The notes under the pieces are model-generated. The model made no database searches. It was not told the DNA's origin and saw only the letters and a program-made list of their open reading frames with translations. Source: Gammaproteobacteria bacterium (GTDB taxonomy: Bacteria > Pseudomonadota > Gammaproteobacteria > Eutrophobiales > Eutrophobiaceae). Taken from it: a DNA stretch of 64,000 nt. This document shows, piece after piece, positions 1 through 64,000 of this stretch; positions within the stretch are counted from its first letter, which is position 1; each line of letters begins with the position of its first letter. The position numbers were made by a program, and so were the translations under genes. Where the stretch lies: positions 1,952,001-2,016,000 of the forward strand of contig CBDCTH010000012.1 of the NCBI GenBank assembly GCA_965222155.1. Direction: 5' to 3'.

Positions 1-234
1 AACACCCAGGGCGCGACAGGTATCCCGGCAATGCCCGGCCCAGGTCCGGCTTTCCGGCTGTATATTGTGGTTTATATGTACCGCCTTGATGCGGTACTCG
101 GATTCCTCACTCACGGCGACCATCAGATGCAGCAATACATGGGAATCCAAACCGCCACTATAGGCTATAAGAAATCGTTTACGACCTGGAAGGGTCTCGA
201 GGAAGTCTGCGAGGTTCTCAGTGCTGACCCACAT
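1..234 (-). CDS. tilS: tRNA(Ile)-lysidine synthetase, N-terminal part (runs off window start)
   Basis: Not in ORF track. Manual translation from ATG at 234 gives MWVSTENL...IAYSGGLDSHVLLHL...AVHINHNIQ (PP-loop SGGxDS, HxNH). Canonical position after accA. Confidence 0.92.
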   Translation of the reverse strand, partial: MWVSTENLADFLETLPGRKRFLIAYSGGLDSHVLLHLMVAVSEESEYRIKAVHINHNIQPESRTWAGHCRDTCRALGV

Positions 235-300
235 AAGTCACCCTGAAAAAAGAGATAAAAATACGCTTATCCCCCAAAAATGAAAACCCCCTCCCCTGCT

Positions 301-1272
301 TTACTCATGAAAATGTCCGTATGAACGAAGCCGTGTTTGACGGGTATCCAAAAGTTCGTCGGCGCTTACCTGATTAAGTTCGGATAACTGTCTTTTTATC
401 TCTGTACTGACGTTGGACGCCACCTGATCATAGTTCCTGTGCGCCCCCCCCAGGGGCTCATCAATTATGCTGTCAATCACATCCAGTTTTTGCAGTCTTT
501 GTGCGGTTACCCCCAGGGCTTCAGCGGCGTCTTCAGCCCTGCCCGCATCTTTCCACAGAATGGACGCACAGCCTTCGGGTGAAATAACCGAGTAGGTGCT
601 GTATTGCAGCATATTCAACCTGTCTCCTACGCCGATTGCCAGAGCGCCGCCGGAGCCTCCCTCGCCGATGACGATTGCGATAATGGGGGTGCGTAACTCT
701 GACATCACCATTAAATTTCTCGCAATGGCCTCGCTTTGCCCGCGCTCTTCGGCGCCGATCCCCGGATAAGCCCCGGGTGTATCGATAAAAGTCACTACCG
801 GTAATTTGAACCTTTCCGCCAGTTGCATGATACGCAGCGCTTTGCGATAACCTTCGGGTTTCGGCATCCCGTAATTACGGTAGATTCTCTCCTTTATATC
901 CCTGCCCTTCTGGTGTCCTATCAGCGCAACGGGCTCGCCTTCAAACCGGGCAATACCGGCCAGTATAGCCGGGTCATCGGCAAAATTACGATCGCCGTGC
1001 AACTCGGTAAAATCAGTAAAAATCCTGCTCACATAGTCCAGGGTATAGGGTCTGAGTGGATGTCTGGCTATCTGGGAAATCTGCCAGGCGCTGAGCGACG
1101 TAAAAATAGCCTGGGTCAGATCTTTACTGCGTTTCTGCAACCGGGTAATTTCATCATGGATATTCAGCTCACTGTCGTCACTGACATGACGCAACTCCTC
1201 AATCTTTGCTTCCAGCTCAGCAATAGGCTGTTCAAAATCGAGAAAATTAACCGATTGATTTTGTTGTTCCAT
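301..1272 (-). CDS. accA: Acetyl-CoA carboxylase carboxyltransferase alpha subunit
   Basis: [46 protein letters not shown] motifs; follows dnaE. Confidence 0.98.
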
Positions 1273-1284
1273 TGTACGGATCGT

Positions 1285-4200
1285 CTACAAGTTTACCTTG
1301 TCTGGAAAATCCAGATTTATATTCACTGCGCCAACCATATTGCTGAGTTCGGCCAGTAATTCATCACTGATTTTTACGCTCCAGTCGCTGCCGAAACTCA
1401 AAACAGTTGAGATACAACCGTTATTATATTCCATACAAACCCGGTTTGTCCCGGTTCCATGCCGTGATAATACCTCTTTCAGACCGGGAATAAACCTGTT
1501 GTCCAACATGTTTTTGTTTATCTTCAACCGCACTGCGGCAAATTGCTCACGCAGTTGTGCAAGCGAATAAACCTCTTTGGCAACGATAGCAACACCTGAT
1601 TCGTAATAGTCATCCGCCACCGCTTCACCCTTGAGGATGACCAGTTGGTCTTTCAGTAATAAATCACGGTAGAGCTGGTAATTTTCACTGTAAACCGTGA
1701 TTTGGACCCGGGCGGTTTTATCATCCAGCATGATCTCGGCCATGCGCCCCCTGACCCCGGACCGGATGCGGACATTTTCAATGTAGCCGGCTACCGTCAG
1801 GTTCACGCCGGGCCTGACCTTGCTCAGATTGGATGTAGTGAATGTTGACAGTTCACTTTCGTAACGCGTGATGGGATGACCTTCCAGGTAGAATCCCAGG
1901 GTCTGTTTCTCTCCCATCAGGCGTTCGTGCTCTTCCCAGTCAGGCACACAGACATAGGGTATTTCAGACTTGTGACTGCTGTCTGCAGGTACTGTCAACA
2001 GTACCGTTCCAAACATGTCATCCTGTCCTGAATCCGCATTCCCCACGTATTGCTCAGCAAACTTCATCGCCTTCTCCAGGCTTGCCGCCAGCATACTCCT
2101 GGGCCGGCCGAAGTCATCCAGCGCGCCGGATCGGATCAGGGCTTCTATAACACGCTTGTTTACCCTGCGCGGATCAACCCGCCGGCAGAATTCAAACAGG
2201 TCAGAGAACTCCCCATGCTCCTGCCTTTCTTCGCACAGTCTGATGATTGCAGACCGGCCCACTCCCTTTATGGCGCCCAATCCGAATAAAATCGTTCCCT
2301 CGTCCATCACCCTGAACTTGAAATCACTGCTATTTACCGAAGGTGGCTTCAGGATCAGCTTCATCCTTCTCAATTCCTCGATAAGCCTGACAATCTTGTC
2401 TGTGTTGTTCATATCCGCAGACAGCACGGCCGCCATAAATGCCGCAGGATAATGCGTTTTCAGCCAGGCTGTCTGGTAGGCCAGCAAGGCATAAGCAACG
2501 GAGTGAGATTTATTGAAACCGTAACCGGCAAATTTTTCCATCAGGTCGAATATGGATGTGGCAATCTTATTGCTGACCTGATTTTTTATCGCACCGTCGA
2601 CGAAAATGTCTCTCTGCAGGGACATTTCTTCGCGTTTTTTCTTCCCCATGGCGCGTCTCAGCAAATCTGCCGCCCCCAGGGTGTAGCCTCCCAACATCCG
2701 GGCAATCTGCATCACTTGTTCCTGGTACAGGATGACGCCGTAAGTCGGCTTCAATACAGATTCCAGCGCGGGGTGAAGATAGCGCACCGGCGCCTTGCCT
2801 TTTTTCCTGTCGATAAAATCATCAACCATCCCCGAATCCAACGGGCCGGGGCGAAATAACGCCACCAGGGCAACCAGGTCATCGAATTTATCCGGCTCAA
2901 GCCGTTTTATCAGTTTTCTCATCCCGTCCGATTCCAACTGGAATACGGCAGTGGTATCCATGCGCCGGATCGTTGCATAAGTGTCTGCATCATCGAGAGC
3001 AATGGTGCTGATATCCAGTTTTGCAGCAGTCTTGTCAAGCAGTTTGTCATTGATATCCTTCAGCGCCCAATCGATGATGGTCAGGGTGCGCAAGCCGAGA
3101 AAATCGAATTTGACCAGGCCAATGGTCTCCACGTCGCCCATATCAAACTGGGTTGACGTGACCGTAGTGTTTTTTTCACAGTACAAAGGCATGAACTCAG
3201 TCAATGCCCGGGGTGAGATGACGATGCCGCCGGCGTGTTTTCCTGCGTTCCGGACCAATCCTTCCAGTTTTTTAGCCAGGTCAATAAGTATCCTGACTTC
3301 CTCTTCATCAGCATATCGCTGTTTCAACGTATCCTCTTCTTTCAGCGCGCGCTCCAGTGTCATATCCAGTTCAAACGGAATTAATTTGGCTATCTTGTCG
3401 ACGAAACCGTAAGGGTGTCCGAGAACCCTGCCGACATCCCGCACCACGGCTTTCGCAGCCATGCTTCCAAAAGTGATTATCTGGGAGACACGCTCACGGC
3501 CATATCGGGTGGATACGTATTCAATCACTTCATCCCGTCTGTCCATGCAAAAGTCCACGTCAAAATCCGGTAACGATACCCTTTCAGGATTCAGGAACCG
3601 CTCGAACAACAACTCGTGATAAATGGGGTCCAAATCGGTAATGCCCAGGACATAAGCAACCAGGGACCCTCCCCCGGAACCGCGCCCCGGCCCAACCGGT
3701 ATCCCCTGCTGTTTTGCCCAACGGATGAAATCAGCGACGATGAGAAAATAACCGGGGAAACCCATGTTGGTAATGACTTCAAGCTCCTGCTCCAGACGCT
3801 GCCTGTATTGCTCCAGGTCAATATCACTGCCGGATACTTTGCTGTCATCGACCAGTCTCTCCAACCCGGTATGCGCCTCCCGCTGCAACAAGCCGGCCTG
3901 GTCAAGGCCTTCAGGAACAGGAAACTCCGGCAGGTGGTACTCATCAAATTGCAACTCAAGGTTACAGCGTTTGGCAATATTTACGCTATTCTGCAAGGCT
4001 TCCGGCAGGTCATGAAATAACTCAGCCATTTGTTCCGACGTCTTCAGGTATTGTTCGTTGCTGTACAGGCGCGGTCGTTTGGGATCGTTAAGCGTATATC
4101 CGTTATTGATACACACGCGGGCTTCGTGGGCAGCAAAGTCATCAGGCGTTAAAAACCTTACATCATTGGTTGCAACCACCGGCATGTCGAACTCGGCTGC

Positions 4201-4770
4201 AAGCTCCATGGTTTCATCAATATAGATGTCTTCTCCCTGACGGCCGGTTCGTTGTAACTCCAGGTAAAACCGGTCCGGGAATAAATCCCTGAAATATGCA
4301 AGTTGCTCCCTGGCATTATCGATTTGATTGTGCAGCAGAGATTGGCCGACCACACCGTTCCCGGCACCGGACAAGGCAATCAAGTCTGCTGCGTGACGAT
4401 TGAGCCAGTCTCTTTGTATAACAGGCGCTCCACGCGTCTGGCCATGGGTGAAACTACGGGTAATCAATTCCGCCAGGTTTCTAAATCCGTCGTTATTCTG
4501 ACACAGCAGTACCAGTCTGTGACCTTTGTCGTCGCCATCATTATCCGCCAGGTTGATTTCGGCGCCGATGATGGGTTTGACACCTCGGTCCAGGCATTTT
4601 CGATAAAATTTAACCATCGAAAACACGTTACACAATTCAGTGACGGCTGCACTCCACATACCTTTATCTACCAGGGCGTCAACGTAATCGCCCACTCGCA
4701 ACAGGCCGTCTACCAGGGAATACTCCGTGTGAACGTGTAAATGAACGAATTTATTATCTGCCGTTTCCAT
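1285..4770 (-). CDS. dnaE: DNA polymerase III alpha subunit
   Basis: PHP FVHLHVHTEYS, GPGRGS, PDFDVDF, KFDFLGL, FAGYGFNKSH; 1161 aa. Confidence 0.98.
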   Translation of the reverse strand: METADNKFVHLHVHTEYSLVDGLLRVGDYVDALVDKGMWSAAVTELCNVFSMVKFYRKCLDRGVKPIIGAEINLADNDGDDKGHRLVLLCQNNDGFRNLAELITRSFTHGQTRGAPVIQRDWLNRHAADLIALSGAGNGVVGQSLLHNQIDNAREQLAYFRDLFPDRFYLELQRTGRQGEDIYIDETMELAAEFDMPVVATNDVRFLTPDDFAAHEARVCINNGYTLNDPKRPRLYSNEQYLKTSEQMAELFHDLPEALQNSVNIAKRCNLELQFDEYHLPEFPVPEGLDQAGLLQREAHTGLERLVDDSKVSGSDIDLEQYRQRLEQELEVITNMGFPGYFLIVADFIRWAKQQGIPVGPGRGSGGGSLVAYVLGITDLDPIYHELLFERFLNPERVSLPDFDVDFCMDRRDEVIEYVSTRYGRERVSQIITFGSMAAKAVVRDVGRVLGHPYGFVDKIAKLIPFELDMTLERALKEEDTLKQRYADEEEVRILIDLAKKLEGLVRNAGKHAGGIVISPRALTEFMPLYCEKNTTVTSTQFDMGDVETIGLVKFDFLGLRTLTIIDWALKDINDKLLDKTAAKLDISTIALDDADTYATIRRMDTTAVFQLESDGMRKLIKRLEPDKFDDLVALVALFRPGPLDSGMVDDFIDRKKGKAPVRYLHPALESVLKPTYGVILYQEQVMQIARMLGGYTLGAADLLRRAMGKKKREEMSLQRDIFVDGAIKNQVSNKIATSIFDLMEKFAGYGFNKSHSVAYALLAYQTAWLKTHYPAAFMAAVLSADMNNTDKIVRLIEELRRMKLILKPPSVNSSDFKFRVMDEGTILFGLGAIKGVGRSAIIRLCEERQEHGEFSDLFEFCRRVDPRRVNKRVIEALIRSGALDDFGRPRSMLAASLEKAMKFAEQYVGNADSGQDDMFGTVLLTVPADSSHKSEIPYVCVPDWEEHERLMGEKQTLGFYLEGHPITRYESELSTFTTSNLSKVRPGVNLTVAGYIENVRIRSGVRGRMAEIMLDDKTARVQITVYSENYQLYRDLLLKDQLVILKGEAVADDYYESGVAIVAKEVYSLAQLREQFAAVRLKINKNMLDNRFIPGLKEVLSRHGTGTNRVCMEYNNGCISTVLSFGSDWSVKISDELLAELSNMVGAVNINLDFPDKVNL

Positions 4771-4802
4771 CTTCGCTTAGGAGTTTTTCTACCACAGAAG
4801 AG

Positions 4803-5010
4803 TTTTTTGCCACAGAGGGCACAGAGCTCACAGAGTGGATTGGGAATCTTTTTTGTGCATAGGTGACTTGCATGTTTATCAGTTTATCTTCGCGCTATTC
4901 ATGTTGTTTTTTCTGTATGTATCCTGTGGCTGATAATCCTGCAACACTTGCCTGAATTCATCTGAGGCACTATATCGACTCTGTGTTCTCTGTGCCCTCT
5001 GTGGCAAAAA
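4803..5010. repeat. Family A element: inverted arms of tandem 9-mers (GCCACAGAGGGCACAGAG.../...CTCTGTGCCCTCTGTGGC)
   Basis: Arms at 4803-4840 and 4975-5010 are reverse complements; same arms at four other loci. Confidence 0.9.
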
Positions 5011-5578
5011 TTATCGACCGCTTTACCGGGGCAAAACTGCGTCGGTGGATTGGACAAGGGCCGATTTCAGACAATGCCCGAACATGCTGCCGGGTCGGAT
5101 AACCCTTGTGCCGTGCGAAACCATAGCCTGGATATTTTCGGTCCATTTCCAGCATTTCCTGATCCCTGCTCACCTTCGCCAGGATTGAGGCGGCGCTTAT
5201 ACAAGCCTCGGTTTGGTCACCTTTAATTATGGCAGTTACCGGATAGTCTGTATGCGGGCATCGATTGCCGTCAACCAGGACCCGGGCAGGCGCCAAACTC
5301 AACCCGTTAATTGCACGTTGCATGGCCAGCAGGCTCGCATTCAATATATTTAACCGGTCAATCTCCAGATGGTCCGCTCGGCCGATGGAGCAGGCCAGCG
5401 CCTTTTCCCGGATAACCTGCGCCAGTTTTTCCCTGTGCTGTTCCGATAATGTCTTGGAATCGGCCAAGCCTGTAATCTTCTCTGTTTCATCGAGGATAAC
5501 CGCAGCCGCGATAACCGGTCCGGCAAGCGGCCCCCTCCCGGCTTCATCGACACCTGCTACCAGTTGTAGACCGGACAT
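4970..5578 (-). CDS. rnhB: Ribonuclease HII
   Basis: [40 protein letters not shown]; start moved to MSGLQL (ATG 5578). Confidence 0.97.
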
Positions 5579-5616
5579 TATCAATTTACCGAACTCACCG
5601 GACACAGCATGAAATC

Positions 5617-5880
5617 TTTGCCACAGAGGGCACAGAGACAAGAGGGGATGCCGCCGACCCGTCATTCCGGCGTAGGCCGGTATCCAGTCGATTAGACAAT
5701 TCCTTATAAAAAAAGGTTATCTGACTGGATTCCGGCATACGCCGGAATGACGAACGGGAGCATGCACCGGAATGCCTGTCCTGGAATGCTGTAATCCAAG
5801 AACGATGCTGAACCTGTGACGGCGACTCTGGAATGTCCCTGCACCCATTATTCATTTTATTTCCTCTGTGTCCTCTGTGA
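5617..5880. repeat. Family A element containing a GTCATTCCGG...CCGGAATGAC palindrome pair (5660-5752)
   Basis: GCCACAGAGGGCACAGAG at 5620 and CTCTGTGTCCTCTGTG ending near 5880; inner CGTCATTCCGGCGTAGGCCGGTATCCAG / CTGGATTCCGGCATACGCCGGAATGACG. Confidence 0.85.
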
Positions 5881-7008
5881 CTGTTTAGTATCGACCAGTG
5901 TCAGGACAGCTTGTGCCGCGCTTTCATCAGCTTTCTGTAAGGATATGTGCAGGTGTGTGAAATATTGGGATAATGACCGGACGTTATCCGGATTATCCAA
6001 CCAGTATCGCAGTGCAGGACCCAGGATTTCCGCCCGGCAATCCGATTGAAAGTACTCGGGAACCAGTCTGCGGTTTGCCAGCAAATTGGGCAGGGATACA
6101 AATTTTACCTTGATCAATGCCCGTACTATCCAAAACGTGAGACTATGCATTCTGTAAGCCACCACCATGGGAACTTTGTGCAGCATCGCTTCCAGGGTAA
6201 CAGTGCCTGAAGCGACTAATGCAACGCTCGCGGCGGCCAATGTGTCTCCAATCCTGTTTTTCACAATTTTCAACTGCAACCCACTGCGTTTTGCGGCGGC
6301 GTTCAACTGTTTTTCTGCGGCATCATTCACTACGTTAGTCACAAACTGGATCTTGTCATAGTGCATATCAAGCCAGACTGCCGTTTCGATAAAAGGGCCT
6401 GTCATCCTGTCCAGTTCCGAACTTCTGCTGCCGGGCAGAACGGCAACCGTCAAAACCTGCGGAGGCAAACCTAGACGCCGCCGTGCGCTTTCTACATCAG
6501 GCTGCAAATCCACCTGTCCGGCCAGCGGATGGCCGACAAAGCTTATCGGAACGCGATGTCTGCGGAAATATTCCACTTCAAAAGGAAATATTGATAACAC
6601 GAGATCTGCGGCCTTTCTGATTTTCCGCACTCGCCAGGTACGCCATGCCCAAATCGTCGGACAGACGTAATGAATAGTCTTTATGCCTTTATTCCTTAAC
6701 CTCCTTTCCAGGCCAAGATTAAAGTCAGGCGCATCAACACCGATAAACACATCAGGCGGATTAGTTATGAAATGGTCAGCTAGTTTCGCCCGTATCTTGC
6801 TCAGTTCCCATACTTTCCCCAGTACTTCCACCAACCCCATAACAGCAAGTTTTTCCATCGGAAACAGAATGTCGCAGCCCGCCTCGCGCAACCTTTCCCC
6901 CCCTATGCCTTCCACCTTGACGTCAGGCCGCTTTTTTCTGATGGACTTGATTAGCTCAGCGGCTAAAAAATCTCCGGAAGGTTCCCCTGCTACAATTCCG
7001 ATTCTCAC
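5857..7008 (-). CDS. lpxB: Lipid-A-disaccharide synthase
   Basis: IVAGEPSGD, GVDAPDFN, LPGSR, ASGTVTLE; operon context. Confidence 0.97.
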   Translation of the reverse strand: MRIGIVAGEPSGDFLAAELIKSIRKKRPDVKVEGIGGERLREAGCDILFPMEKLAVMGLVEVLGKVWELSKIRAKLADHFITNPPDVFIGVDAPDFNLGLERRLRNKGIKTIHYVCPTIWAWRTWRVRKIRKAADLVLSIFPFEVEYFRRHRVPISFVGHPLAGQVDLQPDVESARRRLGLPPQVLTVAVLPGSRSSELDRMTGPFIETAVWLDMHYDKIQFVTNVVNDAAEKQLNAAAKRSGLQLKIVKNRIGDTLAAASVALVASGTVTLEAMLHKVPMVVAYRMHSLTFWIVRALIKVKFVSLPNLLANRRLVPEYFQSDCRAEILGPALRYWLDNPDNVRSLSQYFTHLHISLQKADESAAQAVLTLVDTKQSQRTQRK

Positions 7009-7045
7009 CTCTACTCACCTGCATGAGTCACTCGTCAACCCGACG

Positions 7046-7819
7046 CTAACGAATAATCCCACGTTCGGATTCCTTGATGAACCGGGTGAAATTGGCGACT
7101 TCCCTGTTGATGTTCGCCAGTGTCTCGAGTTTTTTTATGGCATCTTTAACAAGCAGGCCTTCTCGATAGACGATGCGGTATGCCTTTCTCATAGCCTCAA
7201 CCGTGTCGTCCGAAAACCCGTTACGCCTGAGTCCCACCCTGTTCAATCCGTTCGGTTTAGCGGTATTTCCGGATACCATCAAGTACGGTGGAACATCTTT
7301 TACGATAATGGAAGCAATGGCCGAAATGCTATGGCAACCAACCCGGCAAAACTGGTGCACACCGGTAAATCCGCCCAGGATGGCAAAATCATCAATATGC
7401 ACATGGCCTGCCAGGGTGGCGTTATTGGCGAAAATGGTGTTATTACCCACTTGACAATCATGCGCTATATGAACGTAAGCCATGATCCAGTTGTTATTAC
7501 CGACCCGGGTTATCCCTCCACCTTGCGCCGTTCCGCGGTTGATACTGCAAAACTCCCGTATGACGTTATTGGAGCCGATCTCCAGCTGAGATGCTGCTTC
7601 ACCCTGATACTTTTTGTCCTGGGGGTCATCCCCGATTGATGTAAATTGTGAGATACGGGTTGATTCACCTATACGGGTGGGGCCTTTGATAACTACGTGC
7701 GGCCCTATTTCACAGTTATCTGCAATTTGAACTTGCTCCCCTATGATGGAATAGGCTCCGATCCTGACCCCTGTTCCAATATCAGCATCGGGATGCACTA
7801 TCGCGGTGGGTTCGATCAA
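7046..7819 (-). CDS. lpxA: UDP-N-acetylglucosamine acyltransferase
   Basis: Hexapeptide repeats, PQDKKY, HIAHDC, LAGHV, GVHQF. Confidence 0.98.
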   Translation of the reverse strand: MIEPTAIVHPDADIGTGVRIGAYSIIGEQVQIADNCEIGPHVVIKGPTRIGESTRISQFTSIGDDPQDKKYQGEAASQLEIGSNNVIREFCSINRGTAQGGGITRVGNNNWIMAYVHIAHDCQVGNNTIFANNATLAGHVHIDDFAILGGFTGVHQFCRVGCHSISAIASIIVKDVPPYLMVSGNTAKPNGLNRVGLRRNGFSDDTVEAMRKAYRIVYREGLLVKDAIKKLETLANINREVANFTRFIKESERGIIR

Positions 7820-8265
7820 GTCTCCCGGTCCGCAATAGTAGTCAATAAATCCGCATCGGCCACAGTCGTATCGTTCACTTTGGCAACACAGGAAAAGCGC
7901 CAGATATTTCTCCGTAACGCAACGAATTTTACCTCGACCACCAGTTGATCACCCGGCCCTACAGTTTTTCTGAACCTGGCCTTATCAACGCCAACCAGGT
8001 AATACAGCTTGTTCCAGTGCCGCTCCCCCTCATTTGACAACAATCCCAATACCGCGGAGGCCTGTGCCATTGCTTCAATGATAAATACACCGGGCATGAT
8101 CGGCTGCTGGGGGAAGTGCCCCTGGAAAAAAGGTTCATTTACCGTGACGTTTTTAATAGCGGTCAGAGAAACCCCCGGTTCGTAATCTGTCACTTTATCC
8201 AGTAACAGCATAGGATACCGGTGCGGCAGCGCCTTTTTGATCTGCTCGATATTCAGTTCAGGCAT
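7816..8265 (-). CDS. fabZ: 3-hydroxyacyl-ACP dehydratase
   Basis: LPHRYPMLLLD, EPFFQGHFP, PGVFIIEAMAQ. Confidence 0.98.
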   Translation of the reverse strand: MPELNIEQIKKALPHRYPMLLLDKVTDYEPGVSLTAIKNVTVNEPFFQGHFPQQPIMPGVFIIEAMAQASAVLGLLSNEGERHWNKLYYLVGVDKARFRKTVGPGDQLVVEVKFVALRRNIWRFSCVAKVNDTTVADADLLTTIADRET

Positions 8266-8289
8266 AGCAGGGCAAACCTGTATTCATCG

Positions 8290-8476
8290 GCCACAGAGGA
8301 CACAGAGAGCACAGAGCGGATCGAGATACTCTTTAACACATGGGCAGCCTGCATAATTATTGTCATCTTACTCGTTATTCATGTTGCTTGCTGTGGCTTA
8401 TAGTCTTAAAACGCTTACCTGAACCCGTCGAAAGCATTATATTAGACAACTCTGTGATCTCTGTGCCCTCTGTGGC
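8290..8476. repeat. Family A element
   Basis: GCCACAGAGGACACAGAGAGCACAGAG ... CTCTGTGATCTCTGTGCCCTCTGTGGC; abuts the lpxD stop. Confidence 0.9.
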
Positions 8477-9493
8477 TTATTGCTTGATCTGTTTTTCCAT
8501 TCGGGCGATTTTTCTTGCAATTTCATCAAGATGCCTGAACCTCACCATATTTTTACGCCAGGTCTTATTATCCGTTACGGGTACTCCCGAAGAATAGACA
8601 CCGGCTTGCCTGATGCTGTTCGATACACCGGACATCCCGGTTATTACTACGTCATCTGCAATCTCAATATGGCCGGTAATGGCGCTGGCTCCGCCAATCA
8701 TACATCTCCTGCCTATTTTTACACTACCGGCAACTACCGCTGCGCCGGCAATAGCCGTATGCTCCCCGACACGGGTATTATGTCCGATCTGCACCTGATT
8801 ATCGATTTTGACCCCGGTTTCTATAACCGTATTTTCCAGGGACCCTCTGTCAATAGTTGTGTTGGCGCCGATTTCAACATCATCGTGAACGACAACATTA
8901 CCCAGTTGAGGAATTTTCAACCAGCGGCCGGCGTCATTGGCGATCCCGTAACCATCCGCCCCCAGCACAACGCCAGGATGGATCAATACCCGCATACCGA
9001 TTTCAACACGCTCCATCAGGCTCACATTAGCATAGAAACGACAATGATCACCGATTACAACGTTTGCTTCAATCACGCAACCCGGACCGATATAAGTCCT
9101 GGAACCGACCGCAACGTTTTCGCCAATGACGCAATTGGCGCCGATAAAACAATCAGCCGCGATATCCGCAGTTGCGTCTACCAGCGCCGATGGATGAATG
9201 CCCGGAGTGAATTCTGCTACCGGGTTAAGAAACCTGGCAGCTTTCGCATAAGCAAGGTAGGGATCATTTGAAATTAATTTCGCTGTCGGACACGCCGATG
9301 CATCCGCTGCGGTCAACACCACCGCACTGGCGCGGGTCGTTTCCAAATCAGCATAATAAAGTTTGTTGACAAAGAAAGACAGGGCGCCCGGCGTCGAATT
9401 ATGCAGACTGGCAACATTGATGATCTCGCTGGCAGGGTCGCCTTGCAGTTCTGCCTCACAAACAGCAGCAATTTCTGCCAATGTTGCGGTCAT
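8477..9493 (-). CDS. lpxD: UDP-3-O-acylglucosamine N-acyltransferase
   Basis: Hexapeptide repeats, GADGYG, KIPQLG, IDNQVQIGHN. Confidence 0.97.
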   Translation of the reverse strand: MTATLAEIAAVCEAELQGDPASEIINVASLHNSTPGALSFFVNKLYYADLETTRASAVVLTAADASACPTAKLISNDPYLAYAKAARFLNPVAEFTPGIHPSALVDATADIAADCFIGANCVIGENVAVGSRTYIGPGCVIEANVVIGDHCRFYANVSLMERVEIGMRVLIHPGVVLGADGYGIANDAGRWLKIPQLGNVVVHDDVEIGANTTIDRGSLENTVIETGVKIDNQVQIGHNTRVGEHTAIAGAAVVAGSVKIGRRCMIGGASAITGHIEIADDVVITGMSGVSNSIRQAGVYSSGVPVTDNKTWRKNMVRFRHLDEIARKIARMEKQIKQ

Positions 9494-9510
9494 GAGTACA
9501 GCAAGCCGTA

Positions 9511-10044
9511 TTATTCAGCTCCATCAATGTCTTTTCCCGAGTCATTTTCCGTCTTCAACTGATCTATGACAAGCTGGGATATATCCACTTTCGGGCTTGC
9601 GTAAATTACGCCTTCATTCAATATCATGTCAAATCCGTTTTCCTGGGCGATCGTATTGATGGCATCGACGATTTCTTTTTGAATCTTTGCAATTTCCTCA
9701 TTCCTGCGAAAGGTGAGATCTTCGCGGAACTCATCCTGGTTGCGTTTCAAATCACGCCGTTCATTGATGATATCTCTCTCCAGTTTGCTCCTTTCCGCCT
9801 CACTCATGATGGGGGCGTCTTTTGTCAAGCGATCTTCCATTTCTTTTAATCCTTTTTGCGCAGCGACCAGTTCCCGGTCGCGCGGAGCAAACTCCTGCTC
9901 AAGCAAATTACGCATCTTCTCAGCCTGGGGGGATTGTTCCAGGATGCGTATCGCGTTAACAGCACCGATCTTATAATCCTCGGCAATCACATCCTGGATA
10001 AAACCAATTGCAAAAAAACATATCAGGAAATGGGTAAGCCTCAT
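9511..10044 (-). CDS. skp: Periplasmic chaperone Skp/OmpH
   Basis: Signal peptide, KIGAVN, long coiled coil; between bamA and lpxD; start uncertain (10044, 10053 or 10062). Confidence 0.93.
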   Translation of the reverse strand: MRLTHFLICFFAIGFIQDVIAEDYKIGAVNAIRILEQSPQAEKMRNLLEQEFAPRDRELVAAQKGLKEMEDRLTKDAPIMSEAERSKLERDIINERRDLKRNQDEFREDLTFRRNEEIAKIQKEIVDAINTIAQENGFDMILNEGVIYASPKVDISQLVIDQLKTENDSGKDIDGAE

Positions 10045-10198
10045 AGCTCTCATAGACTCCAATTTGTTATTAATAAACCTCAGTATGCGTCATTTCCCGG
10101 CTCAAGTCCGGGATTTACTCTGAAAATACCAGAATTCTGAAATACAGATTTCAATTTTCTCATAAAAACGGCAGAAGCTCCCGATAAATCAGGTTTTT

Positions 10199-12526
10199 CT
10201 AAAATGTCGATCCAAAGGTAAATTGAAACGGCTGCGTCTCATCTCCTGCCTTGTCTCCAATGGGTCTGGCTATACTAACACTTACCAGACCAAAAGGTGA
10301 GATCCAGATACCACTTAAACCCGTAGAATACCTGAGTTCACTAAACTCAAACGATTCATCACTGGAGTAAACGTTACCACCATCAAAAAACGCAGCGAAC
10401 CGAACCTGCTTGAAATCCTTGAGAAAAGGTATGGGAAATATCATTTCCGCCCCACCCACCACCTTGATATTGCCACCTAACGGCCGACGCCTGGTCCCTC
10501 CATGGACCGGCGTGTCCTTGGGCCCCAGGGTATTTTCCTCATAACCGCGTACGGAACGGGGCCCACCGGCATAGAAATTTTCAAAAAACGGGAGTTCATC
10601 TGTTCCAAACAGGCCATTGCCATAGCCAAAATCACCCTTGACGGTAAAAATGAAACTGCGCAGGACCGGGTGGTACCACTGGGTGCGGTATCCGACTTTA
10701 AAAAACTCCAGGGAATTACCGAATGAGGGAACCGCTACCTCGGTACTGAACCGGTGCTGTACCCCCCGGGTCGGGAATATCGCGCGGTTGCGCGTGTCGT
10801 AGGAAAAGGCGGCAGAGAGCCTGAGAATATCGAATTTGTTTCCTTCCCGCTCGATAAAATCCGCCACTTGCTGTGCAAAGAAGCGATCTTCGGATAACGT
10901 GGTGTTTTCGTAACCGAATGAGGTACTGATAAAATTATATTCCGTCACCGGGACACCAAAACTGACGCCGACGCCGATGACCCGGCTGTCGAATGCGGTA
11001 ATGTTTGCGTCATATGCCTCGGTTTGCTGGTAATTTACGTTAAATCCCCGGCTTATTCCGTCAACGGTATAGTAAGGATTTACATAACCCAGGGCAAACC
11101 TGCGATTGATATCACTGTTATTAAACGCAAACTGGATACGTTTCCCGGAGCCCAGGAAATTGTCCTGGGTGATGCTGGTCTGGAATATCAATCCCTGATT
11201 CTGGGAAAAGCCCAGGCCAGCCAGAAAGTTACCGAACGGCTTTTCAGTCACGGTATAATTTACATCAACCTGGTCCGCGGAACCGGCTATGGCCGGCGTC
11301 TCGACATTCACTTCTTCAAAGTAGCCCAGTCGTTGCAGCCTGATCTTACCCCGCTCAACCTTAGGGGTTGAAATCCAGCCTCCTTCATGCTGGCGCATTT
11401 CCCGTCTCAAAACATCATCTTTGGTCCTGGTATTACCCGAAAAATTGATCCTTCTCACGTAAACCCGTTTCCCCGGGTCCACAAAAAAAGTCACTTCCAC
11501 CGTGTTCTCTTCTTCATTGATATCCGGGATGGAATTGATATTGGCAAAAGCATATCCGGTGCCGCCCAGGCGTTCAGTCATCCGTTCACTGCTGTCAGTC
11601 ACCTGTTTGCGTGAGAAAAGGCTTCCCTGGGTTACGCTGATCAGGTTGTACAACTGCTGCTCCGGAATAATGAACTCACCTGCCAGCTTCACCCCTGACA
11701 CGGTGTATTGCCCGCCTTCAGTGATATTGATAGTGATGTATATATCTTTCTTGTCAGGAGTAATCGATACCTGGGTGGAGTCAATGCTGAAGTTCACGTA
11801 ACCCCGGTCGAGGTAATACGAGCGCAGGGTTTCCAGGTCACCCGATAATTTTTGGCGCGAATACTGGTTGTCCTTGGTAAAAAAGGAAAACAACGTGGGC
11901 CTGGACAATTCAAAATCGTCCAGTAAATCGTCCTCCTTGAAGGACTGGTTACCAACGATATTAATCTGTTTGATCCGAGCCGCTTTCCCTTCCGAGATAT
12001 CGATAGACACCGCAACCCGGTTATTGGCTAACGGCGTAACATCCGAATTGATCGTCACGGCGTATTTGCCAGCAGAAAAATACTGCCTGCGCAGTTCACG
12101 CTCCAGTCCATCAAGCTGCGACTGGTCGAACACCCGTCCTTCCGCAAAGCCTATCTGGTTCAGGCCATCCAGCAAATCCTCGGTTTTTATGTCCTTGTTG
12201 CCACTGATTTCAATACTGCCTATTGCCGCCCTTTCCTTCAATACAATAACCAGGATGTTGCCATCCCGCTGCAGTTGGACATCATCAAAAAAACCCGTCT
12301 TGAACAGGGCGCTGACGGCTTCTGCGGAAATGCCTGGATTAAACGTGTCACCCACTTCCAGAGGCAGGTAATTGAATACGGTTCCCGGAGTCAGGCGTTG
12401 CAGTCCCTCGACCCGAATATCCTCAATAACAAATTCCTGTGCACATACCCGGGGAAGGAAGCCGGTGAACAACAACGTCACCAGAATTGATGTGCAGAAA
12501 CAGGCTTTTAATCTTGCGGGCAACAT
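10199..12526 (-). CDS. bamA: Outer membrane protein assembly factor BamA
   Basis: POTRA repeats ([22 protein letters not shown]), SVRGY motif, terminal Phe. Confidence 0.98.
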
Positions 12527-12601
12527 GACTGCCTATATTAAAACACTCAGCCCGACAAATCCATCATTCACCCTGCATATGCTGTGTTGTCTGCCGGAAG
12601 A

Positions 12602-12725
12602 GGGTTTTGGGCGCTGTTTGTCCGTGACTAGCGCCATGGACGAGCGCGGGACGGGCCAGAGCCTGCCCCTGCATGTCGTAAGCAGGGGGATGGCCCTCGG
12701 AACGGACAGACAGCGCCCAAAACCC
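12602..12725. repeat. Intergenic palindromic element with a nested GAGCCTG-CCCCTGC..GCAGGGG mini-insert
   Basis: GGGTTTTGGGCGCTGTTTGTCCGT / ACGGACAGACAGCGCCCAAAACCC arms. Confidence 0.75.
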
Positions 12726-12744
12726 GGCGGGCAGGTAACACCGC

Positions 12745-14115
12745 TTACCCGGCAAGTCTGATAATGTCATTATAAATGGCCAGGGTCATAAGACCGAACA
12801 GCAGTACAATGCCGATACGCTGACCAAGCAGTTGTACGGATTCGGATACCGGGCTGCCCTTGAAAAATTCTATCAAATAATAGAACAGGTGACCTCCGTC
12901 CAGTAACGGAACAGGCAACAGATTCAACACCCCCAGACTGACACTGACGATGGCCAGAAACCCCAGAAAGGCGACGATACCCAGTTGTGCGGTCTGCCCT
13001 GCGTATTGGGCAATGCTGACCGGACCACTCAGGTTTTTCAGCGAAGCCTCACCGGTTATCATCCTGGCCAGGATCTGCAGGGTGATAACGGTCATATCAA
13101 GCGTTTTGCGAATCCCTTTTACCAGGGCGGTATGCAGCGGATAGGCTTCAACCGCAAACAGGGATTGATCAGCGTTGAAGTCCGGATCCAGCCCTACCCC
13201 AATAAAACCGATTGTCCCTCCCTCCTCAGAGACCTTTTCCTCAGGTGTTAATACTATCTCCATGTCATCACCGCCCCTGGATAGCCTGACGGACAGGGGA
13301 ATACCCGGTGCAGCCCTGATAAGTTCCACCCAGTGTTGCCAATCCCTGACAGCCGCACCGTCAACGGCTACTATTCTGTCACCGGCTACCAGGCCGGCCT
13401 CCCGGGCCGCGCCCTGGTTTGCAACCTCACCGATAATTGCAGGTATTGCCGGGCGTACGGGTTCGACACCCAGCAGACGCAACAAATTCCCTTCGGCCAT
13501 GGCATCAATCGGTATTGACGCGAGGTCGACTTCCAGCCAACGTTCATATCCCCGGGTATCCTTTACGCTGACAGTCGCTACGCTGCCATCGATCACTCCG
13601 GCAACCAGTTTCTCCAGGGCCGTATTCCAGGTCGGTGTTCCCTGCCCGTTAATTTCCGTAATTTTATCACCTGCCCGAAAACCGGCCTGCATAGCGACGG
13701 AACTCTCCTCTACTGAACCGACTATGGGTTTCAATCCGGTTACGCCAAGTCCGTAGATAACCCAATAAGCCAGAACAGCAAAAATAAAATTGAATAACGG
13801 CCCCGCTACGACAATGGTAAAACGCTCACCGAGTGACTTGTTATTAAACGCCCTGGTACGTTCCGGTTCGGACACGGAGCCCTCCCGTTCGTCCAGCATT
13901 TTCACGTACCCCCCCAGAGGAATTGCGCCAATGACAAATTCAGTATTGTCTATGCCGAACACTTTACGCCACAGGGGACGCCCGAAACCAACTGAAAATC
14001 GCAGGATTTTTACATCGCATTTCCTGGCGACCCAGTAATGCCCGAATTCATGAAAGGTGATCAAAATCCCCAGGGCGAAAATAAACGCGAAGACCATCTG
14101 CATCATAGCTATCAT
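12745..14115 (-). CDS. rseP: RIP metalloprotease RseP
   Basis: HEFGH, two PDZ domains, NLLPVPLLDGG. Confidence 0.97.
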   Translation of the reverse strand: MIAMMQMVFAFIFALGILITFHEFGHYWVARKCDVKILRFSVGFGRPLWRKVFGIDNTEFVIGAIPLGGYVKMLDEREGSVSEPERTRAFNNKSLGERFTIVVAGPLFNFIFAVLAYWVIYGLGVTGLKPIVGSVEESSVAMQAGFRAGDKITEINGQGTPTWNTALEKLVAGVIDGSVATVSVKDTRGYERWLEVDLASIPIDAMAEGNLLRLLGVEPVRPAIPAIIGEVANQGAAREAGLVAGDRIVAVDGAAVRDWQHWVELIRAAPGIPLSVRLSRGGDDMEIVLTPEEKVSEEGGTIGFIGVGLDPDFNADQSLFAVEAYPLHTALVKGIRKTLDMTVITLQILARMITGEASLKNLSGPVSIAQYAGQTAQLGIVAFLGFLAIVSVSLGVLNLLPVPLLDGGHLFYYLIEFFKGSPVSESVQLLGQRIGIVLLFGLMTLAIYNDIIRLAG

Positions 14116-14123
14116 CAGTTTAG

Positions 14124-14434
14124 CCCGGATTTCTCACTAGGCCGCTAGATGCCGCCGGAGATTTGTTTGCTGTCAATGAGTTTAAATACATTCTTCACTA
14201 TGTCGCCATTACAGGCTACGCTTGATGCGCCCTCGCTTGTCTTTTTGCCGCCAGCGGGCACGTGTTCATTGCGCCCATCCCTGGGCGCAACCCTGCGGGC
14301 GGCTGTCGCCGTGCAAATTGTCTATCCTGACAATTTGTCCCTCAACCAGAGCTACAGCTATGGTTTCGGTCGCAGGCACCCGCTGGCGGCAAAAATCCGG
14401 CGCGATCATCGCATCACCTGGTGAGAAATCCGGG
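14124..14434. mobile_element. MITE family B (CCCGGATTTCTCAC...GTGAGAAATCCGGG) with a 73-bp insert at 14265-14337
   Basis: Terminal inverted repeats; homologous copies at 18498, 37971, 39441, 45613 and 60333. Confidence 0.88.
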
Positions 14435-15611
14435 CTGCCAGCCTCCGGCATTGATCAGTTGCGTAAGACCGGGCTTTCCTGTCCGCGTCCAGGATCTGTT
14501 CCAGCGTATCGGCAGCCTGGTTCTCAATGCCGTCCAGAGTTTGTTTCACGACCTCCGCTATTTCCGTATACCTGATATGGTTTCCCAGGAATTCCGCAAC
14601 TGCAACTTCATTGGCGGCATTCAATATGGCCGTAGCAGTTCCGCCCTCAGCCAGCGCCTGCCTTGCCAACCCCAGGCATGGGAACCTGTCCGGGTCAGGT
14701 TTTTCAAAGTTCAATTGCGATACGTCGAACAGGCTCAGCTTTTCCACCCCGGAATCGATTCGCCGCGGCCAGGCCAGGCCATGGGCTATGGGTGTGCGCA
14801 TATCAGGATTTCCCAACTGCGCCAGAACCGAACCGTCGGAATACTCGACCAGAGAATGAATAACACTCTGCGGATGGATTACGACTTCAATATTCTCAGC
14901 GGTAGTATCGAACAGCCAGCAGGCTTCAATCACCTCCAGCCCCTTGTTCATCATGGTGGCGGAATCCACCGATATCTTTCTTCCCATATCCCAGTTGGGA
15001 TGTGCACAGGCCTCAGCGGGAGTCACATTTCTCAACTCCTGTAACGCTTTTGTCCGGAACGGTCCACCCGATGCGGTAAGCAGGACCCGCGTTACGCCGG
15101 CCTGCTCCAACCCGGCGTTGAAGTTCTGTGGCATACATTGGAATATGGCATTGTGCTCACTGTCGATGGGCAGTAATTGAGCGCCGTTTTCTCTTATTGC
15201 ATCCATAAACAGTTTTCCCGACATCACCAACGCCTCCTTATTGGCAAGCAATACCCGTTTGCCGTTGCGCGCAGCCGCCAGTGTGGGCAGCAAACCCGCG
15301 GCGCCGACGATTGCCGCCATGACGTAATCCGTCTCGCTGCACCCGGCGATCTCCTGTAATCCCTCCTGCCCTGATAACACCTTGATGTCCGGCGCTTCCT
15401 GTTGCAGTGCATCTTTCAAGTGGCCGGCTGCTTCAATGTCTGCCATGGCTGCATAGCGTGGCCTCCAATCGAGGCATTGCTCAAGCATCCCCCCGACGTT
15501 GGTGTTACCCGTGAGCCCAATCAATTCAAACATATCCCTGTGTCTGGCCATCACATCCAGTGTACTTAACCCGATACTTCCGGTTGACCCCAGGATAGTT
15601 ACGCCGATCAA
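14406..15611 (-). CDS. dxr: 1-deoxy-D-xylulose 5-phosphate reductoisomerase
   Basis: [37 protein letters not shown]. Confidence 0.98.
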
Positions 15612-16441
15612 TTTACTCCCTCCAATAACAGGACCCCGGTGTAAAATACCGGCGCTGCCGCAGTGAGACTGTCTATCCTGTCCAGAGCACCTCCGTGGCC
15701 GGGTAACAATTCTCCGCTGTCCTTAACTCCTCTACTTCTCTTCAACATACTCTCCATGAGATCGCCGACAACAGATATGGCAATCGTGACCAGGCAAACC
15801 AACAGGAACAGTATGGACTTGTATAGCGTCATTTGCACTAACAGGGAACACAGGACTGCGGCAGACAGGCCAAACCCAAGGGCGCCATATAAACCCTCCC
15901 AGGTTTTACCCGGACTGACATGACCGGCAAGTTTTTTCCTGCCCCATCTTTGACCTACGTAATAAGCTCCTGTGTCCGCCACCCAGATCAATACAAATAA
16001 ACACGTTACCAGCAGCGGGCCACGCAATTCAGGATCAGCGTGCAGTGCGACCACTGATACCCAGGCGGGAACCAACACGATGATACCGATGCCCGTCTGT
16101 AATATCGGTCCGGGATCGAATATTTCGCCGTCTTGCCGGCGCAAGATCAATATCAGCGCCACCAGCCACCAGACAAGTGAAAAGCCCACGATAAACAACG
16201 TCATAACGCTGTTGATATTGCAGTAACAGGCTATCAAAAGCAATGCGGTCAATACCACTACAATTGCTTTCCAGTGTGTTTTCCGTGGTCCTGCCAAATC
16301 TGCCCATTCCCAGATGCCTGCCAGAACAACAACGGCGCATAACCCGGCAAACAGTTTGTGTGTGCCGTAAACTGTTACCCCAAGAACCAGCGGTATCAGC
16401 ACCAGAGCAGTACTTATCCTGGAATTAACCCGCAGTTTCAT
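15608..16441 (-). CDS. cdsA: Phosphatidate cytidylyltransferase
   Basis: [36 protein letters not shown]; start set at ATG 16441. Confidence 0.95.
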
Positions 16442-17153
16442 TCTGCTTGAGTTGTTCTGAAGTGCGACCGAAGCGACGCTGTCTGCCGATATAGGATTCC
16501 AATGCCTTGTCAAATTCGACCTCGTCAAAATCCGGCCAGTACACATCGGTAAAATACATTTCCGTATACGCCAGTTGCCACAACAGGAAATTACTGATAC
16601 GCACTTCTCCTCCCGTTCGAATGAACAGATCAGGATAGTCCGGCAGGTCCAGGTGGCGCCTCAAGCTTTCTTCCGAGATATATTCTCCGCCCCTGTTTTG
16701 CGCGGACAACGCGGCGAAGAGTTTTTTGCAGGCGGATACGATTTCCCGACGCCCACCATAATTTATCGCTATGACCAGATTTAACCCGTTATTTGCCGAA
16801 GTTTTACATCTGGCATTTTGAATAGATACCTGTAGCTCGTCGGGAAAAACAGAAATATCGCCGATAAAAGACAGCCTGACATTATTTTTATGCAGTTCGT
16901 CGATCTCGTCATCCAATGCAGTTATGAATAGCTCTATCAATAGCGCCACCTCGGCATCCGGCCGCTGCCAGTTTTCAACGCTGAAAACATATACGGTGAG
17001 CGTCTTTATCTCACGGCAAATACTGTGTTCAACCGTTTCGCGCAACGCATCTATACCGGCTTTGTGACCGGCCGCTCGTGGCAATCCCCTGCTCTTTGCC
17101 CACCTGCCGTTGCCATCCATGACGATGGCGACGTGCCCCGGTATATTTTCCAT
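16425..17153 (-). CDS. uppS: Undecaprenyl diphosphate synthase
   Basis: [35 protein letters not shown]. Confidence 0.97.
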
Positions 17154-17156
17154 TAG

Positions 17157-17184
17157 CCCGGATATTACACCAGTGGATGCGATC
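17157..17184. repeat. Solo end of MITE family B
   Basis: CCCGGATATTACACCAGTGGATGCGAT nearly identical to 18498-18524. Confidence 0.75.
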
Positions 17185-17742
17185 CTAAATCTCCATCAAC
17201 TCCATCTCTTTTTCCTTGAGGGTATTATCAATGTCCTTGATATGCGCATCAGTGATCTTCTGTATATTGTCTTCCTGCTGGCGGTCTTCATCTTCAGTAA
17301 TGAGCCTTTCCTTCAACATTTGTTTCAGGTGATGGTTCGCATCGCGGCGGATATTACGGATAGCAACCCTGGCTTTCTCCGCTTCCGACCTGACTACCCG
17401 GGTCAATTCCTTTCTGCGCTCCTCTGTCAGTATCGGCAGGGGAACCCGCATCACGCTACCGGCAGTAACCGGGTTCAGTCCCAGATCCGAATTCATTATC
17501 GCCTTCTCAATATCGGCAACCATGTTCCTATCCCACGGCGCCACACCCAACGTGCGAGCATCCAGAACGTTGATATTGGCCGCCTGGTTTAATGGGACCT
17601 GACTTCCATAGTAATTAACGCTGATATGTTCCAACAGACTTGGATGAGCCCGTCCGGTGCGAATTTTTGCAAGCTCACTGGCTAATGCCTTGAGCGTTTT
17701 ATTCATGCGATTATCAGCATCTTTGAGAATTTCTTCAATCAT
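17185..17742 (-). CDS. frr: Ribosome recycling factor
   Basis: [27 protein letters not shown]. Confidence 0.98.
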
Positions 17743-18479
17743 GACGATTCTCCAATATCGGTCACAAGCGTGCCTTCCTGCATGCCCCTGGCGGTGCGCA
17801 ACAAAGCGCCGGGTTGCATCATATTCAACACTCGTAGCGGCATGTTATTTTCCCGGCACAATACGATGGCAGTCGTATCCATAACTGCCAGTTTACGTTC
17901 AATCACCTCATCATAACTCAAAACGTCAAACCTTTTTGCCGATTTATCGCGTACCGGATCGGCCGAATAAATCCCGTCCACCTTGGTTGCCTTGATTAAC
18001 AGGTCGGCATCGATCTCGACGGCCCTTAGGCTTGCAGCTGAATCCGTGGTAAAAAAAGGGTTTCCCGTACCGGCCGCAAAAATCACCACCCGGCCTTTTT
18101 CAAGGTGACGCACTGCCCGTCGCCTGATGTAATCTTCACAAACTTCGTTGATTTTAATCGCCGACATAACCCTGGCAAAGGAACCTAGTTGCTCCAGGGC
18201 ATCCTGTAAAGCAAGAGAATTCATAATTGTAGCCAGCATACCCATATGGTCGGCTGTTACCCGGTCAATTCCTGCGGCGGCAAGCCCCGATCCCCGGAAA
18301 AAATTTCCCGCACCCAAAACCAGTGCAATCTCGGCGCCGTTCAGACTCAACTCGCGAATCTCATTCGCCAATCGCTTTATCGTTGCCGGATCGAGGCCGT
18401 ACGCGGCTTCGCCCATTAATGCTTCGCCGCTCAGCTTTATTAAAATTCTTCGATAATGCAGTTCCGGGGCTTCAGGCAA
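17739..18479 (-). CDS. pyrH: UMP kinase
   Basis: [31 protein letters not shown]. Confidence 0.98.
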
Positions 18480-18497
18480 AACGCACCTATTCTTTAA

Positions 18498-18810
18498 CCC
18501 GGATATTGCGCCAGTGGATGCGATGACAAATCGTCAGGATAGACGATTTGCACGGCCGCAGGCCGCCGTAAGGTTGCGCCCAAGGATGGGTGCAATGAAC
18601 GCGCTGGATTTTTTGCGCTGACGGGCGCCTGCGACCGAAGGCATAGCCGGGTCTCTGGTTGAGGGAGCACGTGCCCGTCAGCGCAGAAAAGACAAGTGAG
18701 GGCGCATCCAGCGCAGTTTGTAACATCATATAAATTAGAATTAGCCATATAACCGTATGATTATATATGAATTTTAGTCTTCTTCCAAGCGGACTGGCGC
18801 AATATCCGGG
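18498..18810. mobile_element. MITE family B (reverse orientation) with the 73-bp insert at 18527-18599
   Basis: CCCGGATATTGCGCCAG / CTGGCGCAATATCCGGG termini; flanks TTAA/TTAG. Confidence 0.88.
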
Positions 18811-19700
18811 TTAGTTAATCCGGCCTGTTGCATGACTTCTGCTGCAAAATTATCCGCGTTCTTCTCTATCCCCTCACCTACCTCATACCTGATAAAACCG
18901 TTCACTACGGTATCATTTGCTTTTAACAAGGCTGCAACGGAGATATCGGGGTCCTTGACAAAGGTCTGCCCCGATAAGGTATTTTCCCGCAGGAACTTCT
19001 TTATCCTGCCGCTCACCATCTTCTCGATAATCTCATCAGGTTTTCCCGATTGTCTTGCCTGGGCAAGCTGGATTTCCCTTTCCTTTTCCAACACCTCTTG
19101 CGGGACATCCTGCTCATCAACGCACAATGGATTGGCAGCTGCGATATGCATGGCAATATCCCTGGCCAACACGGGATTGTCCGTTGACAAATCCACTATA
19201 ACACCGATCCTGATGCCGTGCAGATAGATCCCCAGAGCGCCACCAGCGGATTTATTGATCCGGGCATAGCGGCGAATACTGATGTTCTCTCCCAGCTTTG
19301 TCACCAGTTGTTGCCTGGCTTCTTCCACCGATTGTGGGTCCGTATTGTTTAACGGCATGTTGACCAACATATCCATAGTTCCGTTGCCCCGGTCCAGGAG
19401 TACAGTTGCAAGCTGCCCGGAAAAAGCCTGAAAGTTCTCATCCCTGGCGACGAAGTCTGTTTCACAATTGACTTCCAGAATCACAGCCTGATTGCCTGCC
19501 TGGTCCGGTTTAATCACTATTGCGCCTTCAGCCGCGATACGCCCTGCTTTTTTTGCTGCTTTGGCTACGCCGGATTTTCGCATCGCATCAATCGCAGCTT
19601 CAATGTCGCCGGCAGTTTCCTGCAATGCTTTTTTACAATCCATCATCCCGGCTCCTGTCCTGTCCCTCAATTCTTTTACCATTGATGCAGAAATTTGCAT
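18774..19700 (-). CDS. tsf: Elongation factor Ts
   Basis: VKELRDRTGAGMMDCKKAL, EVNCETDFVA; start MQISAS (ATG 19700). Confidence 0.98.
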   Translation of the reverse strand: MQISASMVKELRDRTGAGMMDCKKALQETAGDIEAAIDAMRKSGVAKAAKKAGRIAAEGAIVIKPDQAGNQAVILEVNCETDFVARDENFQAFSGQLATVLLDRGNGTMDMLVNMPLNNTDPQSVEEARQQLVTKLGENISIRRYARINKSAGGALGIYLHGIRIGVIVDLSTDNPVLARDIAMHIAAANPLCVDEQDVPQEVLEKEREIQLAQARQSGKPDEIIEKMVSGRIKKFLRENTLSGQTFVKDPDISVAALLKANDTVVNGFIRYEVGEGIEKNADNFAAEVMQQAGLTNPDIAPVRLEED

Positions 19701-19710
19701 AAAGCTATCC

Positions 19711-20955
19711 TCAGTCCTGTTTGGCTTCAGTTGCATCTTCAGCGGGCGAGTCGGCCTGCTTGGCTGCAACTGCGTCTTCAGCAGGCGAGTCGGCCTGCTT
19801 GGCTGCAACTGCGTCTTCAGCGGGCGAGTCGGCCTGTTTGGCTACAACTGCGTCTTCAGCGGGCGAGTCGGCCTGTTTGGCTTCAGCCACGTCTTCAGCG
19901 GGCGAGTCGGCCTGTTTGGCTGCAACCTTCTTTTTTGTTGCTGTTTTAGCCGGGGTTTTCTTCACGGCTTTTTTTGTCGTGCTTTTCGTGGCTGAGGATT
20001 TCGCTGCAGCAGTCTTTTTCCTGGTGGTCTCCGCAGCAACCGTCTCTTCCACTGACGGCTCATCTACCCGTTGTTCTGGTTGCGTTTCAGTATTTGATGC
20101 GTCCCGGTTATCACTGCCGGCCTCGACCTTCGGCACCGTGGTTTTACTGATCTTTTTCTTGACAGTCCTCTTTTTGACCTGAACTTTTTCCCGCTTGGCC
20201 TCGACAATCGGCGCGCCCTCGGCGTCAAGCTCCACAAATTCATCCTTATCCCCACTCTCACCCAGGTGCGCAACGGAATCTTTCCCCGTCAAAATGGCAT
20301 CGGCTACAGCCTTTGTGTACAACCTGATAGACCGTATGGCATCATCATTACCTGGTATAACGTAGTCAACGCCAAGGGGACTGTTGTTGCTGTCGACTAT
20401 GCCGACTACAGGTATCTTGAGTTTGACCGCTTCACTGATGGCTATATCCTCGTAGCCTACGTCAATTACAAATAATGCATCAGGCCAGCCGTTCATGTCT
20501 TTGATGCCCGACAGATTCCGGTCCAGTTTTTCCAGCTCCCTTTCATAATGCAGTATTTCTTTTTTACTCATGCGTGCCATGCTGCCGTCAGTTTTCATCT
20601 CCTCCAGTTCCCGCAGGCGGTTAATAGACTGTTTGACCGTTTTATAGTTGGTCAGCAAGCCACCTAACCAGCGCAGGTTTATATAAGGCATACCGCAACG
20701 CAATGCTTCTTCCTTGATAATCTGTTGCGCGGCGCGTTTTGTTCCCACGAACAGGAGTGTCCCTTTATTGGCCGACAACTTACTGACAAAATTCAGGGCT
20801 TCCTGGAACAGAACCTTAGTCTGTTCCAGGTCAATAATATGTATTTTATTACGGTGGCCGAACAGGTAAGCAGCCATTTTGGGATTCCAATAGCGGGTCT
20901 GGTGACCAAAATGGACACCAGCCTCCAGCATTTCACGCATGCTGATTTCAGACAT
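19711..20955 (-). CDS. rpsB: 30S ribosomal protein S2 with long low-complexity/repeat C-terminal extension
   Basis: [38 protein letters not shown]; start MSEIS (ATG 20955). Confidence 0.97.
19715..19927. repeat. 39-bp in-frame tandem repeat (~5.5 copies) encoding [13 protein letters not shown]
   Basis: GTCTTCAGCGGGCGAGTCGGCCTGTTTGGCTGCAACTGC unit repeated. Confidence 0.95.
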
Positions 20956-20970
20956 AATCATGCTCCTGAC

Positions 20971-21066
20971 AGGGTTAAGCTTCCGCACATCCCGCATTTC
21001 ACCCGGCGACTTTAACAAGAGGTGGCCAGGACCCCGATATGCGCTCTACAATGTGCGTGTGTATTT
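20971..21066 (-). ncRNA. rpsB 5' leader (t44 / S2 autoregulatory element)
   Basis: Minus strand ACACACGCACAT...CGGGGT...GGGATGTGCGGAAGCTTAACCC resembles the gammaproteobacterial t44 leader; directly upstream of rpsB. Confidence 0.75.
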
Positions 21067-21097
21067 AATGATATTTGGATATCTTGCCATAACAGCA

Positions 21098-21113
21098 GGC
21101 GCTTTATAACATA
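21098..21113 (-). promoter_or_regulatory. Extended -10 promoter of rpsB-tsf
   Basis: Minus strand TATGTTATAAAGCGCC (TGnTATAAA plus GC-rich discriminator), like the conserved rpsB promoter. Confidence 0.65.
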
Positions 21114-21148
21114 GAAGCCTTGGAGCAACAAATATTTCCATACAATTT

Positions 21149-21916
21149 ATGACAATTTCACTAAAAACCGCAGACGAGATAGAGAAAATGCGCGTTGTCG
21201 GCGCCCTGGCCTCCTCAGTCCTTACCATGGTAGAACCTCACGTTAAGGCAGGCATTACCACTGCGGAACTGGATCGGATCTGCCATGAATACATCACTGA
21301 AGAATTGGATGCAGTACCCGCCCCTTTAAATTACCGTGGTTTTCCCAAGTCTATCTGCACCTCAATTAATCATGTTGTCTGCCATGGCATCCCGGGAAAT
21401 AAACGTTTAAGAAACGGCGATATTATCAACATAGACATCACCGTGATAAAAGACGAATTTCATGGCGACACAAGCAAGATGTTCTGTGTCGGCGAGCCCT
21501 CAGTACGCGCCCGGCGGCTGGTTGACACAACTTATGAGTGCCTGCTGCTTGGGATCGGCATGGTCAAACCCGGAACGCGTTTAGGTGATATAGGGCACGC
21601 TATTCAATCCTTTGCGGAAGCGAAACAGTTCTCAGTTGTGCAGGAATATTGCGGCCACGGTATCGGCAGGCAATTTCACGAGGACCCGCAGGTCCTGCAT
21701 TACGGCATACCAGGCACCGGGCTGGCGCTTGAAGCTGGTATGACATTTACCATAGAACCCATGATTAATGCCGGCAAGCGTCATGTCAAACTACTGCCCG
21801 ACAACTGGACCGTGGTAACCAAAGACCATTCTCTTTCAGCGCAATGGGAACATACCATCCTGGTCACCGGCGACGGCTTTGAGGTATTGACCCGGCGTCC
21901 CGAAGAGAATTTTTAA
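21149..21916 (+). CDS. map: Methionine aminopeptidase type I
   Basis: CTSINHVVCHGIP, DGEF-like HGDTS, YCGHGIG, TIEPMIN, AQWEHT. Confidence 0.98.
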   Translation: MTISLKTADEIEKMRVVGALASSVLTMVEPHVKAGITTAELDRICHEYITEELDAVPAPLNYRGFPKSICTSINHVVCHGIPGNKRLRNGDIINIDITVIKDEFHGDTSKMFCVGEPSVRARRLVDTTYECLLLGIGMVKPGTRLGDIGHAIQSFAEAKQFSVVQEYCGHGIGRQFHEDPQVLHYGIPGTGLALEAGMTFTIEPMINAGKRHVKLLPDNWTVVTKDHSLSAQWEHTILVTGDGFEVLTRRPEENF

Positions 21917-21929
21917 ATCCAAAGATATG

Positions 21930-22016
21930 GCCACAGAGAACACAGAGTGGATCGAGAATCTTTATTAAACGAAGGTGTCAAACCCTGATCTCCGTGTTCT
22001 CTGTACCCTCTGTGGC
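21930..22016. repeat. Family A element (short)
   Basis: GCCACAGAGAACACAGAG ... CTCTGTACCCTCTGTGGC. Confidence 0.85.
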
Positions 22017-22024
22017 AAAATAAG

Positions 22025-24658
22025 ATGACTATTGAAAACTTATTGCTGTTCGATAAAACCAGCCTGGCCGGAGATCCTCCCGACGTAACCTGCTATAAGC
22101 ACGCCCTGAGCCGGGGAGATCGCCACCTGACTGAACGGTTTGAAGCCGGCACGCCGATTCGTGAGATTATTTATAACCGCGCCTGGCTGATCGACCAGTT
22201 ACTCGTAAGCGCGTGGCATCATCATATGGATAGTGACGCCATGGCGTTGATTGCGGTGGGCGGTTACGGCCGGGGAGGATTATTACCGGCCTCCGACGTG
22301 GACCTGATGCTGCTCATCAAACCGCGCAGCCGAAGATACCTGAAATCCAAAATTGAAACCTTTCTCGCTTTCCTCTGGGACATTGGCCTGGAAGTGGGGC
22401 ACAGCGTCAGGACAGTCAAGGACTGTGTCCGGGAGGCGAAGTCAGATATTACGGTAGCCACAAACCTCATGGAATCCAGACTGCTTGTGGGTAATGCGGC
22501 GCTGTTTGAAGCCATGGCCAAAATGACAGGGCCGAAAAAAATCTGGCCTTCAAGAAAATTCTTTGCTGCTAAATGGGAAGAACAGGTTGCCCGCCACCAT
22601 AAATTTCACGATAGCGAGAACAACCTGGAACCCAATGTCAAGGAAAGCCCGGGGGGACTGCGTGACATTCAGATGATCGGCTGGGTGGCAAAAAGACATT
22701 TCGACGCGGAGCGGCTCAGGGACCTGGTTAAACACAATTTCCTGTCTCAAAAAGAATACGACAGCCTGGATAAGGGACACAATTTTTTATGGCGCGTACG
22801 CTATGCACTCCACATTATTTCCGGAAGAAGAGAGGATCGGCTGTTATTTGATTACCAGAAAAGCGTAGCCGGCAAATTTGGCTTCACTACCGAAGGTAAT
22901 TCGGGCGTTGAGCAATTCATGAAAATCTACTACCAGACGGTAAAGGAGACCAGCCGCTTGAATGAAATGCTACTGCAGCATTTCCAGGAGGAGATAATTT
23001 ACGCACGCAGGCGGGAATCGATTCGGCCAATTAACAACCGCTTTCAGATAAGAAATGATTTTATCGAAGTAAAGAACCGGCAAGTCTTTAAAAAATACCC
23101 CATCGCCCTGCTTGAGATATTCCTGCTGTTGCAGCAGAACCAGAATATTAAAGGGGTCAGGGCCAGCACTGTCAGACTGATCAGGGAGTCATTGAACATG
23201 ATTGACGACAGTTTCAGGGAAGACATAAAAAGTCAGAGCCTGTTTCTGGAAATTATCCGCCAGCCACATCGGGTCGGGCATGAATTAAGACGCATGCACA
23301 AGTACGGAGTGCTGGGCGCGTACATGCCTGAATTTGCCAAGATTGAAGGACTGATGCAATTCGATTTATTCCACATCTATACGGTTGACGAACATATCCT
23401 GTTTGTAATCAGGTATATGCGGCGCTTCGGCCTGGACGAATACAGGGAAAATTTTCCGTTATGCCGGAAGGTCCTGGAACAAATACCCAAACAGGAATTA
23501 CTTTATTTTGCCGGTATGTTCCATGACATGGCGAAGGGTAGGCGCGGTGATCATTCCTCTCTGGGCGCTACCGACGCCCTGGCATTCTGCAAAAGACACC
23601 ACCTGAGCGATTATGACTCGAAACTTGTCGCCTGGCTGGTGGAACATCACCTGTTAATGTCAAAAACGGCGCAAAGAGACGATATCGAAGATCCGGAAGT
23701 CATTAACAATTTTGCCAAAAAAGTGGGGGACACCATTCACCTGAATTACCTCTACCTGTTGACTGTCGCTGATATCAACGGGACAAACCCAAGACTGTGG
23801 AACGGCTGGAAAGACGCATTAATCGCTGACCTGTATAATAAATCCCTGTCTGCGCTACGCCGTGGTCTGGAGAACCCGGTAAATAAAAACGAACTCATAG
23901 CAGACAGGAAAAGCCGCTCCCTGGCAATTATTAACGACGGTAACCAGGCTGATGCCGGCGCCGAATCGATTTGGTCATACCTTAGTGATGATTATTTCCT
24001 GCGCCACTCGGCTACGGAAATTGCCTGGCACACACGGGCGATCCTGAGAAGCAGCGCTGATCGGCTACCCCTGATTCTGATGCGGGAAGAGACAGAGCGC
24101 GGCGCGGCAGCACTGTTTATTCACATGCTCGACCATGACAACATATTCTCGCGGGTCTCCCGCACCCTGGACTTGCTGGGCCTTAACGTTGTTGATGCCC
24201 GTATCATGAATTCCAATCACGGTTATACCCTGGATACTTTCAGCGTACTGGAAAAATCCGGGGCTAACGTAAAAGGGCGGGATCGAAAAAAGGAAATCAT
24301 CTCTGCCCTGAAACAAAACCTGTCGTCATTGGATAAGCCCATAAGACGCGCTGAACGTCTCAGATCAAGAAGATTACAGCACTTTTCCATTCCCACGAGA
24401 GTCATGTTCAGTATCGACGAAAACAACAAACGCAATATCATGGAGGTCAGCGCTGCGGACCGGCCCGGGTTTCTCTCATCAGTCGGGATGGCTTTGGAGT
24501 TTTGTGGAGCGCGCCTGCAGGCAGCGAAAATCGCAACCTACGGTGAACGGGTCGAAGACATCTTCTATATCACCGACAGGAATAACCGGGTCATCACCGA
24601 CGCCGCCAAACTGAAGTGCCTGACCGATACGATTACGATGTCACTGAGTATGAATTAA
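22025..24658 (+). CDS. glnD: [Protein-PII] uridylyltransferase
   Basis: AVGGYGRG..SDVDL, KESPGGLRD, YTVDEH, HDMAKG, two ACT domains; map-glnD synteny. Confidence 0.97.
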   Translation: MTIENLLLFDKTSLAGDPPDVTCYKHALSRGDRHLTERFEAGTPIREIIYNRAWLIDQLLVSAWHHHMDSDAMALIAVGGYGRGGLLPASDVDLMLLIKPRSRRYLKSKIETFLAFLWDIGLEVGHSVRTVKDCVREAKSDITVATNLMESRLLVGNAALFEAMAKMTGPKKIWPSRKFFAAKWEEQVARHHKFHDSENNLEPNVKESPGGLRDIQMIGWVAKRHFDAERLRDLVKHNFLSQKEYDSLDKGHNFLWRVRYALHIISGRREDRLLFDYQKSVAGKFGFTTEGNSGVEQFMKIYYQTVKETSRLNEMLLQHFQEEIIYARRRESIRPINNRFQIRNDFIEVKNRQVFKKYPIALLEIFLLLQQNQNIKGVRASTVRLIRESLNMIDDSFREDIKSQSLFLEIIRQPHRVGHELRRMHKYGVLGAYMPEFAKIEGLMQFDLFHIYTVDEHILFVIRYMRRFGLDEYRENFPLCRKVLEQIPKQELLYFAGMFHDMAKGRRGDHSSLGATDALAFCKRHHLSDYDSKLVAWLVEHHLLMSKTAQRDDIEDPEVINNFAKKVGDTIHLNYLYLLTVADINGTNPRLWNGWKDALIADLYNKSLSALRRGLENPVNKNELIADRKSRSLAIINDGNQADAGAESIWSYLSDDYFLRHSATEIAWHTRAILRSSADRLPLILMREETERGAAALFIHMLDHDNIFSRVSRTLDLLGLNVVDARIMNSNHGYTLDTFSVLEKSGANVKGRDRKKEIISALKQNLSSLDKPIRRAERLRSRRLQHFSIPTRVMFSIDENNKRNIMEVSAADRPGFLSSVGMALEFCGARLQAAKIATYGERVEDIFYITDRNNRVITDAAKLKCLTDTITMSLSMN

Positions 24659-24678
24659 TCGCTAATGACGCAGAGGAC

Positions 24679-24880
24679 TTTTGCCACAGAGGGCACAGAG
24701 ATCACAGAGTGGATCGTGGAGCTTTTTGATTCATGGGCAACCAGAATGTTTATCAGCTATTTTACCTGCTACGTAAAAAAGAACGGACTGAAACGAAGCC
24801 TGTTGATTACTTGGTGTAACCAGACTATGCGAAGGTATTAAACCTTGATCTCTGTGATCTCTGTGCCCTCTGTGGCAAAA
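24679..24880. repeat. Family A element
   Basis: TTTTGCCACAGAGGGCACAGAGATCACAGAG ... CTCTGTGATCTCTGTGCCCTCTGTGGCAAAA. Confidence 0.9.
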
Positions 24881-24909
24881 AATTCTCTGTTTCGTCTACG
24901 AACAATTTA

Positions 24910-25584
24910 ATGATCACGAACAGAAAACCTCCCGGGTCGGAAGCTGAACTGATCGGGCGTTGCCGGGCGCTGGCCGGAAAGTCTCTAGGTCAAGTCGCCG
25001 CTGAATTGAATATCGCCGTCCCCGCATCCCGGTCCAGGGCAAAAGGATGGGCCGGTCAACTGATTGAACACTATCTGGGCGCCAGCGCAGCTTCAAAGCC
25101 CGAACCGGACTTCCAGGCGCTCGGCATAGAATTAAAAACCATACCCGTTAACCGACGCGGCCGAGCCAAAGAATCGACTTTCGTATGTATGGCGCCGATG
25201 GCGGCCTCATCCGGCTTGCGCTGGCCCGATTCCAGCGTCAGGCATAAGCTTAACCGGGTGCTCTGGGTCCCGATTGAAGCCGACCCCGGCATACTCCCAG
25301 CCAACAGCAGGGTTGGAAACGCCTTTCTGTGGAGCCCGTCGGCGGAACAGGCCCGGGTGCTTGAACAGGATTGGCATGAATTGATTGAAATGATATGTTT
25401 CGGCGAATTTGACAAGGTCAGCGCAAAACATGGCGAATATCTGCAGATAAGACCCAAGGCCGCCAACTCCGCCAGCCTGGTACGAATAACATTGGCCAAC
25501 GGTGAACCAGGGCTCACCCTGCCCAGGGGATTTTACCTCCGTACCTGCTTTACCAACATGCTGCTTGATGCCTATATTAAATAA
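24910..25584 (+). CDS. mutH: DNA mismatch repair endonuclease MutH
   Basis: KGWAGQLIE, PDF, IELKTIP, LQIRPKAAN, PRGFYLR. Confidence 0.93.
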   Translation: MITNRKPPGSEAELIGRCRALAGKSLGQVAAELNIAVPASRSRAKGWAGQLIEHYLGASAASKPEPDFQALGIELKTIPVNRRGRAKESTFVCMAPMAASSGLRWPDSSVRHKLNRVLWVPIEADPGILPANSRVGNAFLWSPSAEQARVLEQDWHELIEMICFGEFDKVSAKHGEYLQIRPKAANSASLVRITLANGEPGLTLPRGFYLRTCFTNMLLDAYIK

Positions 25585-26608
25585 TGATACATGCCGTAAG
25601 TCGGCCCCCCCCGGTTCTGAGCCGAAGCGGAGATTCTGTGTAGCACCGATGATGTCTCATACAGACAGGCATTTTCGTTACCTCCTGCGCCTTCTGTCCA
25701 AGCAGTCCATGCTATACACTGAAATGCTGACTACCGGCGCCTTGCTGCATGGAGATACGGACAGGTATGCCAGGTTCAATGCTGCAGAACATCCTGTCGG
25801 CATGCAGATGGGCGGCAGTGACCCACATGAATTGGCAAGCTGTGTAAAAATCGCCGCAGATTATGGTTACGATGAAATAAACCTGAACGTAGGTTGCCCC
25901 AGCGAGCGGGTCAGATCCGGCCGTTTTGGCGCCTGCCTCATGGCTGAGCCTGAACTGGTTGCCGAATGTGTCCGGGCCATGACAGCCGCTGCCGATTTGC
26001 CGGTTACAGTAAAAACACGTATCGGTATCGATGACCATGACGGTTATGATCACCTGGCGCGGTTTATTTCGACTGTCGCACAGGCTGGCTGTCGCACATT
26101 TATCATACATGCCCGCAAGGCCTGGCTGCAGGGTCTGAGTCCACGGGAAAACAGGTCGGTTCCGCCTTTGCAATATGAACTGGTTTATCGGTTGAAACAG
26201 GATTTCCCATTGCTGGAAATCATTATTAACGGCGCTATTACCTGCCTTGCCGAGGCACGAAACCATATGCGCCACGTTGATGGAGTCATGCTTGGCAGAG
26301 CAGTCAGCAATGACCCCTACATGCTGGCCGGGGTGGACAAAGAACTGTTTGGCGTGAACAATATGACAGTTTCACGCACACAAATACTGCAAAACTACAT
26401 GCATTACATGAAAGCGGAAATGGCAAATGGTGAAAATCTGTACGCCATGGCGCGCCATATACTGGGTTTATTTCACGGACAATATGGCGCTCGCGCTTTC
26501 CGGCGGCATTTGTCTACAAAGGCCCATAAAATGGATGCCGGAGTGGAAATTGTCAGTGAAGCACTGGCTTTGATGAGAAATAAATATCAGAATACAGGGA
26601 ACAATTAA
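25568..26608 (+). CDS. dusA: tRNA dihydrouridine synthase DusA
   Basis: FCVAPMM, LYTEM, NLNVGCPS, GRFGACLM, HARKAWLQGLSPRENR; start approximate. Confidence 0.95.
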   Translation: MPILNNDTCRKSAPPGSEPKRRFCVAPMMSHTDRHFRYLLRLLSKQSMLYTEMLTTGALLHGDTDRYARFNAAEHPVGMQMGGSDPHELASCVKIAADYGYDEINLNVGCPSERVRSGRFGACLMAEPELVAECVRAMTAAADLPVTVKTRIGIDDHDGYDHLARFISTVAQAGCRTFIIHARKAWLQGLSPRENRSVPPLQYELVYRLKQDFPLLEIIINGAITCLAEARNHMRHVDGVMLGRAVSNDPYMLAGVDKELFGVNNMTVSRTQILQNYMHYMKAEMANGENLYAMARHILGLFHGQYGARAFRRHLSTKAHKMDAGVEIVSEALALMRNKYQNTGNN

Positions 26609-26677
26609 CCGCAGACAGGAATCATATTGCTAAGGTGCAATAGCCTGGTGAGGCCATTGGCTAATTCGAGAATCTAA

Positions 26678-27352
26678 ATGAAAATATATCTATTACCTAT
26701 TGTTTTTACTCTATTTATTGTTGTTAATACGCCTGTTTTTGGAGAAGATTCGAGCATGACCGAAAAACAAAAACTGAGTTATGCCCTGGGCGTATTTTTT
26801 GCCCAGAGCGTATCACAGCAGGATATCGACATGGATGTGGAACATTTCCTGGCGGCGGTAGCTGACGTCTTGAATAATGATGAGCCGAAACTGTCCGTTG
26901 AAGAAATACAATCTATTTTTACAAAGTTCCAACAACGGGAACAGGAAAAAAGAACCAGGCAAGCGACTGCCAACAATCAGGCCGGGAAAGCGTTTCTGGA
27001 ACAAAACAGGACGGAGGAAGGTGTGGTAGAGCTGGATAACGGCCTGCAATATAAAATCCTGCGGCCCGGAACCGGCGTAAACCCGAAACCCGACAGCGAA
27101 GTGACCGTTCATTACCGGGGAACACTGCTTAACGGTAATGAGTTCGATAGTTCATATAAGCGTAACCAGCCGACGAAACTGACCCTGAACCGCGTCATTC
27201 AGGGCTGGCAACAGGCGTTACCCCTGATGAAAACAGGCGCTAAATGGCAACTGTACATACCATCGGAACTTGCCTACGGTCCTGCAGGACAGGGGGCTAT
27301 CGGAGCGGATGAAACTTTGATCTTTGAGGTCGAATTAATTGAGGTACATTAA
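26678..27352 (+). CDS. FKBP-type peptidyl-prolyl isomerase (FkpA/Mip-like)
   Basis: Signal peptide, KLSYALG, VHYRGTL, FDSS, VIQGW, LAYG. Confidence 0.95.
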   Translation: MKIYLLPIVFTLFIVVNTPVFGEDSSMTEKQKLSYALGVFFAQSVSQQDIDMDVEHFLAAVADVLNNDEPKLSVEEIQSIFTKFQQREQEKRTRQATANNQAGKAFLEQNRTEEGVVELDNGLQYKILRPGTGVNPKPDSEVTVHYRGTLLNGNEFDSSYKRNQPTKLTLNRVIQGWQQALPLMKTGAKWQLYIPSELAYGPAGQGAIGADETLIFEVELIEVH

Positions 27353-27368
27353 CAGTTTGGCAACGGCA

Positions 27369-27461
27369 GTTATTCCTGCGAAAGCAGGAATCCGGTTACT
27401 TCAATGATTCATTACAGGGAAAGCTGGTTTGACTGGATTCCGCGTCAAGCCCGGAATGACG
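27369..27461. repeat. GTCATTCC-type palindrome pair
   Basis: GTTATTCCTGCGAAAGCAGGAATCC ... CTGGATTCCGCGTCAAGCCCGGAATGACG. Confidence 0.8.
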
Positions 27462-27940
27462 GGCCGCCGGCTCATCGAAATGATAATGGAGGATTATCAG
27501 TTTTCATTACGGGAACGATAGCTGTGTTGGTCCTGGCTTTCAACGGTACTGGCGGCCTGGCCGACGACAATACTGATGATCCTGTTAACGCAGGAATTGC
27601 CGCTTATGAAATGGGCCATTATAAAGAGGCTGCTGAGAATTTTAATAACGCCCTTCAGTCGGCGCCGGATACTTCATTCCTGCATCATTGGCTGGGCAAA
27701 TGTTATGGGCGTATCGCTGAAAACGCTAACTGGTTCAAGGCCATGTCTTATGCGAAAAAGACCCTGAAACAATTCCGTAAGGCTGTCAAACTGGACGTGA
27801 ATAACCGTGAGGCCCTGCGTGACCTGGTAGATTACCTTGATACGGCGCCCGCATTCATGGGTGGGAATAAGCAGGAAGCGATACATCTGAAGCAACGCTT
27901 GGAACAGTTACAAATCGTGCGCGAGGAAAGCAATGAATAG
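27404..27940 (+). CDS. Tetratricopeptide-repeat protein, probably exported
   Basis: TPR-like helices (GIAAYEMGHYKEAA, HHWLGKCYG), hydrophobic segment near the N-terminus; start uncertain. Confidence 0.75.
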   Translation: MIHYRESWFDWIPRQARNDGPPAHRNDNGGLSVFITGTIAVLVLAFNGTGGLADDNTDDPVNAGIAAYEMGHYKEAAENFNNALQSAPDTSFLHHWLGKCYGRIAENANWFKAMSYAKKTLKQFRKAVKLDVNNREALRDLVDYLDTAPAFMGGNKQEAIHLKQRLEQLQIVREESNE

Positions 27941-30044
27941 AGTAGTCCTGCTGCTGTTCATGGTGCTGGCTGCAACTGCCAGGGCGAACCCGCCGCTTGT
28001 CATCGACGCAGAGCTGCGCGCCGAGGAACGCCACAAGCGCGCTACGGTAATCATCACTCATATCATGGATAAATACCATTACCGAAAAAAGCCGCTGAAT
28101 GATGCTTTGTCCAGCCGGATACTGGATTCTTACCTGGACAGCCTGGATGGGAATCACAGTTTTTTTCTTGAACAAGATATAGCGGGTTTTGAGCGGTATC
28201 GCTTCCTGCTCGACGATGCGCTTGAGGGCCCGGACCTTGAACCCGCCTATGCCATCTTCAAGGTTTACCGGCAGCGGGTTGCTGAACGCGCCGCCTATGC
28301 CCGAGGACTGCTTGAAACCGAATTTGATTTCAGCATCGATGAGGACTACATGTTTGACCGACTGGAAAGTGACTGGGCGCAGACAGAGGATGAATTGAAC
28401 GAAACCTGGAGAAAGAAGGTAAAGAATGATTATTTGATGTTGCGACTTGCGGACAAGGATACCGACGAGATAAAGGAAATATTGCACAAACGCTATACAC
28501 GCTTCAAAACCGGTACTTTCCAGCTTAACTCCAATGACGTGTTCCAGTCGTTCATTAATGCTTATACCGTAGTCATCGAACCCCACACTTCCTATTTTAC
28601 CCCGCGTTCATCGGAAAACTTCGATATCACCATGCGCCTTTCCCTGGAAGGAATCGGCGCAGTATTACGTGCGGAGCAGGATTACACGGTGGTACAGAAA
28701 ATAATCCCCGGGGGACCGGCTGAACTCGGCGGTCAACTGCATGCGGAAGATAAGGTCATCGGCGTCGGACAAGGCATCCTGGGTGAGATAACGGATGTGG
28801 TAGGCTGGCGTCTTGATGATGTGGTCGACATGATTCGAGGCCCGAAAGGCTCTGTAGTCAGGTTGGAAATTTTGTCTGATAGAACCGGCTTAGAAGGTGC
28901 CGGGAAAATCATCTCCATCACCCGGGATGAAATAAGATTGGAAGATCAGGCTGCCAAATCGGAGATTATCCGATTGGAAAATGGCGGGAAAATCGGCGTC
29001 ATAGATGTGCCCACTTTTTACAGTGACTTTCCGGCCCAGGCGAAAGGAGAAAAGGACTATCGCAGCACGACCCGGGACGTAAGGCGTTTACTCTCCGAGT
29101 TAAAGGATAAAAACCTGGATGGCCTGATAATTGACCTGCGCGGTAACGGCGGCGGTTCGTTGAGCGAATCCCTGGAATTGACCGGATTATTCATAGAATC
29201 CGGACCTATCATTCAGACCAGGGACTACGCCGGCAATATCGAGATCAACAACGACCCTGACCCGGACATTACATATGGGGGCCCGTTAGCCGTACTGGTC
29301 AATCGCAACAGCGCATCGGCTTCCGAGATTATTGCCGGCGCAATCCAGGACTACCGACGCGGGATCATTATCGGCGAACCTACTTTCGGCAAAGGCACGG
29401 TACAGAATATTATTGATTTAAATAACTTTACCGAATCCTCGGACGAGGACCACGGCCGACTGAAGGCTACGATTGCACAGTTTTTCCGCATCAGCGGCGG
29501 CAGTAATCAACACCGGGGGGTAACCCCTGACATCATATTTCCCACTGCCCTCTACGATAAAGAGTACGGCGAACGGGTTCTGGACAATGCCCTGCCCTGG
29601 GATAAAGTCAAACCGGTCCGTTTCATACCGACCAATGCACCGGTGGAAAGTTTTGACCGGGCCAGGATATTTCATGAGAAGCGTATAAAAAACAACCGCT
29701 TAATCCGGCTGCTGCTGAAGGAGATTGAAGCAGTGCAAGTGACGAATAATATGACAACCGTCAGTCTGCAGGAAAGCAAACGCAGAGCGGAACGCGAAAA
29801 GCTCCAGCTCGCATCAGCAGAGTTACGCAATGAATTCCGCGTTGCAGCGGGGTTAGAGCCTGTACCCGCCACTTCCGAGAACCTTGAGGAGGATGACCAA
29901 CTGGAAGATATCGATCCGTTACTGGATGAAACTGCCCGGATATTGTTTGATCTGGTCACTCCGGCCGGGCAGGTAGCAGGCGGATTTCCTGATACTGCAA
30001 AAACTGCAGGGATAACAACACGCACAGGAGGAACCATCCAATGA
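27933..30044 (+). CDS. prc: Tail-specific (C-terminal processing) protease
   Basis: EPHTSYF, LEGIGAVL, PDZ, DLRGNGGGSL, SASASEI, FGKGTVQ. Confidence 0.95.
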   Translation: MNRVVLLLFMVLAATARANPPLVIDAELRAEERHKRATVIITHIMDKYHYRKKPLNDALSSRILDSYLDSLDGNHSFFLEQDIAGFERYRFLLDDALEGPDLEPAYAIFKVYRQRVAERAAYARGLLETEFDFSIDEDYMFDRLESDWAQTEDELNETWRKKVKNDYLMLRLADKDTDEIKEILHKRYTRFKTGTFQLNSNDVFQSFINAYTVVIEPHTSYFTPRSSENFDITMRLSLEGIGAVLRAEQDYTVVQKIIPGGPAELGGQLHAEDKVIGVGQGILGEITDVVGWRLDDVVDMIRGPKGSVVRLEILSDRTGLEGAGKIISITRDEIRLEDQAAKSEIIRLENGGKIGVIDVPTFYSDFPAQAKGEKDYRSTTRDVRRLLSELKDKNLDGLIIDLRGNGGGSLSESLELTGLFIESGPIIQTRDYAGNIEINNDPDPDITYGGPLAVLVNRNSASASEIIAGAIQDYRRGIIIGEPTFGKGTVQNIIDLNNFTESSDEDHGRLKATIAQFFRISGGSNQHRGVTPDIIFPTALYDKEYGERVLDNALPWDKVKPVRFIPTNAPVESFDRARIFHEKRIKNNRLIRLLLKEIEAVQVTNNMTTVSLQESKRRAEREKLQLASAELRNEFRVAAGLEPVPATSENLEEDDQLEDIDPLLDETARILFDLVTPAGQVAGGFPDTAKTAGITTRTGGTIQ

Positions 30045-30487
30045 CACTGAAAAACTTATCCATATTGTGCTTGTTATCATTATTTTATGTATTGTCACAG
30101 GCGGTATCGGCAATAGACGTAAAAGGGACAATTCAATACCGCCAGAACTATATGAATGCCATCAGCGGTCACACCGGAGCAATTCGACGGCTTAAAGATG
30201 GTCGTTTCAACGCGCCAGGACACCTGCAGATGCACACTGACGCCCTGGCAAAGCTGACCAGGGATATCGCCCTGTTATTTCCGGAGGGAACATTGGCCGG
30301 GAAAACCGATGCAAAACCGGAGATCTGGGAAAACTGGTCAGACTTTGAAGCCCGTGCAAATGAAAGTCAACAAGCGGCACAAGCCCTCCTTGACGCAGTT
30401 CAATCCGGTGATGCAGGGGTAATCGATACCAGGTTCGGCGAGTTAACGCAGACCTGTAAAGCCTGTCACCGACCGTTCAGGAAGTGA
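30041..30487 (+). CDS. Cytochrome c' / c556 (class II)
   Basis: Signal peptide, AKPEIWENW, C-terminal CKACH. Confidence 0.9.
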   Translation: MTLKNLSILCLLSLFYVLSQAVSAIDVKGTIQYRQNYMNAISGHTGAIRRLKDGRFNAPGHLQMHTDALAKLTRDIALLFPEGTLAGKTDAKPEIWENWSDFEARANESQQAAQALLDAVQSGDAGVIDTRFGELTQTCKACHRPFRK

Positions 30488-30500
30488 TATTTTCAGCCAT

Positions 30501-31424
30501 ATGGCTAAAATTAACTGGTTCCGGTTGGCGCTTTTGGGCGCGGTTTTCCTGCTTGCCTCGCTCTGGTGGCTGTCACGACCGGAGCCGCTCCCTGCTTTTG
30601 CCGTCCCGGAGAACAGTCTTACTGAAACTGATATCAGTCGAGGCGAATACCTGGTAAATATTGCCGGCTGCGTCAGTTGTCACACGGATGCAGACAACGG
30701 CGGCGCCCACCTGGCCGGCGGAGTGAAGCTGGATACCCCGTTCGGCAGTTTTTTCGCCCCCAATATTACATCGGACAGGGAAACCGGCATCGGTGACTGG
30801 AGCTTCGCGGATTTTGCCGGGGCGATGCACCTGGGTATTACACCCGCGGGAGCACGCTATTACCCTGCATTTCCCTATACATCCTACACACAAATTCACT
30901 TTTCCGACCTGCGCGCCATGTATGACTACCTGCAGGCGACGCCACCGATCAAGCGCCGCAATAAGCCACATGAATTACCCTGGTATATCAACCGTTTAAT
31001 GTTACCGGCCTGGCAGGCATTATTTTTCAGACCCGGTGTTTTCCAGGCCGACGCCGTTCATAACGAAAGCCTCAACCGTGGGGCGTATATCGTCAATGCC
31101 CTGACCCATTGCAGTGAGTGCCACACACCCAGGAACCTGTTCGGCGCCACTCGCCCGGAACTGTTCCTGGCCGGCTCCGAAGACGGGCCTGATGGGGACC
31201 CGGTCCCCAACATCACATCATCGGAAACAGATGGTATTGGTGGCTGGGATGAGGATGAGTTATTACTCTACCTGGAAGAAGGCGAATTGCCCGATGGCGA
31301 TTATGCCGGCGGCGCCATGGTTGACGTGATTGATAATTCCACCAGCTTGATGAACCCGGCAGACCTGCAAGGAGTGATCCGGTACCTGCTCTCTGTTCCT
31401 GCCGTGGATCATTCTTCCCCATGA
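30501..31424 (+). CDS. Membrane-anchored diheme cytochrome c
   Basis: CVSCH and CSECH; PNIT..TGIG.W and YPAFPY motifs of dehydrogenase cytochrome subunits. Confidence 0.88.
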   Translation: MAKINWFRLALLGAVFLLASLWWLSRPEPLPAFAVPENSLTETDISRGEYLVNIAGCVSCHTDADNGGAHLAGGVKLDTPFGSFFAPNITSDRETGIGDWSFADFAGAMHLGITPAGARYYPAFPYTSYTQIHFSDLRAMYDYLQATPPIKRRNKPHELPWYINRLMLPAWQALFFRPGVFQADAVHNESLNRGAYIVNALTHCSECHTPRNLFGATRPELFLAGSEDGPDGDPVPNITSSETDGIGGWDEDELLLYLEEGELPDGDYAGGAMVDVIDNSTSLMNPADLQGVIRYLLSVPAVDHSSP

Positions 31425-31571
31425 CGGGATCACAGCCAGGATTGCCGTTACTGGAGGTAGCGTAACTAATTATCATCACTTGTAAACAATAATTATGATT
31501 GGAAGACTCAATATCCTGCTAAAATAGCAATCGATTAAACGGGCTTAAGCAGAAGAATCCACAAGAGTCTC

Positions 31572-32780
31572 ATGACACTTAGCATTGACCAACTCCCCAC
31601 CATTGATGTCACCGCAGCCTTTGCCTCCAGTGACGATTTTGATACTATTGTTATGTCGGCCCATGAACAGGGACCCTTCGCCCGTAGCGCTCGCGGGTTG
31701 GAAGTGCTGGGACATAAAGAATGTGTCAGCTTATTAAGGGATCGGCGCTTACATTCAGATCATATGGGCCTGGTGGAGGCCATGGGCTTTCCTGAAGGGC
31801 CGGCAAAGGAATTCAAAAAATGCATGTTATTAAGCCACGGCCGGGATGAATACCGCACGCGTATCCGCCAGGCACTGATACGAGCAATCGGCGCCTCTGT
31901 CATAGAAGAGCAACGCCCCATGATCCGGCAACTTGTCAAGGATCTCCTGCTGAAAATAGATCCGGACAAAGAAACCGATCTGCTGCACGATTTCGCTTTT
32001 TCGGTCCCGGCCAGCCTGTTTTGTCTTTGGTTTGGCGCACCGCTGAGTGATGCCCCCTGGATCGCCGACCTGTCTGATCGTATTCTAAAGATTTTCAGCA
32101 ATAATCCTGAATATACCCCCGGTATCATCGCTGCCTACGATGAATTGTTTCCCTACGTCCAAAACCTCATAGACAATGCAATGGAAGCACCGAAGGAAAA
32201 TCTCCTTGCCAATTTCATTGCCGAACATCAGGCTGGCCATTTCAATGAACAGGAGTTGTTCCACATTGTCTCCATGTTTAATGAGGCCAGTACCGACAAC
32301 ACCGCCCATGGTATCGCCACGGTCATCGGCCGGCTTACGAGTGATCAGCAACGTTGGCAACAGATCATTGATCATCCTGAATTGATTCCTGCTGCTGTTA
32401 ACGAATGTATCCGTTTGTCTGCCCGTATCAATACACTGATCCGCTACGCTTCAGAAGACCTGGAATACGGTGGAGTCCTGATCCCTGAGGGCACACCGGC
32501 CCATCATCTGATACCCGCGGCCCACCGGGACCCGAGGGTCTATACCGATCCATTACGCTACGATCCGACCCGGAAAGTTGTCCACCATCTGCTGGACTTT
32601 GGCGGCGGTATATACTCCTGTCTCGGTCAGTATGTAGCATTAATTGAGATCCAGGAAGCCGTTGCAGAACTGGTAAGCAGCTACTCCAATGCCCGATTAA
32701 AAAGCTTTAAGATAAACACCAATATGTTTGTCAGCGAAGTAAGCGAACTCAGAGTCGAGTTAAATGGGAGCGGAACATAA
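31572..32780 (+). CDS. Cytochrome P450
   Basis: ExxR (ECIR), AHRDP, heme ligand loop FGGGIYSCLG. Confidence 0.93.
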   Translation: MTLSIDQLPTIDVTAAFASSDDFDTIVMSAHEQGPFARSARGLEVLGHKECVSLLRDRRLHSDHMGLVEAMGFPEGPAKEFKKCMLLSHGRDEYRTRIRQALIRAIGASVIEEQRPMIRQLVKDLLLKIDPDKETDLLHDFAFSVPASLFCLWFGAPLSDAPWIADLSDRILKIFSNNPEYTPGIIAAYDELFPYVQNLIDNAMEAPKENLLANFIAEHQAGHFNEQELFHIVSMFNEASTDNTAHGIATVIGRLTSDQQRWQQIIDHPELIPAAVNECIRLSARINTLIRYASEDLEYGGVLIPEGTPAHHLIPAAHRDPRVYTDPLRYDPTRKVVHHLLDFGGGIYSCLGQYVALIEIQEAVAELVSSYSNARLKSFKINTNMFVSEVSELRVELNGSGT

Positions 32781-32794
32781 GACGGCTGTAGAAT

Positions 32795-32916
32795 GGGGTC
32801 AGGTCGCACAATGCACACTTGAGGCTCATTCTTTCAACGTTCGGCCCACTGCAGTTCTGCTGATTCCAAAATACACTGTCACTTCACCTATAGTGTGCAT
32901 TGTGCGACCTGACCCC
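32795..32916. mobile_element. Family C mini-element (RAYT 3'-end derivative)
   Basis: GGGGTCAGGTCGCACAATGCACA / TGTGCATTGTGCGACCTGACCCC ends; interior homologous to 33264-33366. Confidence 0.9.
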
Positions 32917-33263
32917 ATTCTATGCATTCTATGCAGGCTTTTTGAGGGGGAAATCTTTGTAATACGTCGCAATGGAATCCTTATTCATTTTGTTATTGTA
33001 CTGAACCTCGCGACACCCAGAAAAAACGACCGTAGCCTCACCAGCGCCAGTGTGTCGAGTTTGCAGTATAAGTCTTTAGGGTCGGGCCAGTAGAACACGT
33101 ACCAATATAAGACTTGACCTGTTGTTTGTAAGTGAATTGTCGGGAACCGTTAGCAAAAATATCTGACTCGGGTCAAATTTCCCTGTACTCGATTGTCTGA
33201 TTTGGTATCAAGTATCGTTTCTGCGGCTGTGTGATCAACCCCCTTCTCTTCGACATCTAAAAT

Positions 33264-34285
33264 GGGGTCAGGTCGCGCAATGCACACCTGAGATATCTTC
33301 TTTCAACGCTCGGCCCACTGTAGTTCTGCTGACTCCGAAATACTCCGCCACTTCAACCATAGTGTAATGCCCTGACCGATAGGCAGCAGCCATAGCACTT
33401 TGACGCGTCGTGAATGCTGATTCGTAGTAGTCAAGCGGTTTGGGTGGGGCCAGCGTTTGCAGCTTCGGTATATCCTTAGAAACCTTATCCGGTTCTATAT
33501 GATTCAACATTTCCTGCACAAAGGAATCCGAACCCAGGTAAATTTGATTTTTGAGATTCTCCCAGGGTGACGGTTGGTTTTGATCGGTGTTAACAAACTC
33601 CTGGTACTTCGATCTTGCACTGTCACACCTTTCCGAAAATTCGGCTAATACCCTGTCAATTGTTAAACAAGGTTCGGGGCGTGCCAGCCCTGCCGTGGCC
33701 CGGTAACTGCTCCAGGGCCATTCTTGAGCCTGTCTCACCATCCGGGCTCGAACCGGGTTTAAAACTATGTACCGTACCAGCTCTAAAAAATAGACGTCAC
33801 TCTCAACCAGAATTCCTTTGAACCGGCCCTGGAACAAGTGCCCTACTCTGGTATGACGTTTATTATAACGTTGCGTATAAACACCGTTGAGGAAGCGCAT
33901 TCCTTTTGACAAACCGGGCTGACCGATTTCTATGAGCAAGTGATAGTGGTTGGACATCAAGCAATACGCATGACACAACCAACCAAACCGCTTGCCTGCT
34001 TCACCTAGCAGCTTAAGAAATTGATAACGGTCAAAATCATCTGAAAATATATCAGCACGTGCGTTACCGCGGGAGGTGATGTGGTAGAGTGCCCCTGCAA
34101 ATTCTATTCGGAGAGGTCTTGCCATAAGTTCATCCTTGAAAGCTACTTTAGATAAAATCTCTGTTACGGAATGCTGACTTATTCCGAGGTTAGCTGAAAT
34201 CCTACCATTAGTCTACCTGCTTTTCAAATAAATCAGGCTAATCTGGAACCTGTTACGAGCGATGTGCATTGTGCGACCTGACCCC
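33264..34285. mobile_element. RAYT unit bounded by 23-bp inverted family C ends
   Basis: GGGGTCAGGTCGCGCAATGCACA at 33264 and TGTGCATTGTGCGACCTGACCCC ending 34285 (1 mismatch). Confidence 0.85.
33268..34125 (-). CDS. REP-associated tyrosine transposase (HUH Y1) with C-terminal HTH
   Basis: MARPLR..YHITSRGN, HUH motif NHYH, GHLFQGRF, YIVLNPVRA, WPWSSY; stop codon lies inside the terminal repeat. Confidence 0.93.
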   Translation of the reverse strand: MARPLRIEFAGALYHITSRGNARADIFSDDFDRYQFLKLLGEAGKRFGWLCHAYCLMSNHYHLLIEIGQPGLSKGMRFLNGVYTQRYNKRHTRVGHLFQGRFKGILVESDVYFLELVRYIVLNPVRARMVRQAQEWPWSSYRATAGLARPEPCLTIDRVLAEFSERCDSARSKYQEFVNTDQNQPSPWENLKNQIYLGSDSFVQEMLNHIEPDKVSKDIPKLQTLAPPKPLDYYESAFTTRQSAMAAAYRSGHYTMVEVAEYFGVSRTTVGRALKEDISGVHCAT

Positions 34286-34467
34286 ATCACACACAAACAG
34301 ACCGTGATCGTGAACGCAAAGAAAAACTCCGGCGGCGACCAGCCAAGGTCGGCCGTAACAGGACCAACGAAGAATCCTTGTGAGTAATTGGTTATTGTGA
34401 GCAAGCCGCACATCATGCCTACCGTTGCGGCCAGCAACGGTCCCCAGCCTTTCTTGAATTCGTTCAT
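34286..34467 (-). pseudogene. Truncated MFS transporter (first ~60 codons only)
   Basis: MNEFKKGWGPLLAATVGMMCG..SQGFFVGPVTADLGWS is an MFS-like N-terminus that stops at the family C end at 34285. Confidence 0.75.
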
Positions 34468-34557
34468 GCTATTTCCCCACGATACTGCAAAGTTTCAATA
34501 AAACTCCGCCAGTGGTGCTGGTTCTTTAGAATGGGGTCATTTAGAATGCAGTAGAAT

Positions 34558-34676
34558 GGGGTCAGGTCGCACAATGCACACTTGAGGCTCATTCTTTCGA
34601 TGTTCGGCCCAATGTAGTTCTGCTGGTTCCAAAATACACTGTCACTTCGGCTATGTGCATTGTGCGACCTGACCCC
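34558..34676. mobile_element. Family C mini-element
   Basis: Same ends and RAYT-derived interior; stuttered junctions on both sides. Confidence 0.9.
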
Positions 34677-35215
34677 GTTGACCTGACCCCGTTGACCTCG
34701 CATTGTTCAGCGACGCAATACGTATGCTATAGCGTGCCCATGAGCCCCAGAATCCCAAGCCGTTGATGCCGGTATTTCAATGCAAGCGAACCGATAAGTG
34801 GCGCAGTAAAAAGCCCCAAACAGCCTTTCTTGAATTCGCATGCTATTTCCCCAATATCGTGCGACGTTTCAGGAAACGACTGCGTCGGTGTGAGTTCTTG
34901 GTTAATTCGAATGGCAGCGGCACGTCATGCCTAAATGAGTGCAATCCAGCAACGGTCCCCAGCCTTTCTTGACCGTAACGTGCTGGCTGTAGTTGATGAA
35001 GATCGCTGAATCCTTGTGAGTAATTGGTTATTGTGAGCAAGCCGCACATCATGCCTACCGTTGCGGCCAGCAACCGACGTTTCAGGAAACGACTGCGTCG
35101 GTGATGCCGGTTCTTGGTTTAATTCGAATGGCAGCGGCACGTGACAGGTAAATGAGTGTCAATCCGGACAAGGTAGCCCAGGGGTCAGACCGTAACGTGC
35201 TGGCTGTAGTTGATG

Positions 35216-35240
35216 AAGGCTGCCGCTTATGCGGCGGCTT
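35216..35240 (-). terminator. Putative terminator hairpin downstream of the TonB-dependent receptor
   Basis: Minus strand AAGCCGCCGCATAAGCGGCAGCCTT; U-tract is weak. Confidence 0.45.
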
Positions 35241-35260
35241 CACCCTGACTTCAAATGATT

Positions 35261-37927
35261 TTAGTTATATCGGTAATTAAAGGATAAACCGATTGTCCGT
35301 GGACGCAAAGAGAAAAAGTATTGATGCACACCTCCGGCGGCGGCTGCGGTATTTCCGGCAGATATATTTTGTTCATTCCCTATATTGCGCACAAACAGTG
35401 ATGCAGTCCAGTTCTCATTGGATTCCAATGCTATTGACGCATTAAACACTGCATAGGAATCAATTTCGAAGAAATCTCGTCCAAAATTTATATTTTGACT
35501 GAATGTCGATTGTGTGTCGCTGGCGTATTTTCCGTCCACATGGTAGGCAAGCGACCAGTTATTCATTTTAAGTGGTTGCAGATAATCAAGAGCGAATGTA
35601 AATGTATGGTCAGGCACACTCGGCAATGGATCACCATCTGAAACTGTAATAAGGGGGAGTACTGTGAAAGGTGGTATAAAAAAGGACCCCGTCGTTCCGG
35701 CGACATAGTCTGATATGACGAAATCCTTTGTGACCTCCGCATCGACGTATGAATATCCAATATTATATGTCAGGCCTTCACCCATGTTTCCATTCAGTTC
35801 CAGCTCAATACCTTTTGTTTCGGCTTCTTCTCCATTTAGCACAACCTTAAATCCCGCTATTACCAAAGATTCAAACTGAAATTGATCCCATTCAACAAGA
35901 TAGGCCGCTATTGAATAGTTTATATTCTCCGAGAGAGATCCTTTCAAACCTATTTCCCAATTGGTAGTCGAATCCGGTTGAAACTGGAGCAATGATGGCA
36001 AAGAGGCCTGGCGACCACCTTGTGGAAGCGCATTGGCACCGCCATGGCGGAACCCTTCGGCCCAGGTAAAATAAGCCATCATATCGTCGTTGATATTATA
36101 TGACGTGTTGACCTTGAAAATCTGATCTTCAAATTCCCGCTTTGCATCAGTAACGGTCGTACCACCTTCGAAAAACCGAGGCTGCTCGGCGCTTGAACAA
36201 AAAAGACCGCAAAAGGGTATTAATGTTTCAAAGTCGTGGGAAAATTCCTGCCAAAATGCTCGTATACCACCGGTAATCTGCCATTGGTCGCTTACGTGCC
36301 AGGTTAACTCGCCAAAGACAGCAATATCTTCAAATTTAAAAAGTCTGTCTTCTGTAAAGGTGACATCCGGTAAATTAGCGTTGTTTCTGCCGCGGGGAAA
36401 TCCAATGTTTGCTACATTGATGGTCGTATCAAATTCACTTAAACCCGGTTGCGTGGTAGTAGTCAGGCCGACCGATTCCCTGTCTTCATAATAAGCACCG
36501 ATAACGTAGTCAATCTTGTTATCTCCATTTGACGTGAGTCGAATTTCCTGTGTAAACCGCTCGGTTTCGTCAAAGGAAGATGTGACACCGGCAGCTCGTG
36601 GATAAAATGAATTAAATGTTGCCACACTTGAACCCCCCGGTGCCCTGGTAGGTAAATCAAAGCCGGTAAAATCAGGGGTATTAAAATAGCTGACTTCCGA
36701 ATAGGAAGTCGAAGATGAAATTGAAGCAATACCAACATCGATATTCACTTCAGCACTGAAAATGTCAGCCTTGCTTGCGCCGGCTGATTTGAGGAACATG
36801 GTGTGATCATAGTCACTGGCATCAGGAATCGTTACGCCACTGTTCGCGTAAAGCGTATTCCCACCTGCTCCAAGACAAGGCTGATTTGGGGTAAAAAAAT
36901 CTGCAGAGAATGCGACGCCTCCATTACAGGCATTTGCGTTGGAAAAGAATGAACCAGGAAAATTAGCGAGACTGGCGTCAACCAGACCCCCGTCAAAGCC
37001 GGGGTTAACCCCGGAAAAATCATCTACTTCACTCTTCTGGTTGAGGTAAGTCAACTGGACATCGACCGTATCTGTCGGCGCCCAATGCAGGTTGGCGCGA
37101 ATCATATGTGATTGAAGATCATTGGTATCCTCTTCCGGAGCCAGTACATATCCGCTCGCAAGGTCACCAGCTACACTTGGAACAGGCTCACCGCTACTAT
37201 CACGTTGTACAAGACCGATTCCGTCCACAAAGCCACCTAAATCATCCCAGCTCCCGACAATCCTTAAGGCCAGGGTATCTTCCACCAGGGGAACATTGAC
37301 CGCGATGTCACCGCCATAACCAAGCTCATCAGATTCCCACATCGAATCAAGATGGGTATTGACGTCCAGCGAAAACCCTTCAAAGTCGGCTGCTTTCGGT
37401 ATGAAGCGGATTGTCCCACCTAGCGAACCGGAACCGTATAATGTTCCCTGTGGGCCACGCAAAACTTCCACCCGTTCAATATCCTTCATAACCAGAGGAA
37501 AAAATAATGGAGTTTCGCCGAAATACATTGAAACTGCACCAGAACTGACATCGGTACCAAAGATGAGCCTGGAATCATTGGCATTAATGCCACGGAGAAT
37601 AAAAGTATTTCGACTTGAACGTAATGATCCGCCTTGATCCTTAAAATTGAGCCCTGGTACGAGGCGAGCGACGTCACCTATATCGAACGCTCGTGCGGTT
37701 TTCATATACTCATCTGAATATGCTGAAATATTATAGGGAATATCCTGAATACTCTGCTCTCTACGCTGTGCAGTGACTGTTATTTCTTCAAGCGGTGCTT
37801 GCGCCAACGCCGGAGATGAAAAAACACTGACCGTACATGCAACCATTACAGCAGCAGCGAAAGACTTTATTGGCGCGTTCTGAGAGGAGTTTATATTCTT
37901 GGTCCCCCGTTTCAGTTTCTTTTTCAC
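35261..37927 (-). CDS. TonB-dependent receptor
   Basis: Signal peptide, TonB box LEEITVTAQRR, plug motif IERVEVLRGPQGTLYG, C-terminal PRTIGLSFNYRY. Confidence 0.95.
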   Translation of the reverse strand: MKKKLKRGTKNINSSQNAPIKSFAAAVMVACTVSVFSSPALAQAPLEEITVTAQRREQSIQDIPYNISAYSDEYMKTARAFDIGDVARLVPGLNFKDQGGSLRSSRNTFILRGINANDSRLIFGTDVSSGAVSMYFGETPLFFPLVMKDIERVEVLRGPQGTLYGSGSLGGTIRFIPKAADFEGFSLDVNTHLDSMWESDELGYGGDIAVNVPLVEDTLALRIVGSWDDLGGFVDGIGLVQRDSSGEPVPSVAGDLASGYVLAPEEDTNDLQSHMIRANLHWAPTDTVDVQLTYLNQKSEVDDFSGVNPGFDGGLVDASLANFPGSFFSNANACNGGVAFSADFFTPNQPCLGAGGNTLYANSGVTIPDASDYDHTMFLKSAGASKADIFSAEVNIDVGIASISSSTSYSEVSYFNTPDFTGFDLPTRAPGGSSVATFNSFYPRAAGVTSSFDETERFTQEIRLTSNGDNKIDYVIGAYYEDRESVGLTTTTQPGLSEFDTTINVANIGFPRGRNNANLPDVTFTEDRLFKFEDIAVFGELTWHVSDQWQITGGIRAFWQEFSHDFETLIPFCGLFCSSAEQPRFFEGGTTVTDAKREFEDQIFKVNTSYNINDDMMAYFTWAEGFRHGGANALPQGGRQASLPSLLQFQPDSTTNWEIGLKGSLSENINYSIAAYLVEWDQFQFESLVIAGFKVVLNGEEAETKGIELELNGNMGEGLTYNIGYSYVDAEVTKDFVISDYVAGTTGSFFIPPFTVLPLITVSDGDPLPSVPDHTFTFALDYLQPLKMNNWSLAYHVDGKYASDTQSTFSQNINFGRDFFEIDSYAVFNASIALESNENWTASLFVRNIGNEQNISAGNTAAAAGGVHQYFFSLRPRTIGLSFNYRYN

Positions 37928-37970
37928 GATATTTTCCCCAGTTCGAAATCAATAATTTTGACAGTATTAA

Positions 37971-38351
37971 CCCGGATTTCTCACCAGGCCGCTTGTTGCT
38001 ATCGGAGACATGTTTTCTGTCAATGAGTGATGGAAACCTTTTCACTATATCGACATTACAGACTGCGCTTGATACGCCATTGCTTGTCTTTTTTGCGCCA
38101 GTGGGCACGTGTTCATTGCGCCCATCCCCCTGCTCAACTCCATACAGAGCTTACCCCTGCGGTTGTAAGCAGGGGGGCAGGCTCTGGGCGCAACCCTGCG
38201 GGCGGCTGTCGCCGTGCAAATCGTCTGTCCTGACGATTTGTCCCTCAACCAGAGCATAAGGGGACGGATTTGAAATCCGTCCCCGGAGAGTTCAGGCGCC
38301 CGCTGGCGCAAAAAATCCAGTGCAATCATCGTATCACCTGAGAAATCCGGG
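37971..38351. mobile_element. MITE family B with TTAA duplication and several nested inserts
   Basis: TTAA-CCCGGATTTCTCA ... TGAGAAATCCGGG-TTAA; inserts at 38112-38240 and 38260-38284. Confidence 0.9.
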
Positions 38352-38391
38352 TTAAAAGCTATATTGGATATAGTTTATTTAAGTCTTGGAC

Positions 38392-38428
38392 ACCAATAGC
38401 TTTTGCTTTGATTGTCATGGGAAATAGT
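38392..38428 (-). promoter_or_regulatory. Shared upstream motif WTTTCSCAT-N19-ATTRGT facing the TonB-dependent receptor
   Basis: Minus strand ACTATTTCCCAT-N19-ATTGGT; same spacing at 41047 and 43987. Confidence 0.6.
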
Positions 38429-38484
38429 TGCGCAACTGACTTTAGATGTTAAGCTTTTGACTTTAAAAGGTAAAAACGGCTCAA

Positions 38485-39372
38485 ATGATGGACCCCGATT
38501 GGTTGCCATTTCACCCTGCGCCCAGTTCGCCTGAATTTGTGCTGCCTGATGGGGCGGTCGATGCACACTGTCACGTATTTGGCCCCGCAGCAGAGTTTCC
38601 TTTTGCGCCAGAGAGAAAATACACCCCCTGCGATGCGAGCAAAGGCAATTTATGGCAATTGCGTGATCATCTTGGTTTCTCACGCAATGTGATTGTGCAG
38701 GCCACTTGCCATGGCGCCGACAATCATGCACTGGCGGATGCCCTGCAATCCTCCCACGGCAAGGCTCGAGGTATCGCCACGCTGCGATCGACTGTAACCG
38801 GTGACGAATTGGCACAATTGCATGCAGCCGGCGTACGCGGTGTACGCTTCAATTTTGTACAGCGCCTGGTGGATAGTTTGCCCTTTGGCGAATTGGCCGG
38901 TATTGCAGAGCGAATCGTACCTTTGGGTTGGCACGTCGTCATCTATTTTGAGGCAGCAGACCTGGCAGAGTATTACGATTTCTTCACATCTTTGCCTACC
39001 ACGGTGGTGGTAGATCATATGGGTCGCCCCGATGTCAGCCAACCGGTCAACGGCACAGGGTTTAATCTCTTTATCAAACTGTTGACCGAGAATGAGAATT
39101 TCTGGTCGAAGGTCAGTTGTCCGGAGCGGATTTCAGAAGTTGGTCCGCCAGGATATGAAGATGTCATCCCCTTCGCCCAGCGTGTGATCGACGCTTTTCC
39201 AGACCGTGTGTTATGGGGAACCGACTGGCCTCACCCCAATATGAAGTCTCACATGCCGGACGATGGTAAATTGGTAGACTTGATACCTCATATTGCCCTC
39301 ACAGAAAAACTACAACAAAAACTGCTGGTAGATAACCCCATGCGCCTGTATTGGCCGGAAGAAATCAGCTGA
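38485..39372 (+). CDS. ligI: 2-pyrone-4,6-dicarboxylate hydrolase
   Basis: DAHCHVFGP, RKYTPCDA, VQATCHG, DHMGRPD, WGTDWPHPN. Confidence 0.93.
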   Translation: MMDPDWLPFHPAPSSPEFVLPDGAVDAHCHVFGPAAEFPFAPERKYTPCDASKGNLWQLRDHLGFSRNVIVQATCHGADNHALADALQSSHGKARGIATLRSTVTGDELAQLHAAGVRGVRFNFVQRLVDSLPFGELAGIAERIVPLGWHVVIYFEAADLAEYYDFFTSLPTTVVVDHMGRPDVSQPVNGTGFNLFIKLLTENENFWSKVSCPERISEVGPPGYEDVIPFAQRVIDAFPDRVLWGTDWPHPNMKSHMPDDGKLVDLIPHIALTEKLQQKLLVDNPMRLYWPEEIS

Positions 39373-39388
39373 TGATATTGCAAGTGAT

Positions 39389-39428
39389 GGGGTCAGGTCA
39401 CACATTGTGCAATGTGCGACCTGACCCC
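39389..39428. repeat. Family C minimal doublet (two ends, no interior)
   Basis: GGGGTCAGGTCACACATTGTGCAATGTGCGACCTGACCCC, flanked by GTGAT/ATCAC. Confidence 0.85.
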
Positions 39429-39440
39429 ATCACTCCAGGA

Positions 39441-39597
39441 CTCTGGTTGAGGGAGCACGTGCCCGCCAGCGCAAAAAAGACAAGTGAGAGCGCATTCAGC
39501 GCTGTTTGCACCGACGACGATAGTAATAAACTGCGAATAACTCATTGACATCACGGAACTTTCCATCTATGACAAGCGAACTGGCGCAATATCCGGG
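39441..39597. mobile_element. Truncated MITE family B (one end missing)
   Basis: CTCTGGTTGAGGGAGCACGTGCCC ... CTGGCGCAATATCCGGG-TTAA; other half absent next to the family C doublet. Confidence 0.8.
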
Positions 39598-39630
39598 TTA
39601 AGGCGCTTTTGGCAATGAACTTGTCGCCTG

Positions 39631-40899
39631 TTACGCTGTACTGTGCTTGTGAATCTCCTCTGAGACTTCCCTGAGGTACTCCAGGAACAATTCAGCCGCA
39701 GGCGAGGGTTGGGTATGGGCTCGTAGTGTCAGACCGATGGGTCGATAAGTGTCCTCCAGTACGACCGGCAAAACATCCAGTATGCCGAACTGCATGTCAT
39801 AATAAATCTGGTGTTCCGACAACAAGGCTACCCGGTCACTGTCCAACAGGAGGCCTCTCACCATGGATAGAGAACTGGTCTCCACTGCATGTTCCGGTAC
39901 GAGCATTTCATGACGCGACAGCGTCTCATCGAACAATTGCCGGCTGGGGCTTCCCCTTGCGGGTAACACCCATTGCGCGTCCTGCATGTCCTTAAAGTTG
40001 ATTCTTGACCTGCCGGCCAGCGGGTGGTCTTTGCGTGCAATCACCGACAGTCGATCTTCAAAAAGTTTTTCGGTAACAATATCAGCACGGTTTTCGACGT
40101 TGCGAATGGCACCCACTATGAAGTCGATATCACCACTTCGTAAGGACGACTCCAGCACATCGTAGGGACCCTCCCGGGTGACCACATCAATCTGGGGATA
40201 TTTTTCCAGCAACCTGTTGATGGCAACAGGTGTCAGATAGGTTCGAGTATAAGGCAGTGTTCCGATGACAACACGTCCCTGAGTCACTCCATCCAGGCTG
40301 GCGATATCGTCGATGGCTTGATGGATTTGTGAAAATGCCAGTTTGGTGTGTCGAGCGAGAATCGTGGCCAGTCCGGTCGGTGTTACCCCATTGGGTTCGC
40401 TCCGGAAAAGAGGTAATTCCAGCAACTCCTCCAGATATCGCATGGAGTTATATACTGCTGTTTTGCTTATCCCCAGGGTCTGCGCAGCGGCAGTGACGTT
40501 ACGCTTCTCATAAAGTGCTACAAAGGCTGCCAACCGCTTGTAACTGATATCCAATGAGAAAACCGGTATTGAGTGGTAGTGTCGTCCGCCGGGTTTGAAT
40601 TCCTGATATGATTTGCCGGCCTTGTCAAATTCATCTACCACCAGCCTTACCCTGCGAGCCAGGGCAACGCCATATACAGTGGGCATCATGCCCGTTGCGG
40701 CTCGGTCAAACAGCCGTGTACCCAGGGTTAATTCCAGTTCGCTGATTGCTTTAGTGATGGTGGTCTGGGAACGATTCAGCTTGTTGGCAGCGCGAGTCAC
40801 ATTTTTATATTCTGCTACGTACAGGGCAGATTTAAGATGGCGCAGACTGACTCCCGGAATGCGGAAATTATCGTTACTCACTCTGTTTCGACATGACAT
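39631..40899 (-). CDS. LysR-family regulator with two tandem HTH domains (GalR/LigR-like)
   Basis: Two HTH segments (NVTRAANKLNRSQTTITKAI; NVTAAAQTLGISKTAVYNSM) plus substrate-binding domain; divergent from ligU. Confidence 0.9.
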   Translation of the reverse strand: MSCRNRVSNDNFRIPGVSLRHLKSALYVAEYKNVTRAANKLNRSQTTITKAISELELTLGTRLFDRAATGMMPTVYGVALARRVRLVVDEFDKAGKSYQEFKPGGRHYHSIPVFSLDISYKRLAAFVALYEKRNVTAAAQTLGISKTAVYNSMRYLEELLELPLFRSEPNGVTPTGLATILARHTKLAFSQIHQAIDDIASLDGVTQGRVVIGTLPYTRTYLTPVAINRLLEKYPQIDVVTREGPYDVLESSLRSGDIDFIVGAIRNVENRADIVTEKLFEDRLSVIARKDHPLAGRSRINFKDMQDAQWVLPARGSPSRQLFDETLSRHEMLVPEHAVETSSLSMVRGLLLDSDRVALLSEHQIYYDMQFGILDVLPVVLEDTYRPIGLTLRAHTQPSPAAELFLEYLREVSEEIHKHSTA

Positions 40900-40960
40900 T
40901 TTTCAGTACGATAGCAGTTTTTTTACAATTATTCATGACAGGAAACAGGCATGTTGCTTT

Positions 40961-41011
40961 GGGGACGGACTTAAGCATGCCCCCGTATGTTGTCAGCGGG
41001 GGTCCGTCCCC
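40961..41011. repeat. GGGGACGGA..TCCGTCCCC palindrome with AAGCATG-CCCCCG..CGGGGG mini-insert
   Basis: Direct inspection; insert-free versions at 38260, 55813 and 62516. Confidence 0.8.
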
Positions 41012-41046
41012 GGATAGACCAGGGGCATGGTGAGCATGGCCGGATT

Positions 41047-41083
41047 ACTTTTTCGCATGGTTGGGAAATTAATTCCCATTGGT
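41047..41083 (+). promoter_or_regulatory. Shared upstream motif before ligU
   Basis: ACTTTTTCGCAT-N19-ATTGGT, with TACGCT 18 nt after TTGGTT. Confidence 0.62.
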
Positions 41084-41135
41084 TAGCTGACCGGATTATA
41101 AATACGCTGGTATCACATAAATTGGAAGCACGAAC

Positions 41136-42224
41136 GTGAAACAGTTAGCGATACCGTATATGCAGATGCGCGGGGGGAGTTCGAAAGGTTTGTATTTCCT
41201 TTCTGAAGATTTACCCACGGACCCGGCACAGCGTAACGAAGTACTGCTTGATGCTATGGGTCGAGGTGAGCGTCAGATAGACGGTCTGGGCGGCGCCGAT
41301 CCCCTGACCAGCAAGGTGGCGATTGTTAGCCGTTCTTCCCGGCCGGACGCAGATATCGACTTCTTATTCGTACAAATAGTGGTAGGTCAGGACAAAGTCG
41401 ATACTATACCAAACTGTGGAAACATACTGGCGGGCGTTGGGCCCTTTGCCATAGAGACTGGCCTGGTGCCGGCAGATGAACAGACAACCCGACTTACTGT
41501 GCATATGGTCAACAGCGGAATATTGAGCGAGTTGGAACTGTCTACTCCCGGCGGCAAAACGGAGTACGAGGGCGAGGCTCAAATTGATGGCGTGCCAGGC
41601 AGTGCGGCGCCAGTGCTTTGCTCCTATAAGGATTTGTCCGGCTCAATCTGTGGTGAGCTCCTGCCCACCGGCCGGGTACTGGACGTTGTAGATGATGTGG
41701 AAATGACCTGCGTTGACAATGGCATGCCTGTAGTGGTTTTGCGGGCAAAAGATTTCGGCATCAGTGGCTATGAGTCACCGCTTGAACTGAACGCGAATGA
41801 GAATTTAAAGGCGAGACTGGAGTCGATTCGACTTCAAATTGGCCCCGATATGAACCTGGATGACGTGAAAAACAAGACCATTCCGAAGATGTGCCTTGTA
41901 TCGCCGGCTGTAAATGGAGGACTGGTCAACACACGAACGTTCATTCCTCATAAATGTCATGCGGCTGTCGGGGTGTTGGGGGCGGTGTCGGCAGCTAGCG
42001 CTTGCATATTACCTGGATCGGTCGTAGAGGGAATGGTCGAACGGCCGGGAGGCGAAGTCAAAACTATATCAGTGGAACACCCCATTGGAGAGTTTTCTGT
42101 AACTCTGCAAGTGGATGAATCCGGTGAATTTCCGCTAATCAAAAAAGCGGGTTTGCTGCGCACTGCGCGCCTGCTGAGCAGGGGTGTATTGTATGTTCCC
42201 GCCAGAGGGGAAAGTAAGTTATGA
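41136..42224 (+). CDS. ligU: 4-oxalomesaconate tautomerase/isomerase (LigU/GalD/FldA, PrpF family)
   Basis: [45 protein letters not shown]. Confidence 0.9.
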
Positions 42225-42919
42225 GGACGGTAGCAGTTCGAAACATTGAACGAGCAGATGCAGCGGTCGTGGAGGTACTGGGAACTTTGGGCGTTGCCAC
42301 GGTACATGAAGCGCTGGGACGGGTGGGGCTGTTAAAACCCTATATGCGACCGATATACCGACACGCCCGGATCGCAGGCAGTGCCATTACGATTTTGGCC
42401 CAGCCTGGTGATAACTGGATGTTACATGTGGCCATCGAACTTTGCCAACCCGGGGATGTCCTCGTGGTAGCTTGCACCACGGACAATACCGACGGAATGT
42501 TTGGTGATTTATTGGCCACTTCGGCCCGGGTTCGGGGTGTAAAAGGCCTTGTGGTAGATGCCGGCGTACGCGATGTGGCAATACTGGAAGATATGAGTTT
42601 CCCCGTTTGGTGCAAAGCGGTATCCGCTCAGGGTACGGTTAAAAACACGCCTGGTTCGGTAAACGTACCCATTGTCTGTGCCGGCCAGACAGTCAATCCC
42701 GGTGATGTAGTAGTTGCTGATGATGACGGTGTAGTAGTGATTCCGAGACACCGGGCCGAAGCTGCTATGGCTGCTGCCCGGACTCGGGAACAAAATGAGG
42801 CGAGCAAGCGTGAAAAACTGGCAAACGGCATTTTAGGTCTGGATATGTATGACATGCGCCCTCGCCTGGAAAAAGCGGGCCTGATTTACCTGGATTCACT
42901 GGAAGATTTAAAAGACTGA
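42221..42919 (+). CDS. ligK: 4-carboxy-4-hydroxy-2-oxoadipate aldolase
   Basis: [40 protein letters not shown]. Confidence 0.93.
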
Positions 42920-42921
42920 TC

Positions 42922-43968
42922 ATGATTATTGATTGCCACGGGCACTACACCACGGCACCGGGTGCGCTGGGCGAATACCGTGAGCGACAAAAAGCGGAAC
43001 TGACTGATGAACCAAACTTTCAACATGAAAAAGGTATCATTGATATCAGCGATGAGCAGTTGCGGGAGAGTCTTGAAGGAGCACAATTAAAACTGCAACG
43101 GGAACGCGGTACCGATCTCACTATATTTTCACCGCGCGCCAGCTGGATGGGGCATCATATCGGCAATGAGAGCACCAGTAAATTCTGGTCTGAGCACTGT
43201 AATGAGTTAATCTACCGCATCACACAGCTATATCCGGATAACTTCGCCGGAGGTTGCCAGTTGCCCCAGACACCGGGGGCAGAACTACGTAATGCCGTCC
43301 TGGAACTGGAGCGTTGTGTGCTTGAGTTCGGTTTTGTCGGGTTTAACCTGAATCCGGACCCATCGGGCGGCCACTGGGACTCCCCTCCCCTGGGAGATCG
43401 CTATTGGTATCCTGTCTACGAAAAAATGTGCGAACTGGATGTCCCCGCCATGATCCATGTGAGTGGGGCTTGTAATCATGCCTTTCAAACCACCGGTTCC
43501 TATTACCTGAGTGCCGACACTACTGCCTTCATGCAGTTGATGACATCGACTGTGTGCCAGGATTTTCCGGATATCAGGTTCATAATCCCCCATGGTGGCG
43601 GTGCAGTGCCTTATCACTGGGGGCGTTTCCGCGGTCTGGCTGACATGATGAAGCTGCCTCCCCTCGATGAATTGTTGTTGAACAATGTCTACTTTGACAC
43701 CTGTGTTTATCACCAGCCCGGGATTGATTTGTTAGTGGATGTGATCCCCTCCAAAAATATTTTGTTTGCATCAGAAATGATAGGTGCAGTACGCGGCATA
43801 GACCCCGAAACCGGCCATTATTTCGATGATACCAAACGTTACATCGATAACAACAATGCACTCAGCAAAGACGAAAAAAAGGCCATTTTTGAGGGCAATG
43901 CCCGTAGGGTATTTACCCGATTGAACAAATCAAATTCGAATACGGCACGCATCGTGAAGGCAGGATAA
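42922..43968 (+). CDS. ligJ: 4-oxalomesaconate hydratase
   Basis: MIIDCHGHYTTAP, FSPRAS, IPHGGGAVPYHWGR, FASEMIGAVRG. Confidence 0.95.
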   Translation: MIIDCHGHYTTAPGALGEYRERQKAELTDEPNFQHEKGIIDISDEQLRESLEGAQLKLQRERGTDLTIFSPRASWMGHHIGNESTSKFWSEHCNELIYRITQLYPDNFAGGCQLPQTPGAELRNAVLELERCVLEFGFVGFNLNPDPSGGHWDSPPLGDRYWYPVYEKMCELDVPAMIHVSGACNHAFQTTGSYYLSADTTAFMQLMTSTVCQDFPDIRFIIPHGGGAVPYHWGRFRGLADMMKLPPLDELLLNNVYFDTCVYHQPGIDLLVDVIPSKNILFASEMIGAVRGIDPETGHYFDDTKRYIDNNNALSKDEKKAIFEGNARRVFTRLNKSNSNTARIVKAG

Positions 43969-43986
43969 CTCACCAGGATTACAAAT

Positions 43987-44023
43987 GACTTTTCCCATAG
44001 CTTTAAAAATAAAATTCATTAGT
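43987..44023 (+). promoter_or_regulatory. Shared upstream motif before the pobA-like gene
   Basis: GACTTTTCCCAT-N19-ATTAGT, with TATGTT 18 nt after TTAGTA. Confidence 0.6.
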
Positions 44024-44054
44024 ATCAATATTAAGCTGCTTTTATGTTAGCTTA

Positions 44055-44260
44055 CAGGGCAAACGCATACTTTTGGATTCTGTTGCAGAAGACAGGAAAT
44101 CAACCGGAAAACGCCGCCCGTCATGCTGGCGAATGCCAGCATCCAGTCAAACAACAGCGCATGATCATGGTGATGAAGGGTTATTCACTGGATTCTGGCT
44201 TGCGCCAGAATGACGGAATCGGGTAAAAACGTCTGAATTCAAAAGTATGCGTTTGCCCTG
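44055..44260. mobile_element. MITE with 26-bp TIR and perfect 10-bp target duplication
   Basis: TGTTAGCTTA-CAGGGCAAACGCATACTTTTGGATTC ... GAATTCAAAAGTATGCGTTTGCCCTG-TGTTAGCTTA; contains a GTCAT-type palindrome pair at 44118-44216. Confidence 0.92.
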
Positions 44261-44298
44261 TGTTAGCTTAAGTCTACAACCCGCTTTTCAGGAAAATG

Positions 44299-44366
44299 CA
44301 GAGTAAAAATACGACCAATCTGGCAGACTGTGTTGCTGTACTGTCAGGTATTTTTACTCTGACCCC
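44299..44366. repeat. REP-like doublet CAGAGTAAAAATAC...GTATTTTTACTCTGACCCC
   Basis: 14-bp inverted repeat; right arm recurs at 62565-62583. Confidence 0.65.
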
Positions 44367-44402
44367 AAGTGTCGAGGGTTTGTCAATTCAGGAGACAACA
44401 CA

Positions 44403-45587
44403 ATGCATGTACCAGTCGTGATAGTTGGTGCGGGCCCGTCCGGTTCGCTCTTGGCCTGGATTTTACGCCAGCGCGGGATCGAAAGTATCGTCCTGGAAAG
44501 GAAAAGCCGTGAATACGTCGAAAGTCGCATTCGTGCCGGTGTCATGGAGCAAAACGCTGTAGACTTGATGATTAAAGCAGGTGTCGGCGAACGCCTGAAA
44601 AAGGAATGCATGTATCACCCAGGTGTGGTCATCGGCCTTCACAATGAGCATCATTTTCTCGATTTCGATAGGCTGATAGGGGTTGGTGTCACCATATACG
44701 GCCAGTCGGAGCTTACCAAGGATCTATTGGGCGCACTTGCAGCGGTAGATCACAAGGTTTTCTATGAGGCGCCCGCCACGGCAATCGAAGGCATTGAGGG
44801 TGATTCCCCGACGGTGAAGTACACTCACGAGGGCGTGGATAAGGAAATAAGCTGCGATTTCGTTGTCGGGGCCGATGGTTTTCATGGTCCCTCACGTTCG
44901 TCGATCCCGGCCGGCGTCCTCAAGACTTACGAAAACGTTTATCCCTACGGTTGGCTCGGTGTGATGGTCAAAGCGCCGCCGTCGAAAGATGTAGCAATGT
45001 TTTCGCATCATGAACGTGGCTTTGCACTGTTGAGCATGCGTTCACCGAAAATTTCGCGGCTCTATCTCCAGTGCGCGCCGGATGAAGATATCAACGAATG
45101 GCCCGATGAGCGGGTCTGGGAAGAACTCGATACGCGCCTGGGTGCACCCGGTTGGGAGCTTGAGCGAGGGGAGATCTTTCAGAAGGATGTGACCCCACTG
45201 CGGAGTTTTTTCTCCCAACCCATGTCCCATGGTCGTCTGTTTCTGTGCGGTGATGCCGCGCACATCGTCCCGCCGACCGGCGCCAAGGGCCTTAACGCGG
45301 CATTTGCCGATGTGAGCGTTCTGTCCGCCGGATTGATCGAATACTTTACAAAAGACAACGCTACGATTTTAGATCGTTATGCCCACGTTGCCCTGGCCCG
45401 CAACCTCCAGTGTCAGCGTTTTTCCTCGGGCAACACGGCCAAGTATCATATCCACCCCGACAGCAATTCCTTCGAACGCCGTATGCAAGTGGCGGAGTTG
45501 GAATATCTGGTGTCTGACGAGACGACCCAGATATCCTATGCCAGGCAACATACCGGGCTTCCGTTCGATTACTGGCCGGAACTCTGA
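44403..45587 (+). CDS. pobA: 4-hydroxybenzoate 3-hydroxylase-like flavin monooxygenase with divergent active site
   Basis: GAGPSG, RIRAGV, YGQSE, GADGFHG, GDAAHIVPPTGAKGLN; family is clear, substrate is not. Confidence 0.8.
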   Translation: MHVPVVIVGAGPSGSLLAWILRQRGIESIVLERKSREYVESRIRAGVMEQNAVDLMIKAGVGERLKKECMYHPGVVIGLHNEHHFLDFDRLIGVGVTIYGQSELTKDLLGALAAVDHKVFYEAPATAIEGIEGDSPTVKYTHEGVDKEISCDFVVGADGFHGPSRSSIPAGVLKTYENVYPYGWLGVMVKAPPSKDVAMFSHHERGFALLSMRSPKISRLYLQCAPDEDINEWPDERVWEELDTRLGAPGWELERGEIFQKDVTPLRSFFSQPMSHGRLFLCGDAAHIVPPTGAKGLNAAFADVSVLSAGLIEYFTKDNATILDRYAHVALARNLQCQRFSSGNTAKYHIHPDSNSFERRMQVAELEYLVSDETTQISYARQHTGLPFDYWPEL

Positions 45588-45612
45588 ATGCGAACCCCTT
45601 CCCGGACACTGA

Positions 45613-45848
45613 CCCGGATTTCTCACCAGGCCGCTTGTTGCTATTGAATACTTTGCTAACAATAAATTACGGTAATATGTCCATTATATCAACAGAACAG
45701 GCTGCGCTTGATGCGCCCTTGCTTGTCTTTTTTACGCCTACGGGCACATGCTCCCTCAACCAGAGCTATGGCTATGCTTTCGGTCGCAGGCACCCGTAGG
45801 CGTAAAAAATCCGGCGCAATCATCGCATCACCCGGTGAGAAATCCGGG
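45613..45848. mobile_element. MITE family B (no insert)
   Basis: CCCGGATTTCTCACC ... GGTGAGAAATCCGGG. Confidence 0.9.
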
Positions 45849-45933
45849 TTGATCACCTGTGCCGATATGCGAGTTTTGCACAGTCTGACGGGGTCCGCGT
45901 CCCTTCAACTTTTCAGGAATAAGGAAGAGAAAC

Positions 45934-46302
45934 ATGAGTAGAGAAACTGGTCACAGTGATAATATTCCAGGCACATGTGTGTTCACCGGGCAAAGGTCGC
46001 AGAAGGGGCTAAAGCTGAATAGCTTTGCCTATTCTCTTCACAAAGCCGGGAACCGGGAGGTCTATCGTCAGGATCCGGCGGGCTACATGGATAGCTACGG
46101 TCTTTCAGCCTGGGAGAAACAAAAGGTTAAAGAGAAGGACTGGAAGGCCCTGATCGAAGAAGGCGGCGGCAACATCTATATGCTGTTGAAAGTCGGCGCT
46201 ATTACCGGTGATGGTCTTGTCCCCATCGGTGCGCAGCAGCGAGGCGAATCGGTGGAAGATTTCATGAAGTCCCGCAACGTGCCATTGCGGCAAAATATGT
46301 AG
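45934..46302 (+). CDS. ligA: Protocatechuate/gallate 4,5-dioxygenase alpha subunit
   Basis: IPGTCVF..KGLKLN.F..L, GGNIYMLLK; directly before ligB. Confidence 0.85.
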   Translation: MSRETGHSDNIPGTCVFTGQRSQKGLKLNSFAYSLHKAGNREVYRQDPAGYMDSYGLSAWEKQKVKEKDWKALIEEGGGNIYMLLKVGAITGDGLVPIGAQQRGESVEDFMKSRNVPLRQNM

Positions 46303-46329
46303 CAGCAAAACAAATAGTGGAGCAATAAA

Positions 46330-47187
46330 ATGGGTAGACTAGTTGCCGGTATCGGTTCGTCTCACGTTCCTTCGATTGGCGTGGCTTTCGATCAAAACCA
46401 GCAGGAGGCTCCTGGGTGGAAGCCCCTGTTTGATGGTTATAGGCCTGCTAAAGCCTGGTTAAAGGATGTCGGTATAACTCACGCCGTCGTTCTGTACAAC
46501 GATCATGGCACCGATTTTTTTTTCGATAAGTATCCGACATTCGCGATGGGTGTTGCCGATGAATACCCTATCGGTGATGAAGGTTGGGGCGTACGTCCGC
46601 TGCCGGCGGTAAAGGGTGATAGTGTTTTTTCCTGGCACCTGGCTAACTCTCTGGTGAAAGAGAGTGAATTCGATCTTACCATTTGTCAGGACATGGTGAT
46701 GGACCACGGCATCCTGGTACCATTGCCGTTATTGTTTGATCATAAGCCTGACTGGAGTGTCAAGACTGTGCCTATGCAGGTCAATGTGCTGCAGCATCCG
46801 TTACCGACACCGCACCGGTTATGGAAACTTGGACAAGCACTGCGAACAGCCGTTGAGTCCTATCCCGATGATGTGCGTGTTGTTGTTGTTGGCACTGGTG
46901 GACTTTCTCACCAGTTGCATGGCGATCGTTTCGGTCATATGAACTCGGACTGGGACAAGGAATTTCTTGACCGGATCGAAGATGATCCGGAAAGCCTCGT
47001 CGATATCTCTCATGATGAATTGATGGAACGTGGTGGGGCGGAAGCGGTGGAGATGATGGTGTGGCTTGGGATGCGTGGCGCCTTAACCCCGAAGGTCAAC
47101 AAGATCCACCGGAATTACTACCTGCCGATGTTATCAGGGATGGGATTGACCGTTCTGGAGGATACGCTGACAGGCGATGCAACCTGA
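46330..47187 (+). CDS. ligB: Protocatechuate/gallate 4,5-dioxygenase beta subunit
   Basis: SHVPSIG, YNDHG, DEGWG, DHG, GTGGLSHQL, GAEAVE..W. Confidence 0.92.
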   Translation: MGRLVAGIGSSHVPSIGVAFDQNQQEAPGWKPLFDGYRPAKAWLKDVGITHAVVLYNDHGTDFFFDKYPTFAMGVADEYPIGDEGWGVRPLPAVKGDSVFSWHLANSLVKESEFDLTICQDMVMDHGILVPLPLLFDHKPDWSVKTVPMQVNVLQHPLPTPHRLWKLGQALRTAVESYPDDVRVVVVGTGGLSHQLHGDRFGHMNSDWDKEFLDRIEDDPESLVDISHDELMERGGAEAVEMMVWLGMRGALTPKVNKIHRNYYLPMLSGMGLTVLEDTLTGDAT

Positions 47188-47205
47188 ATCCGGAAATGCG
47201 GAAAT

Positions 47206-47305
47206 GGGGTCAGGTCGCACAATGCACACTTGAGGCTCACCCTTTCAACGTTCGGTCCACTGTACTGTCACTTCAGCTATAGTGTGCATTGTGCGACCTG
47301 ACCCC
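47206..47305. mobile_element. Family C mini-element (100 bp)
   Basis: Same ends; identical to 47709-47808. Confidence 0.9.
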
Positions 47306-47698
47306 GCATCCGTTACCGACACCGCACCGTTATGGAAACTTGGACAAGCATTGCGAACAGCCGTAGAGTCCTATCCCGAAGAGGTGCGTGTCGTTGTTGT
47401 GGGCACCGGCGGGCTTTCTCACCAGCTGCATGGCGATCGTTTCGGCCATATGAACGCGGACTGGGACAAGGAATTTCTTGACCGGATCGAAGATGATCCG
47501 GAAAGCCTTGTCGACATCTCTCATGATGAATTGATGGAACGTGGTGGTGCGGAAGCGGTGGAGATGATGGTGTGGCTTGGGATGCGTGGCGCCTTAACCC
47601 CGAAGGTCAACAAGATCCACCGGAATTACTACCTGCCGATGTTATCAGGGATGGGATTGACCGTTCTGGAAGATACGCTGACAGGCGATGCAACCTGA
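47306..47698 (+). pseudogene. Duplicated 3' half of ligB (divergent allele)
   Basis: Aligns to 46794-47187 with a 1-nt deletion and ~16 substitutions. Confidence 0.9.
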
Positions 47699-47708
47699 AT
47701 CCGGAAAT

Positions 47709-47808
47709 GGGGTCAGGTCGCACAATGCACACTTGAGGCTCACCCTTTCAACGTTCGGTCCACTGTACTGTCACTTCAGCTATAGTGTGCATTGTGCGAC
47801 CTGACCCC
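47709..47808. mobile_element. Family C mini-element (100 bp)
   Basis: Identical to 47206-47305. Confidence 0.9.
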
Positions 47809-47833
47809 GCATACACGCATACAGGGGAATTAC

Positions 47834-48895
47834 ATGACCACAGAGAAAACAAATGGTAGGTTTATCAAAGAAGAGACCTGGCGTCACTTTTGGCATCCTG
47901 TCTGTACACTGGAGGAATTGTATTCAGCGGACCCCTCCGGTAATGGTCCGCTCCAGGTGCAGTTACTGGGTGAGGCCCTGGTTATAGCAAAACTGGACGG
48001 GAGTATTTCCGCGTTCGCCGATCGATGTGCGCATCGTTCAACATCCTTGTCCAGGGGATTCATAGATGATGGCAGAATACGCTGCCGTTATCATGGCTGG
48101 GCCTATGACAGTAGCGGAAAATGTGTCGACATTCCTGCGTGCCGGGATTTAAAAATACCCGGTCGTGCGAAGATTCAAAAATTTGATGCTGAAGTAAAAT
48201 ACGACCTCGTATGGGTTAGTCTTGAAGCCCATGCAGCCACAGAAATCCCTCCCTGTCCCGGATTTGATGATGAAGTGTTTAAGGCAGTTATCGGCAAACC
48301 CTATACCTGGGCAACCTCCGCGGCAAGGCGGTTGGAAAATTTTGTCGATTTGGCTCATTTCCCCTATGTTCATCCAAATACACTGTTTGATCCAAACATG
48401 ACAGATGTATCACCCCCATCAATCGATCGTAATAATGGTCAATTGATCTTTCATTTCAACCCTCAAACTGATGATATGCCCATCCCGGATGTGTCTTTAA
48501 TGGGAAAAACGGATTATCAGATTACTATGCCGTTTACTGTCAACCTGGAATTTGAACTCATCAGCAAAGCCGGGAAAGGTAATCGGGCCATATTATGGAT
48601 GAGTGCATCACCCCTTGACGAGGGTCATTGCCGCAGTTTCTGGTTTACCTGTCGTGATCACAACAAAGATGAACCCGATTATCCTCATCTTGCATTTCAG
48701 GAACGTGTACTGGAAGAAGATATTGTGGTGATCGAAGCACAGAATCCGCCCCAGATTCCTTATGGCATCGATGAAATTTCAGTGCCGACTGATATGGTAT
48801 CCATCCAGTACCGGAGGTGGCTACGTGAAATCGAACAAGCTGTTGATAACGATAGCTTATTGAAAAATCTTACTACCAATGAAAGATGCGCATAG
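47834..48895 (+). CDS. Rieske non-heme iron oxygenase, NdmA/NdmB-like demethylase family
   Basis: Rieske CAH...CRYH; iron site ENFVDLAHFPYVH...ED; start MTTEK (ATG 47834) with GGGG RBS. Confidence 0.88.
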   Translation: MTTEKTNGRFIKEETWRHFWHPVCTLEELYSADPSGNGPLQVQLLGEALVIAKLDGSISAFADRCAHRSTSLSRGFIDDGRIRCRYHGWAYDSSGKCVDIPACRDLKIPGRAKIQKFDAEVKYDLVWVSLEAHAATEIPPCPGFDDEVFKAVIGKPYTWATSAARRLENFVDLAHFPYVHPNTLFDPNMTDVSPPSIDRNNGQLIFHFNPQTDDMPIPDVSLMGKTDYQITMPFTVNLEFELISKAGKGNRAILWMSASPLDEGHCRSFWFTCRDHNKDEPDYPHLAFQERVLEEDIVVIEAQNPPQIPYGIDEISVPTDMVSIQYRRWLREIEQAVDNDSLLKNLTTNERCA

Positions 48896-48923
48896 GGTGG
48901 GATATCCAGGTTTACACGGTTAT

Positions 48924-50198
48924 TCAGAAATTGCAGCTCAGGCCCAGTTCGATGAAGCTGTCGCGGCGCGCATAGTAGTGGATATCCTCCCTGTCGATGC
49001 CGAGCAGGACAACCGCCTCCAGGTACAGCGACCAGCGGTCTGAGAGACGCCGGTCCAATCCGACAGCCAGAGAATGGGTAGCCCGTCCCAGGTCCCCGAT
49101 AAAACTTGCCGTCATTTCGGTGCTCTGAATATCATTGAACGCCAGGCGCGCGGCCGTGAAGAGTTCGTTTTCGAACGTGCCGGGCGAACGGCTCGGCGGC
49201 GCATCCCGGTCCCGGTCATCATAGTGCCATTCACCGAACAGGGTGAGGTCGGCAACAGTATTTAATATGGAATAGAGCGTGTATTCGCCACCAATGACGG
49301 ATGCCACGTAATCCTCTTCCCTGCCCAGCAGGTTCAGGGCGCCGGACCGTTGAATCGCCTCCAGCTTGAACAACCAGGGACCAAGGGTCAACTGGGCGTC
49401 CAGACCGAACTGGCGTATCTGGGTATAATATTGAACCAGATTCAGCTCGCCGCCGGGCGTGAAGTCCAATTGCGCGGCCGGCTCCCGGCTGGTGCCGTCG
49501 AACACGCTCAGCCCCATATCCAGGGGACCGAAACTGTTACTGTAGCGCGCGGCAAAATCCAGGTGCCACTCTTCGTCCGCGCTCTCATAGCGGATGTTGT
49601 CGTCGTCTATGACGAGCGGCAGGCGCAGACGGCCGCGCCGGCCCGAGAAGGTCCGGGCGCGATGATAGGGCAACCCGAACAATTCCAACACGCCCCAATC
49701 ACCCGATAAGGTAGCGTGAGCCATGGGTTGGCCCAGCTTGGCCATTCCGTCCGGATGTTCAACAAAATCGACCTGGTTGATGATATCGACCAGACGTTGC
49801 GATTCAACTACACCCCAGAACACCTGGTCCACACCCAGCCGCAGTTCCCATTCATTATCACCGATCCCGCCGAACAGCAGGAGGTAGGCTTCACGCAGGT
49901 CCACGTGGGTACGGCGCGGGTCCGCGGCATCGTAACGAAAAAAAGGCGCCAGGGTGAAGCTTCTGCCCTCGACGTCCTCAATGTAGAACTCCGGCTCAAG
50001 AACGAAGCCGCTTGCGTGGGAACGCTGGCCGGGATACAGGGCGGACTCCGGATACCAGCGACCATCGATGCCTATGCGGCCGGAAAATTCGTAATCGGCA
50101 ATTTCAACCCCCACGCTTGTTCCAGCAGCAACGATTGAAATCAAAAGCCAGACAACCCCGAAAACCGCACAGTAAAGGGCGCCACCGCGCGGCATCAA
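48924..50198 (-). CDS. Putative outer-membrane beta-barrel protein of the MMPL module
   Basis: Signal peptide, amphipathic beta pattern, DLREAY and FWGVVE motifs, terminal Phe. Confidence 0.7.
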   Translation of the reverse strand: MMPRGGALYCAVFGVVWLLISIVAAGTSVGVEIADYEFSGRIGIDGRWYPESALYPGQRSHASGFVLEPEFYIEDVEGRSFTLAPFFRYDAADPRRTHVDLREAYLLLFGGIGDNEWELRLGVDQVFWGVVESQRLVDIINQVDFVEHPDGMAKLGQPMAHATLSGDWGVLELFGLPYHRARTFSGRRGRLRLPLVIDDDNIRYESADEEWHLDFAARYSNSFGPLDMGLSVFDGTSREPAAQLDFTPGGELNLVQYYTQIRQFGLDAQLTLGPWLFKLEAIQRSGALNLLGREEDYVASVIGGEYTLYSILNTVADLTLFGEWHYDDRDRDAPPSRSPGTFENELFTAARLAFNDIQSTEMTASFIGDLGRATHSLAVGLDRRLSDRWSLYLEAVVLLGIDREDIHYYARRDSFIELGLSCNF

Positions 50199-51010
50199 CG
50201 CACCCGCTTCAAACCGGTTTGCGTGAAGTCTCGGTCATCCAGGTCGGTGCGGAACTGATATTCCGTCCAGGTCAGGTCAGTACTCTTCCCGGTGAGATGA
50301 TTGATCATGGTCATCTCGCCGGCATACCAGTAATTATCCAGGTACTGCTCGTAGTTGGCTAAAGTCAGCGTTTTCAAGTGCGCATCCTTGCGGTCGTAGT
50401 ACTCGACTTTCCAGGTGCGCAATTCGTCACGGTCGCGCCAGACCAGTTGGCGGCTGTAACCCGATTTCTTGTCAGTCGGGACGCGTTCGGAAACCGTGCA
50501 GGTCAACTCGCCGCATGGTTTGTCGTCCAGGTAACGGTAAGTATATTTCTCCACCTCCTGGGCGCCCATGTCTTCATAGGAAAATTCACTACCCATGAAA
50601 GATCCGGAACGATTCGACGAACTGATGCGTTTGACCCGTTTCAGGGCGGGCAAATAAAGCCATTGATCGTCCGCTTCCACCTTGTGAGAATGGATAAGAA
50701 AAGCAGTCCCTTCTACGTCGCGTGGTTCATCGAACACAAACAGACTCTTGTCACCGTCGTCCTCCACCTCAAGTACCTTTACCCTGATAGAACGCCGGCT
50801 TTCCTGTCCCTGTTTGTTACGCAATATCATGGTCTGGCGCGCCGTGAAATTGCCGAAACCCTTTGCTTGTCCAGCGGCTGCTTGCGCAATTTTCAACCCG
50901 ATTTCTTCGGCGCTTGCATTATCAGCTATTGCGCCCGGCAACGTACCCAGACACACCAGCACGGTAACGAACAATGAAAATACAGGCCGGATGAAACATG
51001 CGTACATCAT
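50195..51010 (-). CDS. Outer-membrane lipoprotein-sorting (LolA-like) protein
   Basis: DVEGTAFL, DDQWLYLPALKRVKRI, FMGSEFSYED; start 51010 (AGGAGA RBS) or 51061. Confidence 0.85.
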   Translation of the reverse strand: MMYACFIRPVFSLFVTVLVCLGTLPGAIADNASAEEIGLKIAQAAAGQAKGFGNFTARQTMILRNKQGQESRRSIRVKVLEVEDDGDKSLFVFDEPRDVEGTAFLIHSHKVEADDQWLYLPALKRVKRISSSNRSGSFMGSEFSYEDMGAQEVEKYTYRYLDDKPCGELTCTVSERVPTDKKSGYSRQLVWRDRDELRTWKVEYYDRKDAHLKTLTLANYEQYLDNYWYAGEMTMINHLTGKSTDLTWTEYQFRTDLDDRDFTQTGLKRVR

Positions 51011-51057
51011 GTTTCTCCTGTCGATGACTGTCAGCAGGGCAATAGTGTATGTACGTA

Positions 51058-53337
51058 TCATAATTTCTTCCTGTCGATAGCTAACAACAGCGGCGGGAGA
51101 AGCAGGAAATCGGCGAGGACCGCAAACATAATCGTGCTCGTTACCAGGAGGCCGAGTGACCAACTGACCTCGAATCCCGATAAGGCGAATACCAGGAAGC
51201 CTGCCGCCAATACCAGGGTGGTGGTCCATAGTGCTTGTCCCACGGTGCAAAAGGTATAGCGCACGGCTTCCGGCGCCGGGAGACCCTCGCGCCGGGCTTT
51301 CAAATATTTGCTCAGGAAATGAGTAGTGTCGTCCACAATAATGCCGAACGCGATTGCGGTCGTTACGGAACCGGCAAGACCTACCTGGCCGACCAGATAG
51401 CCCCACAGGCCGAAGCTCATGGCCGCGGGAACGAAGTTGGGCACAAGACTGATGAGACCGAGGCGCACGCTTTTGAAAACCCAGATAAAAATGAACGAAA
51501 TAAGACCCATGGCGATAATCGTGGCGCGCAACATGCTATTGATGTTGCGTTGGGAAAGGTGAGCAAAGGTCATGCTGACGCCCGTTGCCGGGGCCGCCAG
51601 GTCGGGGGCATTAGCCTGGAGCCAGGCCAGTGCGCGCGCATCGAGTTCGCGCTGTTGCTTGGACGTCAGGCTACGCAGCACGACGGTCATACGCGTTGCG
51701 GATTTGGCGATATCAATACGGTCATTGAGATCTTTGCCGAACGGCAGCGAAAACTCGTAAAGCAACAGGTATTGCGCGGCAAGCTCCGGGTCGGCGGGTA
51801 TTCGGTAGAAGGCCGGATCCTCGCCGTGCATGTTCTTGTTCAGGCGTTTCATGATGTCCGGAAAAGCTCTGACGTGGGTCACTTCGGGCTGGCCCCGATA
51901 CCATTCGGCGAATGTATTGACCGTGCGCAGGTAATCGGGATCGGTGATGCCGCCTTCACTCCCCGCCTCAAGCGAATACTCCAGCGTTTCCATGCCGGTC
52001 AGGTTTTCAAGGACGAAGTCCGTAGCGCGTCGGAACTCGTAACGCTCGTCGAAATACTGCGTCCAATTGTCGGTCAACTCATTGCGGGGAATGCCCGAGA
52101 TCAGAGCAACTGTCAGAAGGGCGAAGAACCAGAGCAGGAATTTGCTGCGTGCGACGACAAAGGCGCCGAACCGGTCGAAGAATCCAGGCCGATCAGTGCG
52201 GACGGGACGGGCGCGCAAGGGCAGGATCGAAAGCAACGCCGGCAAGAGCGTCATGGAATAGACAAAGGCGCATAGCACGCCAAACGCCACCATATTGCCC
52301 AGAACGTGAAAAGGCGGCGAATCCGAGGCATTCAAGGTGAGGAACCCGCCCGCGGTCGTGACCGACGTGAGAAAAACCGGCCAGGCATTGCTGCGCAGCG
52401 ATTCGATAATCGCCTCATTTCTACTCAAACCCCGGTTCACACCCGCCAAAGTGGCCGTGATGATGTGGATGGAATCCGCCACGGCAATCGTCATGATGAT
52501 GATCGGCACGCCGGAATTGGCTGGATTGAACACCGTGCCGGTCCAACCGGCAAACCCCATGGCCGTGTTGACGGTGAACACAACCACGATAACGGTGACC
52601 AGGGTGCCGAATACGGATCGCAGAAGAACGCCGGTCAACACCGCGATGACAAGGAATACGAGTGGTACGAGTTTTTCCAAATCGTCCTTTGTGACGTCGG
52701 CGAAGGCGCGATTCATGACAACGTCGCCGGTGAGGTAATAAGCGATGTCCGCATGGCTCGAGCGGGCCTGGTCCAGGAGCGCGTTGAGATAATCGGTTAT
52801 TTCAACCACAGCAGCATCCGGGTTTTCGGGCAGAACGAAATTGATCGCCATCCCGGCCACGCGTCCGTCATGGGCGACCAGGCGCCCGGCAATAGCGACC
52901 GCGTTCAGTGCGATCTCTTCGACTCTCTTCAGGTCGGCGTCACTCAACGACTGCGCGTCACCGACGAGCGGTTCGACAATCAAATCGTCGCCGAACGCCT
53001 CGCTATGGGAATAATTGGTAAGAGAGTCGACGCGATTGGAATAAGGCGTACGCCACGCGGCTTCGGTCAACTCCTCCAGTGCGCCAAGCGTCTCCCGGGT
53101 GAACACTGAGCCCTCCCGGGGAGCGAGGGCAATCAGCGCCGTATGGGACACGGAGTAGGTGTTCTCCAGGTCGTCGAAAGCCGCTAGTTGCGGATTGTCT
53201 TCGTCGAACAGGCTGCGGTAATCGTTGGTGACGCCGATGAAGCGGGCGCCCCCGGCCACAAATGTTGCGACCGCAACGACCAGCCACCGGCGACGCAGAA
53301 TGACGGCGATACAGCGGTCCAATAATACAGGACTCAT
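51058..53337 (-). CDS. MMPL/RND-family transporter
   Basis: Two-repeat multi-TM topology; IAVADSIH, TSVTT, GIIVDDTTH motifs. Confidence 0.9.
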   Translation of the reverse strand: MSPVLLDRCIAVILRRRWLVVAVATFVAGGARFIGVTNDYRSLFDEDNPQLAAFDDLENTYSVSHTALIALAPREGSVFTRETLGALEELTEAAWRTPYSNRVDSLTNYSHSEAFGDDLIVEPLVGDAQSLSDADLKRVEEIALNAVAIAGRLVAHDGRVAGMAINFVLPENPDAAVVEITDYLNALLDQARSSHADIAYYLTGDVVMNRAFADVTKDDLEKLVPLVFLVIAVLTGVLLRSVFGTLVTVIVVVFTVNTAMGFAGWTGTVFNPANSGVPIIIMTIAVADSIHIITATLAGVNRGLSRNEAIIESLRSNAWPVFLTSVTTAGGFLTLNASDSPPFHVLGNMVAFGVLCAFVYSMTLLPALLSILPLRARPVRTDRPGFFDRFGAFVVARSKFLLWFFALLTVALISGIPRNELTDNWTQYFDERYEFRRATDFVLENLTGMETLEYSLEAGSEGGITDPDYLRTVNTFAEWYRGQPEVTHVRAFPDIMKRLNKNMHGEDPAFYRIPADPELAAQYLLLYEFSLPFGKDLNDRIDIAKSATRMTVVLRSLTSKQQRELDARALAWLQANAPDLAAPATGVSMTFAHLSQRNINSMLRATIIAMGLISFIFIWVFKSVRLGLISLVPNFVPAAMSFGLWGYLVGQVGLAGSVTTAIAFGIIVDDTTHFLSKYLKARREGLPAPEAVRYTFCTVGQALWTTTLVLAAGFLVFALSGFEVSWSLGLLVTSTIMFAVLADFLLLPPLLLAIDRKKL

Positions 53338-53431
53338 CGCCTCAACTATTACTGGCTGGAAGCGGTAGCGAACTCATACGACACGCATGCACGGCGTTAT
53401 CGATACTGCCAACTGCAGGTGGCTTCGTTCC

Positions 53432-54658
53432 CTACCACTCGATTGATTTTGTCGTATGGGCGTGGTTGGGCATCCTGTAACTCAGCCCACCCTCGTCATA
53501 CACCGAAATTTGGAGAAGCTGGGTAAAATTTCCTGCCCTGATCAACGGTGTGCCCTTCAGCAATCGCTTAATACGTTCTTTCGTCCGGAAAGCAAACAAT
53601 GTACCTATGGTAGGGTACTTTGGAAACTGGAACCCGTCAGCGAGCCGGTTTCCTATAAGCGCGCGTGAGAGACGGTAAGCCAAAGCCAGCAACTTTTCCC
53701 TTTCAACCGGATCTGCTATACCCGCAACTGACGGAATGGCCTGGATCAGCGTGTTCGCCACGGCTATCGAATCGGCGTCTGCCGGCGGCTCGCACACGTA
53801 GCCGACCTTGTAAATATTATCCGCCTCTGCGGTGTTGCTATAGAGGATGGTGTCAGGGATCCCCATGAGATAGCCGGCGTAGCGCCAGATACTCATAACA
53901 CTCTCTCGTTCTTCTTTGTTGAAATTCGCTCCCATCAATTTCGAGTAATCCAACAAGCGCTTGGAAAAGACGGAGATGGCATAACCCAGGTGTGCTGTGC
54001 TTACCGGCACGCCCCAGGCTTCGTGATTCCAATCATCGGAGTTAGCCAGCAGGGTCCTTATTCGACTATGAACGAAGCGAATGCGCGTGGATAACTTCCA
54101 GCCGTCACCGTCTCTTTGCAGGCCACCGGGAAAAAATATTTCCAACATATGGCGATTATTCTGCTGGAGACGTCTTTTGGTCGCCGCCACGCGTCCGGTA
54201 ATTTTGAAAGACTTGGCGATACGCGTCGAAAAACCTTCCACCAGCACCCCGGTAACGAATGCGACCAACATGAGGTCTACGTTTGGGTGGAAGGCGCGAA
54301 TGCCCGGCTCGAAGGCGCTGTGGTTGAGCCAGGGAGGCTGCTCTTCAAGATTTTTGAAAAAATCGCGTAAGACCTGCGGCGCCTTGCGCACAACCCCATC
54401 ATCATGTTGCTCTATGGCGGCCCCGATGAACCGGTGCAGGTCGTTCGGAGGCATTGAGGAGAGTTCCTGCATTACCGGGTCCAACTCAGGGTCGCCAATC
54501 AAGGTATGTTTGATGTAGTTGTCGGCAAGCGCCTGGTCGAGGCGGCGGGCTTGCTGGTAGCTCTCGACGTAATCTGATGGAATTATTGTGTCATCTTCCC
54601 CCCCCCCCCCCCCAATCAACTTAATGGAACCTCTAATAATAGACATTTTTCGATACAC
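53432..54658 (-). CDS. MpaB/Lcp-like (DUF2236-type) oxygenase family protein
   Basis: GDPELD, PPWL, RRLQQN, RIRFVHSRIR, WGVPVS, WRYAGYLMGI; N-terminus uncertain (G16 tract and MITE). Confidence 0.75.
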   Translation of the reverse strand: MYRKMSIIRGSIKLIGGGGGEDDTIIPSDYVESYQQARRLDQALADNYIKHTLIGDPELDPVMQELSSMPPNDLHRFIGAAIEQHDDGVVRKAPQVLRDFFKNLEEQPPWLNHSAFEPGIRAFHPNVDLMLVAFVTGVLVEGFSTRIAKSFKITGRVAATKRRLQQNNRHMLEIFFPGGLQRDGDGWKLSTRIRFVHSRIRTLLANSDDWNHEAWGVPVSTAHLGYAISVFSKRLLDYSKLMGANFNKEERESVMSIWRYAGYLMGIPDTILYSNTAEADNIYKVGYVCEPPADADSIAVANTLIQAIPSVAGIADPVEREKLLALAYRLSRALIGNRLADGFQFPKYPTIGTLFAFRTKERIKRLLKGTPLIRAGNFTQLLQISVYDEGGLSYRMPNHAHTTKSIEW

Positions 54659-54724
54659 AGGGTCGCTAACTTATTGAAATCATTGACTGCTAATATATCA
54701 ATTTGTGAATAAATAGAGGTTCAC
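54625..54724. mobile_element. Small MITE-like element flanked by TTAA
   Basis: TTAA-TGGAACCTCTAATAAT ... AATAAATAGAGGTTCAC-TTAA (imperfect TIR). Confidence 0.6.
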
Positions 54725-54760
54725 TTAAAAGAGCACCTATAATAATAAAGCGTTGTGTTG

Positions 54761-55735
54761 TCAAGCATTTTGTCGAGCCTGCTCGCTCCTTGTCGTTCCG
54801 GCGTAAAGTTCCCGCGGCAGTGAAAACACCACGCTTTCCTGTATCCCCGGCGCTTCCACCACGCTGTTAACGCCCCACGCCTTCAGCTTTTCAATGACTT
54901 CTTCAACCAGGACTTCCGGCGCGGACGCGCCCGCGGTCAGGCCAATATTGGACTTGCCCTCCAGCCATTCCCGCTGAATTTCAGAGACGTTATCTATCAG
55001 GTAGGCAGGCACGCCCTTTTTCTGGGACAATTCCATCAGACGGGTCGAATTGGAACTGTTTGGCGAACCGACGACCAGGATCAGGTCACAATCACCCGTC
55101 AGTTTTTTTACCGCGTCCTGGCGGTTTTGCGTGGCATAGCAGATATCCTCTTTTTTGGGGCCGACTATTTCCGGAAACCGCCGGCGCAATACATCGATCA
55201 CCTCCGCGGTATCATCCACAGACAGGGTGGTTTGGGTTACAAACGCGAGAAACTCAGGCTTTTTTACTTCCAGTCTTTCAACGTCTTCAACCGACTCCAC
55301 CAGATACATGGCGCCGGCGCCGTTTATGGAACGATATTGACCCAGGGTACCTTCCACCTCGGGATGGCCCGCGTGACCGATAAGGATACATTCCCTGCCC
55401 TCAGCCTGGTAACGGTCCACCTCCATGTGTACTTTTGTCACCAACGGACAGATCGCATCATAAACCCGCAGTTTTCTTTTTGCGGCCACCTCCCTCACGA
55501 CTTTGGAAACCCCGTGGGCACTGAAAATAACCACCGAATCATCCGGTACTTCATCCAGTTCATTAACGAATACCGCACCTTTATTCCGCAACGTGTCTAC
55601 CACGTATTTATTATGGACTACCTCGTGACGCACATAGACGGGCATGCCGAATAAATTCAACGCCCGCTCAACAATCTCAATCGCCCGATCCACACCCGCA
55701 CAGAAACCACGCGGGTTAGCCAATGTTATCTGCAT
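54761..55735 (-). CDS. ispH: 4-hydroxy-3-methylbut-2-enyl diphosphate reductase
   Basis: [45 protein letters not shown]. Confidence 0.98.
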
Positions 55736-55812
55736 CTGTATATCCACCTTGTTTTCAAGCAGGTTTACATTATATACCATATCTTTCCCTTTATCCTACG
55801 AATGCGATAAGC

Positions 55813-55835
55813 GGGGACAGATTTAAATCTGTCCC
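55813..55835. repeat. GGGGACAGATTTAAATCTGTCCC palindrome
   Basis: Perfect palindromic core; family seen four times. Confidence 0.8.
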
Positions 55836-55841
55836 TCTTCC

Positions 55842-56309
55842 CTACGGTCTTTTGAACGCGTCGATGATCAGCATGAAGGCGCCGACCGTGATGGCAGAAT
55901 CGGCGATATTGAATACCGGCCATGACCACTTGTCATAATACACTTCAATAAAATCAATCACGTAACCGTATTGTAACCGATCCCACAGGTTTCCGACAGC
56001 GCCGCCGATAATCAAGGCCAGGGCGCAGGCCAGTGATGCGCGCCTGGCGGGTAAACGCACCAGCCAGATCAACAGAACGGCACTGATGCCCGTTGTCAAA
56101 ATAATAAAAAAATAACGCTGCCAGCCACCCGCATCCCGAAGAAAACTGAATGCGGCGCCGGTATTGTGGACCAGGGTCAGGTTGAATCCATGGAATACCG
56201 GCTGGGCCTGGTTAAACACCAGCCACTGGCTTGCCGCAGACTTGCTCAACTGGTCCAGGATAATAACCAGCAGGGTTATCCAGAGCCAGCGCAAATTAGC
56301 AGTTTTCAT
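55842..56309 (-). CDS. lspA: Lipoprotein signal peptidase
   Basis: DQLSK, NTGAAFS, GGAVGNLWDR, VIDF, FNIAD. Confidence 0.98.
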   Translation of the reverse strand: MKTANLRWLWITLLVIILDQLSKSAASQWLVFNQAQPVFHGFNLTLVHNTGAAFSFLRDAGGWQRYFFIILTTGISAVLLIWLVRLPARRASLACALALIIGGAVGNLWDRLQYGYVIDFIEVYYDKWSWPVFNIADSAITVGAFMLIIDAFKRP

Positions 56310-56312
56310 GAT

Positions 56313-56489
56313 TTAATTTACATGGATTCACAGGATGTACAGGATTTCAATATTGCTGTTAGTCAGCTTCAAACACTCACGCTGGTTTATGATAAACAAG
56401 AAACTCCCCCCATAACCTATTACTTCATCGATAGACATGCACTACCGACAAAAAATATCCTGTATATCCTGTTCATCCATGTAAATTAA
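56313..56489. repeat. Inverted arms of tandem 9-mers (ACAGGAT type)
   Basis: TTAATTTACATGGATTCACAGGATGTACAGGAT ... ATCCTGTATATCCTGTTCATCCATGTAAATTAA. Confidence 0.85.
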
Positions 56490-56492
56490 AAA

Positions 56493-59306
56493 TCATGAAA
56501 AATAACGGGCTTCGCCGGCCCCGTCCACGTTGAGCACGCAACGGCCACACAACTCCGGGTGAGCCGGGTCAATACCGATATCCTCACAGCGATGCCAGCA
56601 ACGCACACATTTACTATGAGACGAGGCCGTCACATTAATCCAGAGGTCATCCAGTTCACTTTTCCTGGCGTTTTTCGGCCTGTTTTCATGCGCGTACACA
56701 TCCGCTCGGGAAGTAATGAATATAAACCGCAACTCATCTCCCAGGTACTCCAGGGCGGTCCGGATAGCGCCGTTACAATATATCTGTACCTCCGCGTCCA
56801 GGGATGAACCTATGCTGCCCGCGGCGCGCAACCGCTCCAGTTCTTTACTGACCTCCTCGCGCACCCTGATCACCCTGGGCCAGTGATCGGCAACAGCAAC
56901 GGCGGGGAAACCGTCATACCAGTCCTCCAGGAAAACTGAGCCGCTGCGTTGCCCTGGCAGGTGTTGCCAGATTTCATCGGCGGTAAAGCTCAGGATGGGC
57001 GCCAGCCAGCGCACAAAAGCCTCGGTTATGTGAAACATGCTCGTCTGCGCCGAACGACGCGCCAAACTGTATTCCTGCAACGTATAGATACGGTCCTTGA
57101 TAATGTCAAGATAGAAACCGCCCAGTGTCACTACACAGTAATGATGCAATTTCTGGTAGATTAGATGGAACTGGTATTCAGCGTAAGCCCGAATGATCTC
57201 TTCCTGTAACCTGCGCGTTTCAGCCAATACCCATTTATCCAGTTCCAGCATGTCATCCGCGGGAACACAGTGTTCGGCCGGATCAAATTGATACAGGTTA
57301 GCCAGCAAGTAGCGAGCGGTATTCCGAATCCTGCGATAGGCATCTGCCATACGCTTGAGAATCTCATCGGATACGTTCATCTCGCCGCGGTAATCGGTGG
57401 CCGCAACCCATAACCGCAGTATGTCCGCGCCAAGGGTCTGCATGACTCTTTGCGGAGCTATCACGTTGCCCAGTGACTTGGACATTTTCATACCTTTGGC
57501 GTCAACAGTGAACCCGTGGGTAAGCACGCCGCGATAAGGCGCCTGCTTTCTTATCCCGACTGAGGTCAACAATGATGATTGGAACCATCCCCGGTGCTGA
57601 TCCGATCCTTCCAGGTACAAATCTGCCGGGAAGCCCAGTCTCTCATCGAGTTCCAGCACGGAGGCATGGGTAACGCCGGAATCAAACCACACATCCAGCG
57701 TATCCGTCACCTTGGTATAGCGTTGCGCGTCCTCACCCAGTAATTCCCCGGCCTCAAGCTCGAACCAGCCGTCGATCCCCGTCTGTTCAATCTTCTGCGC
57801 GGCCGCCTCAATCAAATGGGGCGTGTCCGGGTGTAACTCTCCTGATTGTTTATCAATAAATACCGCAATCGGCACACCCCATGTCCGTTGCCGGGATATA
57901 CACCAGTCGGTACGCTCATCCACCATACCGTGAATCCTCTGATGCCCCCATTCCGGAGTCCAACACACCTTGTCGATTTCCTTCAATGCCCTGGCCCGCA
58001 ACCCATGTTCATCCATGCTGAAAAACCATTGCGGCGTTGCCCGGAAGATAACGGGGGATTTATGCCGCCAACAGTGAGGGTAACTATGCCGAACCGTCGT
58101 TTCGACCAGTAAATGATTCCTGTCGATGAGGACTTCAATGATATGGGAGTTCGCCTTGAATACGTGCTCACCGGCAAACAGTCCGGTATCGTCATGAAAA
58201 CAGCCATTATCAGCAACGGGATTACTGATAGGCAGGTCATATTTCACGCCCACATTGTAATCATCGACGCCGTGCCCCGGTGAAGTGTGTACCGCACCGG
58301 TGCCGGTTTCCAGGGTCACGTGCTCCCCCAATATCACTGGAACCCGGTAACTATAAAATGGATGTTGCAGCTCCACACCTTCAAGCGCCGCCCCTTTCAA
58401 TGAAGCCAGTACCCGATAATCCTCAATCCCGTAGCGATGTAATGCCGAGGAGGCCAGTTTTTGCGCCAGGATCAACCTCTCCCTGCCACGCGCTGAATCA
58501 CACTGCACGACAAGGTAGTCAAACCCCGGGTTAAGCGCTACCGCCCGGTTTGCCGGCAAGGTCCACGGCGTGGTGGTCCAGATAACAAAAAACAGTTCGC
58601 CTTCTCCCCTGTCACCGGGTTTACCCGGCATCCTGCTGAAAACGGCATCCTCATCGACAACGGGGAAACATACGTCTATCGCAGGGGATTGTTTGTCAAT
58701 ATATTCAACTTCCGCTTCCGCCAGGGCCGAACCGCAATCGATGCACCAGTACACGGGTTTGAACCCCCGATCCAGGTGTCCGGCTTTGATCATCTTTCCC
58801 AGCGATCGAACAATATCGGCTTCGGTTTTATAATTCATCGTCAGGTAAGGTCTGTCCCAATCACCCAGCACGCCCAATCGTTGGAAATCAATTTTCTGTT
58901 TGTCTATCTGTTTTTGCGCGTATTCCCGACAGGCATTGCGAAACGTGCGCGCGTCAACCCTGGCGCCGGCCTTACCGATTTTCTTTTCCACCTGGTGCTC
59001 AATAGGCAACCCATGACAGTCCCAGCCGGGCACGTAGGGACAATCCAGCCCATCCAGCCCGTGTGATTTGATGATAATGTCCTTCAGAATTTTATTGACT
59101 GCATGCCCCAAATGGATATCACCGTTTGCATAAGGAGGGCCGTCATGCAGGATATATTTCTTTCTGCCGGCCTTGCGCTGCCTGATTTGAGCGTAAATAT
59201 CCTGTTCCTGCCAGCGTTGCAACATTTCCGGTTCACGCCGGGCCAGATTGCCTTTCATGGGAAAATCCGTTTTCGGTAAATTCAAGCTGTCTTTATAATC
59301 AGTCAT
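56493..59306 (-). CDS. ileS: Isoleucine-tRNA ligase
   Basis: [27 protein letters not shown]-terminal zinc finger. Confidence 0.98.
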
Positions 59307-60246
59307 GGCCTTCCAGGTCGATTTCAGTGAAAAATTCCCTGGCTGTCTTAATATCCGTCGCGATCTGCGCTACCAGTTCATCAATCGAGGAAAATTTTCT
59401 TTCATCGCGCAGGCGTTTGAAAAACTCGACACTGATATGTTTGCCGTAAATCATCTTATCGAAATCAAACAAATGCGCCTCCAGCAATAATTTTTTTTCA
59501 TCGAATACCGGACGCGTACCCAGGTTGGCGACTCCCAGGTGCGTTGCTTCATCAGCTCCCTTGACACTCACGGCAAACACACCCCGGAGCGGGACGAAGC
59601 GCTTGCTGAGATTGATGTTAGCGGTGGGAAAGCCAAGCTGGCGTCCCCGTTTTGCGCCATGAACGACGCGCCCGCTGATACTGAAATAACGGCCCAATAA
59701 TAACTGCGCCTCCTCAAATCGGCTTTCCTGCAACCTGTCACGGATGCTGCTGCTGCTGACCCTGTCACCGTCGAGTTTATGGGTCTCCGTTAGAATAACG
59801 TCGAAATCCAGTCGTTTTCCGGCCTCCTGCAGCATGCTGAAATCACCGCGCCGGTTTTTACCGAACCTGAAATCATCACCGATTATAAGACGCTTCACCG
59901 ATAGATCATTAACCAGAATCTGTTCGATAAATTGTTCCGCCGACAGGTCGGCGATACCCTGCTGAAAGCGCAGACACAGTACCCGATCGATATTTTGTTG
60001 TTTGAGCATCTCCAGTTTTTCCCTGAAACTCGTTATCCTGGTAGGCGCCTCTCCTGATTGGAAAAACTCCTGGGGATGAGGCTCAAAGGTAATCACCAGG
60101 GCCGGCAAACCCATGACCTCCGCATGCCGCTTGAGCTGCCTGAGCACAGCCTGGTGTCCAAGATGAATCCCGTCATAGTTACCGATAGTGGCAACGCAGC
60201 CGCGATGTCGTGACTTGAGATTGTATGAATATCTGATCAGTTCCAT
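59299..60246 (-). CDS. ribF: Riboflavin kinase / FAD synthetase
   Basis: [36 protein letters not shown]. Confidence 0.97.
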
Positions 60247-60270
60247 AATCAGGTATCAGAGAACAGGAAA

Positions 60271-60616
60271 CAGGTCTGGGCAGGCCTTTCAAGACTATCA
60301 TCCGCATGGACAGCGGATGGTAAGCGTACCAGCCCGCATTTCTCACCAGTTGATGCGATGATCGCACCAGATTTTTGCCGCCAGCGGGTGCCTGCGACCG
60401 AAAGCATAGCCGTAGCTACGATTGAGGGAGCACGTGCCCGCTGGCGGCAAAAAGACAAGCGAGGGCGCATCAAGCGCAGTCTGTTATGTCGATATAGTGA
60501 GCAGGTCGTCATAACGTAACAACAGCAAACAACTATCCGATGACGACAAGCGAACTGGTGAGAAATGCGGGCTAGGACGTATTCACAGCGTGTCTTGAAA
60601 GGCCTGTTCAGACCTG
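60271..60616. mobile_element. Outer MITE-like element with a family B MITE (60333-60571) nested inside
   Basis: Outer arms CAGGTCTGGGCAGGCCTTTCAAGAC / GTCTTGAAAGGCCTGTTCAGACCTG; inner CCCGCATTTCTCACCAG / CTGGTGAGAAATGCGGG. Confidence 0.8.
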
Positions 60617-60636
60617 TATTCATAACTATCATAACC

Positions 60637-62181
60637 TCAGGATTGTAAAATCATCTTGTGTAAACGAAGTCCTGCCAGCCACAGAGTGGCGAAATAGACC
60701 AGGGCGCCGGCAAGCGTGCATAATACTACATTTATTACGCGCTCATTCATATCCCATTGAAACCAGGCGACTTGATCAGGAACAAAGTAAACCAGACCCA
60801 GCGCCATTACCCCCAGCCCCAGGATAACTCTGGCCAGATAACCGGACCAATCAGGCCCTATATCAAATCCCTTTTGTGTACGTAAAATCCGGTAAAGCAG
60901 CGCACCGTTGATACAGGCCGATAAGGACGTCGCCAGGGCCAACCCCGCATGAGCCAGGGGAATAACCAGCAGCAGGTTCAGGACGATATTGGCCAGCATT
61001 GCAATTACCGCAACTTTTACCGGTGTCCTGGTATCCTGTTTGGAAAAAAATCCGGAGGACAGCACTTTTATCAGGATAAAGGCCGGCAACCCGATTGCGT
61101 ACGCCACCAGGCTGCGCGCCGCCATCTGGACGTCATATTGAGAAAATTCATTATACTGAAACAGGGTGGTTAACAGTGGCGCCCCCAGCAGTATAAGCCC
61201 CGCAGCGGCCGGGAGAGAGACCAGGAACACCCAGCGCAAAGCCCAATCCAGGGTTTTATTGAACGCTGCGTTATCTCTACCAGTATGCTCTGCCGCCAGG
61301 TTGGGAAGAATAACTGTAGCCAGTGCGATACCGAATACACCCAGCGGAAATTCGACCAATCTATCAGCAAAATACAGCCAGGAGATACTGCCTGTCTCCA
61401 GGAATGAGGCGATAACGGTATCGATGAGCAGGTTAATCTGGGTAACGGATGCAGCGAACAGGGTCGGCACCATCAAGGTAATAATTCTGCCGACACCCTC
61501 CCTGTCCCGATTGAACCTGGGGAGCCGCAATAACCTGAGTTTCAGCAGAAATGGAAATTGAAACAGCAATTGCGCCACGCCTGCTATAAAAACTCCCCAG
61601 GCCAATGCGACTATCCTTTGTTCCGGTGGAAAATAAGGCGTCAGCCATAATGCGCAACCGATTAATGACAGATTGAGCAATACCGGTGTAAACGCAGGCA
61701 CTGCGAAACGCCGGTAGGTATTGAGGATGCCGCCTGCCATCGCAATCAGCGAAATGAACAGGATGTAAGGAAAGGTAATACGCAACATCTGGGTTGCCAG
61801 GCCCTGCTTTTCCAGGTCCCCACTGAAGCCGGGGGCAAAGATCCATATCAGCACAGGCGCAGCCAGTACGCCCACGACCGTGGTCACACACAGGCAGGCG
61901 CCAAGCACCGCGGCGGTATGTTCAACCAGTGCATTGACTTCGGCCTGGCCGCGCCGTTCCCGGTATTCGGACAGAACCGGTACGAATGCCTGGGAGAAAC
62001 CGCCTTCCGCGAATATACGGCGTAAAAAGTTCGGGATACGAAAAGCAACGATAAACGCGTCGACACCGGCCCCGGGACCGAACATGGCGCCGATAATAAT
62101 ATCCCGTATCAATCCGAGAATACGGGACAGCGTCGTCATCAGGCCGACTACCAGTGTCGATTTCAGTAACTTCTGCATCAT
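60637..62181 (-). CDS. murJ: Lipid II flippase MurJ
   Basis: SRILGLIRD, AFRIPNFLRRIFAEG, ADRLVEFPLG. Confidence 0.97.
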   Translation of the reverse strand: MMQKLLKSTLVVGLMTTLSRILGLIRDIIIGAMFGPGAGVDAFIVAFRIPNFLRRIFAEGGFSQAFVPVLSEYRERRGQAEVNALVEHTAAVLGACLCVTTVVGVLAAPVLIWIFAPGFSGDLEKQGLATQMLRITFPYILFISLIAMAGGILNTYRRFAVPAFTPVLLNLSLIGCALWLTPYFPPEQRIVALAWGVFIAGVAQLLFQFPFLLKLRLLRLPRFNRDREGVGRIITLMVPTLFAASVTQINLLIDTVIASFLETGSISWLYFADRLVEFPLGVFGIALATVILPNLAAEHTGRDNAAFNKTLDWALRWVFLVSLPAAAGLILLGAPLLTTLFQYNEFSQYDVQMAARSLVAYAIGLPAFILIKVLSSGFFSKQDTRTPVKVAVIAMLANIVLNLLLVIPLAHAGLALATSLSACINGALLYRILRTQKGFDIGPDWSGYLARVILGLGVMALGLVYFVPDQVAWFQWDMNERVINVVLCTLAGALVYFATLWLAGLRLHKMILQS

Positions 62182-62335
62182 TCGAATTACGAATCAGGAA
62201 TTCCTGATGAGAATACCACAGGGTAAGCAGCAGTTCCCGCTGACCCTCCCTCCCAGGGAAACATGTCCCCTTATGGGCAGAGCATGCAACAAGCATGTAT
62301 TGACCTCGATGTAGCGGAAGCTGCCGCCGTTTAGT

Positions 62336-62489
62336 CAGGTGCTCCCGCTAACTTCCGGGATCGAGGGCGTCCCGCCCTCAGCGAGGGCAAGATGCCCTCT
62401 ATCCCAAGGAAATATCCCCCCATTTGTACGGAATAACCTCGATTCGGGCCAGAATGACTGTTGGGACACAAAGTTAGCGGGAGCACCTG
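62336..62489. mobile_element. MITE with 19-bp TIR and 9-bp target duplication
   Basis: CCGTTTAGT-CAGGTGCTCCCGCTAACTT ... AAGTTAGCGGGAGCACCTG-CCGTTTAGT; REP-like pair inside (62357-62405). Confidence 0.9.
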
Positions 62490-62515
62490 CCGTTTAGTGT
62501 AGTGTAAGGCCGGCT

Positions 62516-62583
62516 GGGGACGGATTTAAAATCCGTCCCCAGAATTGCTCTTGCCAAACTGACTGTATTTTTACTCTGACCCC
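62516..62583. repeat. GGGGACGGATTTAAAATCCGTCCCC palindrome followed by GTATTTTTACTCTGACCCC end
   Basis: Direct inspection. Confidence 0.75.
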
Positions 62584-62625
62584 GAAAATCCCACTTTCCA
62601 ATGCGGGATGGGGAGTCATTAAAGA

Positions 62626-62654
62626 TTGACAAAATGCCGGCATATCCGCATAGT
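62626..62654 (+). promoter_or_regulatory. Putative sigma70 promoter of rpsT
   Basis: TTGACA-17 nt-CATAGT. Confidence 0.55.
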
Positions 62655-62692
62655 GTTGTGCCCTTGAAATTATCGACAATCAGGAGTTACAT

Positions 62693-62959
62693 TTGGCTAA
62701 TATCGCATCAGCGAAGAAACGCGCAAGACAGGCGGCCAAGCGCCGTCTACACAACAATTCACGCCGGTCCATGTTACGGTCTTCTATCAGGAAAGTGCTG
62801 GACTCCATAGCAAAAGGCGATAAAACAGCGGCGACCGCCGCCTACCAGGCAGCCGTTCCCATCATTGACAGGATGGCGAATAAAGGCTTGATACACAAGA
62901 ACAAGGCCGCCCGGCACAAGAGCCACCTGAATATCAAAATCCGCGCACTTGGAGATTAA
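62693..62959 (+). CDS. rpsT: 30S ribosomal protein S20 (TTG start)
   Basis: [27 protein letters not shown]; AGGAG RBS. Confidence 0.98.
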
Positions 62960-62964
62960 TGAAG

Positions 62965-63035
62965 AATTAAGAATTACGAATTAAGAATTAGGGTATAACC
63001 TCCCATTCCTAATTCTTAATTCGTAATTCTTAATT
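62965..63035. repeat. Perfect 28-bp inverted repeat of GAATTAM heptamers between convergent rpsT and proB; possible bidirectional terminator
   Basis: AATTAAGAATTACGAATTAAGAATTAGG / CCTAATTCTTAATTCGTAATTCTTAATT. Confidence 0.85.
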
Positions 63036-63036
63036 T

Positions 63037-64000
63037 CTAATTCTCAAAAACGACCATGTTATCCCGGTGGATCAGTTCCGCATCATCAACATAGCCCAGT
63101 AATTGTTCAATCCTGTTGCTTGGCTGACCCATGATCTTGCGCGTCTCGCCGGCATTGTAGTTGACCAGACCCCGGGCAACCTCGCTGCCATCCCGGGCAA
63201 CGCAACTGACAATCTCACCCCGGTTGAACTCACCGCGGACGTCAACGACCCCGACGGCCAGCAAACTCTTGCCCTGCTCAGCCAGTACGCGGCAGGCGCC
63301 GTCATCCAGTACCAGAGTACCATCAGGACGTTTGTGTCCCGCCAGCCATTGTTTGCGCGCGGCCAATGGCGAGCGTTTGACGCTGAGCCGGGTTCCAGTC
63401 TGCTCTCCTCCTGCAATTTTCAGCAGCGCGTCAGCTTCCAGACCTGAGCAAATGATCGTATCGGCTCCCGATTTCGCGGCAGTCTCGGCAGCCTTGAGTT
63501 TGGTCAACATGCCGCCCCGGCCCAGTGCTCCCCCCGGGCCGGCATAATCCAGTAAGGATGCATCGCCGGCTCGCCCTGCCTTGATTAACCTGGCATCCGG
63601 ATATTGACGCGGGTCACGGTCATATAAGCCCGCTTGATCCGTCAGGATTATTAACTGGTCCGCCTCTGCCAGATTTGCCACCAGACCCGCTAACGAGTCG
63701 TTATCTCCGAAGCGTATTTCATCCGTAGCGACGCTGTCATTCTCGTTTATAATGGGTACGACATCCAACTCCAGCAAAGTGCGCAACGCGGACCGGGCAT
63801 TCAGGTAACGCCCCCGGTCGGCTATGTCATCATGGGTCAGGAGTATCTGGGCAGTGTGTATGCCATATCCCTGGAACGCGGACTCGTAAGCCTGGATCAA
63901 GCCCATCTGGCCGACGGCTGCCGCGGCCTGCTGCTCGTGCAGGCTGACAGGCCTCATGTCCCAGCCCAGGCGCGCCCTGCCTTCCGCGATCGCCCCGGAT
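63037..64000 (-). CDS. proB: Glutamate 5-kinase (5' end outside window)
   Basis: [26 protein letters not shown]-terminal PUA domain; frame open to the window edge (SGAIAEGR). Confidence 0.97.

Follow-up and report, generated by a model that had tools for sequence, protein, structure and literature searches.

Operons that join a PobA-type hydroxylase gene to both subunit genes of a PCA-4,5-type dioxygenase are known from the betaproteobacterium Pigmentiphaga kullae H8, where phbh-pcaA-pcaB operons handle 3-bromo-4-hydroxybenzoate via 3-bromo-4,5-dihydroxybenzoate and are not induced by 4-hydroxybenzoate (PMC12016517). The bhb1 cluster (phbh1-pcaA-pcaB-orf404) has the LysR regulator BhbR1 and bhb2 (phbh2-pcaB2-pcaA2) the MarR regulator BhbR2; as described, these clusters contain no ligI, ligU, ligJ or ligK, no TonB receptor and no Rieske gene (PMC12016517). 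Among the hydroxylases themselves, ordinary PHBH activates 4-hydroxybenzoate via Tyr201 and Tyr385, while natural protocatechuate hydroxylases have neither tyrosine and carry a smaller residue at position 199 (PMC10770758). The latter, clade F of PobA (XaPobA, OtPobA and PkPobA; PDB 8jqo-8jqq), are reported from Burkholderiales with no physiological role assigned, and as to their gene context the available text of the report mentions neither 'dioxygenase' nor 'gene cluster' (PMC10770758).

Three further known systems are comparable in part. Sphingobium sp. SYK-6 and Novosphingobium aromaticivorans degrade syringate by way of 3-O-methylgallate, which the two-subunit LigAB-type enzymes and DesZ (LigAB/DesZ/LigAB2) convert to CHMOD/PDC, followed by LigI, LigU, LigJ and LigK in a lower pathway independent of LigC. 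The locus analysed here shares LigI, LigU, LigJ and LigK and a two-subunit LigAB-type dioxygenase with this branch, but in SYK-6 and N. aromaticivorans 3-O-methylgallate arises from tetrahydrofolate-dependent demethylation of syringate and not from ring hydroxylation. The gallate cluster of Pseudomonas putida KT2440 (GalA, GalB, GalC, GalD, GalR, GalT, GalP) resembles our locus in its LysR regulator and its OMA tautomerase, hydratase and aldolase steps, but lacks LigI and a hydroxylase, and its GalA is one fused polypeptide instead of the product of two genes. The syringate pathway of Pseudomonas sp. NGC7 (VanA1B1, MgaAB, MgaC, MgaD, GalD/B/C) likewise has no LigC and combines in one operon the genes of a Rieske demethylase and of a two-subunit dioxygenase related to GalA; as described, however, it has no PobA-like gene and no LigI, cannot convert PDC and uses the alpha/beta hydrolase MgaC instead (PMC12314914).

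We have analysed a window, the whole 64-kb stretch of DNA under study, in which a genuine gene cluster with intact ORFs extends from 35261 to 48895. Genes were identified by family (Pfam, NCBIfam) and by matches to solved structures:

35261-37927, minus strand: TonB-dependent outer-membrane receptor (Pfam Plug, TonB_dep_Rec_b-barrel)
38477-38482, unstranded: junction lacking the gene for a 276-aa NAD-binding dehydrogenase ('DH276') carried by relatives (comparison with relative L002)
38485-39372, plus strand: LigI, 2-pyrone-4,6-dicarboxylate (PDC) hydrolase (346 bits to SYK-6 4d8l; Pfam Amidohydro_2)
39631-40899, minus strand: LysR-type regulator with two tandem HTH_1 domains (Pfam HTH_1, two stretches; LysR_substrate)
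41136-42224, plus strand: LigU, 4-oxalomesaconate tautomerase (NF033377, 499.6 bits, cut-off 440)
42221-42919, plus strand: LigK, 4-carboxy-4-hydroxy-2-oxoadipate aldolase (TIGR02798, 368 bits, cut-off 304.5)
42922-43968, plus strand: LigJ, 4-oxalomesaconate hydratase (501 bits to OMA hydratase 6dxq/6dwv)
44403-45587, plus strand: PobA-like FAD monooxygenase of the Ala199/Phe201/His385 clade (Pfam FAD_binding_3, 238.9 bits)
45934-46302, plus strand: LigA-like small subunit of an extradiol dioxygenase (Pfam LigA, 86.3 bits)
46330-47187, plus strand: LigB-like catalytic subunit (NF009902, 424 bits, cut-off 299)
47199-47813, unstranded: REP element, pseudogene fragment from a tandem duplication of the ligB 3' end, and second REP copy (repeat families D2, D3, D17; inverted pairs I8, I20)
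47834-48895, plus strand: NdmA/NdmB-like Rieske monooxygenase (Pfam Rieske, VanA_C)

The genes named in the preliminary description (ligI, ligU, ligK, ligJ, ligAB, a regulator, a TonB receptor, a P450 and an NdmA-like Rieske gene) are all present as intact ORFs. The regulator scores best against the NCBIfam model PcaQ (229 bits, under its cut-off of 303.8), its two HTH copies share 31% identity, and it is kept at 93-99% in relatives L001-L006 and L008.

For comparison we used 14 related loci with a downstream flank, eight gammaproteobacterial and six alphaproteobacterial, which come from an uncultured gammaproteobacterial group, Roseobacteraceae, Hyphomicrobiales and Rhodospirillaceae. The order PobA-like, LigA, LigB is found in every one of them (14/14), while in 30 loci encoding a PobA at ≤50% identity neither LigA nor LigB lies within 10 kb; ligI is part of the window and of 10 of the 14. 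Roseobacter loci additionally encode a short-chain dehydrogenase (SDR) of the coniferyl-alcohol-dehydrogenase type (NF009092, 307 bits, cut-off 242), an aldehyde dehydrogenase and a SnoaL-like protein, and in the Ruegeria locus a PIG-L-family protein occupies the place expected for GalB, which we take to be a member of that family. A SnoaL-like protein is also part of the 3-O-methylgallate route of NGC7 (PMC12314914).

The PobA-like protein stays below the cut-off of the equivalog model TIGR02360 (450.8 against 538.7), and among solved structures it is closest to the protocatechuate hydroxylase XaPobA (8jqq, 379 bits), whose fold it shares. It had been described as an altered PobA and indeed, in the alignment to PHBH, Ala, Phe and His stand in place of Leu199, Tyr201 and Tyr385, while the carboxylate-binding Ser212, Arg214 and Tyr222 are retained. 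Both active-site tyrosines are thus missing, residue 199 is smaller than Leu and the carboxylate triad is intact, all as in clade F, but the residues themselves differ: Ala199/Phe201/Leu210/His385 with His72 in the clade of the window against Val(Ile)199/Trp201/Met210/Phe385 with Met72 in clade F (PMC10770758). Of the 120 nearest proteins in the database, 103 have A199/F201 and the remaining 17 L/Y/Y; H385 is present in all 98 A199/F201 proteins that reach that column. Within the loci, the full signature is found in 15/15 clade members and 0/30 others, none of 76 full-length proteins representing the wider family has it, and the proteins bearing it form a single branch with 100% SH-like support. 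We propose that this enzyme is a 5-hydroxylase acting on 3-substituted 4-hydroxybenzoates. PHBH activity may survive the loss of the tyrosines, since OtPobA of clade F keeps a sizeable activity on 4-hydroxybenzoate (PMC10770758).

The small subunit of the adjoining dioxygenase has a Leu aligned to Phe103 of SYK-6 LigA (alignment to 1b4u_A, with moderate posterior support at this position), and a Leu is found there in 15/15 sequences. Phe103-alpha touches the C5 group of the substrate and substitutions at this position increase turnover of gallate and 3-O-methylgallate, the kinetically active variants being F103V/T/L/H (PMC10094722). The LigB-like subunit matches DesB (3wku, 284 bits) and LigB (1b4u, 258 bits), and its alignment retains His12, Asn57, His59, His124, His192 and Glu239 (DesB numbering). 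The column aligned to DesB Glu377', the residue that binds OH-5 of gallate, holds Leu/Ile, which argues against a strict gallate enzyme of the DesB kind.

On balance we lean towards the reading that 4-hydroxybenzoates already bearing a substituent X at C3 are degraded through this cluster by a route independent of LigC, with substrates and products inferred from the gene content, synteny and residue patterns observed. Substrate would enter through the TonB-dependent receptor, in relatives also by an MFS transporter that is lost here, and the PobA-like flavoprotein would hydroxylate C5 to give a 5-substituted protocatechuate, whose ring the LigAB-like extradiol dioxygenase would cleave beside X. 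Were X a leaving group (methoxy, bromide or chloride), the cleavage product would close to PDC, with vanillate to 3-O-methylgallate as the methoxy case, and LigI would convert PDC to 4-oxalomesaconate; were X a hydroxyl (protocatechuate to gallate), cleavage would give 4-oxalomesaconate directly. Kersten, Chapman and Dagley reportedly found in 1985 that cleavage of 5-halo-protocatechuate releases halide and forms PDC. LigU, LigJ and LigK would then lead from 4-oxalomesaconate to pyruvate and oxaloacetate. No LigC would be required because the route forms no semialdehyde. LigAB-type enzymes are known to yield CHMOD/PDC from 3-O-methylgallate and OMA from gallate (PMC8091115; PMC12314914).

The Rieske protein, which matches NdmB (6icl, 308 bits) and NdmA (6icp, 304 bits), is probably a demethylase and would act on a precursor. 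Its start is most likely the ATG at 47834, as the TTG at 47792 chosen in the preliminary description falls within a REP element. The gene follows ligB in 8/8 gammaproteobacterial relatives and 0/6 alphaproteobacterial loci; unlike the NGC7 demethylase it is NdmA/B-like, and no reductase gene lies near it.

No ORF with a Gfo/Idh/MocA (LigC-type) domain was found among the 51 large and 13 small intergenic ORFs of the whole window, nor among 100 ORFs scanned across the 14 related loci, which bears out for these 64 window ORFs and for the syntenic clusters the absence of ligC noted earlier. In SYK-6, ligC follows ligB. In the window this place is occupied by repeats (called family C elements before), at which ligC had been suggested to have been deleted. 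They are REP-type inverted-repeat elements (47199-47312 and 47702-47813) flanking an ORF (47282-47698) in which the 3' part of ligB is repeated in tandem and which over 300 nt matches 46818-47117 at 95% identity; window 47306-48905 and window 45849-47309 both align to L001 12150-12669. In L002, L004 and L008, ligB runs into the Rieske gene across a gap of ~20-35 nt with neither REP nor duplicate, and L001 has one REP copy. The elements are a late REP insertion with tandem duplication and not the scar of a ligC deletion.

A different dehydrogenase has been lost, however. Window 38354-38476 corresponds to L002 3502-3624 and window 38483-38516 to L002 4595-4628, while L002 3770-4600 encodes DH276 (domains NAD_binding_2 and DUF1932), whose stop codon overlaps the ligI ATG. 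The two genes are translationally coupled in this way in five of the eight closest relatives (L002-L006), and remnants of the DH276 3' end persist before ligI in L001 and L008, so that DH276 was ancestral and has been deleted in the window. To our knowledge, the lower pathways described so far contain a single redox step, from CHMS to PDC, so DH276 could be a non-orthologous LigC. It is possible, though in our view rather doubtful, that CHMS is converted to PDC by such a non-LigC-like dehydrogenase, or by a ligC at another site in the genome, and that the window has lost or displaced the gene; the ancestral cluster could then be an ordinary protocatechuate pathway. The retention of ligI, PDC being the product of the LigC step, would fit this, as would the 4-hydroxybenzoate activity of OtPobA and the LigB-like catalytic residues, which are those of PCA 4,5-dioxygenase. 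A preprint on SAR116, which may point the same way, describes complete ligABCIJK/galD sets with scattered genes, and a LigB that is sister to that of Gammaproteobacteria (10.64898/2026.07.17.739263). However, a CHMS dehydrogenase leaves unexplained the invariant replacement of Leu199, Tyr201, Tyr385 and LigA Phe103, and DH276 is missing from 6/6 alphaproteobacterial loci and gone from three gammaproteobacterial genomes in which all other genes are intact. Its family is uncharacterised, with no named relative among the 120 matches listed of 498, and the related solved structures are without assigned function.

The upstream border of the cluster has also been rearranged:

31572-32780, plus strand: cytochrome P450 (Pfam p450; top solved relative 3p3l, 162 bits)
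33268-34125, minus strand: REP-associated tyrosine transposase, RAYT (NF047646, 71 bits, cut-off 80; Pfam Y1_Tnp)
34294-35073, minus strand: MFS transporter scraps (tblastn with the 428-aa L008 MFS protein)

What remains of the MFS gene is residues 1-58 (34467-34294, 95% identity) and short repeated pieces at 34736-34867, 34920-34970 and 35008-35073; in relatives the gene is whole, with a long copy in L001, L002, L004, L007 and L008, and the transporter is lost in the window. A TonB receptor homologue (87-98% identity) lies at the same place in L001, L002, L004, L006, L007 and L008, that of L006 being cut by the locus end, and the receptor probably serves substrate uptake. The P450, previously counted as a pathway member, can be counted only as a neighbour: the RAYT gene with its flanking inverted REP copies (33258-33287 and 34263-34287) and the destroyed MFS gene lie between it and the cluster, and its 3' end lies upstream of the MFS/TonB genes in a single relative, L008. 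Together with the loss of the ligI-coupled DH276, the REP copy and duplication after ligB and the window-specific insertions at 37971-38353, 44054-44349 and 45607-45848, the MFS scraps could mean that the cluster is eroding in its source genome and perhaps no longer functional. We consider this improbable, as the insertions are without exception intergenic, the TonB receptor is intact and each of the nine genes for enzymes and the regulator retains its full length and shares 88-99% identity with the copies of the relatives.

We return to a LigC-independent route for C3-substituted substrates, for which vanillate/3-O-methylgallate would be the most likely pair, followed by 3-halo-4-hydroxybenzoate and, in third place, protocatechuate/gallate. 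The idea of an extra hydroxylation preceding LigC-independent cleavage gains from the conserved tyrosine-less PobA clade that is always beside LigAB, but to call it an undescribed funnel was too strong, since protocatechuate 5-hydroxylases (PMC10770758) and operons of PHBH with PCA-4,5-dioxygenase (PMC12016517) have been published. A LigC-free funnel is not wholly undescribed, with the clade-F protocatechuate hydroxylases and the bhb clusters as close analogues. The latter, likened to our locus by their published description, share with it the hydroxylase gene adjoining both dioxygenase genes, the LysR regulator (in one H8 cluster), the 3-substituted 4-hydroxybenzoate substrate and the 5-substituted protocatechuate intermediate, both proposed in our case (PMC12016517). 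The cluster is shared by several bacterial groups, and its composition points to a LigC-less shortcut for the breakdown of substituted hydroxybenzoates.

The genes named in the preliminary description are present in the window according to the ORF listing and family scans, and the core of the cluster runs from the gene for the TonB-dependent receptor through that for the Rieske oxygenase.

Core genes of the cluster, with strand and evidence
35261-37927, minus strand, TonB-dependent receptor (ORF listing and family scans)
38485-39372, plus strand, ligI (346 bits to the SYK-6 PDC hydrolase in a solved-structure search)
39631-40899, minus strand, divergent LysR-type regulator (family scans)
41136-43968, plus strand, ligU-ligK-ligJ (LigU and LigK above NCBIfam equivalog cut-offs; LigJ 501 bits to OMA hydratase)
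44403-45587, plus strand, PobA-like gene (FAD_binding_3)
45934-46302, plus strand, ligA (122 amino acids)
46330-47187, plus strand, ligB (285 amino acids)
likely start ATG 47834, plus strand, Rieske oxygenase (308 bits to NdmB, 304 bits to NdmA)

The identities of LigI, LigJ, LigU and LigK, as assigned by homology, are firm. The LysR-type regulator has 422 amino acids and two tandem HTH_1 domains, 31% identical to one another, an extension that is kept in seven gammaproteobacterial relatives (L001-L006 and L008) and is thus not a mis-called start. Downstream of the cluster, genes for an unknown 424-aa protein, a LolA-like/DUF1329 protein, an MMPL/RND transporter and an MpaB-family oxygenase lie on the minus strand (48924-54658); in the relative L001 the match to the LolA-like gene is split into three (15127-16395), and the gene may be broken there. 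The remainder of the window is devoted to housekeeping genes (dnaE, lpx genes, bamA, tsf, ileS and others).

A single search of species-representative genomes, with the PobA-like protein as query, yielded 45 loci, 15 of which encode a protein 67-96% identical to it. These are eight records of uncultured 'Gammaproteobacteria bacterium' (L001-L008), Ruegeria arenilitoris, Leisingera, Shimia, one Hyphomicrobiales record, two Rhodospirillaceae records and a Magnetovibrio fragment; since one of the 15 ends within the PobA-like gene, 14 can be assessed for its neighbours. With homologues called at E 1e-10 and half of the query covered, the PobA-like gene is followed by LigA and LigB homologues in 14/14 of these loci (at a distance of ~1 kb from ligA in the alphaproteobacterial loci L012 and L015), and in none of the 30 loci with a PobA at most 50% identical does LigA or LigB occur within 10 kb. 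The flanks of this triad are TRAP transporters in the alphaproteobacterial loci and a TonB receptor, an MFS transporter and a Rieske gene in the gammaproteobacterial ones, and such lineage-specific surroundings indicate that the linkage is more than the shared ancestry of a single island. The window and 10 of the 14 loci also have ligI. The order in the Ruegeria operon is SDR, PIG-L-family protein, ligK, ligU, ligI, an unknown ORF, a double SnoaL protein, a radical-SAM-like ORF, PobA-like, ligA and ligB. The ORF of 329 or 326 amino acids between the PobA-like gene and ligA in L012 and L015 gave no lead in Pfam, NCBIfam or Atlas and may not be a gene.

Several of these loci have features of their own. 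L007 (5912-18456) has no lig lower-pathway genes here: the triad and the Rieske gene directly adjoin those for the MFS transporter and the TonB receptor, and a large gene for a DNA methylase and one for a Mutator-family transposase come next; from this arrangement the triad appears to be a movable module. In Ruegeria arenilitoris (L016, 13245-13964), ligB is immediately followed by an IS240-type DDE transposase in two fragments. Rhodospirillaceae locus L012 (506-3627) encodes, ~7 kb upstream of the triad, an SDR together with an MttB-family methyltransferase and a B12-binding protein, a set that could be a corrinoid-dependent demethylation system. L005 carries a second, distant LigA/LigB-like pair (1-3722; 26% identity to the window LigB) next to an isochorismatase-family gene and a large amidohydrolase, upstream of the gene for DH276, a 276-aa dehydrogenase of the relatives with NAD_binding_2 and DUF1932 domains.

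PobA (PHBH, EC 1.14.13.2) is a textbook flavoenzyme, and automatic annotation gives its homologues the name 4-hydroxybenzoate 3-monooxygenase. The window protein matches the group A flavoprotein monooxygenase fold (FAD_binding_3, 238.9 bits; the subfamily model NF006091, 494.7 bits vs a cut-off of 351) and stays under the PobA equivalog cut-off (TIGR02360, 450.8 bits vs 538.7). Alignment to Pseudomonas PHBH (1pbe) bears out the earlier impression of an altered PobA: the Ser212/Arg214/Tyr222 carboxylate triad and the Pro293-Thr294 loop are kept, and Leu199, Tyr201 and Tyr385 are replaced by Ala, Phe and His. Ala199/Phe201 occur in 103 of the 120 nearest database proteins, with His at position 385 in 98/98 reaching that column; the other 17 have Leu/Tyr/Tyr, and identity falls from 59% to 53% at that split. 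The signature is found in the 15 loci, is missing from the other 30 as well as from all 76 full-length representatives of the wider family, and marks a clade that stands on one long branch (local support 100%). Ser212, Arg214 and Tyr222 are kept in all clade members reaching those columns except P0007 (Ser212Asn), and every named member among the nearest proteins is annotated as 4-hydroxybenzoate 3-monooxygenase.

In PHBH, Tyr201 and Tyr385 form a hydrogen-bond network to the 4-OH of the substrate (PMC10770758). Katsuki et al. present their 'clade F' as the first natural protocatechuate 5-hydroxylases, in which Leu199, Tyr201, Leu210 and Tyr385 have become Val/Ile, Trp, Met and Phe, with a pocket for the extra 3-OH, and the physiological role of which is unknown according to the authors (PMC10770758). 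Enzymes of this type are defined by a preference for protocatechuate over 4-hydroxybenzoate, with gallate as product. Among solved structures, XaPobA matches the window protein best (379 bits; 357 for Pseudomonas PHBH). The clade of the window protein resembles clade F, the XaPobA type, in the loss of both tyrosines, residue 199 being even smaller, but differs in having Ala199, Phe201, Leu210 and His385 instead of Val/Ile199, Trp201, Met210 and Phe385, and no clade-F protein (Trp201/Phe385) was among the 150 best representatives. Judged by these residues, the window clade looks like a different solution to the same problem, that of accepting a 4-hydroxybenzoate with a group already at C3.

The dioxygenase is specified by two adjacent genes for separate alpha and beta subunits. 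In the alignment the beta subunit retains all iron ligands and both catalytic histidines, with His12, Asn57, His59, His124, His192 and Glu239 (DesB numbering) conserved. The two genes (122 and 285 amino acids; NF009904, 343.5 bits vs 412) are not of the fused GalA/DesB form. For the beta subunit the score to the gallate dioxygenase DesB (284 bits) is slightly above that to SYK-6 LigB (258 bits); it exceeds the cut-off only of the generic model NF009902, 'class III extradiol dioxygenase family', and the alpha subunit falls under the LigA equivalog cut-offs (TIGR02792, 78.4 vs 108.6; NF009918, 84.1 vs 161). Phe103 of the LigA alpha subunit touches the C5 substituent of the substrate, and changes at this position, of which F103V/T/L/H are kinetically active, raise the turnover of gallate and 3-O-methylgallate (PMC10094722). 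The residue aligned to it, with moderate posterior support, is Leu in 15/15 sequences. Strict gallate specificity in DesB is enforced by Glu377′, which binds OH-5 of gallate (PMC3962378); by sequence alignment only, its counterpart is Leu in the window and Leu or Ile over the clade. These two replacements suggest a LigAB with more room at C5 rather than a DesB-type gallate specialist. Two-subunit relatives for which a preference for C5-substituted substrates is known or proposed are LigAB2 of N. aromaticivorans (PMC8091115), MgaAB of Pseudomonas NGC7 (PMC12314914) and XAC0878/9 of Xanthomonas citri (PMC11393088).

In the route that we propose, a 3-X-4-hydroxybenzoate would be hydroxylated to the 5-X-protocatechuate, the ring of which would then be cleaved. 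With a methoxy group as X, LigAB-type cleavage would yield CHMOD, closing to PDC; a halogen would give PDC plus halide release, and with a hydroxyl the cleavage product would be OMA. Formation of PDC with release of halide from a halogenated substrate by PCA 4,5-dioxygenase was reportedly described by Kersten, Chapman and Dagley in 1985. Cleavage of 3-O-methylgallate by LigAB-type enzymes is reported to lead through CHMOD to PDC (PMC8091115, PMC12314914). That ligI has been retained beside the triad in Alpha- as well as Gammaproteobacteria speaks for PDC as a genuine intermediate, and this would favour a leaving group over OH at X. The closest published gene arrangement is that of the phbh-pcaA-pcaB operons of Pigmentiphaga kullae H8, which degrade 3-bromo-4-hydroxybenzoate via 3-bromo-4,5-dihydroxybenzoate and respond to 3-bromo-4-hydroxybenzoate, not to 4-hydroxybenzoate (PMC12016517). 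As in such bhb-type operons, a PobA-type gene adjoins the genes of both dioxygenase subunits in the window and in 14/14 related loci.

Also encoded in the Roseobacter loci are an aldehyde dehydrogenase, an SDR of the coniferyl-alcohol dehydrogenase type (307 bits vs a cut-off of 242) and a SnoaL-like protein similar to MgaD from the 3-O-methylgallate route of Pseudomonas NGC7; this context leans towards guaiacyl compounds as substrates. A more specific and rather improbable version would make the PobA-like protein a vanillate 5-hydroxylase, converting vanillate to 3-O-methylgallate for cleavage by the LigAB-like enzyme, with the methoxy group leaving as methanol on PDC formation. No bacterial vanillate 5-hydroxylase or 5-hydroxyvanillate enzyme was found in the literature searched.

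LigC, the CHMS dehydrogenase of the protocatechuate 4,5-cleavage gene set, belongs to the Gfo/Idh/MocA family. Family scans found no such domain in the 51 large ORFs of the whole window or in the 13 small ORFs of the intergenic gaps of the cluster, so that ligC is indeed absent from all 64, and the search of syntenic clusters suggested earlier was equally negative for the 100 ORFs scanned against Pfam in the 14 related loci. The intergenic ORFs of the window hold no remnant of a dehydrogenase or of ligC. The SDR of the Roseobacter loci is ruled out as a LigC substitute, as it fits the coniferyl-alcohol dehydrogenase model.

The preliminary description had offered, as an alternative, the deletion of ligC at the repeats that follow ligB. 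The window contains a REP family made of inverted pairs of a 25-nt core, with at least six copies within 16 kb; one inverted pair brackets the gene for the RAYT transposase (33268-34125, minus strand).

REP copies in the window
32789-32922, REP
33258-33287, REP
34263-34287, REP
34552-34680, REP
39387-39433, REP
47199-47312, REP, after ligB
47702-47813, REP, after ligB

The two copies after ligB enclose a duplicate of the terminal ~400 nt of that gene, with 95% identity over 300 nt. We compared this site at the DNA level with four relatives: L002, L004 and L008 have only ~20-35 nt and no repeat between ligB and the Rieske gene, and L001 has one REP copy there. A REP insertion and, after it, a ~510-bp tandem duplication account for the state of the window. 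In the repeat-free relatives ligB adjoins the Rieske gene, there was never room for ligC, and the deletion is rejected at this site. There are three further intergenic insertions in the window, at 37970-38353, 44054-44349 and 45607-45848. The first and third, together with 39441-39517, are related direct and inverted copies of a second insertion family missing from the same sites in L001, L002, L004 and L008; that at 44054-44349 bears its own 27-nt inverted repeat. The MFS transporter that adjoins the TonB receptor in five relatives has been lost from the window, leaving N-terminal scraps. These remnants (34294-35218) comprise several short copies, two of which, 34372-34438 and 35008-35074 (67 nt), are 100% identical, and look like local duplications within a dead gene.

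A different dehydrogenase has been lost elsewhere in the cluster. In L002-L006 the TonB receptor gene and ligI are separated by the gene for DH276, which ends with a stop codon overlapping the ligI start (3770-4600 in L002). In L001 and L008 the gene is gone and only its final ~35-55 nt remains before ligI, and the window lacks even this 3′ remnant (junction 38477-38482). The protein tree is a polytomy, and the polarity of gain and loss is settled instead by the DNA remnants, which indicate that the gene was present ancestrally in the group and has disappeared repeatedly. Its family is large and uncharacterised, with 498 matches at E 1e-10 or better and generic names among the matches listed. 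Because the conversion of CHMS to PDC is the sole oxidation in these lower pathways, DH276 could be a non-orthologous LigC, and the ancestral cluster could then also have handled protocatechuate; its repeated loss with all else kept would then mean that the protocatechuate branch is dispensable. Alternatively, a ligC elsewhere in the genome may perform the CHMS step: SAR116 bacteria, whose LigB is sister to that of Gammaproteobacteria, are reported to have complete but non-syntenic ligABCIJK/galD sets, so that ligC may be unlinked (preprint 10.64898/2026.07.17.739263). The comparative evidence favours the earlier proposal that an extra ring hydroxylation makes LigC unnecessary, but close analogues of the route are already published, and the lost dehydrogenase clouds the picture.

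The scores of the Rieske oxygenase to NdmB and NdmA far exceed those to any other solved Rieske enzyme. Its likely ATG is preceded by the Shine-Dalgarno-like AGGGGA, and the listed TTG start (47792) falls inside a repeat. The gene comes after ligB in 8/8 gammaproteobacterial relatives and at no alphaproteobacterial locus, which makes it an accessory of the triad in the gammaproteobacterial lineage; the enzyme is probably a demethylase of a precursor. No reductase gene is found near it. The P450 that had been counted as a pathway member is parted from the cluster by the RAYT/REP block, is seen beside it in one relative only (L008), and has generic relatives (best 162 bits in the solved-structure search), and we do not include it. 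The 109-aa ORF that follows it has no family match, and genes for a cytochrome c′ and a 307-aa c-type cytochrome are located just upstream (30041-31424, plus strand).

If the clade without the catalytic tyrosines is always tied to a modified LigAB, about a hundred sequence clusters would carry a wrong functional annotation. A physiological role would also emerge for the so far puzzling natural 'protocatechuate hydroxylases', and a demethylase-free or dehalogenating entry would be added to the PDC/oxalomesaconate pathway, of relevance to the carbon turnover of lignin-derived or halogenated phenolics and to the engineering of PDC or gallate production. Should the vanillate reading prove true, guaiacyl lignin units would be mineralised without any O-demethylase and without LigC, by a route common to Roseobacter-group, Rhodospirillaceae, Hyphomicrobiales and uncultured gammaproteobacterial lineages.

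Follow-up and report, generated by a model that had tools for sequence, protein, structure and literature searches.

A probable TIRtron with internally deleted mini-elements in a gammaproteobacterial genome

Introduction

Some RAYT-like Y1 transposase genes have long inverted repeats at their flanks in place of REPs. Such units have been described as 'TIRtrons' and their products as 'TIRYTs'; the repeats carry a GGGGWSAS motif and occur as singles, dimers and clusters (Di Nocera, De Gregorio & Rocco, 2013, BMC Genomics 14:522, PMC3733652). In the available sections of a later classification (Quentin et al., 2018, BMC Genomics 19:475, PMC6006769), TnpAREP subclass 2.1 holds 20 of the 26 described TIRYTs, and the TIRYTs of this subclass all have a C-terminal helix-turn-helix (HTH) that is Bac_DnaA_C, HTH_23 or HTH_28-like. 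The kind has been little studied since 2013 in the literature that we searched.

Here we describe a locus in a gammaproteobacterial genome (G000) that we consider very probably to be a TIRtron: a TIRYT gene within long inverted repeats that carry a GGGGTCAGGTC box, accompanied by a family of internally deleted mini-elements ('minis'). Set beside the accessible text of the two papers, the locus shares the RAYT-like Y1 gene flanked by long inverted repeats in place of REPs, the GGGGWSAS motif (here GGGGTCAG), a box that fits the published consensus, a 3′ repeat overlapping the gene, the C-terminal HTH, a patchy distribution and a moderately abundant repeat family of singles, dimers and clusters; that text offers no defining difference. 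A preliminary description of this DNA had called the arrangement unusual, but it is not new, since TIRtrons and TIRYTs were described in 2013 and 2018. What may go beyond the published description, as far as its accessible parts extend, are deletion minis retaining the gene's 3′ end, a co-varying 6–7-nt extension, the lack of target duplications and a lineage-specific insertion.

The unit and its transposase

The arms of the unit (Table 1), GGGGTCAGGTCGCGCAATGCACA and the reverse complement of TGTGCATTGTGCGACCTGACCCC, match over 23 nt with one mismatch, and GGGGTCAG, which fits GGGGWSAS, sits at both tips. The left arm takes in the stop codon of the transposase gene (TGA, read as TCA at 33268–33270) and encodes the protein's last six residues (GVHCAT), as the preliminary description had it: a RAYT gene enclosed by 23-bp inverted ends, one of which holds the stop. 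The unit is exactly 1022 bp in G009, G016 and G014 as well (94–96% identity), and homology there ends within about 6 nt of the GGGG/CCCC tips. With up to two mismatches allowed, GGGGTCAGGTCGC occurs 14 times in the window (the whole 64,000-nt stretch that was analysed) against 1.4 expected, a count reached in 0 of 100 shuffles; end positions are 32795/32904, 33264/34273, 34558/34664, 39389/39416, 47206/47293 and 47709/47796.

Table 1. Features of the locus, with positions given within the window
Feature	Position	Strand	Remarks
Mini 1	32789-32922	none	122-bp core 32795-32916 plus 6-nt inverted extension TAGAAT/ATTCTA; carries the gene's 3′ end; internal-deletion derivative
TIRtron (transposase gene with both inverted ends)	33264-34285	minus	1022 bp; exact length and tip boundaries
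Left inverted end	33264-33286	plus	carries stop codon and last six codons; from arm comparison
TIRYT gene	33268-34125	minus	285 aa; N-terminal Y1/HUH domain, then C-terminal HTH
Right inverted end	34263-34285	minus	137 nt upstream of start codon; from arm comparison
Mini 2	34558-34676	none	119 bp; mini 1 subfamily; partial duplicated tips at 34527-34539 and 34678-34690
End-to-end doublet	39382-39435	none	40 bp (39389-39428) plus extension AGTGAT/ATCACT
Mini 3	47206-47305	none	100 bp; gene-3′-end subfamily with further internal deletion; hairpin z -8.8
Mini 4	47709-47808	none	100 bp; identical to mini 3; second copy within 0.5-kb tandem duplication

The 285-aa product matches Pfam Y1_Tnp (E = 1.9e-11) and scores 71 bits against the NCBIfam RAYT equivalog REP_Tyr_transpos (NF047646), under its 80-bit cut-off. 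In an alignment of homologues the HUH histidines H60 and H62 and the pair N123/P124 are invariant, W138-S-S-Y141 is conserved, and Y119 is kept in 13 of the 14 aligned sequences. PDB sequence searches with the transposase gave nothing significant; the best PDB structure match of its AF2 model (pLDDT 77) by Foldseek is TnpAREP on a REP hairpin (4er8_A; E = 2.9e-8, TM 0.75), and the next are the TnpA proteins of IS608 and ISDra2. By fold and motifs the protein belongs to the Y1 family, and the proposal of an HUH enzyme within a TIR-like unit stands.

HTH families match residues 231–276, all under Pfam cut-offs (HTH_23, E = 0.009; HTH_28, E = 0.034), in a region that the AF2 model folds as four helices with pLDDT 86–92. 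Since this C-terminal HTH (residues ~231–276) is kept across homologues of 43–60% identity, the gene's 3′ end is ancestral and the minis are derived from it. Among 11 such homologues, drawn from further species of the family (G002 alone belonging to the genus), seven have flanking inverted repeats that begin (G)GGGTCAGGTC. In a wider set of 80 loci, 72 of which had sufficient flank for judging, the tip is present at both ends in 42, at one end in 22 and at neither in 8, and the GGGGTCAGGTC tip accompanies homologues from many phyla, including distant ones. Gene and repeat are linked across phyla.

Mini-elements

The four minis and the 40-bp doublet reported in the preliminary description were all found in place, and the interiors of the minis match the 3′ end of the gene, those of minis 1 and 2 over its last ~100 nt: 84% over 108 nt for the mini 1 core, 81% over 97 nt for mini 2, and 82.5% over 63 nt for minis 3 and 4. 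Alignment shows that in these minis a GT(G) microhomology marks the junction between the unit's left 108 nt and the right repeat, and a second deletion family, of 271 bp, joins unit positions 1–223 to 976–1022 in G014, G016 and G022. The minis carrying the gene's 3′ end are therefore internal-deletion derivatives of the unit, as had been suggested. The mini family is non-autonomous, with members of 40–130 bp in which two ends stand head to head with a short interior between them. In single-stranded DNA the minis fold as hairpins with stems of 23–31 bp and z scores of −6.6 to −9.4 (mini 1, −9.4; mini 2, −6.6; doublet, −7.5).

Mini 1 has orthologues in G019 and G014 and a half copy in G022, with none in G013, G007, G001 or G006. 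The doublet is the shrunken leftover of a longer mini; from tip to tip its orthologues span 49 bp in G019, 53 bp in G014 and, if a duplicated half end is counted, 112 bp in G016. No element occupies the site in G013, G007, G001, G006 or G022. Minis 3 and 4 are not independent, as they lie in the two copies of a ~0.5-kb tandem duplication (46794–47305 versus 47306–47808, 95% identical).

Distribution and insertion sites

Exact 13-mer ends number 34 in the genome, 23 of them outside the window. Besides solo and duplicated tips there are about 12 paired minis, which occur on contigs C1, C4 and C9 and elsewhere on C12 too, so the earlier statement that all copies fall in an accessory region does not hold. 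As a family the end repeats are dispersed, occurring singly, as dimers and in clusters. At least five GGGG-tipped palindromic repeat families occur in G000.

Across the genus, matches to GGGGTCAGGTC number 121 in G018, 87 in G006, 85 in G013, 48 in G019 and 44 in G000, and G018, G006, G013 and G019 have no full-length transposase gene at E ≤ 1e-20: end abundance within the genus does not follow gene presence, and some relatives keep many minis without an intact gene. Other loci in G022, G016 and G007 hold fragments of the unit. Rather than being a fixed, syntenic locus, the unit is found in 4 of 23 genus genomes, with differing immediate flanks. The gene is single-copy in G000, and each of the four species that carry it has it in a common P450/MFS neighbourhood. 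Its distribution could therefore result from vertical descent and local rearrangement, the whole unit never moving, and the 'autonomous' label of the preliminary description is unproven.

The minis themselves are polymorphic. One insertion, at C12:3412000, is specific to the G000 genome: it is missing from G019, where the flanks are 96–97% identical, and from eight further genomes, and it has no flanking homology to any other copy. Filled and empty sites are also seen between species at 39389, after the P450 gene and at C12:2024995, and non-orthologous copies in other genomes are 92–98% identical, extension included. Species differ by both gains and losses of minis. The insertions are not clean: ~13–56 nt of target is replaced at filled sites. 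Comparisons with empty sites revealed no target duplication, and the only direct repeats flanking the 39 minis examined are palindromic, AT in 22 and ATATAT in one. Many minis lie between convergent genes or directly past stop codons, and tips are frequently duplicated locally.

Of the 39 minis, 27 have an inverted flank of 5–9 nt, most often 6 nt (13 minis) or 7 nt (11). This outer extension is complementary between the two arms of a mini and varies between lineages; at two sites orthologous minis differ by paired changes from T..A to C..G. The mobile unit extends 6–7 nt past the GGGG box and, because this extension travels with the mini, the conserved box is subterminal. In another genus a long co-varying extension is much weaker, at least 5 nt being found in 3 of 20 minis. 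We saw no conserved target tetranucleotide.

Comparison with other systems

The most serious rival to the TIRtron reading, which we nevertheless hold to be distinctly unlikely, is a canonical domesticated RAYT–REPIN system (Nunvar, 2010; Bertels & Rainey, 2011), in which REP doublets are spread by a RAYT that is fixed, single-copy and itself no longer mobile. Such a system would suit a single-copy Y1 gene that is flanked by its own repeats and keeps one neighbourhood in four species, non-autonomous doublets that fold as hairpins, as REPINs do, copies that are long-lived, persist as orthologues between species and co-vary between arms, and minis that outlast the gene in G018, G013 and G019; REPINs beside RAYT genes are also the published norm (PMC5581495, in its accessible text). 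However, the single ends of the full unit have no hairpin of their own in a folding test (z +0.7 and −0.6), and hence are not individually palindromic, GTAG is absent from the 23-nt end, and the protein, besides scoring under the RAYT equivalog cut-off, has an additional C-terminal HTH typical of the TIR-associated class. The exact boundaries with differing immediate flanks, the internally deleted and fragmentary copies at other loci, the presence of the gene in so few genomes of the genus and a copy number as low as about a dozen minis likewise argue against this explanation. We have accordingly not classed the gene as a canonical RAYT, on its NF047646 score and on flanking repeats that are neither self-palindromic nor GTAG-tagged.

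With IS200/IS605 elements (IS608, ISDra2) the locus shares the Y1/HUH catalytic fold, the lack of target duplication and a recognised sequence that is subterminal, the cut presumably falling a few nucleotides off. In contrast, the ends of IS200/IS605 elements each have their own hairpin and are not mutual inverted repeats, whereas the two ends here pair solely with each other, with no conserved target tetranucleotide. Membership of that family was rejected on the absence of end hairpins and the presence of terminal inverted repeats.

We regard it as very improbable that a DDE transposon (Tn3-like or IS630-like, for instance) gave rise to the minis as ordinary MITEs and that the Y1 gene is cargo trapped between two such ends. 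The minis do resemble DDE MITEs in being short and non-coding, with GGGG-tipped terminal inverted repeats, a MITE-like size and an origin by internal deletion of a coding parent. Tips of the Tn3 family may resemble the GGGG tips, and an IS630-like DDE_3 transposase lies within C4:417881–429550, a region bounded by the same tips. That DDE_3 gene, however, has its own, different flanking repeats; the parent here encodes a tyrosine (HUH) enzyme whose stop and last codons are part of the left end, and the same tip stands at both ends of TIRYT homologues in distant phyla. Assignment to DDE-transposon MITEs was rejected on the lack of direct target-site duplication, both among the 39 minis and at empty sites.

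That the minis are immobile structural hairpins, such as terminators or mRNA-stabilizing structures, spread by recombination or segmental duplication would suit their frequent position between convergent genes or after stop codons, the tandem origin of two of the four in the window and the local duplication of tips, but is scarcely credible, as dispersed copies at unrelated loci have only the element and its 6–7-nt extension in common and the genome-specific insertion lacks flanking homology to another copy.

Proposed mechanism

For the TIRtron reading we infer cleavage, strand transfer and a role for the HTH. The TIRYT would bind the conserved subterminal box, probably with the help of the HTH, and cleave single-stranded DNA a few nucleotides outside it, at the base of the two-end stem, through a 5′-phosphotyrosine link. 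The hairpin may then be moved by a cut-and-rejoin route resembling those of IS200/IS605 and TnpAREP, with arm-to-arm complementarity maintained through selection or intra-hairpin repair. It is plausible that the full unit can move likewise, if rarely. We know of no reported TIRYT biochemistry, and the accessible text of the two papers that use the name, the only ones in the literature searched, holds no biochemical evidence for any TIRYT.

A bolder possibility, which we regard as rather doubtful, is that TIRYT elements use a third mode of Y1 transposition. The enzyme would read the conserved subterminal box GGGGTCAGGTC within the stem that arises when both ends of a single strand pair, and would cut at a fixed 6–7 nt outside the box, a distance set by base-pairing and not by sequence. 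The outer stem could then vary freely, provided that its two arms changed together, and every daughter copy would inherit it; the symmetry of the arms would be renewed by hairpin-templated repair or by terminal-resolution-like copying. On this proposal an HUH enzyme would drive both the gene-bearing unit and its deletion derivatives, as a genuine autonomous/non-autonomous pair.

Implications

For genome annotation, the TIRtron explains a class of GGGG-tipped palindromic repeats. The locus also provides a compact set of substrates for testing whether a TIRYT moves DNA, and by what route, comprising an intact gene, two deletion families, a genome-specific insertion and sites that are empty in close relatives, and raises the question of how a cut site outside the conserved box is chosen. 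Within the RAYT/IS200 superfamily the TIRYTs form a widespread branch, with at least 562 related loci in one genome collection.

The unit, its ends and its gene

The locus in the window, a transposase gene between two inverted ends accompanied by four short, two-ended non-autonomous elements (minis) and an end-to-end doublet, is very probably a TIRtron carrying a TIRYT-type enzyme. The passages on these elements in Di Nocera et al. (2013; PMC3733652) give the name TIRtrons to units in which RAYT-like genes (the TIRYTs) are flanked by long terminal inverted repeats instead of REPs; GGGGWSAS is common to many of these repeats, the flanks can overlap the 3′ end of the gene, and some of the repeats make up families of moderate abundance, present as singles, dimers and clusters. 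The passages on TnpAREP subclass 2.1 in Quentin et al. (2018; PMC6006769) place 20 of 26 TIRYTs there, all with a C-terminal Bac_DnaA_C, HTH_23 or HTH_28-like domain. Our unit, whose tip is GGGGTCAG, shows each of the TIRtron features of these two papers, which were the sole ones returned by a full-text literature search for the two terms. The preliminary description of ends, unit, gene and minis was accurate, coordinates included, while the organisation that it regarded as unusual had already been described in 2013. Nor is a RAYT enclosed by its repeats unusual per se, since REPINs around single-copy RAYTs are treated as the norm in the pertinent passages of Bertels et al. (2017; PMC5581495).

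Features of the locus in window coordinates (strand given where it applies)
Feature	Position	Strand	Length	Remarks
Unit	33264-34285		1022 bp	23-nt inverted arms, one base different
Transposase ORF	33268-34125	minus	285 aa	sole long ORF within unit
Mini	32795-32916		122 bp	84% to gene 3′ end over 108 nt
Mini	34558-34676		119 bp	81% to gene 3′ end over 97 nt
Minis (two)	47206 and 47709		100 bp each	gene 3′-end match over 63 nt
Doublet	39389		40 bp	end to end
Tandem duplication	46794-47808		~0.5 kb per copy	halves 95% identical
MFS-type transporter gene	34213-35073			cut at ~codon 58 by right end of unit
MFS 5′-region fragments	34294-34479, 34701-34823, 34843-35073			repeated
Repeat adjoining doublet	39435-39601		~165 bp	unrelated to doublet

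The 13-mer GGGGTCAGGTCGC, allowing two mismatches, occurs at 14 sites in the window against 1.4 expected, and none of 100 shuffles had 14. The left arm of the unit contains the TGA stop of the gene and supplies its last six codons, and the end holds the direct repeats GGTC-A-GGTC and TGCACA-A-TGCACA (GGTCAGGTC, TGCACAATGCACA). A sigma-70-like site ahead of the gene, at 34227-34199 on the minus strand, is no evidence of a promoter because the scan of the unit found two sites where 1.7 are expected. The fragments of the neighbouring MFS gene differ in order and strand from relatives, in which the gene is intact and comes after the P450 gene, both on one strand. In four public assembled-contig runs, ‘joints’ between ends have other interiors between them; these are other family minis or assembly breaks at repeats and bear neither for nor against excision, and two joints (from 34816 back to 34294; from 34464 to 34839) show no more than that the neighbouring gene fragments are arranged differently in other samples.

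The encoded protein matches Y1_Tnp over residues 13-120 (Pfam, E 1.9e-11), has helix-turn-helix (HTH) matches over residues 231-276, all sub-threshold in Pfam, and scores 71 bits against the NCBIfam RAYT equivalog, below its cut-off of 80. When aligned with 13 homologues from genomes of the same family (43-96% identity; 14 sequences in all), the HUH histidines H60 and H62 are invariant, Y119, the tyrosine of the RY(I/V)xLNP helix, is found in 13 sequences, and N123/P124, the WxWSSY motif and the C-terminal HTH (to about residue 276) are conserved. The closest fold to an AlphaFold2 model (mean pLDDT 77) is that of E. coli TnpAREP on a REP hairpin (4er8_A; E 2.9e-8, TM 0.75 on the target), followed by the IS608, IS200 and ISDra2 transposases. 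With the sequence, phmmer returned nothing from the PDB at E≤0.01 and a profile search only 4er8 (E 0.088, non-significant), so it is Pfam and the fold search that link the transposase to TnpAREP.

The association of gene and ends extends well beyond this genome. Of 11 homologues that share 43-60% identity, all from other species of the family and one of them (in genome G002) from the same genus, seven have flanking inverted repeats that start (G)GGGTCAGGTC and diverge beyond; no such repeat was found for the other four, including one placed at the end of a contig. When one genome of each species was scanned, at least 562 stretches proved to encode relatives, and the best 80 are spread over Gamma-, Beta- and Deltaproteobacteria, Nitrospirota, Acidobacteriota and others. 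At the 72 of these 80 with enough flank to judge, inverted tips are present at both ends in 42, at one end in 22 and at neither in eight. Related units are typically 0.9-1.0 kb; measured at the outer tips, the upstream tip is a median of 53 nt from the start codon and the downstream one a median of 35 nt past the end of the alignment, itself near residue 275. Judged by these comparisons, the gene–end association is ancient.

Origin of the minis

The suggestion that the minis arose by internal deletion was right: in alignment, the gene-derived minis consist of positions 1-108 of the unit fused to its final 23 nt, with a GT(G) microhomology at the join, and the junction, between CATAGTGT and GCATTG, does not vary among the copies, the shorter ones of the related genomes G014 and G019 included. 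As the HTH encoded by the shared nucleotides is ancestral to the protein, derivation runs from gene to mini. We considered whether the right arm of these minis might be the left end copied in inverted orientation; the sole diagnostic inner base comes from the gene’s AGTGT at the junction, as in a simple deletion, and the idea was rejected. A second deletion family of 271 bp joins positions 1-223 to 976-1022; it adjoins the unit in G014, and is present as a truncated copy in G016 and, at an unrelated locus, as a copy lacking the right part in G022. The interiors of other minis of the family are unrelated.

The minis at 47206 and 47709 belong to the two copies of the tandem duplication, and are identical, including 7 nt on their left, though the duplication halves are only 95% so, which suggests that conversion of, or selection on, the minis may have occurred. 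In G014 the first 45 nt of the unit (4445-5466 of locus L014) are mini-type sequence, and because of this 3′ end its gene has a TGA eight codons early, which points to probable exchange between minis and unit. The minis of the source genome are 87-90% identical to the G014 allele, as compared with 82-86% to the unit of their own genome.

Distribution and mobility within the genus

Contrary to what had been supposed, the ends are not confined to the accessory region: 23 of the 34 exact ends in the 4.55-Mb source genome lie outside the window, and paired minis also occur on contigs C1, C4 and C9 and at five further places on C12. Across 22 other species genomes of the genus, the 1022-bp unit is found in G009, G016 and G014 (94-96% identical), with different immediate flanks in each and the same P450 and MFS genes close by in every case; fragments occupy other places in G022, G016 and G007, and G020 has a decayed unit.

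Empty sites, which the preliminary description had proposed looking for in relatives, do exist. A mini at C12:3412000 is missing from G019, where the flanks are 96-97% identical, and from eight more genomes. The doublet site is empty in five genomes and holds 49-112-bp versions in G019, G014 and G016, which identifies the doublet as a mini that has shrunk. The source genome, G019 and G014 all have the mini that follows the P450 gene; G022 has half of it, and four others lack it. Minis are thus polymorphic between species.

Tip abundance does not track the gene. Counts of GGGGTCAGGTC on both strands are 44 in the source genome, 114 in G014, 78 in G009 and 55 in G016, which all bear the gene, and 121, 87, 85 and 48 in G018, G006, G013 and G019, in which searching at E≤1e-20 turned up no full-length gene; six genomes with 1-6 hits are at the level of a reversed-pattern control. 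This lack of correlation, a gene that is single-copy in the source genome and its constant neighbourhood speak against an active autonomous element.

Hairpins, extensions and insertion sites

As single-stranded DNA the minis form strong hairpins (z −6.6 to −9.4), and neither the left 147 nt (z +0.7) nor the right 146 nt (z −0.6) of the unit folds. Unlike the ends of IS200/IS605 elements or REPs, the ends of the unit do not form hairpins individually and pair only with each other; a canonical RAYT–REPIN system, in which the gene is domesticated, fits less well here. A degenerate inverted end within the gene (CCTGACC, ~33374) was rejected as a subterminal hairpin, as its score of 14 is below the shuffled median of 15-16 and the left 147 nt are unfolded.

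We compared 39 distinct minis with their flanks, from the source genome and loci of other genomes, some of them mutually orthologous. None has a direct repeat of the target other than AT (22 minis) or ATATAT (one), both also palindromic, and a DDE-type MITE with captured cargo also fits less well than a TIRtron. In 27 of the 39, the arms continue beyond GGGG as an inverted extension of 5-9 nt (6 nt in 13, 7 nt in 11), the other 12 having 0-4 nt; when we sorted them ourselves into independent sites, about 18 of 30 had at least 5 nt. The extension varies by copy (TAGAAT, AGTGAT, GAATAAT, GGTGAAT, GTAAAT and others), is not present at empty sites, and is common to 92-98%-identical copies at unrelated loci; it is therefore part of the mobile unit, which puts the conserved box in a subterminal position. 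Insertion into pre-existing palindromes was rejected as a source of the inverted flanks, since empty sites have neither half of the extension and the same extension recurs at unrelated loci. Immobile structural hairpins, too, fit less well.

At two orthologous sites the box-adjacent base has changed on both arms together, from T..A to C..G, and the inner stem past the 23-nt core co-varies too. Minis of another genus have a semi-conserved GAATCT/AGATTC as their extension, and only three of 20 keep pairing over at least 5 nt. Filled sites are untidy, with ~13-56 nt of target replaced and frequent local duplication of tips.

Other GGGG-tipped families and neighbouring repeats

The source genome yielded only two intact Y1 genes. 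The second, a paralogue of 35% identity at C12:2623897, lies between inverted GGGGACACAATACTTAATT ends in a second TIRtron outside the window (C12:2623862-2624578), with an extra right end at 2624709; GGGGACACAATACTTAATT occurs 46 times in the genome with up to two mismatches. At least five repeat families there have 16-mers starting GGGGWSAS: GGGGACAGATTT... (211 copies of the top 16-mer, plus variants), GGGGTCAGAGTAAAAA (95), GGGGTCAGGTCGCACA (33), GGGGACACAATACTTA (32) and GGGGTCAGACTCGATT (25). Different GGGG-tipped families occupy the same intergenic spots. At C12:2024995 an element of GGGGTCAGAGTAAAAA type is found instead in G019 and G016, with an 8-nt inverted flank in G019, and at the G019 orthologue of window 39389 (locus L055) the mini is nested in another palindromic element with GAAGAATAGGGGACAGACC ends. 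The ~165-bp repeat beside the doublet has 11 further matches in the source genome and copies in G002, G019, G014 and G006; the orthologous site in relatives lacks it.

The C4:417881-429550 region, which has the same tips at its borders, was rejected as a large element of the family, being a mosaic of other repeats. The surrounding locus (L001, C4:416500-431000) holds a 431-bp perfect inverted duplication, which starts exactly 7 nt outside a GGGGTCAGGTCGC tip, and a third copy of 342 bp. Also present are RTX-repeat genes, ORFs with coiled-coil repeats and an IS630-like DDE_3 transposase that has repeats of its own.

Proposed mechanism and significance

We propose a mechanism for the TIRYT, though we hold it less likely than the classification, and every catalytic step in it is one that we infer. 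The enzyme would act on single-stranded DNA, at the stem formed by its two paired ends, with cleavage a few nucleotides beyond the conserved box followed by rejoining, in the manner of its structural relatives TnpAREP and IS608 TnpA; the HTH might add recognition of the direct repeats of the end.

The feature is real and well delimited, and of a kind that is known but little studied. Its subterminal conserved box, with a co-varying and heritable outer stem, may be new, and it is this pairing of box and stem that merits a biochemical test.

Follow-up and report, generated by a model that had tools for sequence, protein, structure and literature searches.

The 64-kb stretch of DNA analyzed here (the window) carries at 44403..45587, on the plus strand, an open reading frame of 394 aa that starts with ATG, is preceded by an AGGAG-type ribosome-binding site and encodes a full-length PobA-family FAD monooxygenase. 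A phmmer search of the PDB matched residues 2–389 of this protein with E-values from 1e-105 to 2e-112, and HMMER alignment to solved PHBH chains placed query residues 3–389 on chain residues 3–391 with almost no gaps. Comparison of a structure model with PHBH, put forward as a check in an earlier note on this DNA, yielded an AF2 model (pLDDT 96.2) that superimposes on PHBH and PCAH structures with TM-scores of 0.95–0.97. The phmmer matches, the AF2 model and a score of 494.7 bits against NF006091, a looser NCBIfam subfamily model with a cut-off of 351, identify the protein as a PobA-fold group A flavoprotein monooxygenase, a group recognized by the PHBH fold, the FAD-binding GxGxxG and GDAAH...P motifs and a length of approximately 390 aa. 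Against TIGR02360, the NCBIfam equivalog for true PobA, it scores 450.8 bits, below the cut-off of 538.7.

PobA serves as the textbook example of a flavoprotein hydroxylase, with the Tyr201/Tyr385 relay as the textbook account of how its substrate is activated. The earlier note had aligned the protein to Pseudomonas PHBH by eye and claimed the substitutions L199A, Y201F and Y385H. Formal HMMER alignment to PHBH agrees and does not restore the tyrosines: query residues A198/M199/F200 align to L199/I200/Y201, and query H383 to Y385, the substituted A198, F200 and H383 being encoded on the plus strand by codons 44994-44996, 45000-45002 and 45549-45551. The retention of S212, R214, Y222, H72 and P293/T294 was likewise borne out, and L210 and T347 are also kept. 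In PHBH numbering, used hereafter, the protein therefore has the carboxylate-binding Ser212/Arg214/Tyr222 set of a true PobA and lacks its Tyr201-Tyr385(-His72) relay, in which F201 and H385 now accompany the conserved H72. The best solved match is XaPobA (8jqq/8jqo, 379/376 bits, TM 0.97, 45–46% identity), by a small lead over the next solved matches (364 and 357 bits, 42–45% identity). XaPobA is the protocatechuate 5-hydroxylase of Xylophilus ampelinus and belongs to clade F (PDB 8JQO, 8JQP, 8JQQ; Katsuki et al. 2023, PMC10770758).

Directly downstream and on the same strand lie genes for the LigA-like alpha subunit (45934..46302) and the LigB-like catalytic beta subunit (46330..47187) of a class III extradiol dioxygenase. 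The best solved match of the latter is the gallate dioxygenase DesB (284 bits), with LigB slightly farther away (258 bits), and the score against the DesB/GalA equivalog NF009904 is 343.5, for a cut-off of 412. They are followed on the plus strand by a Rieske non-haem-iron monooxygenase gene of the demethylase type (47792..48895; Rieske and VanA_C domains), the product of which has the caffeine N-demethylases NdmB/NdmA, and not vanillate demethylase, as its nearest solved relatives.

Upstream, the plus strand encodes LigI, the 2-pyrone-4,6-dicarboxylate (PDC) hydrolase (38485..39372; 4d8l, 346 bits, E 1e-102), a 4-oxalomesaconate tautomerase of the LigU/GalD type within the PrpF family (41136..42224; NF033377, 499.6 bits, cut-off 440), the 4-carboxy-4-hydroxy-2-oxoadipate aldolase LigK/GalC (42221..42919; TIGR02798, 368 bits, cut-off 304.5) and the 4-oxalomesaconate hydratase LigJ (42922..43968; 6dxq, 501 bits). 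The window hence holds the LigAB, LigI, LigU, LigJ and LigK set of protocatechuate 4,5-cleavage (lig/pmd). Two minus-strand genes accompany it: a PcaQ-like LysR-family regulator (39631..40899), the true start of which is probably later than that of the ORF, since its domain begins near residue 117, and a TonB-dependent outer-membrane receptor (35261..37927) that is a possible uptake component. No LigC-type GFO_IDH_MocA domain was detected with Pfam or NCBIfam in 51 of the window's 52 ORFs that are 110 aa or longer (the exception being 12372-12761), nor in 67 ORFs of seven further loci bearing the same hydroxylase (L007, L010, L012, L015, L016, L017, L019); ligC may lie elsewhere in the genome than in the 64-kb window.

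A tandem duplication of approximately 510 nt, in which 46794-47309 recurs at 47306-47812, is the source of a plus-strand, 138-aa C-terminal LigB fragment (47282..47698). A MITE-like insertion of approximately 240 nt with terminal inverted repeats separates the pobA-like and ligA-like genes (45611..45850, no strand), and its site is empty in loci L001, L003 and L008. A second small inverted-repeat element of 208 nt (44054..44261, no strand), with GTTAGCTT on either side, lies between ligJ and the pobA-like gene.

Conservation and Phylogenetic Distribution

The substituted residues define a clade. Among 97 full-length sequences (the query and 96 of P0001-P0097, with P0091, of 347 aa, dropped) that share 59–97% identity, A199 and F201 occur in 97/97 and H385 in 96/97, the lone exception, P0093, having a C-terminus that is cut short. 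The nearest outsiders (P0102-P0120 minus the fragments P0111 and P0117), with identities of at most 53%, carry L199/Y201/Y385 in all 17 full-length proteins. The same split is seen at the DNA level in the fetched genomes, with A/F/H at 15 loci and (L or I)/Y/Y at 30. Because the three residues are near-invariant within the clade while all 17 nearest outsiders are L/Y/Y, chance or decay is excluded as their source; L199A, Y201F and Y385H have been fixed by selection. About 15 further positions are clade-specific, such as E198V, L381Y, M346N and L350Y, and include a new invariant tyrosine, Y381 (query Y379, plus-strand codon 45537-45539), located one helix turn ahead of H385.

In a tree of 119 sequences of 375–420 aa, for which only every fourth cluster of the clade was kept and which lacks XaPobA and PaPobA as named anchors, the A199/F201/H385 sequences are monophyletic (support 1.0, stem 0.35) and have V199/Y201/Y385 proteins as sisters. 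Exhaustive representative and word-indexed searches retrieved 270 proteins, none of them of the W201 type. The named members of the clade are marine Alpha- and Gammaproteobacteria, and since none of the 291 matching records among PLSDB plasmids reaches 60% identity, the clade has no representative on a PLSDB plasmid. No paper on the A199/F201/H385 clade was found in the literature searched. It probably constitutes a second, independent natural PobA clade that lacks both tyrosines. Its members are designated 4-hydroxybenzoate 3-monooxygenase wherever a database name was seen, and the clade flags a probable systematic mis-annotation.

The linkage to the dioxygenase genes is confined to the clade. 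In 14 of its 15 loci, and in none of the 30 canonical L/Y/Y pobA loci, the hydroxylase gene is immediately followed by both subunit genes in the same orientation; L009 is the only clade locus where they were not seen, and its sequence ends inside the gene. This arrangement of a PobA homologue co-oriented with alpha and beta dioxygenase genes, as in bhb-type operons, is thus found in the window and in those 14 loci, although eight of the 15 loci come from near-identical relatives of the window organism, leaving approximately seven independent lineages. The column of the LigA-like subunit corresponding to DesB Glu377 is Leu in the window and Leu or Ile across the window and 14/14 loci. The ligI gene is present at 10/15 clade loci (it is missing from L007, L009, L012, L015 and L019) versus 0/30 controls, and the TonB-dependent receptor adjoins the cluster in L001, L002, L004, L006, L007 and L008.

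The Rieske gene accompanies the pobA-like and dioxygenase genes in each of the eight loci from Gammaproteobacteria (L001-L008), even where the locus is rearranged (L007), and is absent from the alphaproteobacterial loci. In the Shimia locus, an SDR scoring above the coniferyl-alcohol dehydrogenase subfamily cut-off and an aldehyde dehydrogenase are encoded just upstream. A PDB search with the TRAP binding protein of Shimia gave generic names only; the top matches may bind aromatic acids. In L012 and L015, a plus-strand ORF of 329 aa between the pobA-like gene and the ligA homologue has no Pfam match and low atlas recognition, and is probably not a gene; the real gene at this site lies on the minus strand and encodes an IclR regulator of the PcaR/PcaU/PobR family.

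Discussion

The clade-wide replacement of the key tyrosines and the adjacency of a ring-cleaving dioxygenase make it probable that the enzyme acts on a different, already substituted benzoate. With chances that we put at about even, sequence and gene context suggest that it 5-hydroxylates a 3-substituted 4-hydroxybenzoate, so that the dioxygenase product would expel the substituent and yield PDC for LigI. As in PHBH, this NAD(P)H- and FAD-dependent group A monooxygenase would grip the benzoate carboxylate through S212, R214 and Y222, over a pocket floor presumably rebuilt with A199, F201, H385 and the new Y381. The substrate would be a 4-hydroxybenzoate with a leaving-group substituent at C3, and hydroxylation would take place at C5, the free ortho carbon, giving a 5-substituted protocatechuate (3-O-methylgallate or a 5-halo-protocatechuate). 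The adjacent LigA/LigB-type dioxygenase would cleave this product at 4,5 to a ring-opened ester or acyl halide, whose lactonisation to PDC would release methanol or halide. LigI, LigU, LigJ and LigK would then convert PDC into pyruvate and oxaloacetate, a route in which the CHMS dehydrogenase LigC would not be required. Protocatechuate 4,5-dioxygenase reportedly releases halide or methanol from 5-substituted protocatechuates, as Kersten, Chapman and Dagley are said to have described in 1985.

The putative pocket is consistent with this proposal. In the solved XaPobA-protocatechuate complex, residues 72, 75, 199 and 201 surround the 3-OH of the substrate (PMC10770758), and a roomier floor, with Ala at 199 and Phe rather than Trp at 201, would suit a substituent bulkier than OH. 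LigAB converts 3-O-methylgallate to CHMOD, which cyclises non-enzymatically to PDC, and its cleavage of gallate gives oxalomesaconate directly (PMC8091115). The proposal also draws on the presence of ligI at 10/15 clade loci, on the lack of LigC-type domains among the scanned ORFs, on the bhb operons described below, on Leu or Ile at the Glu377 column and, as a methyl-group context, on the Rieske gene and the SDR and aldehyde dehydrogenase genes of the Shimia locus. Against it weigh the five clade loci without ligI, the N-demethylase relatives of the Rieske product and the absence of its gene from alphaproteobacterial loci, and the slightly greater closeness of the LigB-like subunit to DesB. 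The conclusion of the earlier note that the protein still binds a benzoate, other than 4-hydroxybenzoate, is supported by the sequence-based evidence of a kept carboxylate triad, of fixed A199, F201 and H385 and of the sub-threshold TIGR02360 score, and finds further backing in a best solved match that also lacks both tyrosines and in a LigAB-type linkage confined to the clade. Of the substrates it had offered as examples, vanillate and protocatechuate are still leading candidates, while an aminobenzoate receives no support from the PDC/oxalomesaconate gene context.

Vanillate would be the first candidate and a 3-halo-4-hydroxybenzoate, with bromine or chlorine, the second. More specifically, and tentatively, the clade could comprise the first natural vanillate 5-hydroxylase, converting vanillate to 3-O-methylgallate, the methyl group of which would be lost as methanol upon lactonisation to PDC. 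The favored substrate would be without precedent, since no bacterial vanillate 5-hydroxylase was found in the literature searched; vanillate was not among the compounds tested in the XaPobA study (PMC10770758). The "vanillate hydroxylase" of literature titles is a fungal decarboxylating enzyme.

As the best solved match, if by a small margin, is the protocatechuate hydroxylase XaPobA, the substituent may itself be OH. The enzyme would then be a natural protocatechuate 5-hydroxylase, functionally equivalent to clade F with a different pocket, acting on protocatechuate that might possibly derive from vanillate via the neighboring Rieske demethylase, and the dioxygenase would convert the resulting gallate to 4-oxalomesaconate for LigU, LigJ and LigK. 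Several observations agree with this explanation, which we nonetheless regard as rather unlikely. XaPobA likewise lacks Y201 and Y385 (PMC10770758), PaPobA mutants make gallate from protocatechuate (cited in PMC10770758) and a Y385F-protocatechuate complex has been solved (6ju1); the LigB-like subunit is closer to DesB, and the missing ligC suits a gallate route equally well. However, none of the seven defining or tuning residues of clade F is found here, and V199A, the residue invariant in the present clade, abolishes the protocatechuate activity of XaPobA (PMC10770758). Furthermore, the dioxygenase has no equivalent of DesB Glu377, which binds gallate OH-5 and confers gallate specificity (PMC3962378), and a direct conversion of gallate to oxalomesaconate would leave little use for ligI.

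A clearly less probable alternative is that of an ordinary 4-hydroxybenzoate 3-hydroxylase operating with another proton relay (H385, Y381 and H72) ahead of normal protocatechuate 4,5-cleavage, with ligC encoded elsewhere. The identical fold, the match to PaPobA at the carboxylate triad, H72, L210, P293/T294 and T347, the NF006091 score and the database names of clade members all fit this account, as do the new invariant tyrosine one helix turn before H385 and the LigAB-type neighbor. Yet both of the tyrosines that serve 4-OH deprotonation and flavin movement in PaPobA (PMC10770758) are gone, the protein falls short of the TIGR02360 cut-off, and so small a substrate offers no rationale for an invariant A199; moreover, ligC is missing from the scanned ORFs of both the window and the clade loci, and the dioxygenase linkage is specific to the clade, with no instance at the 30 canonical loci. 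Another para-substituted benzoate (4-aminobenzoate, or 3-methyl- or 3-amino-4-hydroxybenzoate), yielding an aminophenol or catechol for the dioxygenase to cleave, is highly improbable, for even though loss of the relay would matter less with a substrate that needs no deprotonation, the closest solved relatives of the Rieske neighbor are N-demethylases and PHBH has been solved in complex with 4-hydroxy-3-methylbenzoate (8y2s), the LigA/LigB, ligI, ligU, ligJ and ligK set constitutes a PDC/oxalomesaconate route mismatched to aminophenol or methylcatechol cleavage products, and no deaminase is hinted at in the loci.

If 5-hydroxylation of vanillate or a halogenated 4-hydroxybenzoate holds true, it would represent a new entry into the PDC pathway, relevant to how brominated or lignin-derived aromatics are turned over in the sea and to making PDC and gallate derivatives by biocatalysis. 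Were vanillate the substrate, marine Alpha- and Gammaproteobacteria would mineralise it without O-demethylase, tetrahydrofolate, formaldehyde or LigC, the main guaiacyl lignin monomer would enter the pathway directly, and the enzyme would offer a biocatalyst for obtaining PDC and gallate derivatives from G-lignin.

Comparison With Known Systems

The dioxygenase differs from DesB and GalA in its architecture. In DesB, the beta and alpha parts form one fused polypeptide that carries Glu377, whereas here the two subunits come from separate genes in ligA-ligB order, and the Glu377 column holds Leu or Ile. In sphingomonads, LigAB or DesZ converts 3-O-methylgallate to CHMOD, which leads to PDC and LigI, and these routes share with the present cluster a LigAB-type dioxygenase, a PDC hydrolase and an oxalomesaconate tautomerase, hydratase and aldolase. 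In Pseudomonas sp. NGC7 (vanA1B1-mgaAB-mgaC-mgaD), the dioxygenase genes share their cluster with a Rieske demethylase, an arrangement also found here; no MgaC/DesC-type esterase was seen in the present cluster. In the sphingomonad and NGC7 routes, however, 3-O-methylgallate arises from syringate through O-demethylation, and no flavoprotein hydroxylase feeds the pathway.

The gene arrangement has a parallel in Pigmentiphaga kullae H8, the bhb operons of which (phbh1-pcaA-pcaB-orf404 and phbh2-pcaB2-pcaA2) combine a PobA homologue with the two protocatechuate 4,5-dioxygenase subunits (PMC12016517). Degradation of 3-bromo-4-hydroxybenzoate by these operons proceeds through 3-bromo-4,5-dihydroxybenzoate, and it is 3-bromo-4-hydroxybenzoate, not 4-hydroxybenzoate, that induces them (PMC12016517). 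The H8 enzymes presumably belong, however, to another PobA clade, their host group is different, and the present locus adds ligI, ligU, ligK and ligJ to the triad.

With Pseudomonas PHBH (PobA, EC 1.14.13.2; 1PBE, 1IUW), the protein shares 42–44% identity, an alignment with few gaps and the mode of carboxylate binding. It departs from PHBH in L199A, Y201F, Y385H and the other clade-specific positions, and in scoring under the PobA equivalog cut-off. The natural substitutions fall at the very positions where PHBH has been engineered for protocatechuate hydroxylation (Y201F, Y385F and L199V/Y385F variants).

XaPobA is a natural PobA paralogue of altered specificity with the same fold, in which Y201 and Y385 are also missing and S212/R214/Y222 are kept. 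The signature of clade F (PCAH), consisting of M72, I75, V/I199, W201, M210, F385 and C347, is nonetheless replaced here at all seven positions, by H72, V75, A199, F201, L210, H385 and T347. Clade F has been reported in Burkholderiales (PMC10770758), whereas the present clade, judged by its named members, occurs in marine Alpha- and Gammaproteobacteria. The physiological role of clade F is called unknown by its authors (PMC10770758), while in the clade described here a fixed solution of its own (A199/F201/H385 and Y381) is accompanied by a conserved gene context that proposes both a role and a complete pathway.

The hydroxylase and its clade

The pobA-like gene that the earlier note had placed at 44403–45587 is an ORF of 394 aa at exactly these coordinates on the + strand, with an ATG start directly preceded by an AGGAG-type ribosome-binding site. 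In a phmmer search of all PDB chains, its product matches p-hydroxybenzoate hydroxylases end to end with only two one-residue gaps, and this formal alignment leaves Tyr201 and Tyr385 (Pseudomonas PHBH numbering) replaced, as had been read from an alignment by eye. The pocket carries A199, M200, F201 and H385, and retains H72, V75, L210, S212, R214, Y222, P293, T294 and T347. A structure model for comparison with PHBH had also been suggested; the AlphaFold2 model (pLDDT 96.2, from an input alignment of 62 sequences) adopts the PHBH fold, with TM scores of 0.97 to the Xylophilus protocatechuate hydroxylase and 0.95–0.97 to Pseudomonas PHBH entries.

Among 5.8 billion clustered proteins, homologues of the hydroxylase form about 100 clusters at 59–97% identity, followed by a sharp fall to 53% or less. 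A199 and F201 are each present in 97 of 97 full-length sequences of this group, here called the A/F/H clade (the query plus 96 of the search rows P0001–P0097, leaving out the 347-aa P0091), and H385 in 96 of 97, the exception (P0093) being C-terminally truncated, whereas each of the 17 full-length proteins in the tier below has L199/Y201/Y385. Some 15 further positions set the clade apart from that tier, and a new invariant Tyr at 381, one helix turn ahead of H385, is a possible substitute partner in a His-based relay. The three substitutions are selected, not the product of decay. In a FastTree phylogeny of 119 sequences (375–420 aa) in which one cluster in four stood for the clade, without named anchors, A/F/H sequences form a single clade (support 1.0, stem 0.35) whose sisters carry V199/Y201/Y385. 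Named members belong to Amphritea, Tropicibacter, Shimia, Ruegeria arenilitoris, Leisingera and Magnetovibrio, and further carriers include Rhodospirillaceae, Rhizobiaceae and Hyphomicrobiales MAGs and one Tara-labelled sequence; no clade member was found among the 72,556 plasmids of PLSDB, where all 291 matches fall below 60% identity.

Gene context

A single pass over GTDB species genomes provided 45 loci, 30 of them with canonical (L or I)/Y/Y signatures and 15 with A/F/H, eight of the latter being close kin of the window organism and the independent lineages numbering about seven. In tblastn searches with the window neighbour proteins (E ≤1e-8, at least half of the query covered), 14 of the 15 clade loci have genes for LigA-like and LigB-like dioxygenase subunits (ligA' and ligB') immediately 3' of the hydroxylase and in its orientation, and the remaining locus (L009) stops within the hydroxylase gene; of the 30 canonical loci, none has them. 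Likewise, 10 of the 15 clade loci contain ligI and none of the 30 controls does. The conserved module across the loci and ORFs scanned is hence a hydroxylase with a 4,5-dioxygenase, often joined by a PDC (2-pyrone-4,6-dicarboxylate) hydrolase but in no case by LigC: the scanned ORFs of the window, like 67 ORFs from seven of the clade loci, include no GFO_IDH_MocA (LigC-type) protein.

Alphaproteobacterial loci flank the triad of hydroxylase, ligA' and ligB' with TRAP transporters, and have ligI, ligK and a PrpF-type tautomerase variously nearby. Upstream of the triad, the Shimia locus encodes an aldehyde dehydrogenase and an SDR scoring above the coniferyl-alcohol dehydrogenase subfamily cut-off. 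In L012, an IclR-family (PcaR/PcaU/PobR-type) regulator (11249–12064, −) separates hydroxylase and ligA', and presumably does so too in the gap of L015 at about 7.4–8.4 kb; a longer + strand ORF at this place in L012 matched no family and is probably spurious, and L015 has a similar spurious + strand ORF in the same gap. In two Roseobacter-group loci, L016 (7932–8717) and L017 (1115–2029), ligI and the hydroxylase gene are separated by a gene for a double SnoaL-like (NTF2-fold) protein; neither locus has a ligJ, and this protein might act as a hydratase or isomerase instead.

In the window, the hydroxylase is preceded by ligI (38485–39372; 346 bits to LigI 4D8L), a PcaQ-like LysR regulator (39631–40899, −), an oxalomesaconate tautomerase (41136–42224; NF033377), a CHA aldolase (42221–42919; TIGR02798) and ligJ (42922–43968; 501 bits to 6DXQ), and followed by ligA' (45934–46302), ligB' (46330–47187) and a Rieske oxygenase with Rieske and VanA_C domains (47792–48895) that has no adjoining reductase partner gene. 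Upstream of the cluster, a cytochrome P450 gene (31572–32780, +) follows two cytochrome c genes. On the other side, 48924–54658 (−) encodes an unknown 424-aa protein, a LolA-like/DUF1329 protein, an HAE3/MMPL-type RND transporter and an MpaB/Lcp-type oxygenase-domain protein; this block may handle hydrophobic substrates, and all but the LolA-like protein (3/4) are syntenic in the gammaproteobacterial locus L001.

Several small rearrangements mark the cluster. One MITE-like element (45611–45850; about 240 nt, bounded by terminal inverted repeats) lies between the pobA-like and ligA-like genes, whose co-transcription it may interrupt, and is absent at this site in L001, L003 and L008. Further copies occur at 14125–14433 and 60334–60570, with a solo end at 37972–37985, and the inverted-repeat core CCGGATTTCTCACC has 7 matches in the window against 0.03 expected. 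The ligJ–pobA-like spacer holds a second element of 208 nt (44054–44261), the sole copy in the window, whose inverted ends match perfectly over at least 17 nt and which has GTTAGCTT on both flanks. About 510 nt, made up of the ligB-like gene's 3' half and the spacer, are duplicated in tandem (46794–47309 and 47306–47812; 95–100% identity), creating an ORF for a 138-aa LigB C-terminal fragment (47282–47698); none of L001–L008 has this duplication, which may be either genuine or an error of assembly. A transposase-like gene of the IS200/Y1 type (Pfam Y1_Tnp; 33268–34125, −) lies roughly 1 kb away from the TonB receptor bordering the cluster and is possibly connected with the small inverted-repeat elements.

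Proposed role and alternatives

To our knowledge, PDC can form without LigC only from a cleaved catechol bearing a leaving group at C5. Kersten, Chapman and Dagley reportedly described in 1985 a halide in this part, and a hydroxyl can serve to some extent. Methoxy is a documented case: Perez et al. (PMC8091115) show that CHMOD, the product of LigAB acting on 3-O-methylgallate, closes to PDC without an enzyme, and that gallate yields oxalomesaconate. Judged from its residues, the hydroxylase pocket appears widened exactly where a 3-substituent would sit, with Ala for Val/Leu at 199 and Phe for Trp/Tyr at 201, on which grounds a 3-substituted 4-hydroxybenzoate is proposed as substrate. The hydroxylase would 5-hydroxylate this compound, and the LigA'/LigB' dioxygenase would turn the product into PDC with loss of the 3-substituent. 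We give this leaving-group mechanism about even chances. Vanillate is the first, tentative candidate: its degradation by this route would leave no gene of the window cluster without a part, and methyl-group and guaiacyl hints from two lineages agree with it; were vanillate the substrate, G-lignin units would have a new, demethylase-free route into the PDC pathway. The second candidate is 3-bromo- or 3-chloro-4-hydroxybenzoate, which has an architectural precedent; the named clade members are marine taxa. Against a leaving-group mechanism, the genome may have a ligC at another place, a literature search found no bacterial vanillate 5-hydroxylase, and the nearest solved relatives of the Rieske oxygenase are the methylxanthine (caffeine) N-demethylases NdmB (308 bits) and NdmA (304 bits), not vanillate demethylase.

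Two further objections would fit conversion of protocatechuate to gallate, a rather doubtful alternative. The top PDB match of the hydroxylase, if narrowly (379 vs 364 vs 357 bits), is XaPobA, the protocatechuate 5-hydroxylase of Xylophilus ampelinus, and the LigB-like subunit is slightly closer to DesB than to LigB. On the other side, V199A abolishes XaPobA activity on protocatechuate, as stated by Katsuki et al. (PMC10770758), and the gallate specificity of DesB, according to Sugimoto et al. (PMC3962378), is due to Glu377', which binds OH-5; the aligned column holds Leu in the window LigA-like subunit and Leu or Ile in 14 of 14 loci. Plain 4-hydroxybenzoate hydroxylation is improbable: every name found in sources for clade members is '4-hydroxybenzoate 3-monooxygenase' and the hydroxylase passes the looser NCBIfam PobA subfamily model, but it scores 450.8 bits against the genuine-PobA equivalog TIGR02360, below the cut-off of 538.7. 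Other substrates are very unlikely.

Comparison with known systems

Natural protocatechuate 5-hydroxylases lacking Tyr201 and Tyr385 are described by Katsuki et al. (PMC10770758) as clade F PobAs of Burkholderiales, with a pocket of M72, I75, V/I199, W201, M210 and F385 tuned by C347, residues 72, 75, 199 and 201 surrounding the 3-OH of bound protocatechuate, and a physiological role stated there to be unknown. The hydroxylase shares none of these seven residues and resembles instead Pseudomonas PHBH altered by L199A, Y201F and Y385H; by this signature, therefore, the A/F/H clade is placed outside clade F as a second, independent tyrosine-less clade. In gene order, the triad has the same architecture as two operons of Pigmentiphaga kullae H8, each with a PobA homologue and both PCA 4,5-dioxygenase subunits, which, as described by Ke et al. 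(PMC12016517), degrade 3-bromo-4-hydroxybenzoate via 3-bromo-4,5-dihydroxybenzoate and are induced by the former compound, not by 4-hydroxybenzoate. The hydroxylase fold, the type of chemistry and the operon architecture are already known; what is new is the A/F/H clade with its fixed active-site solution, its pathway context and the mis-annotation of its members.
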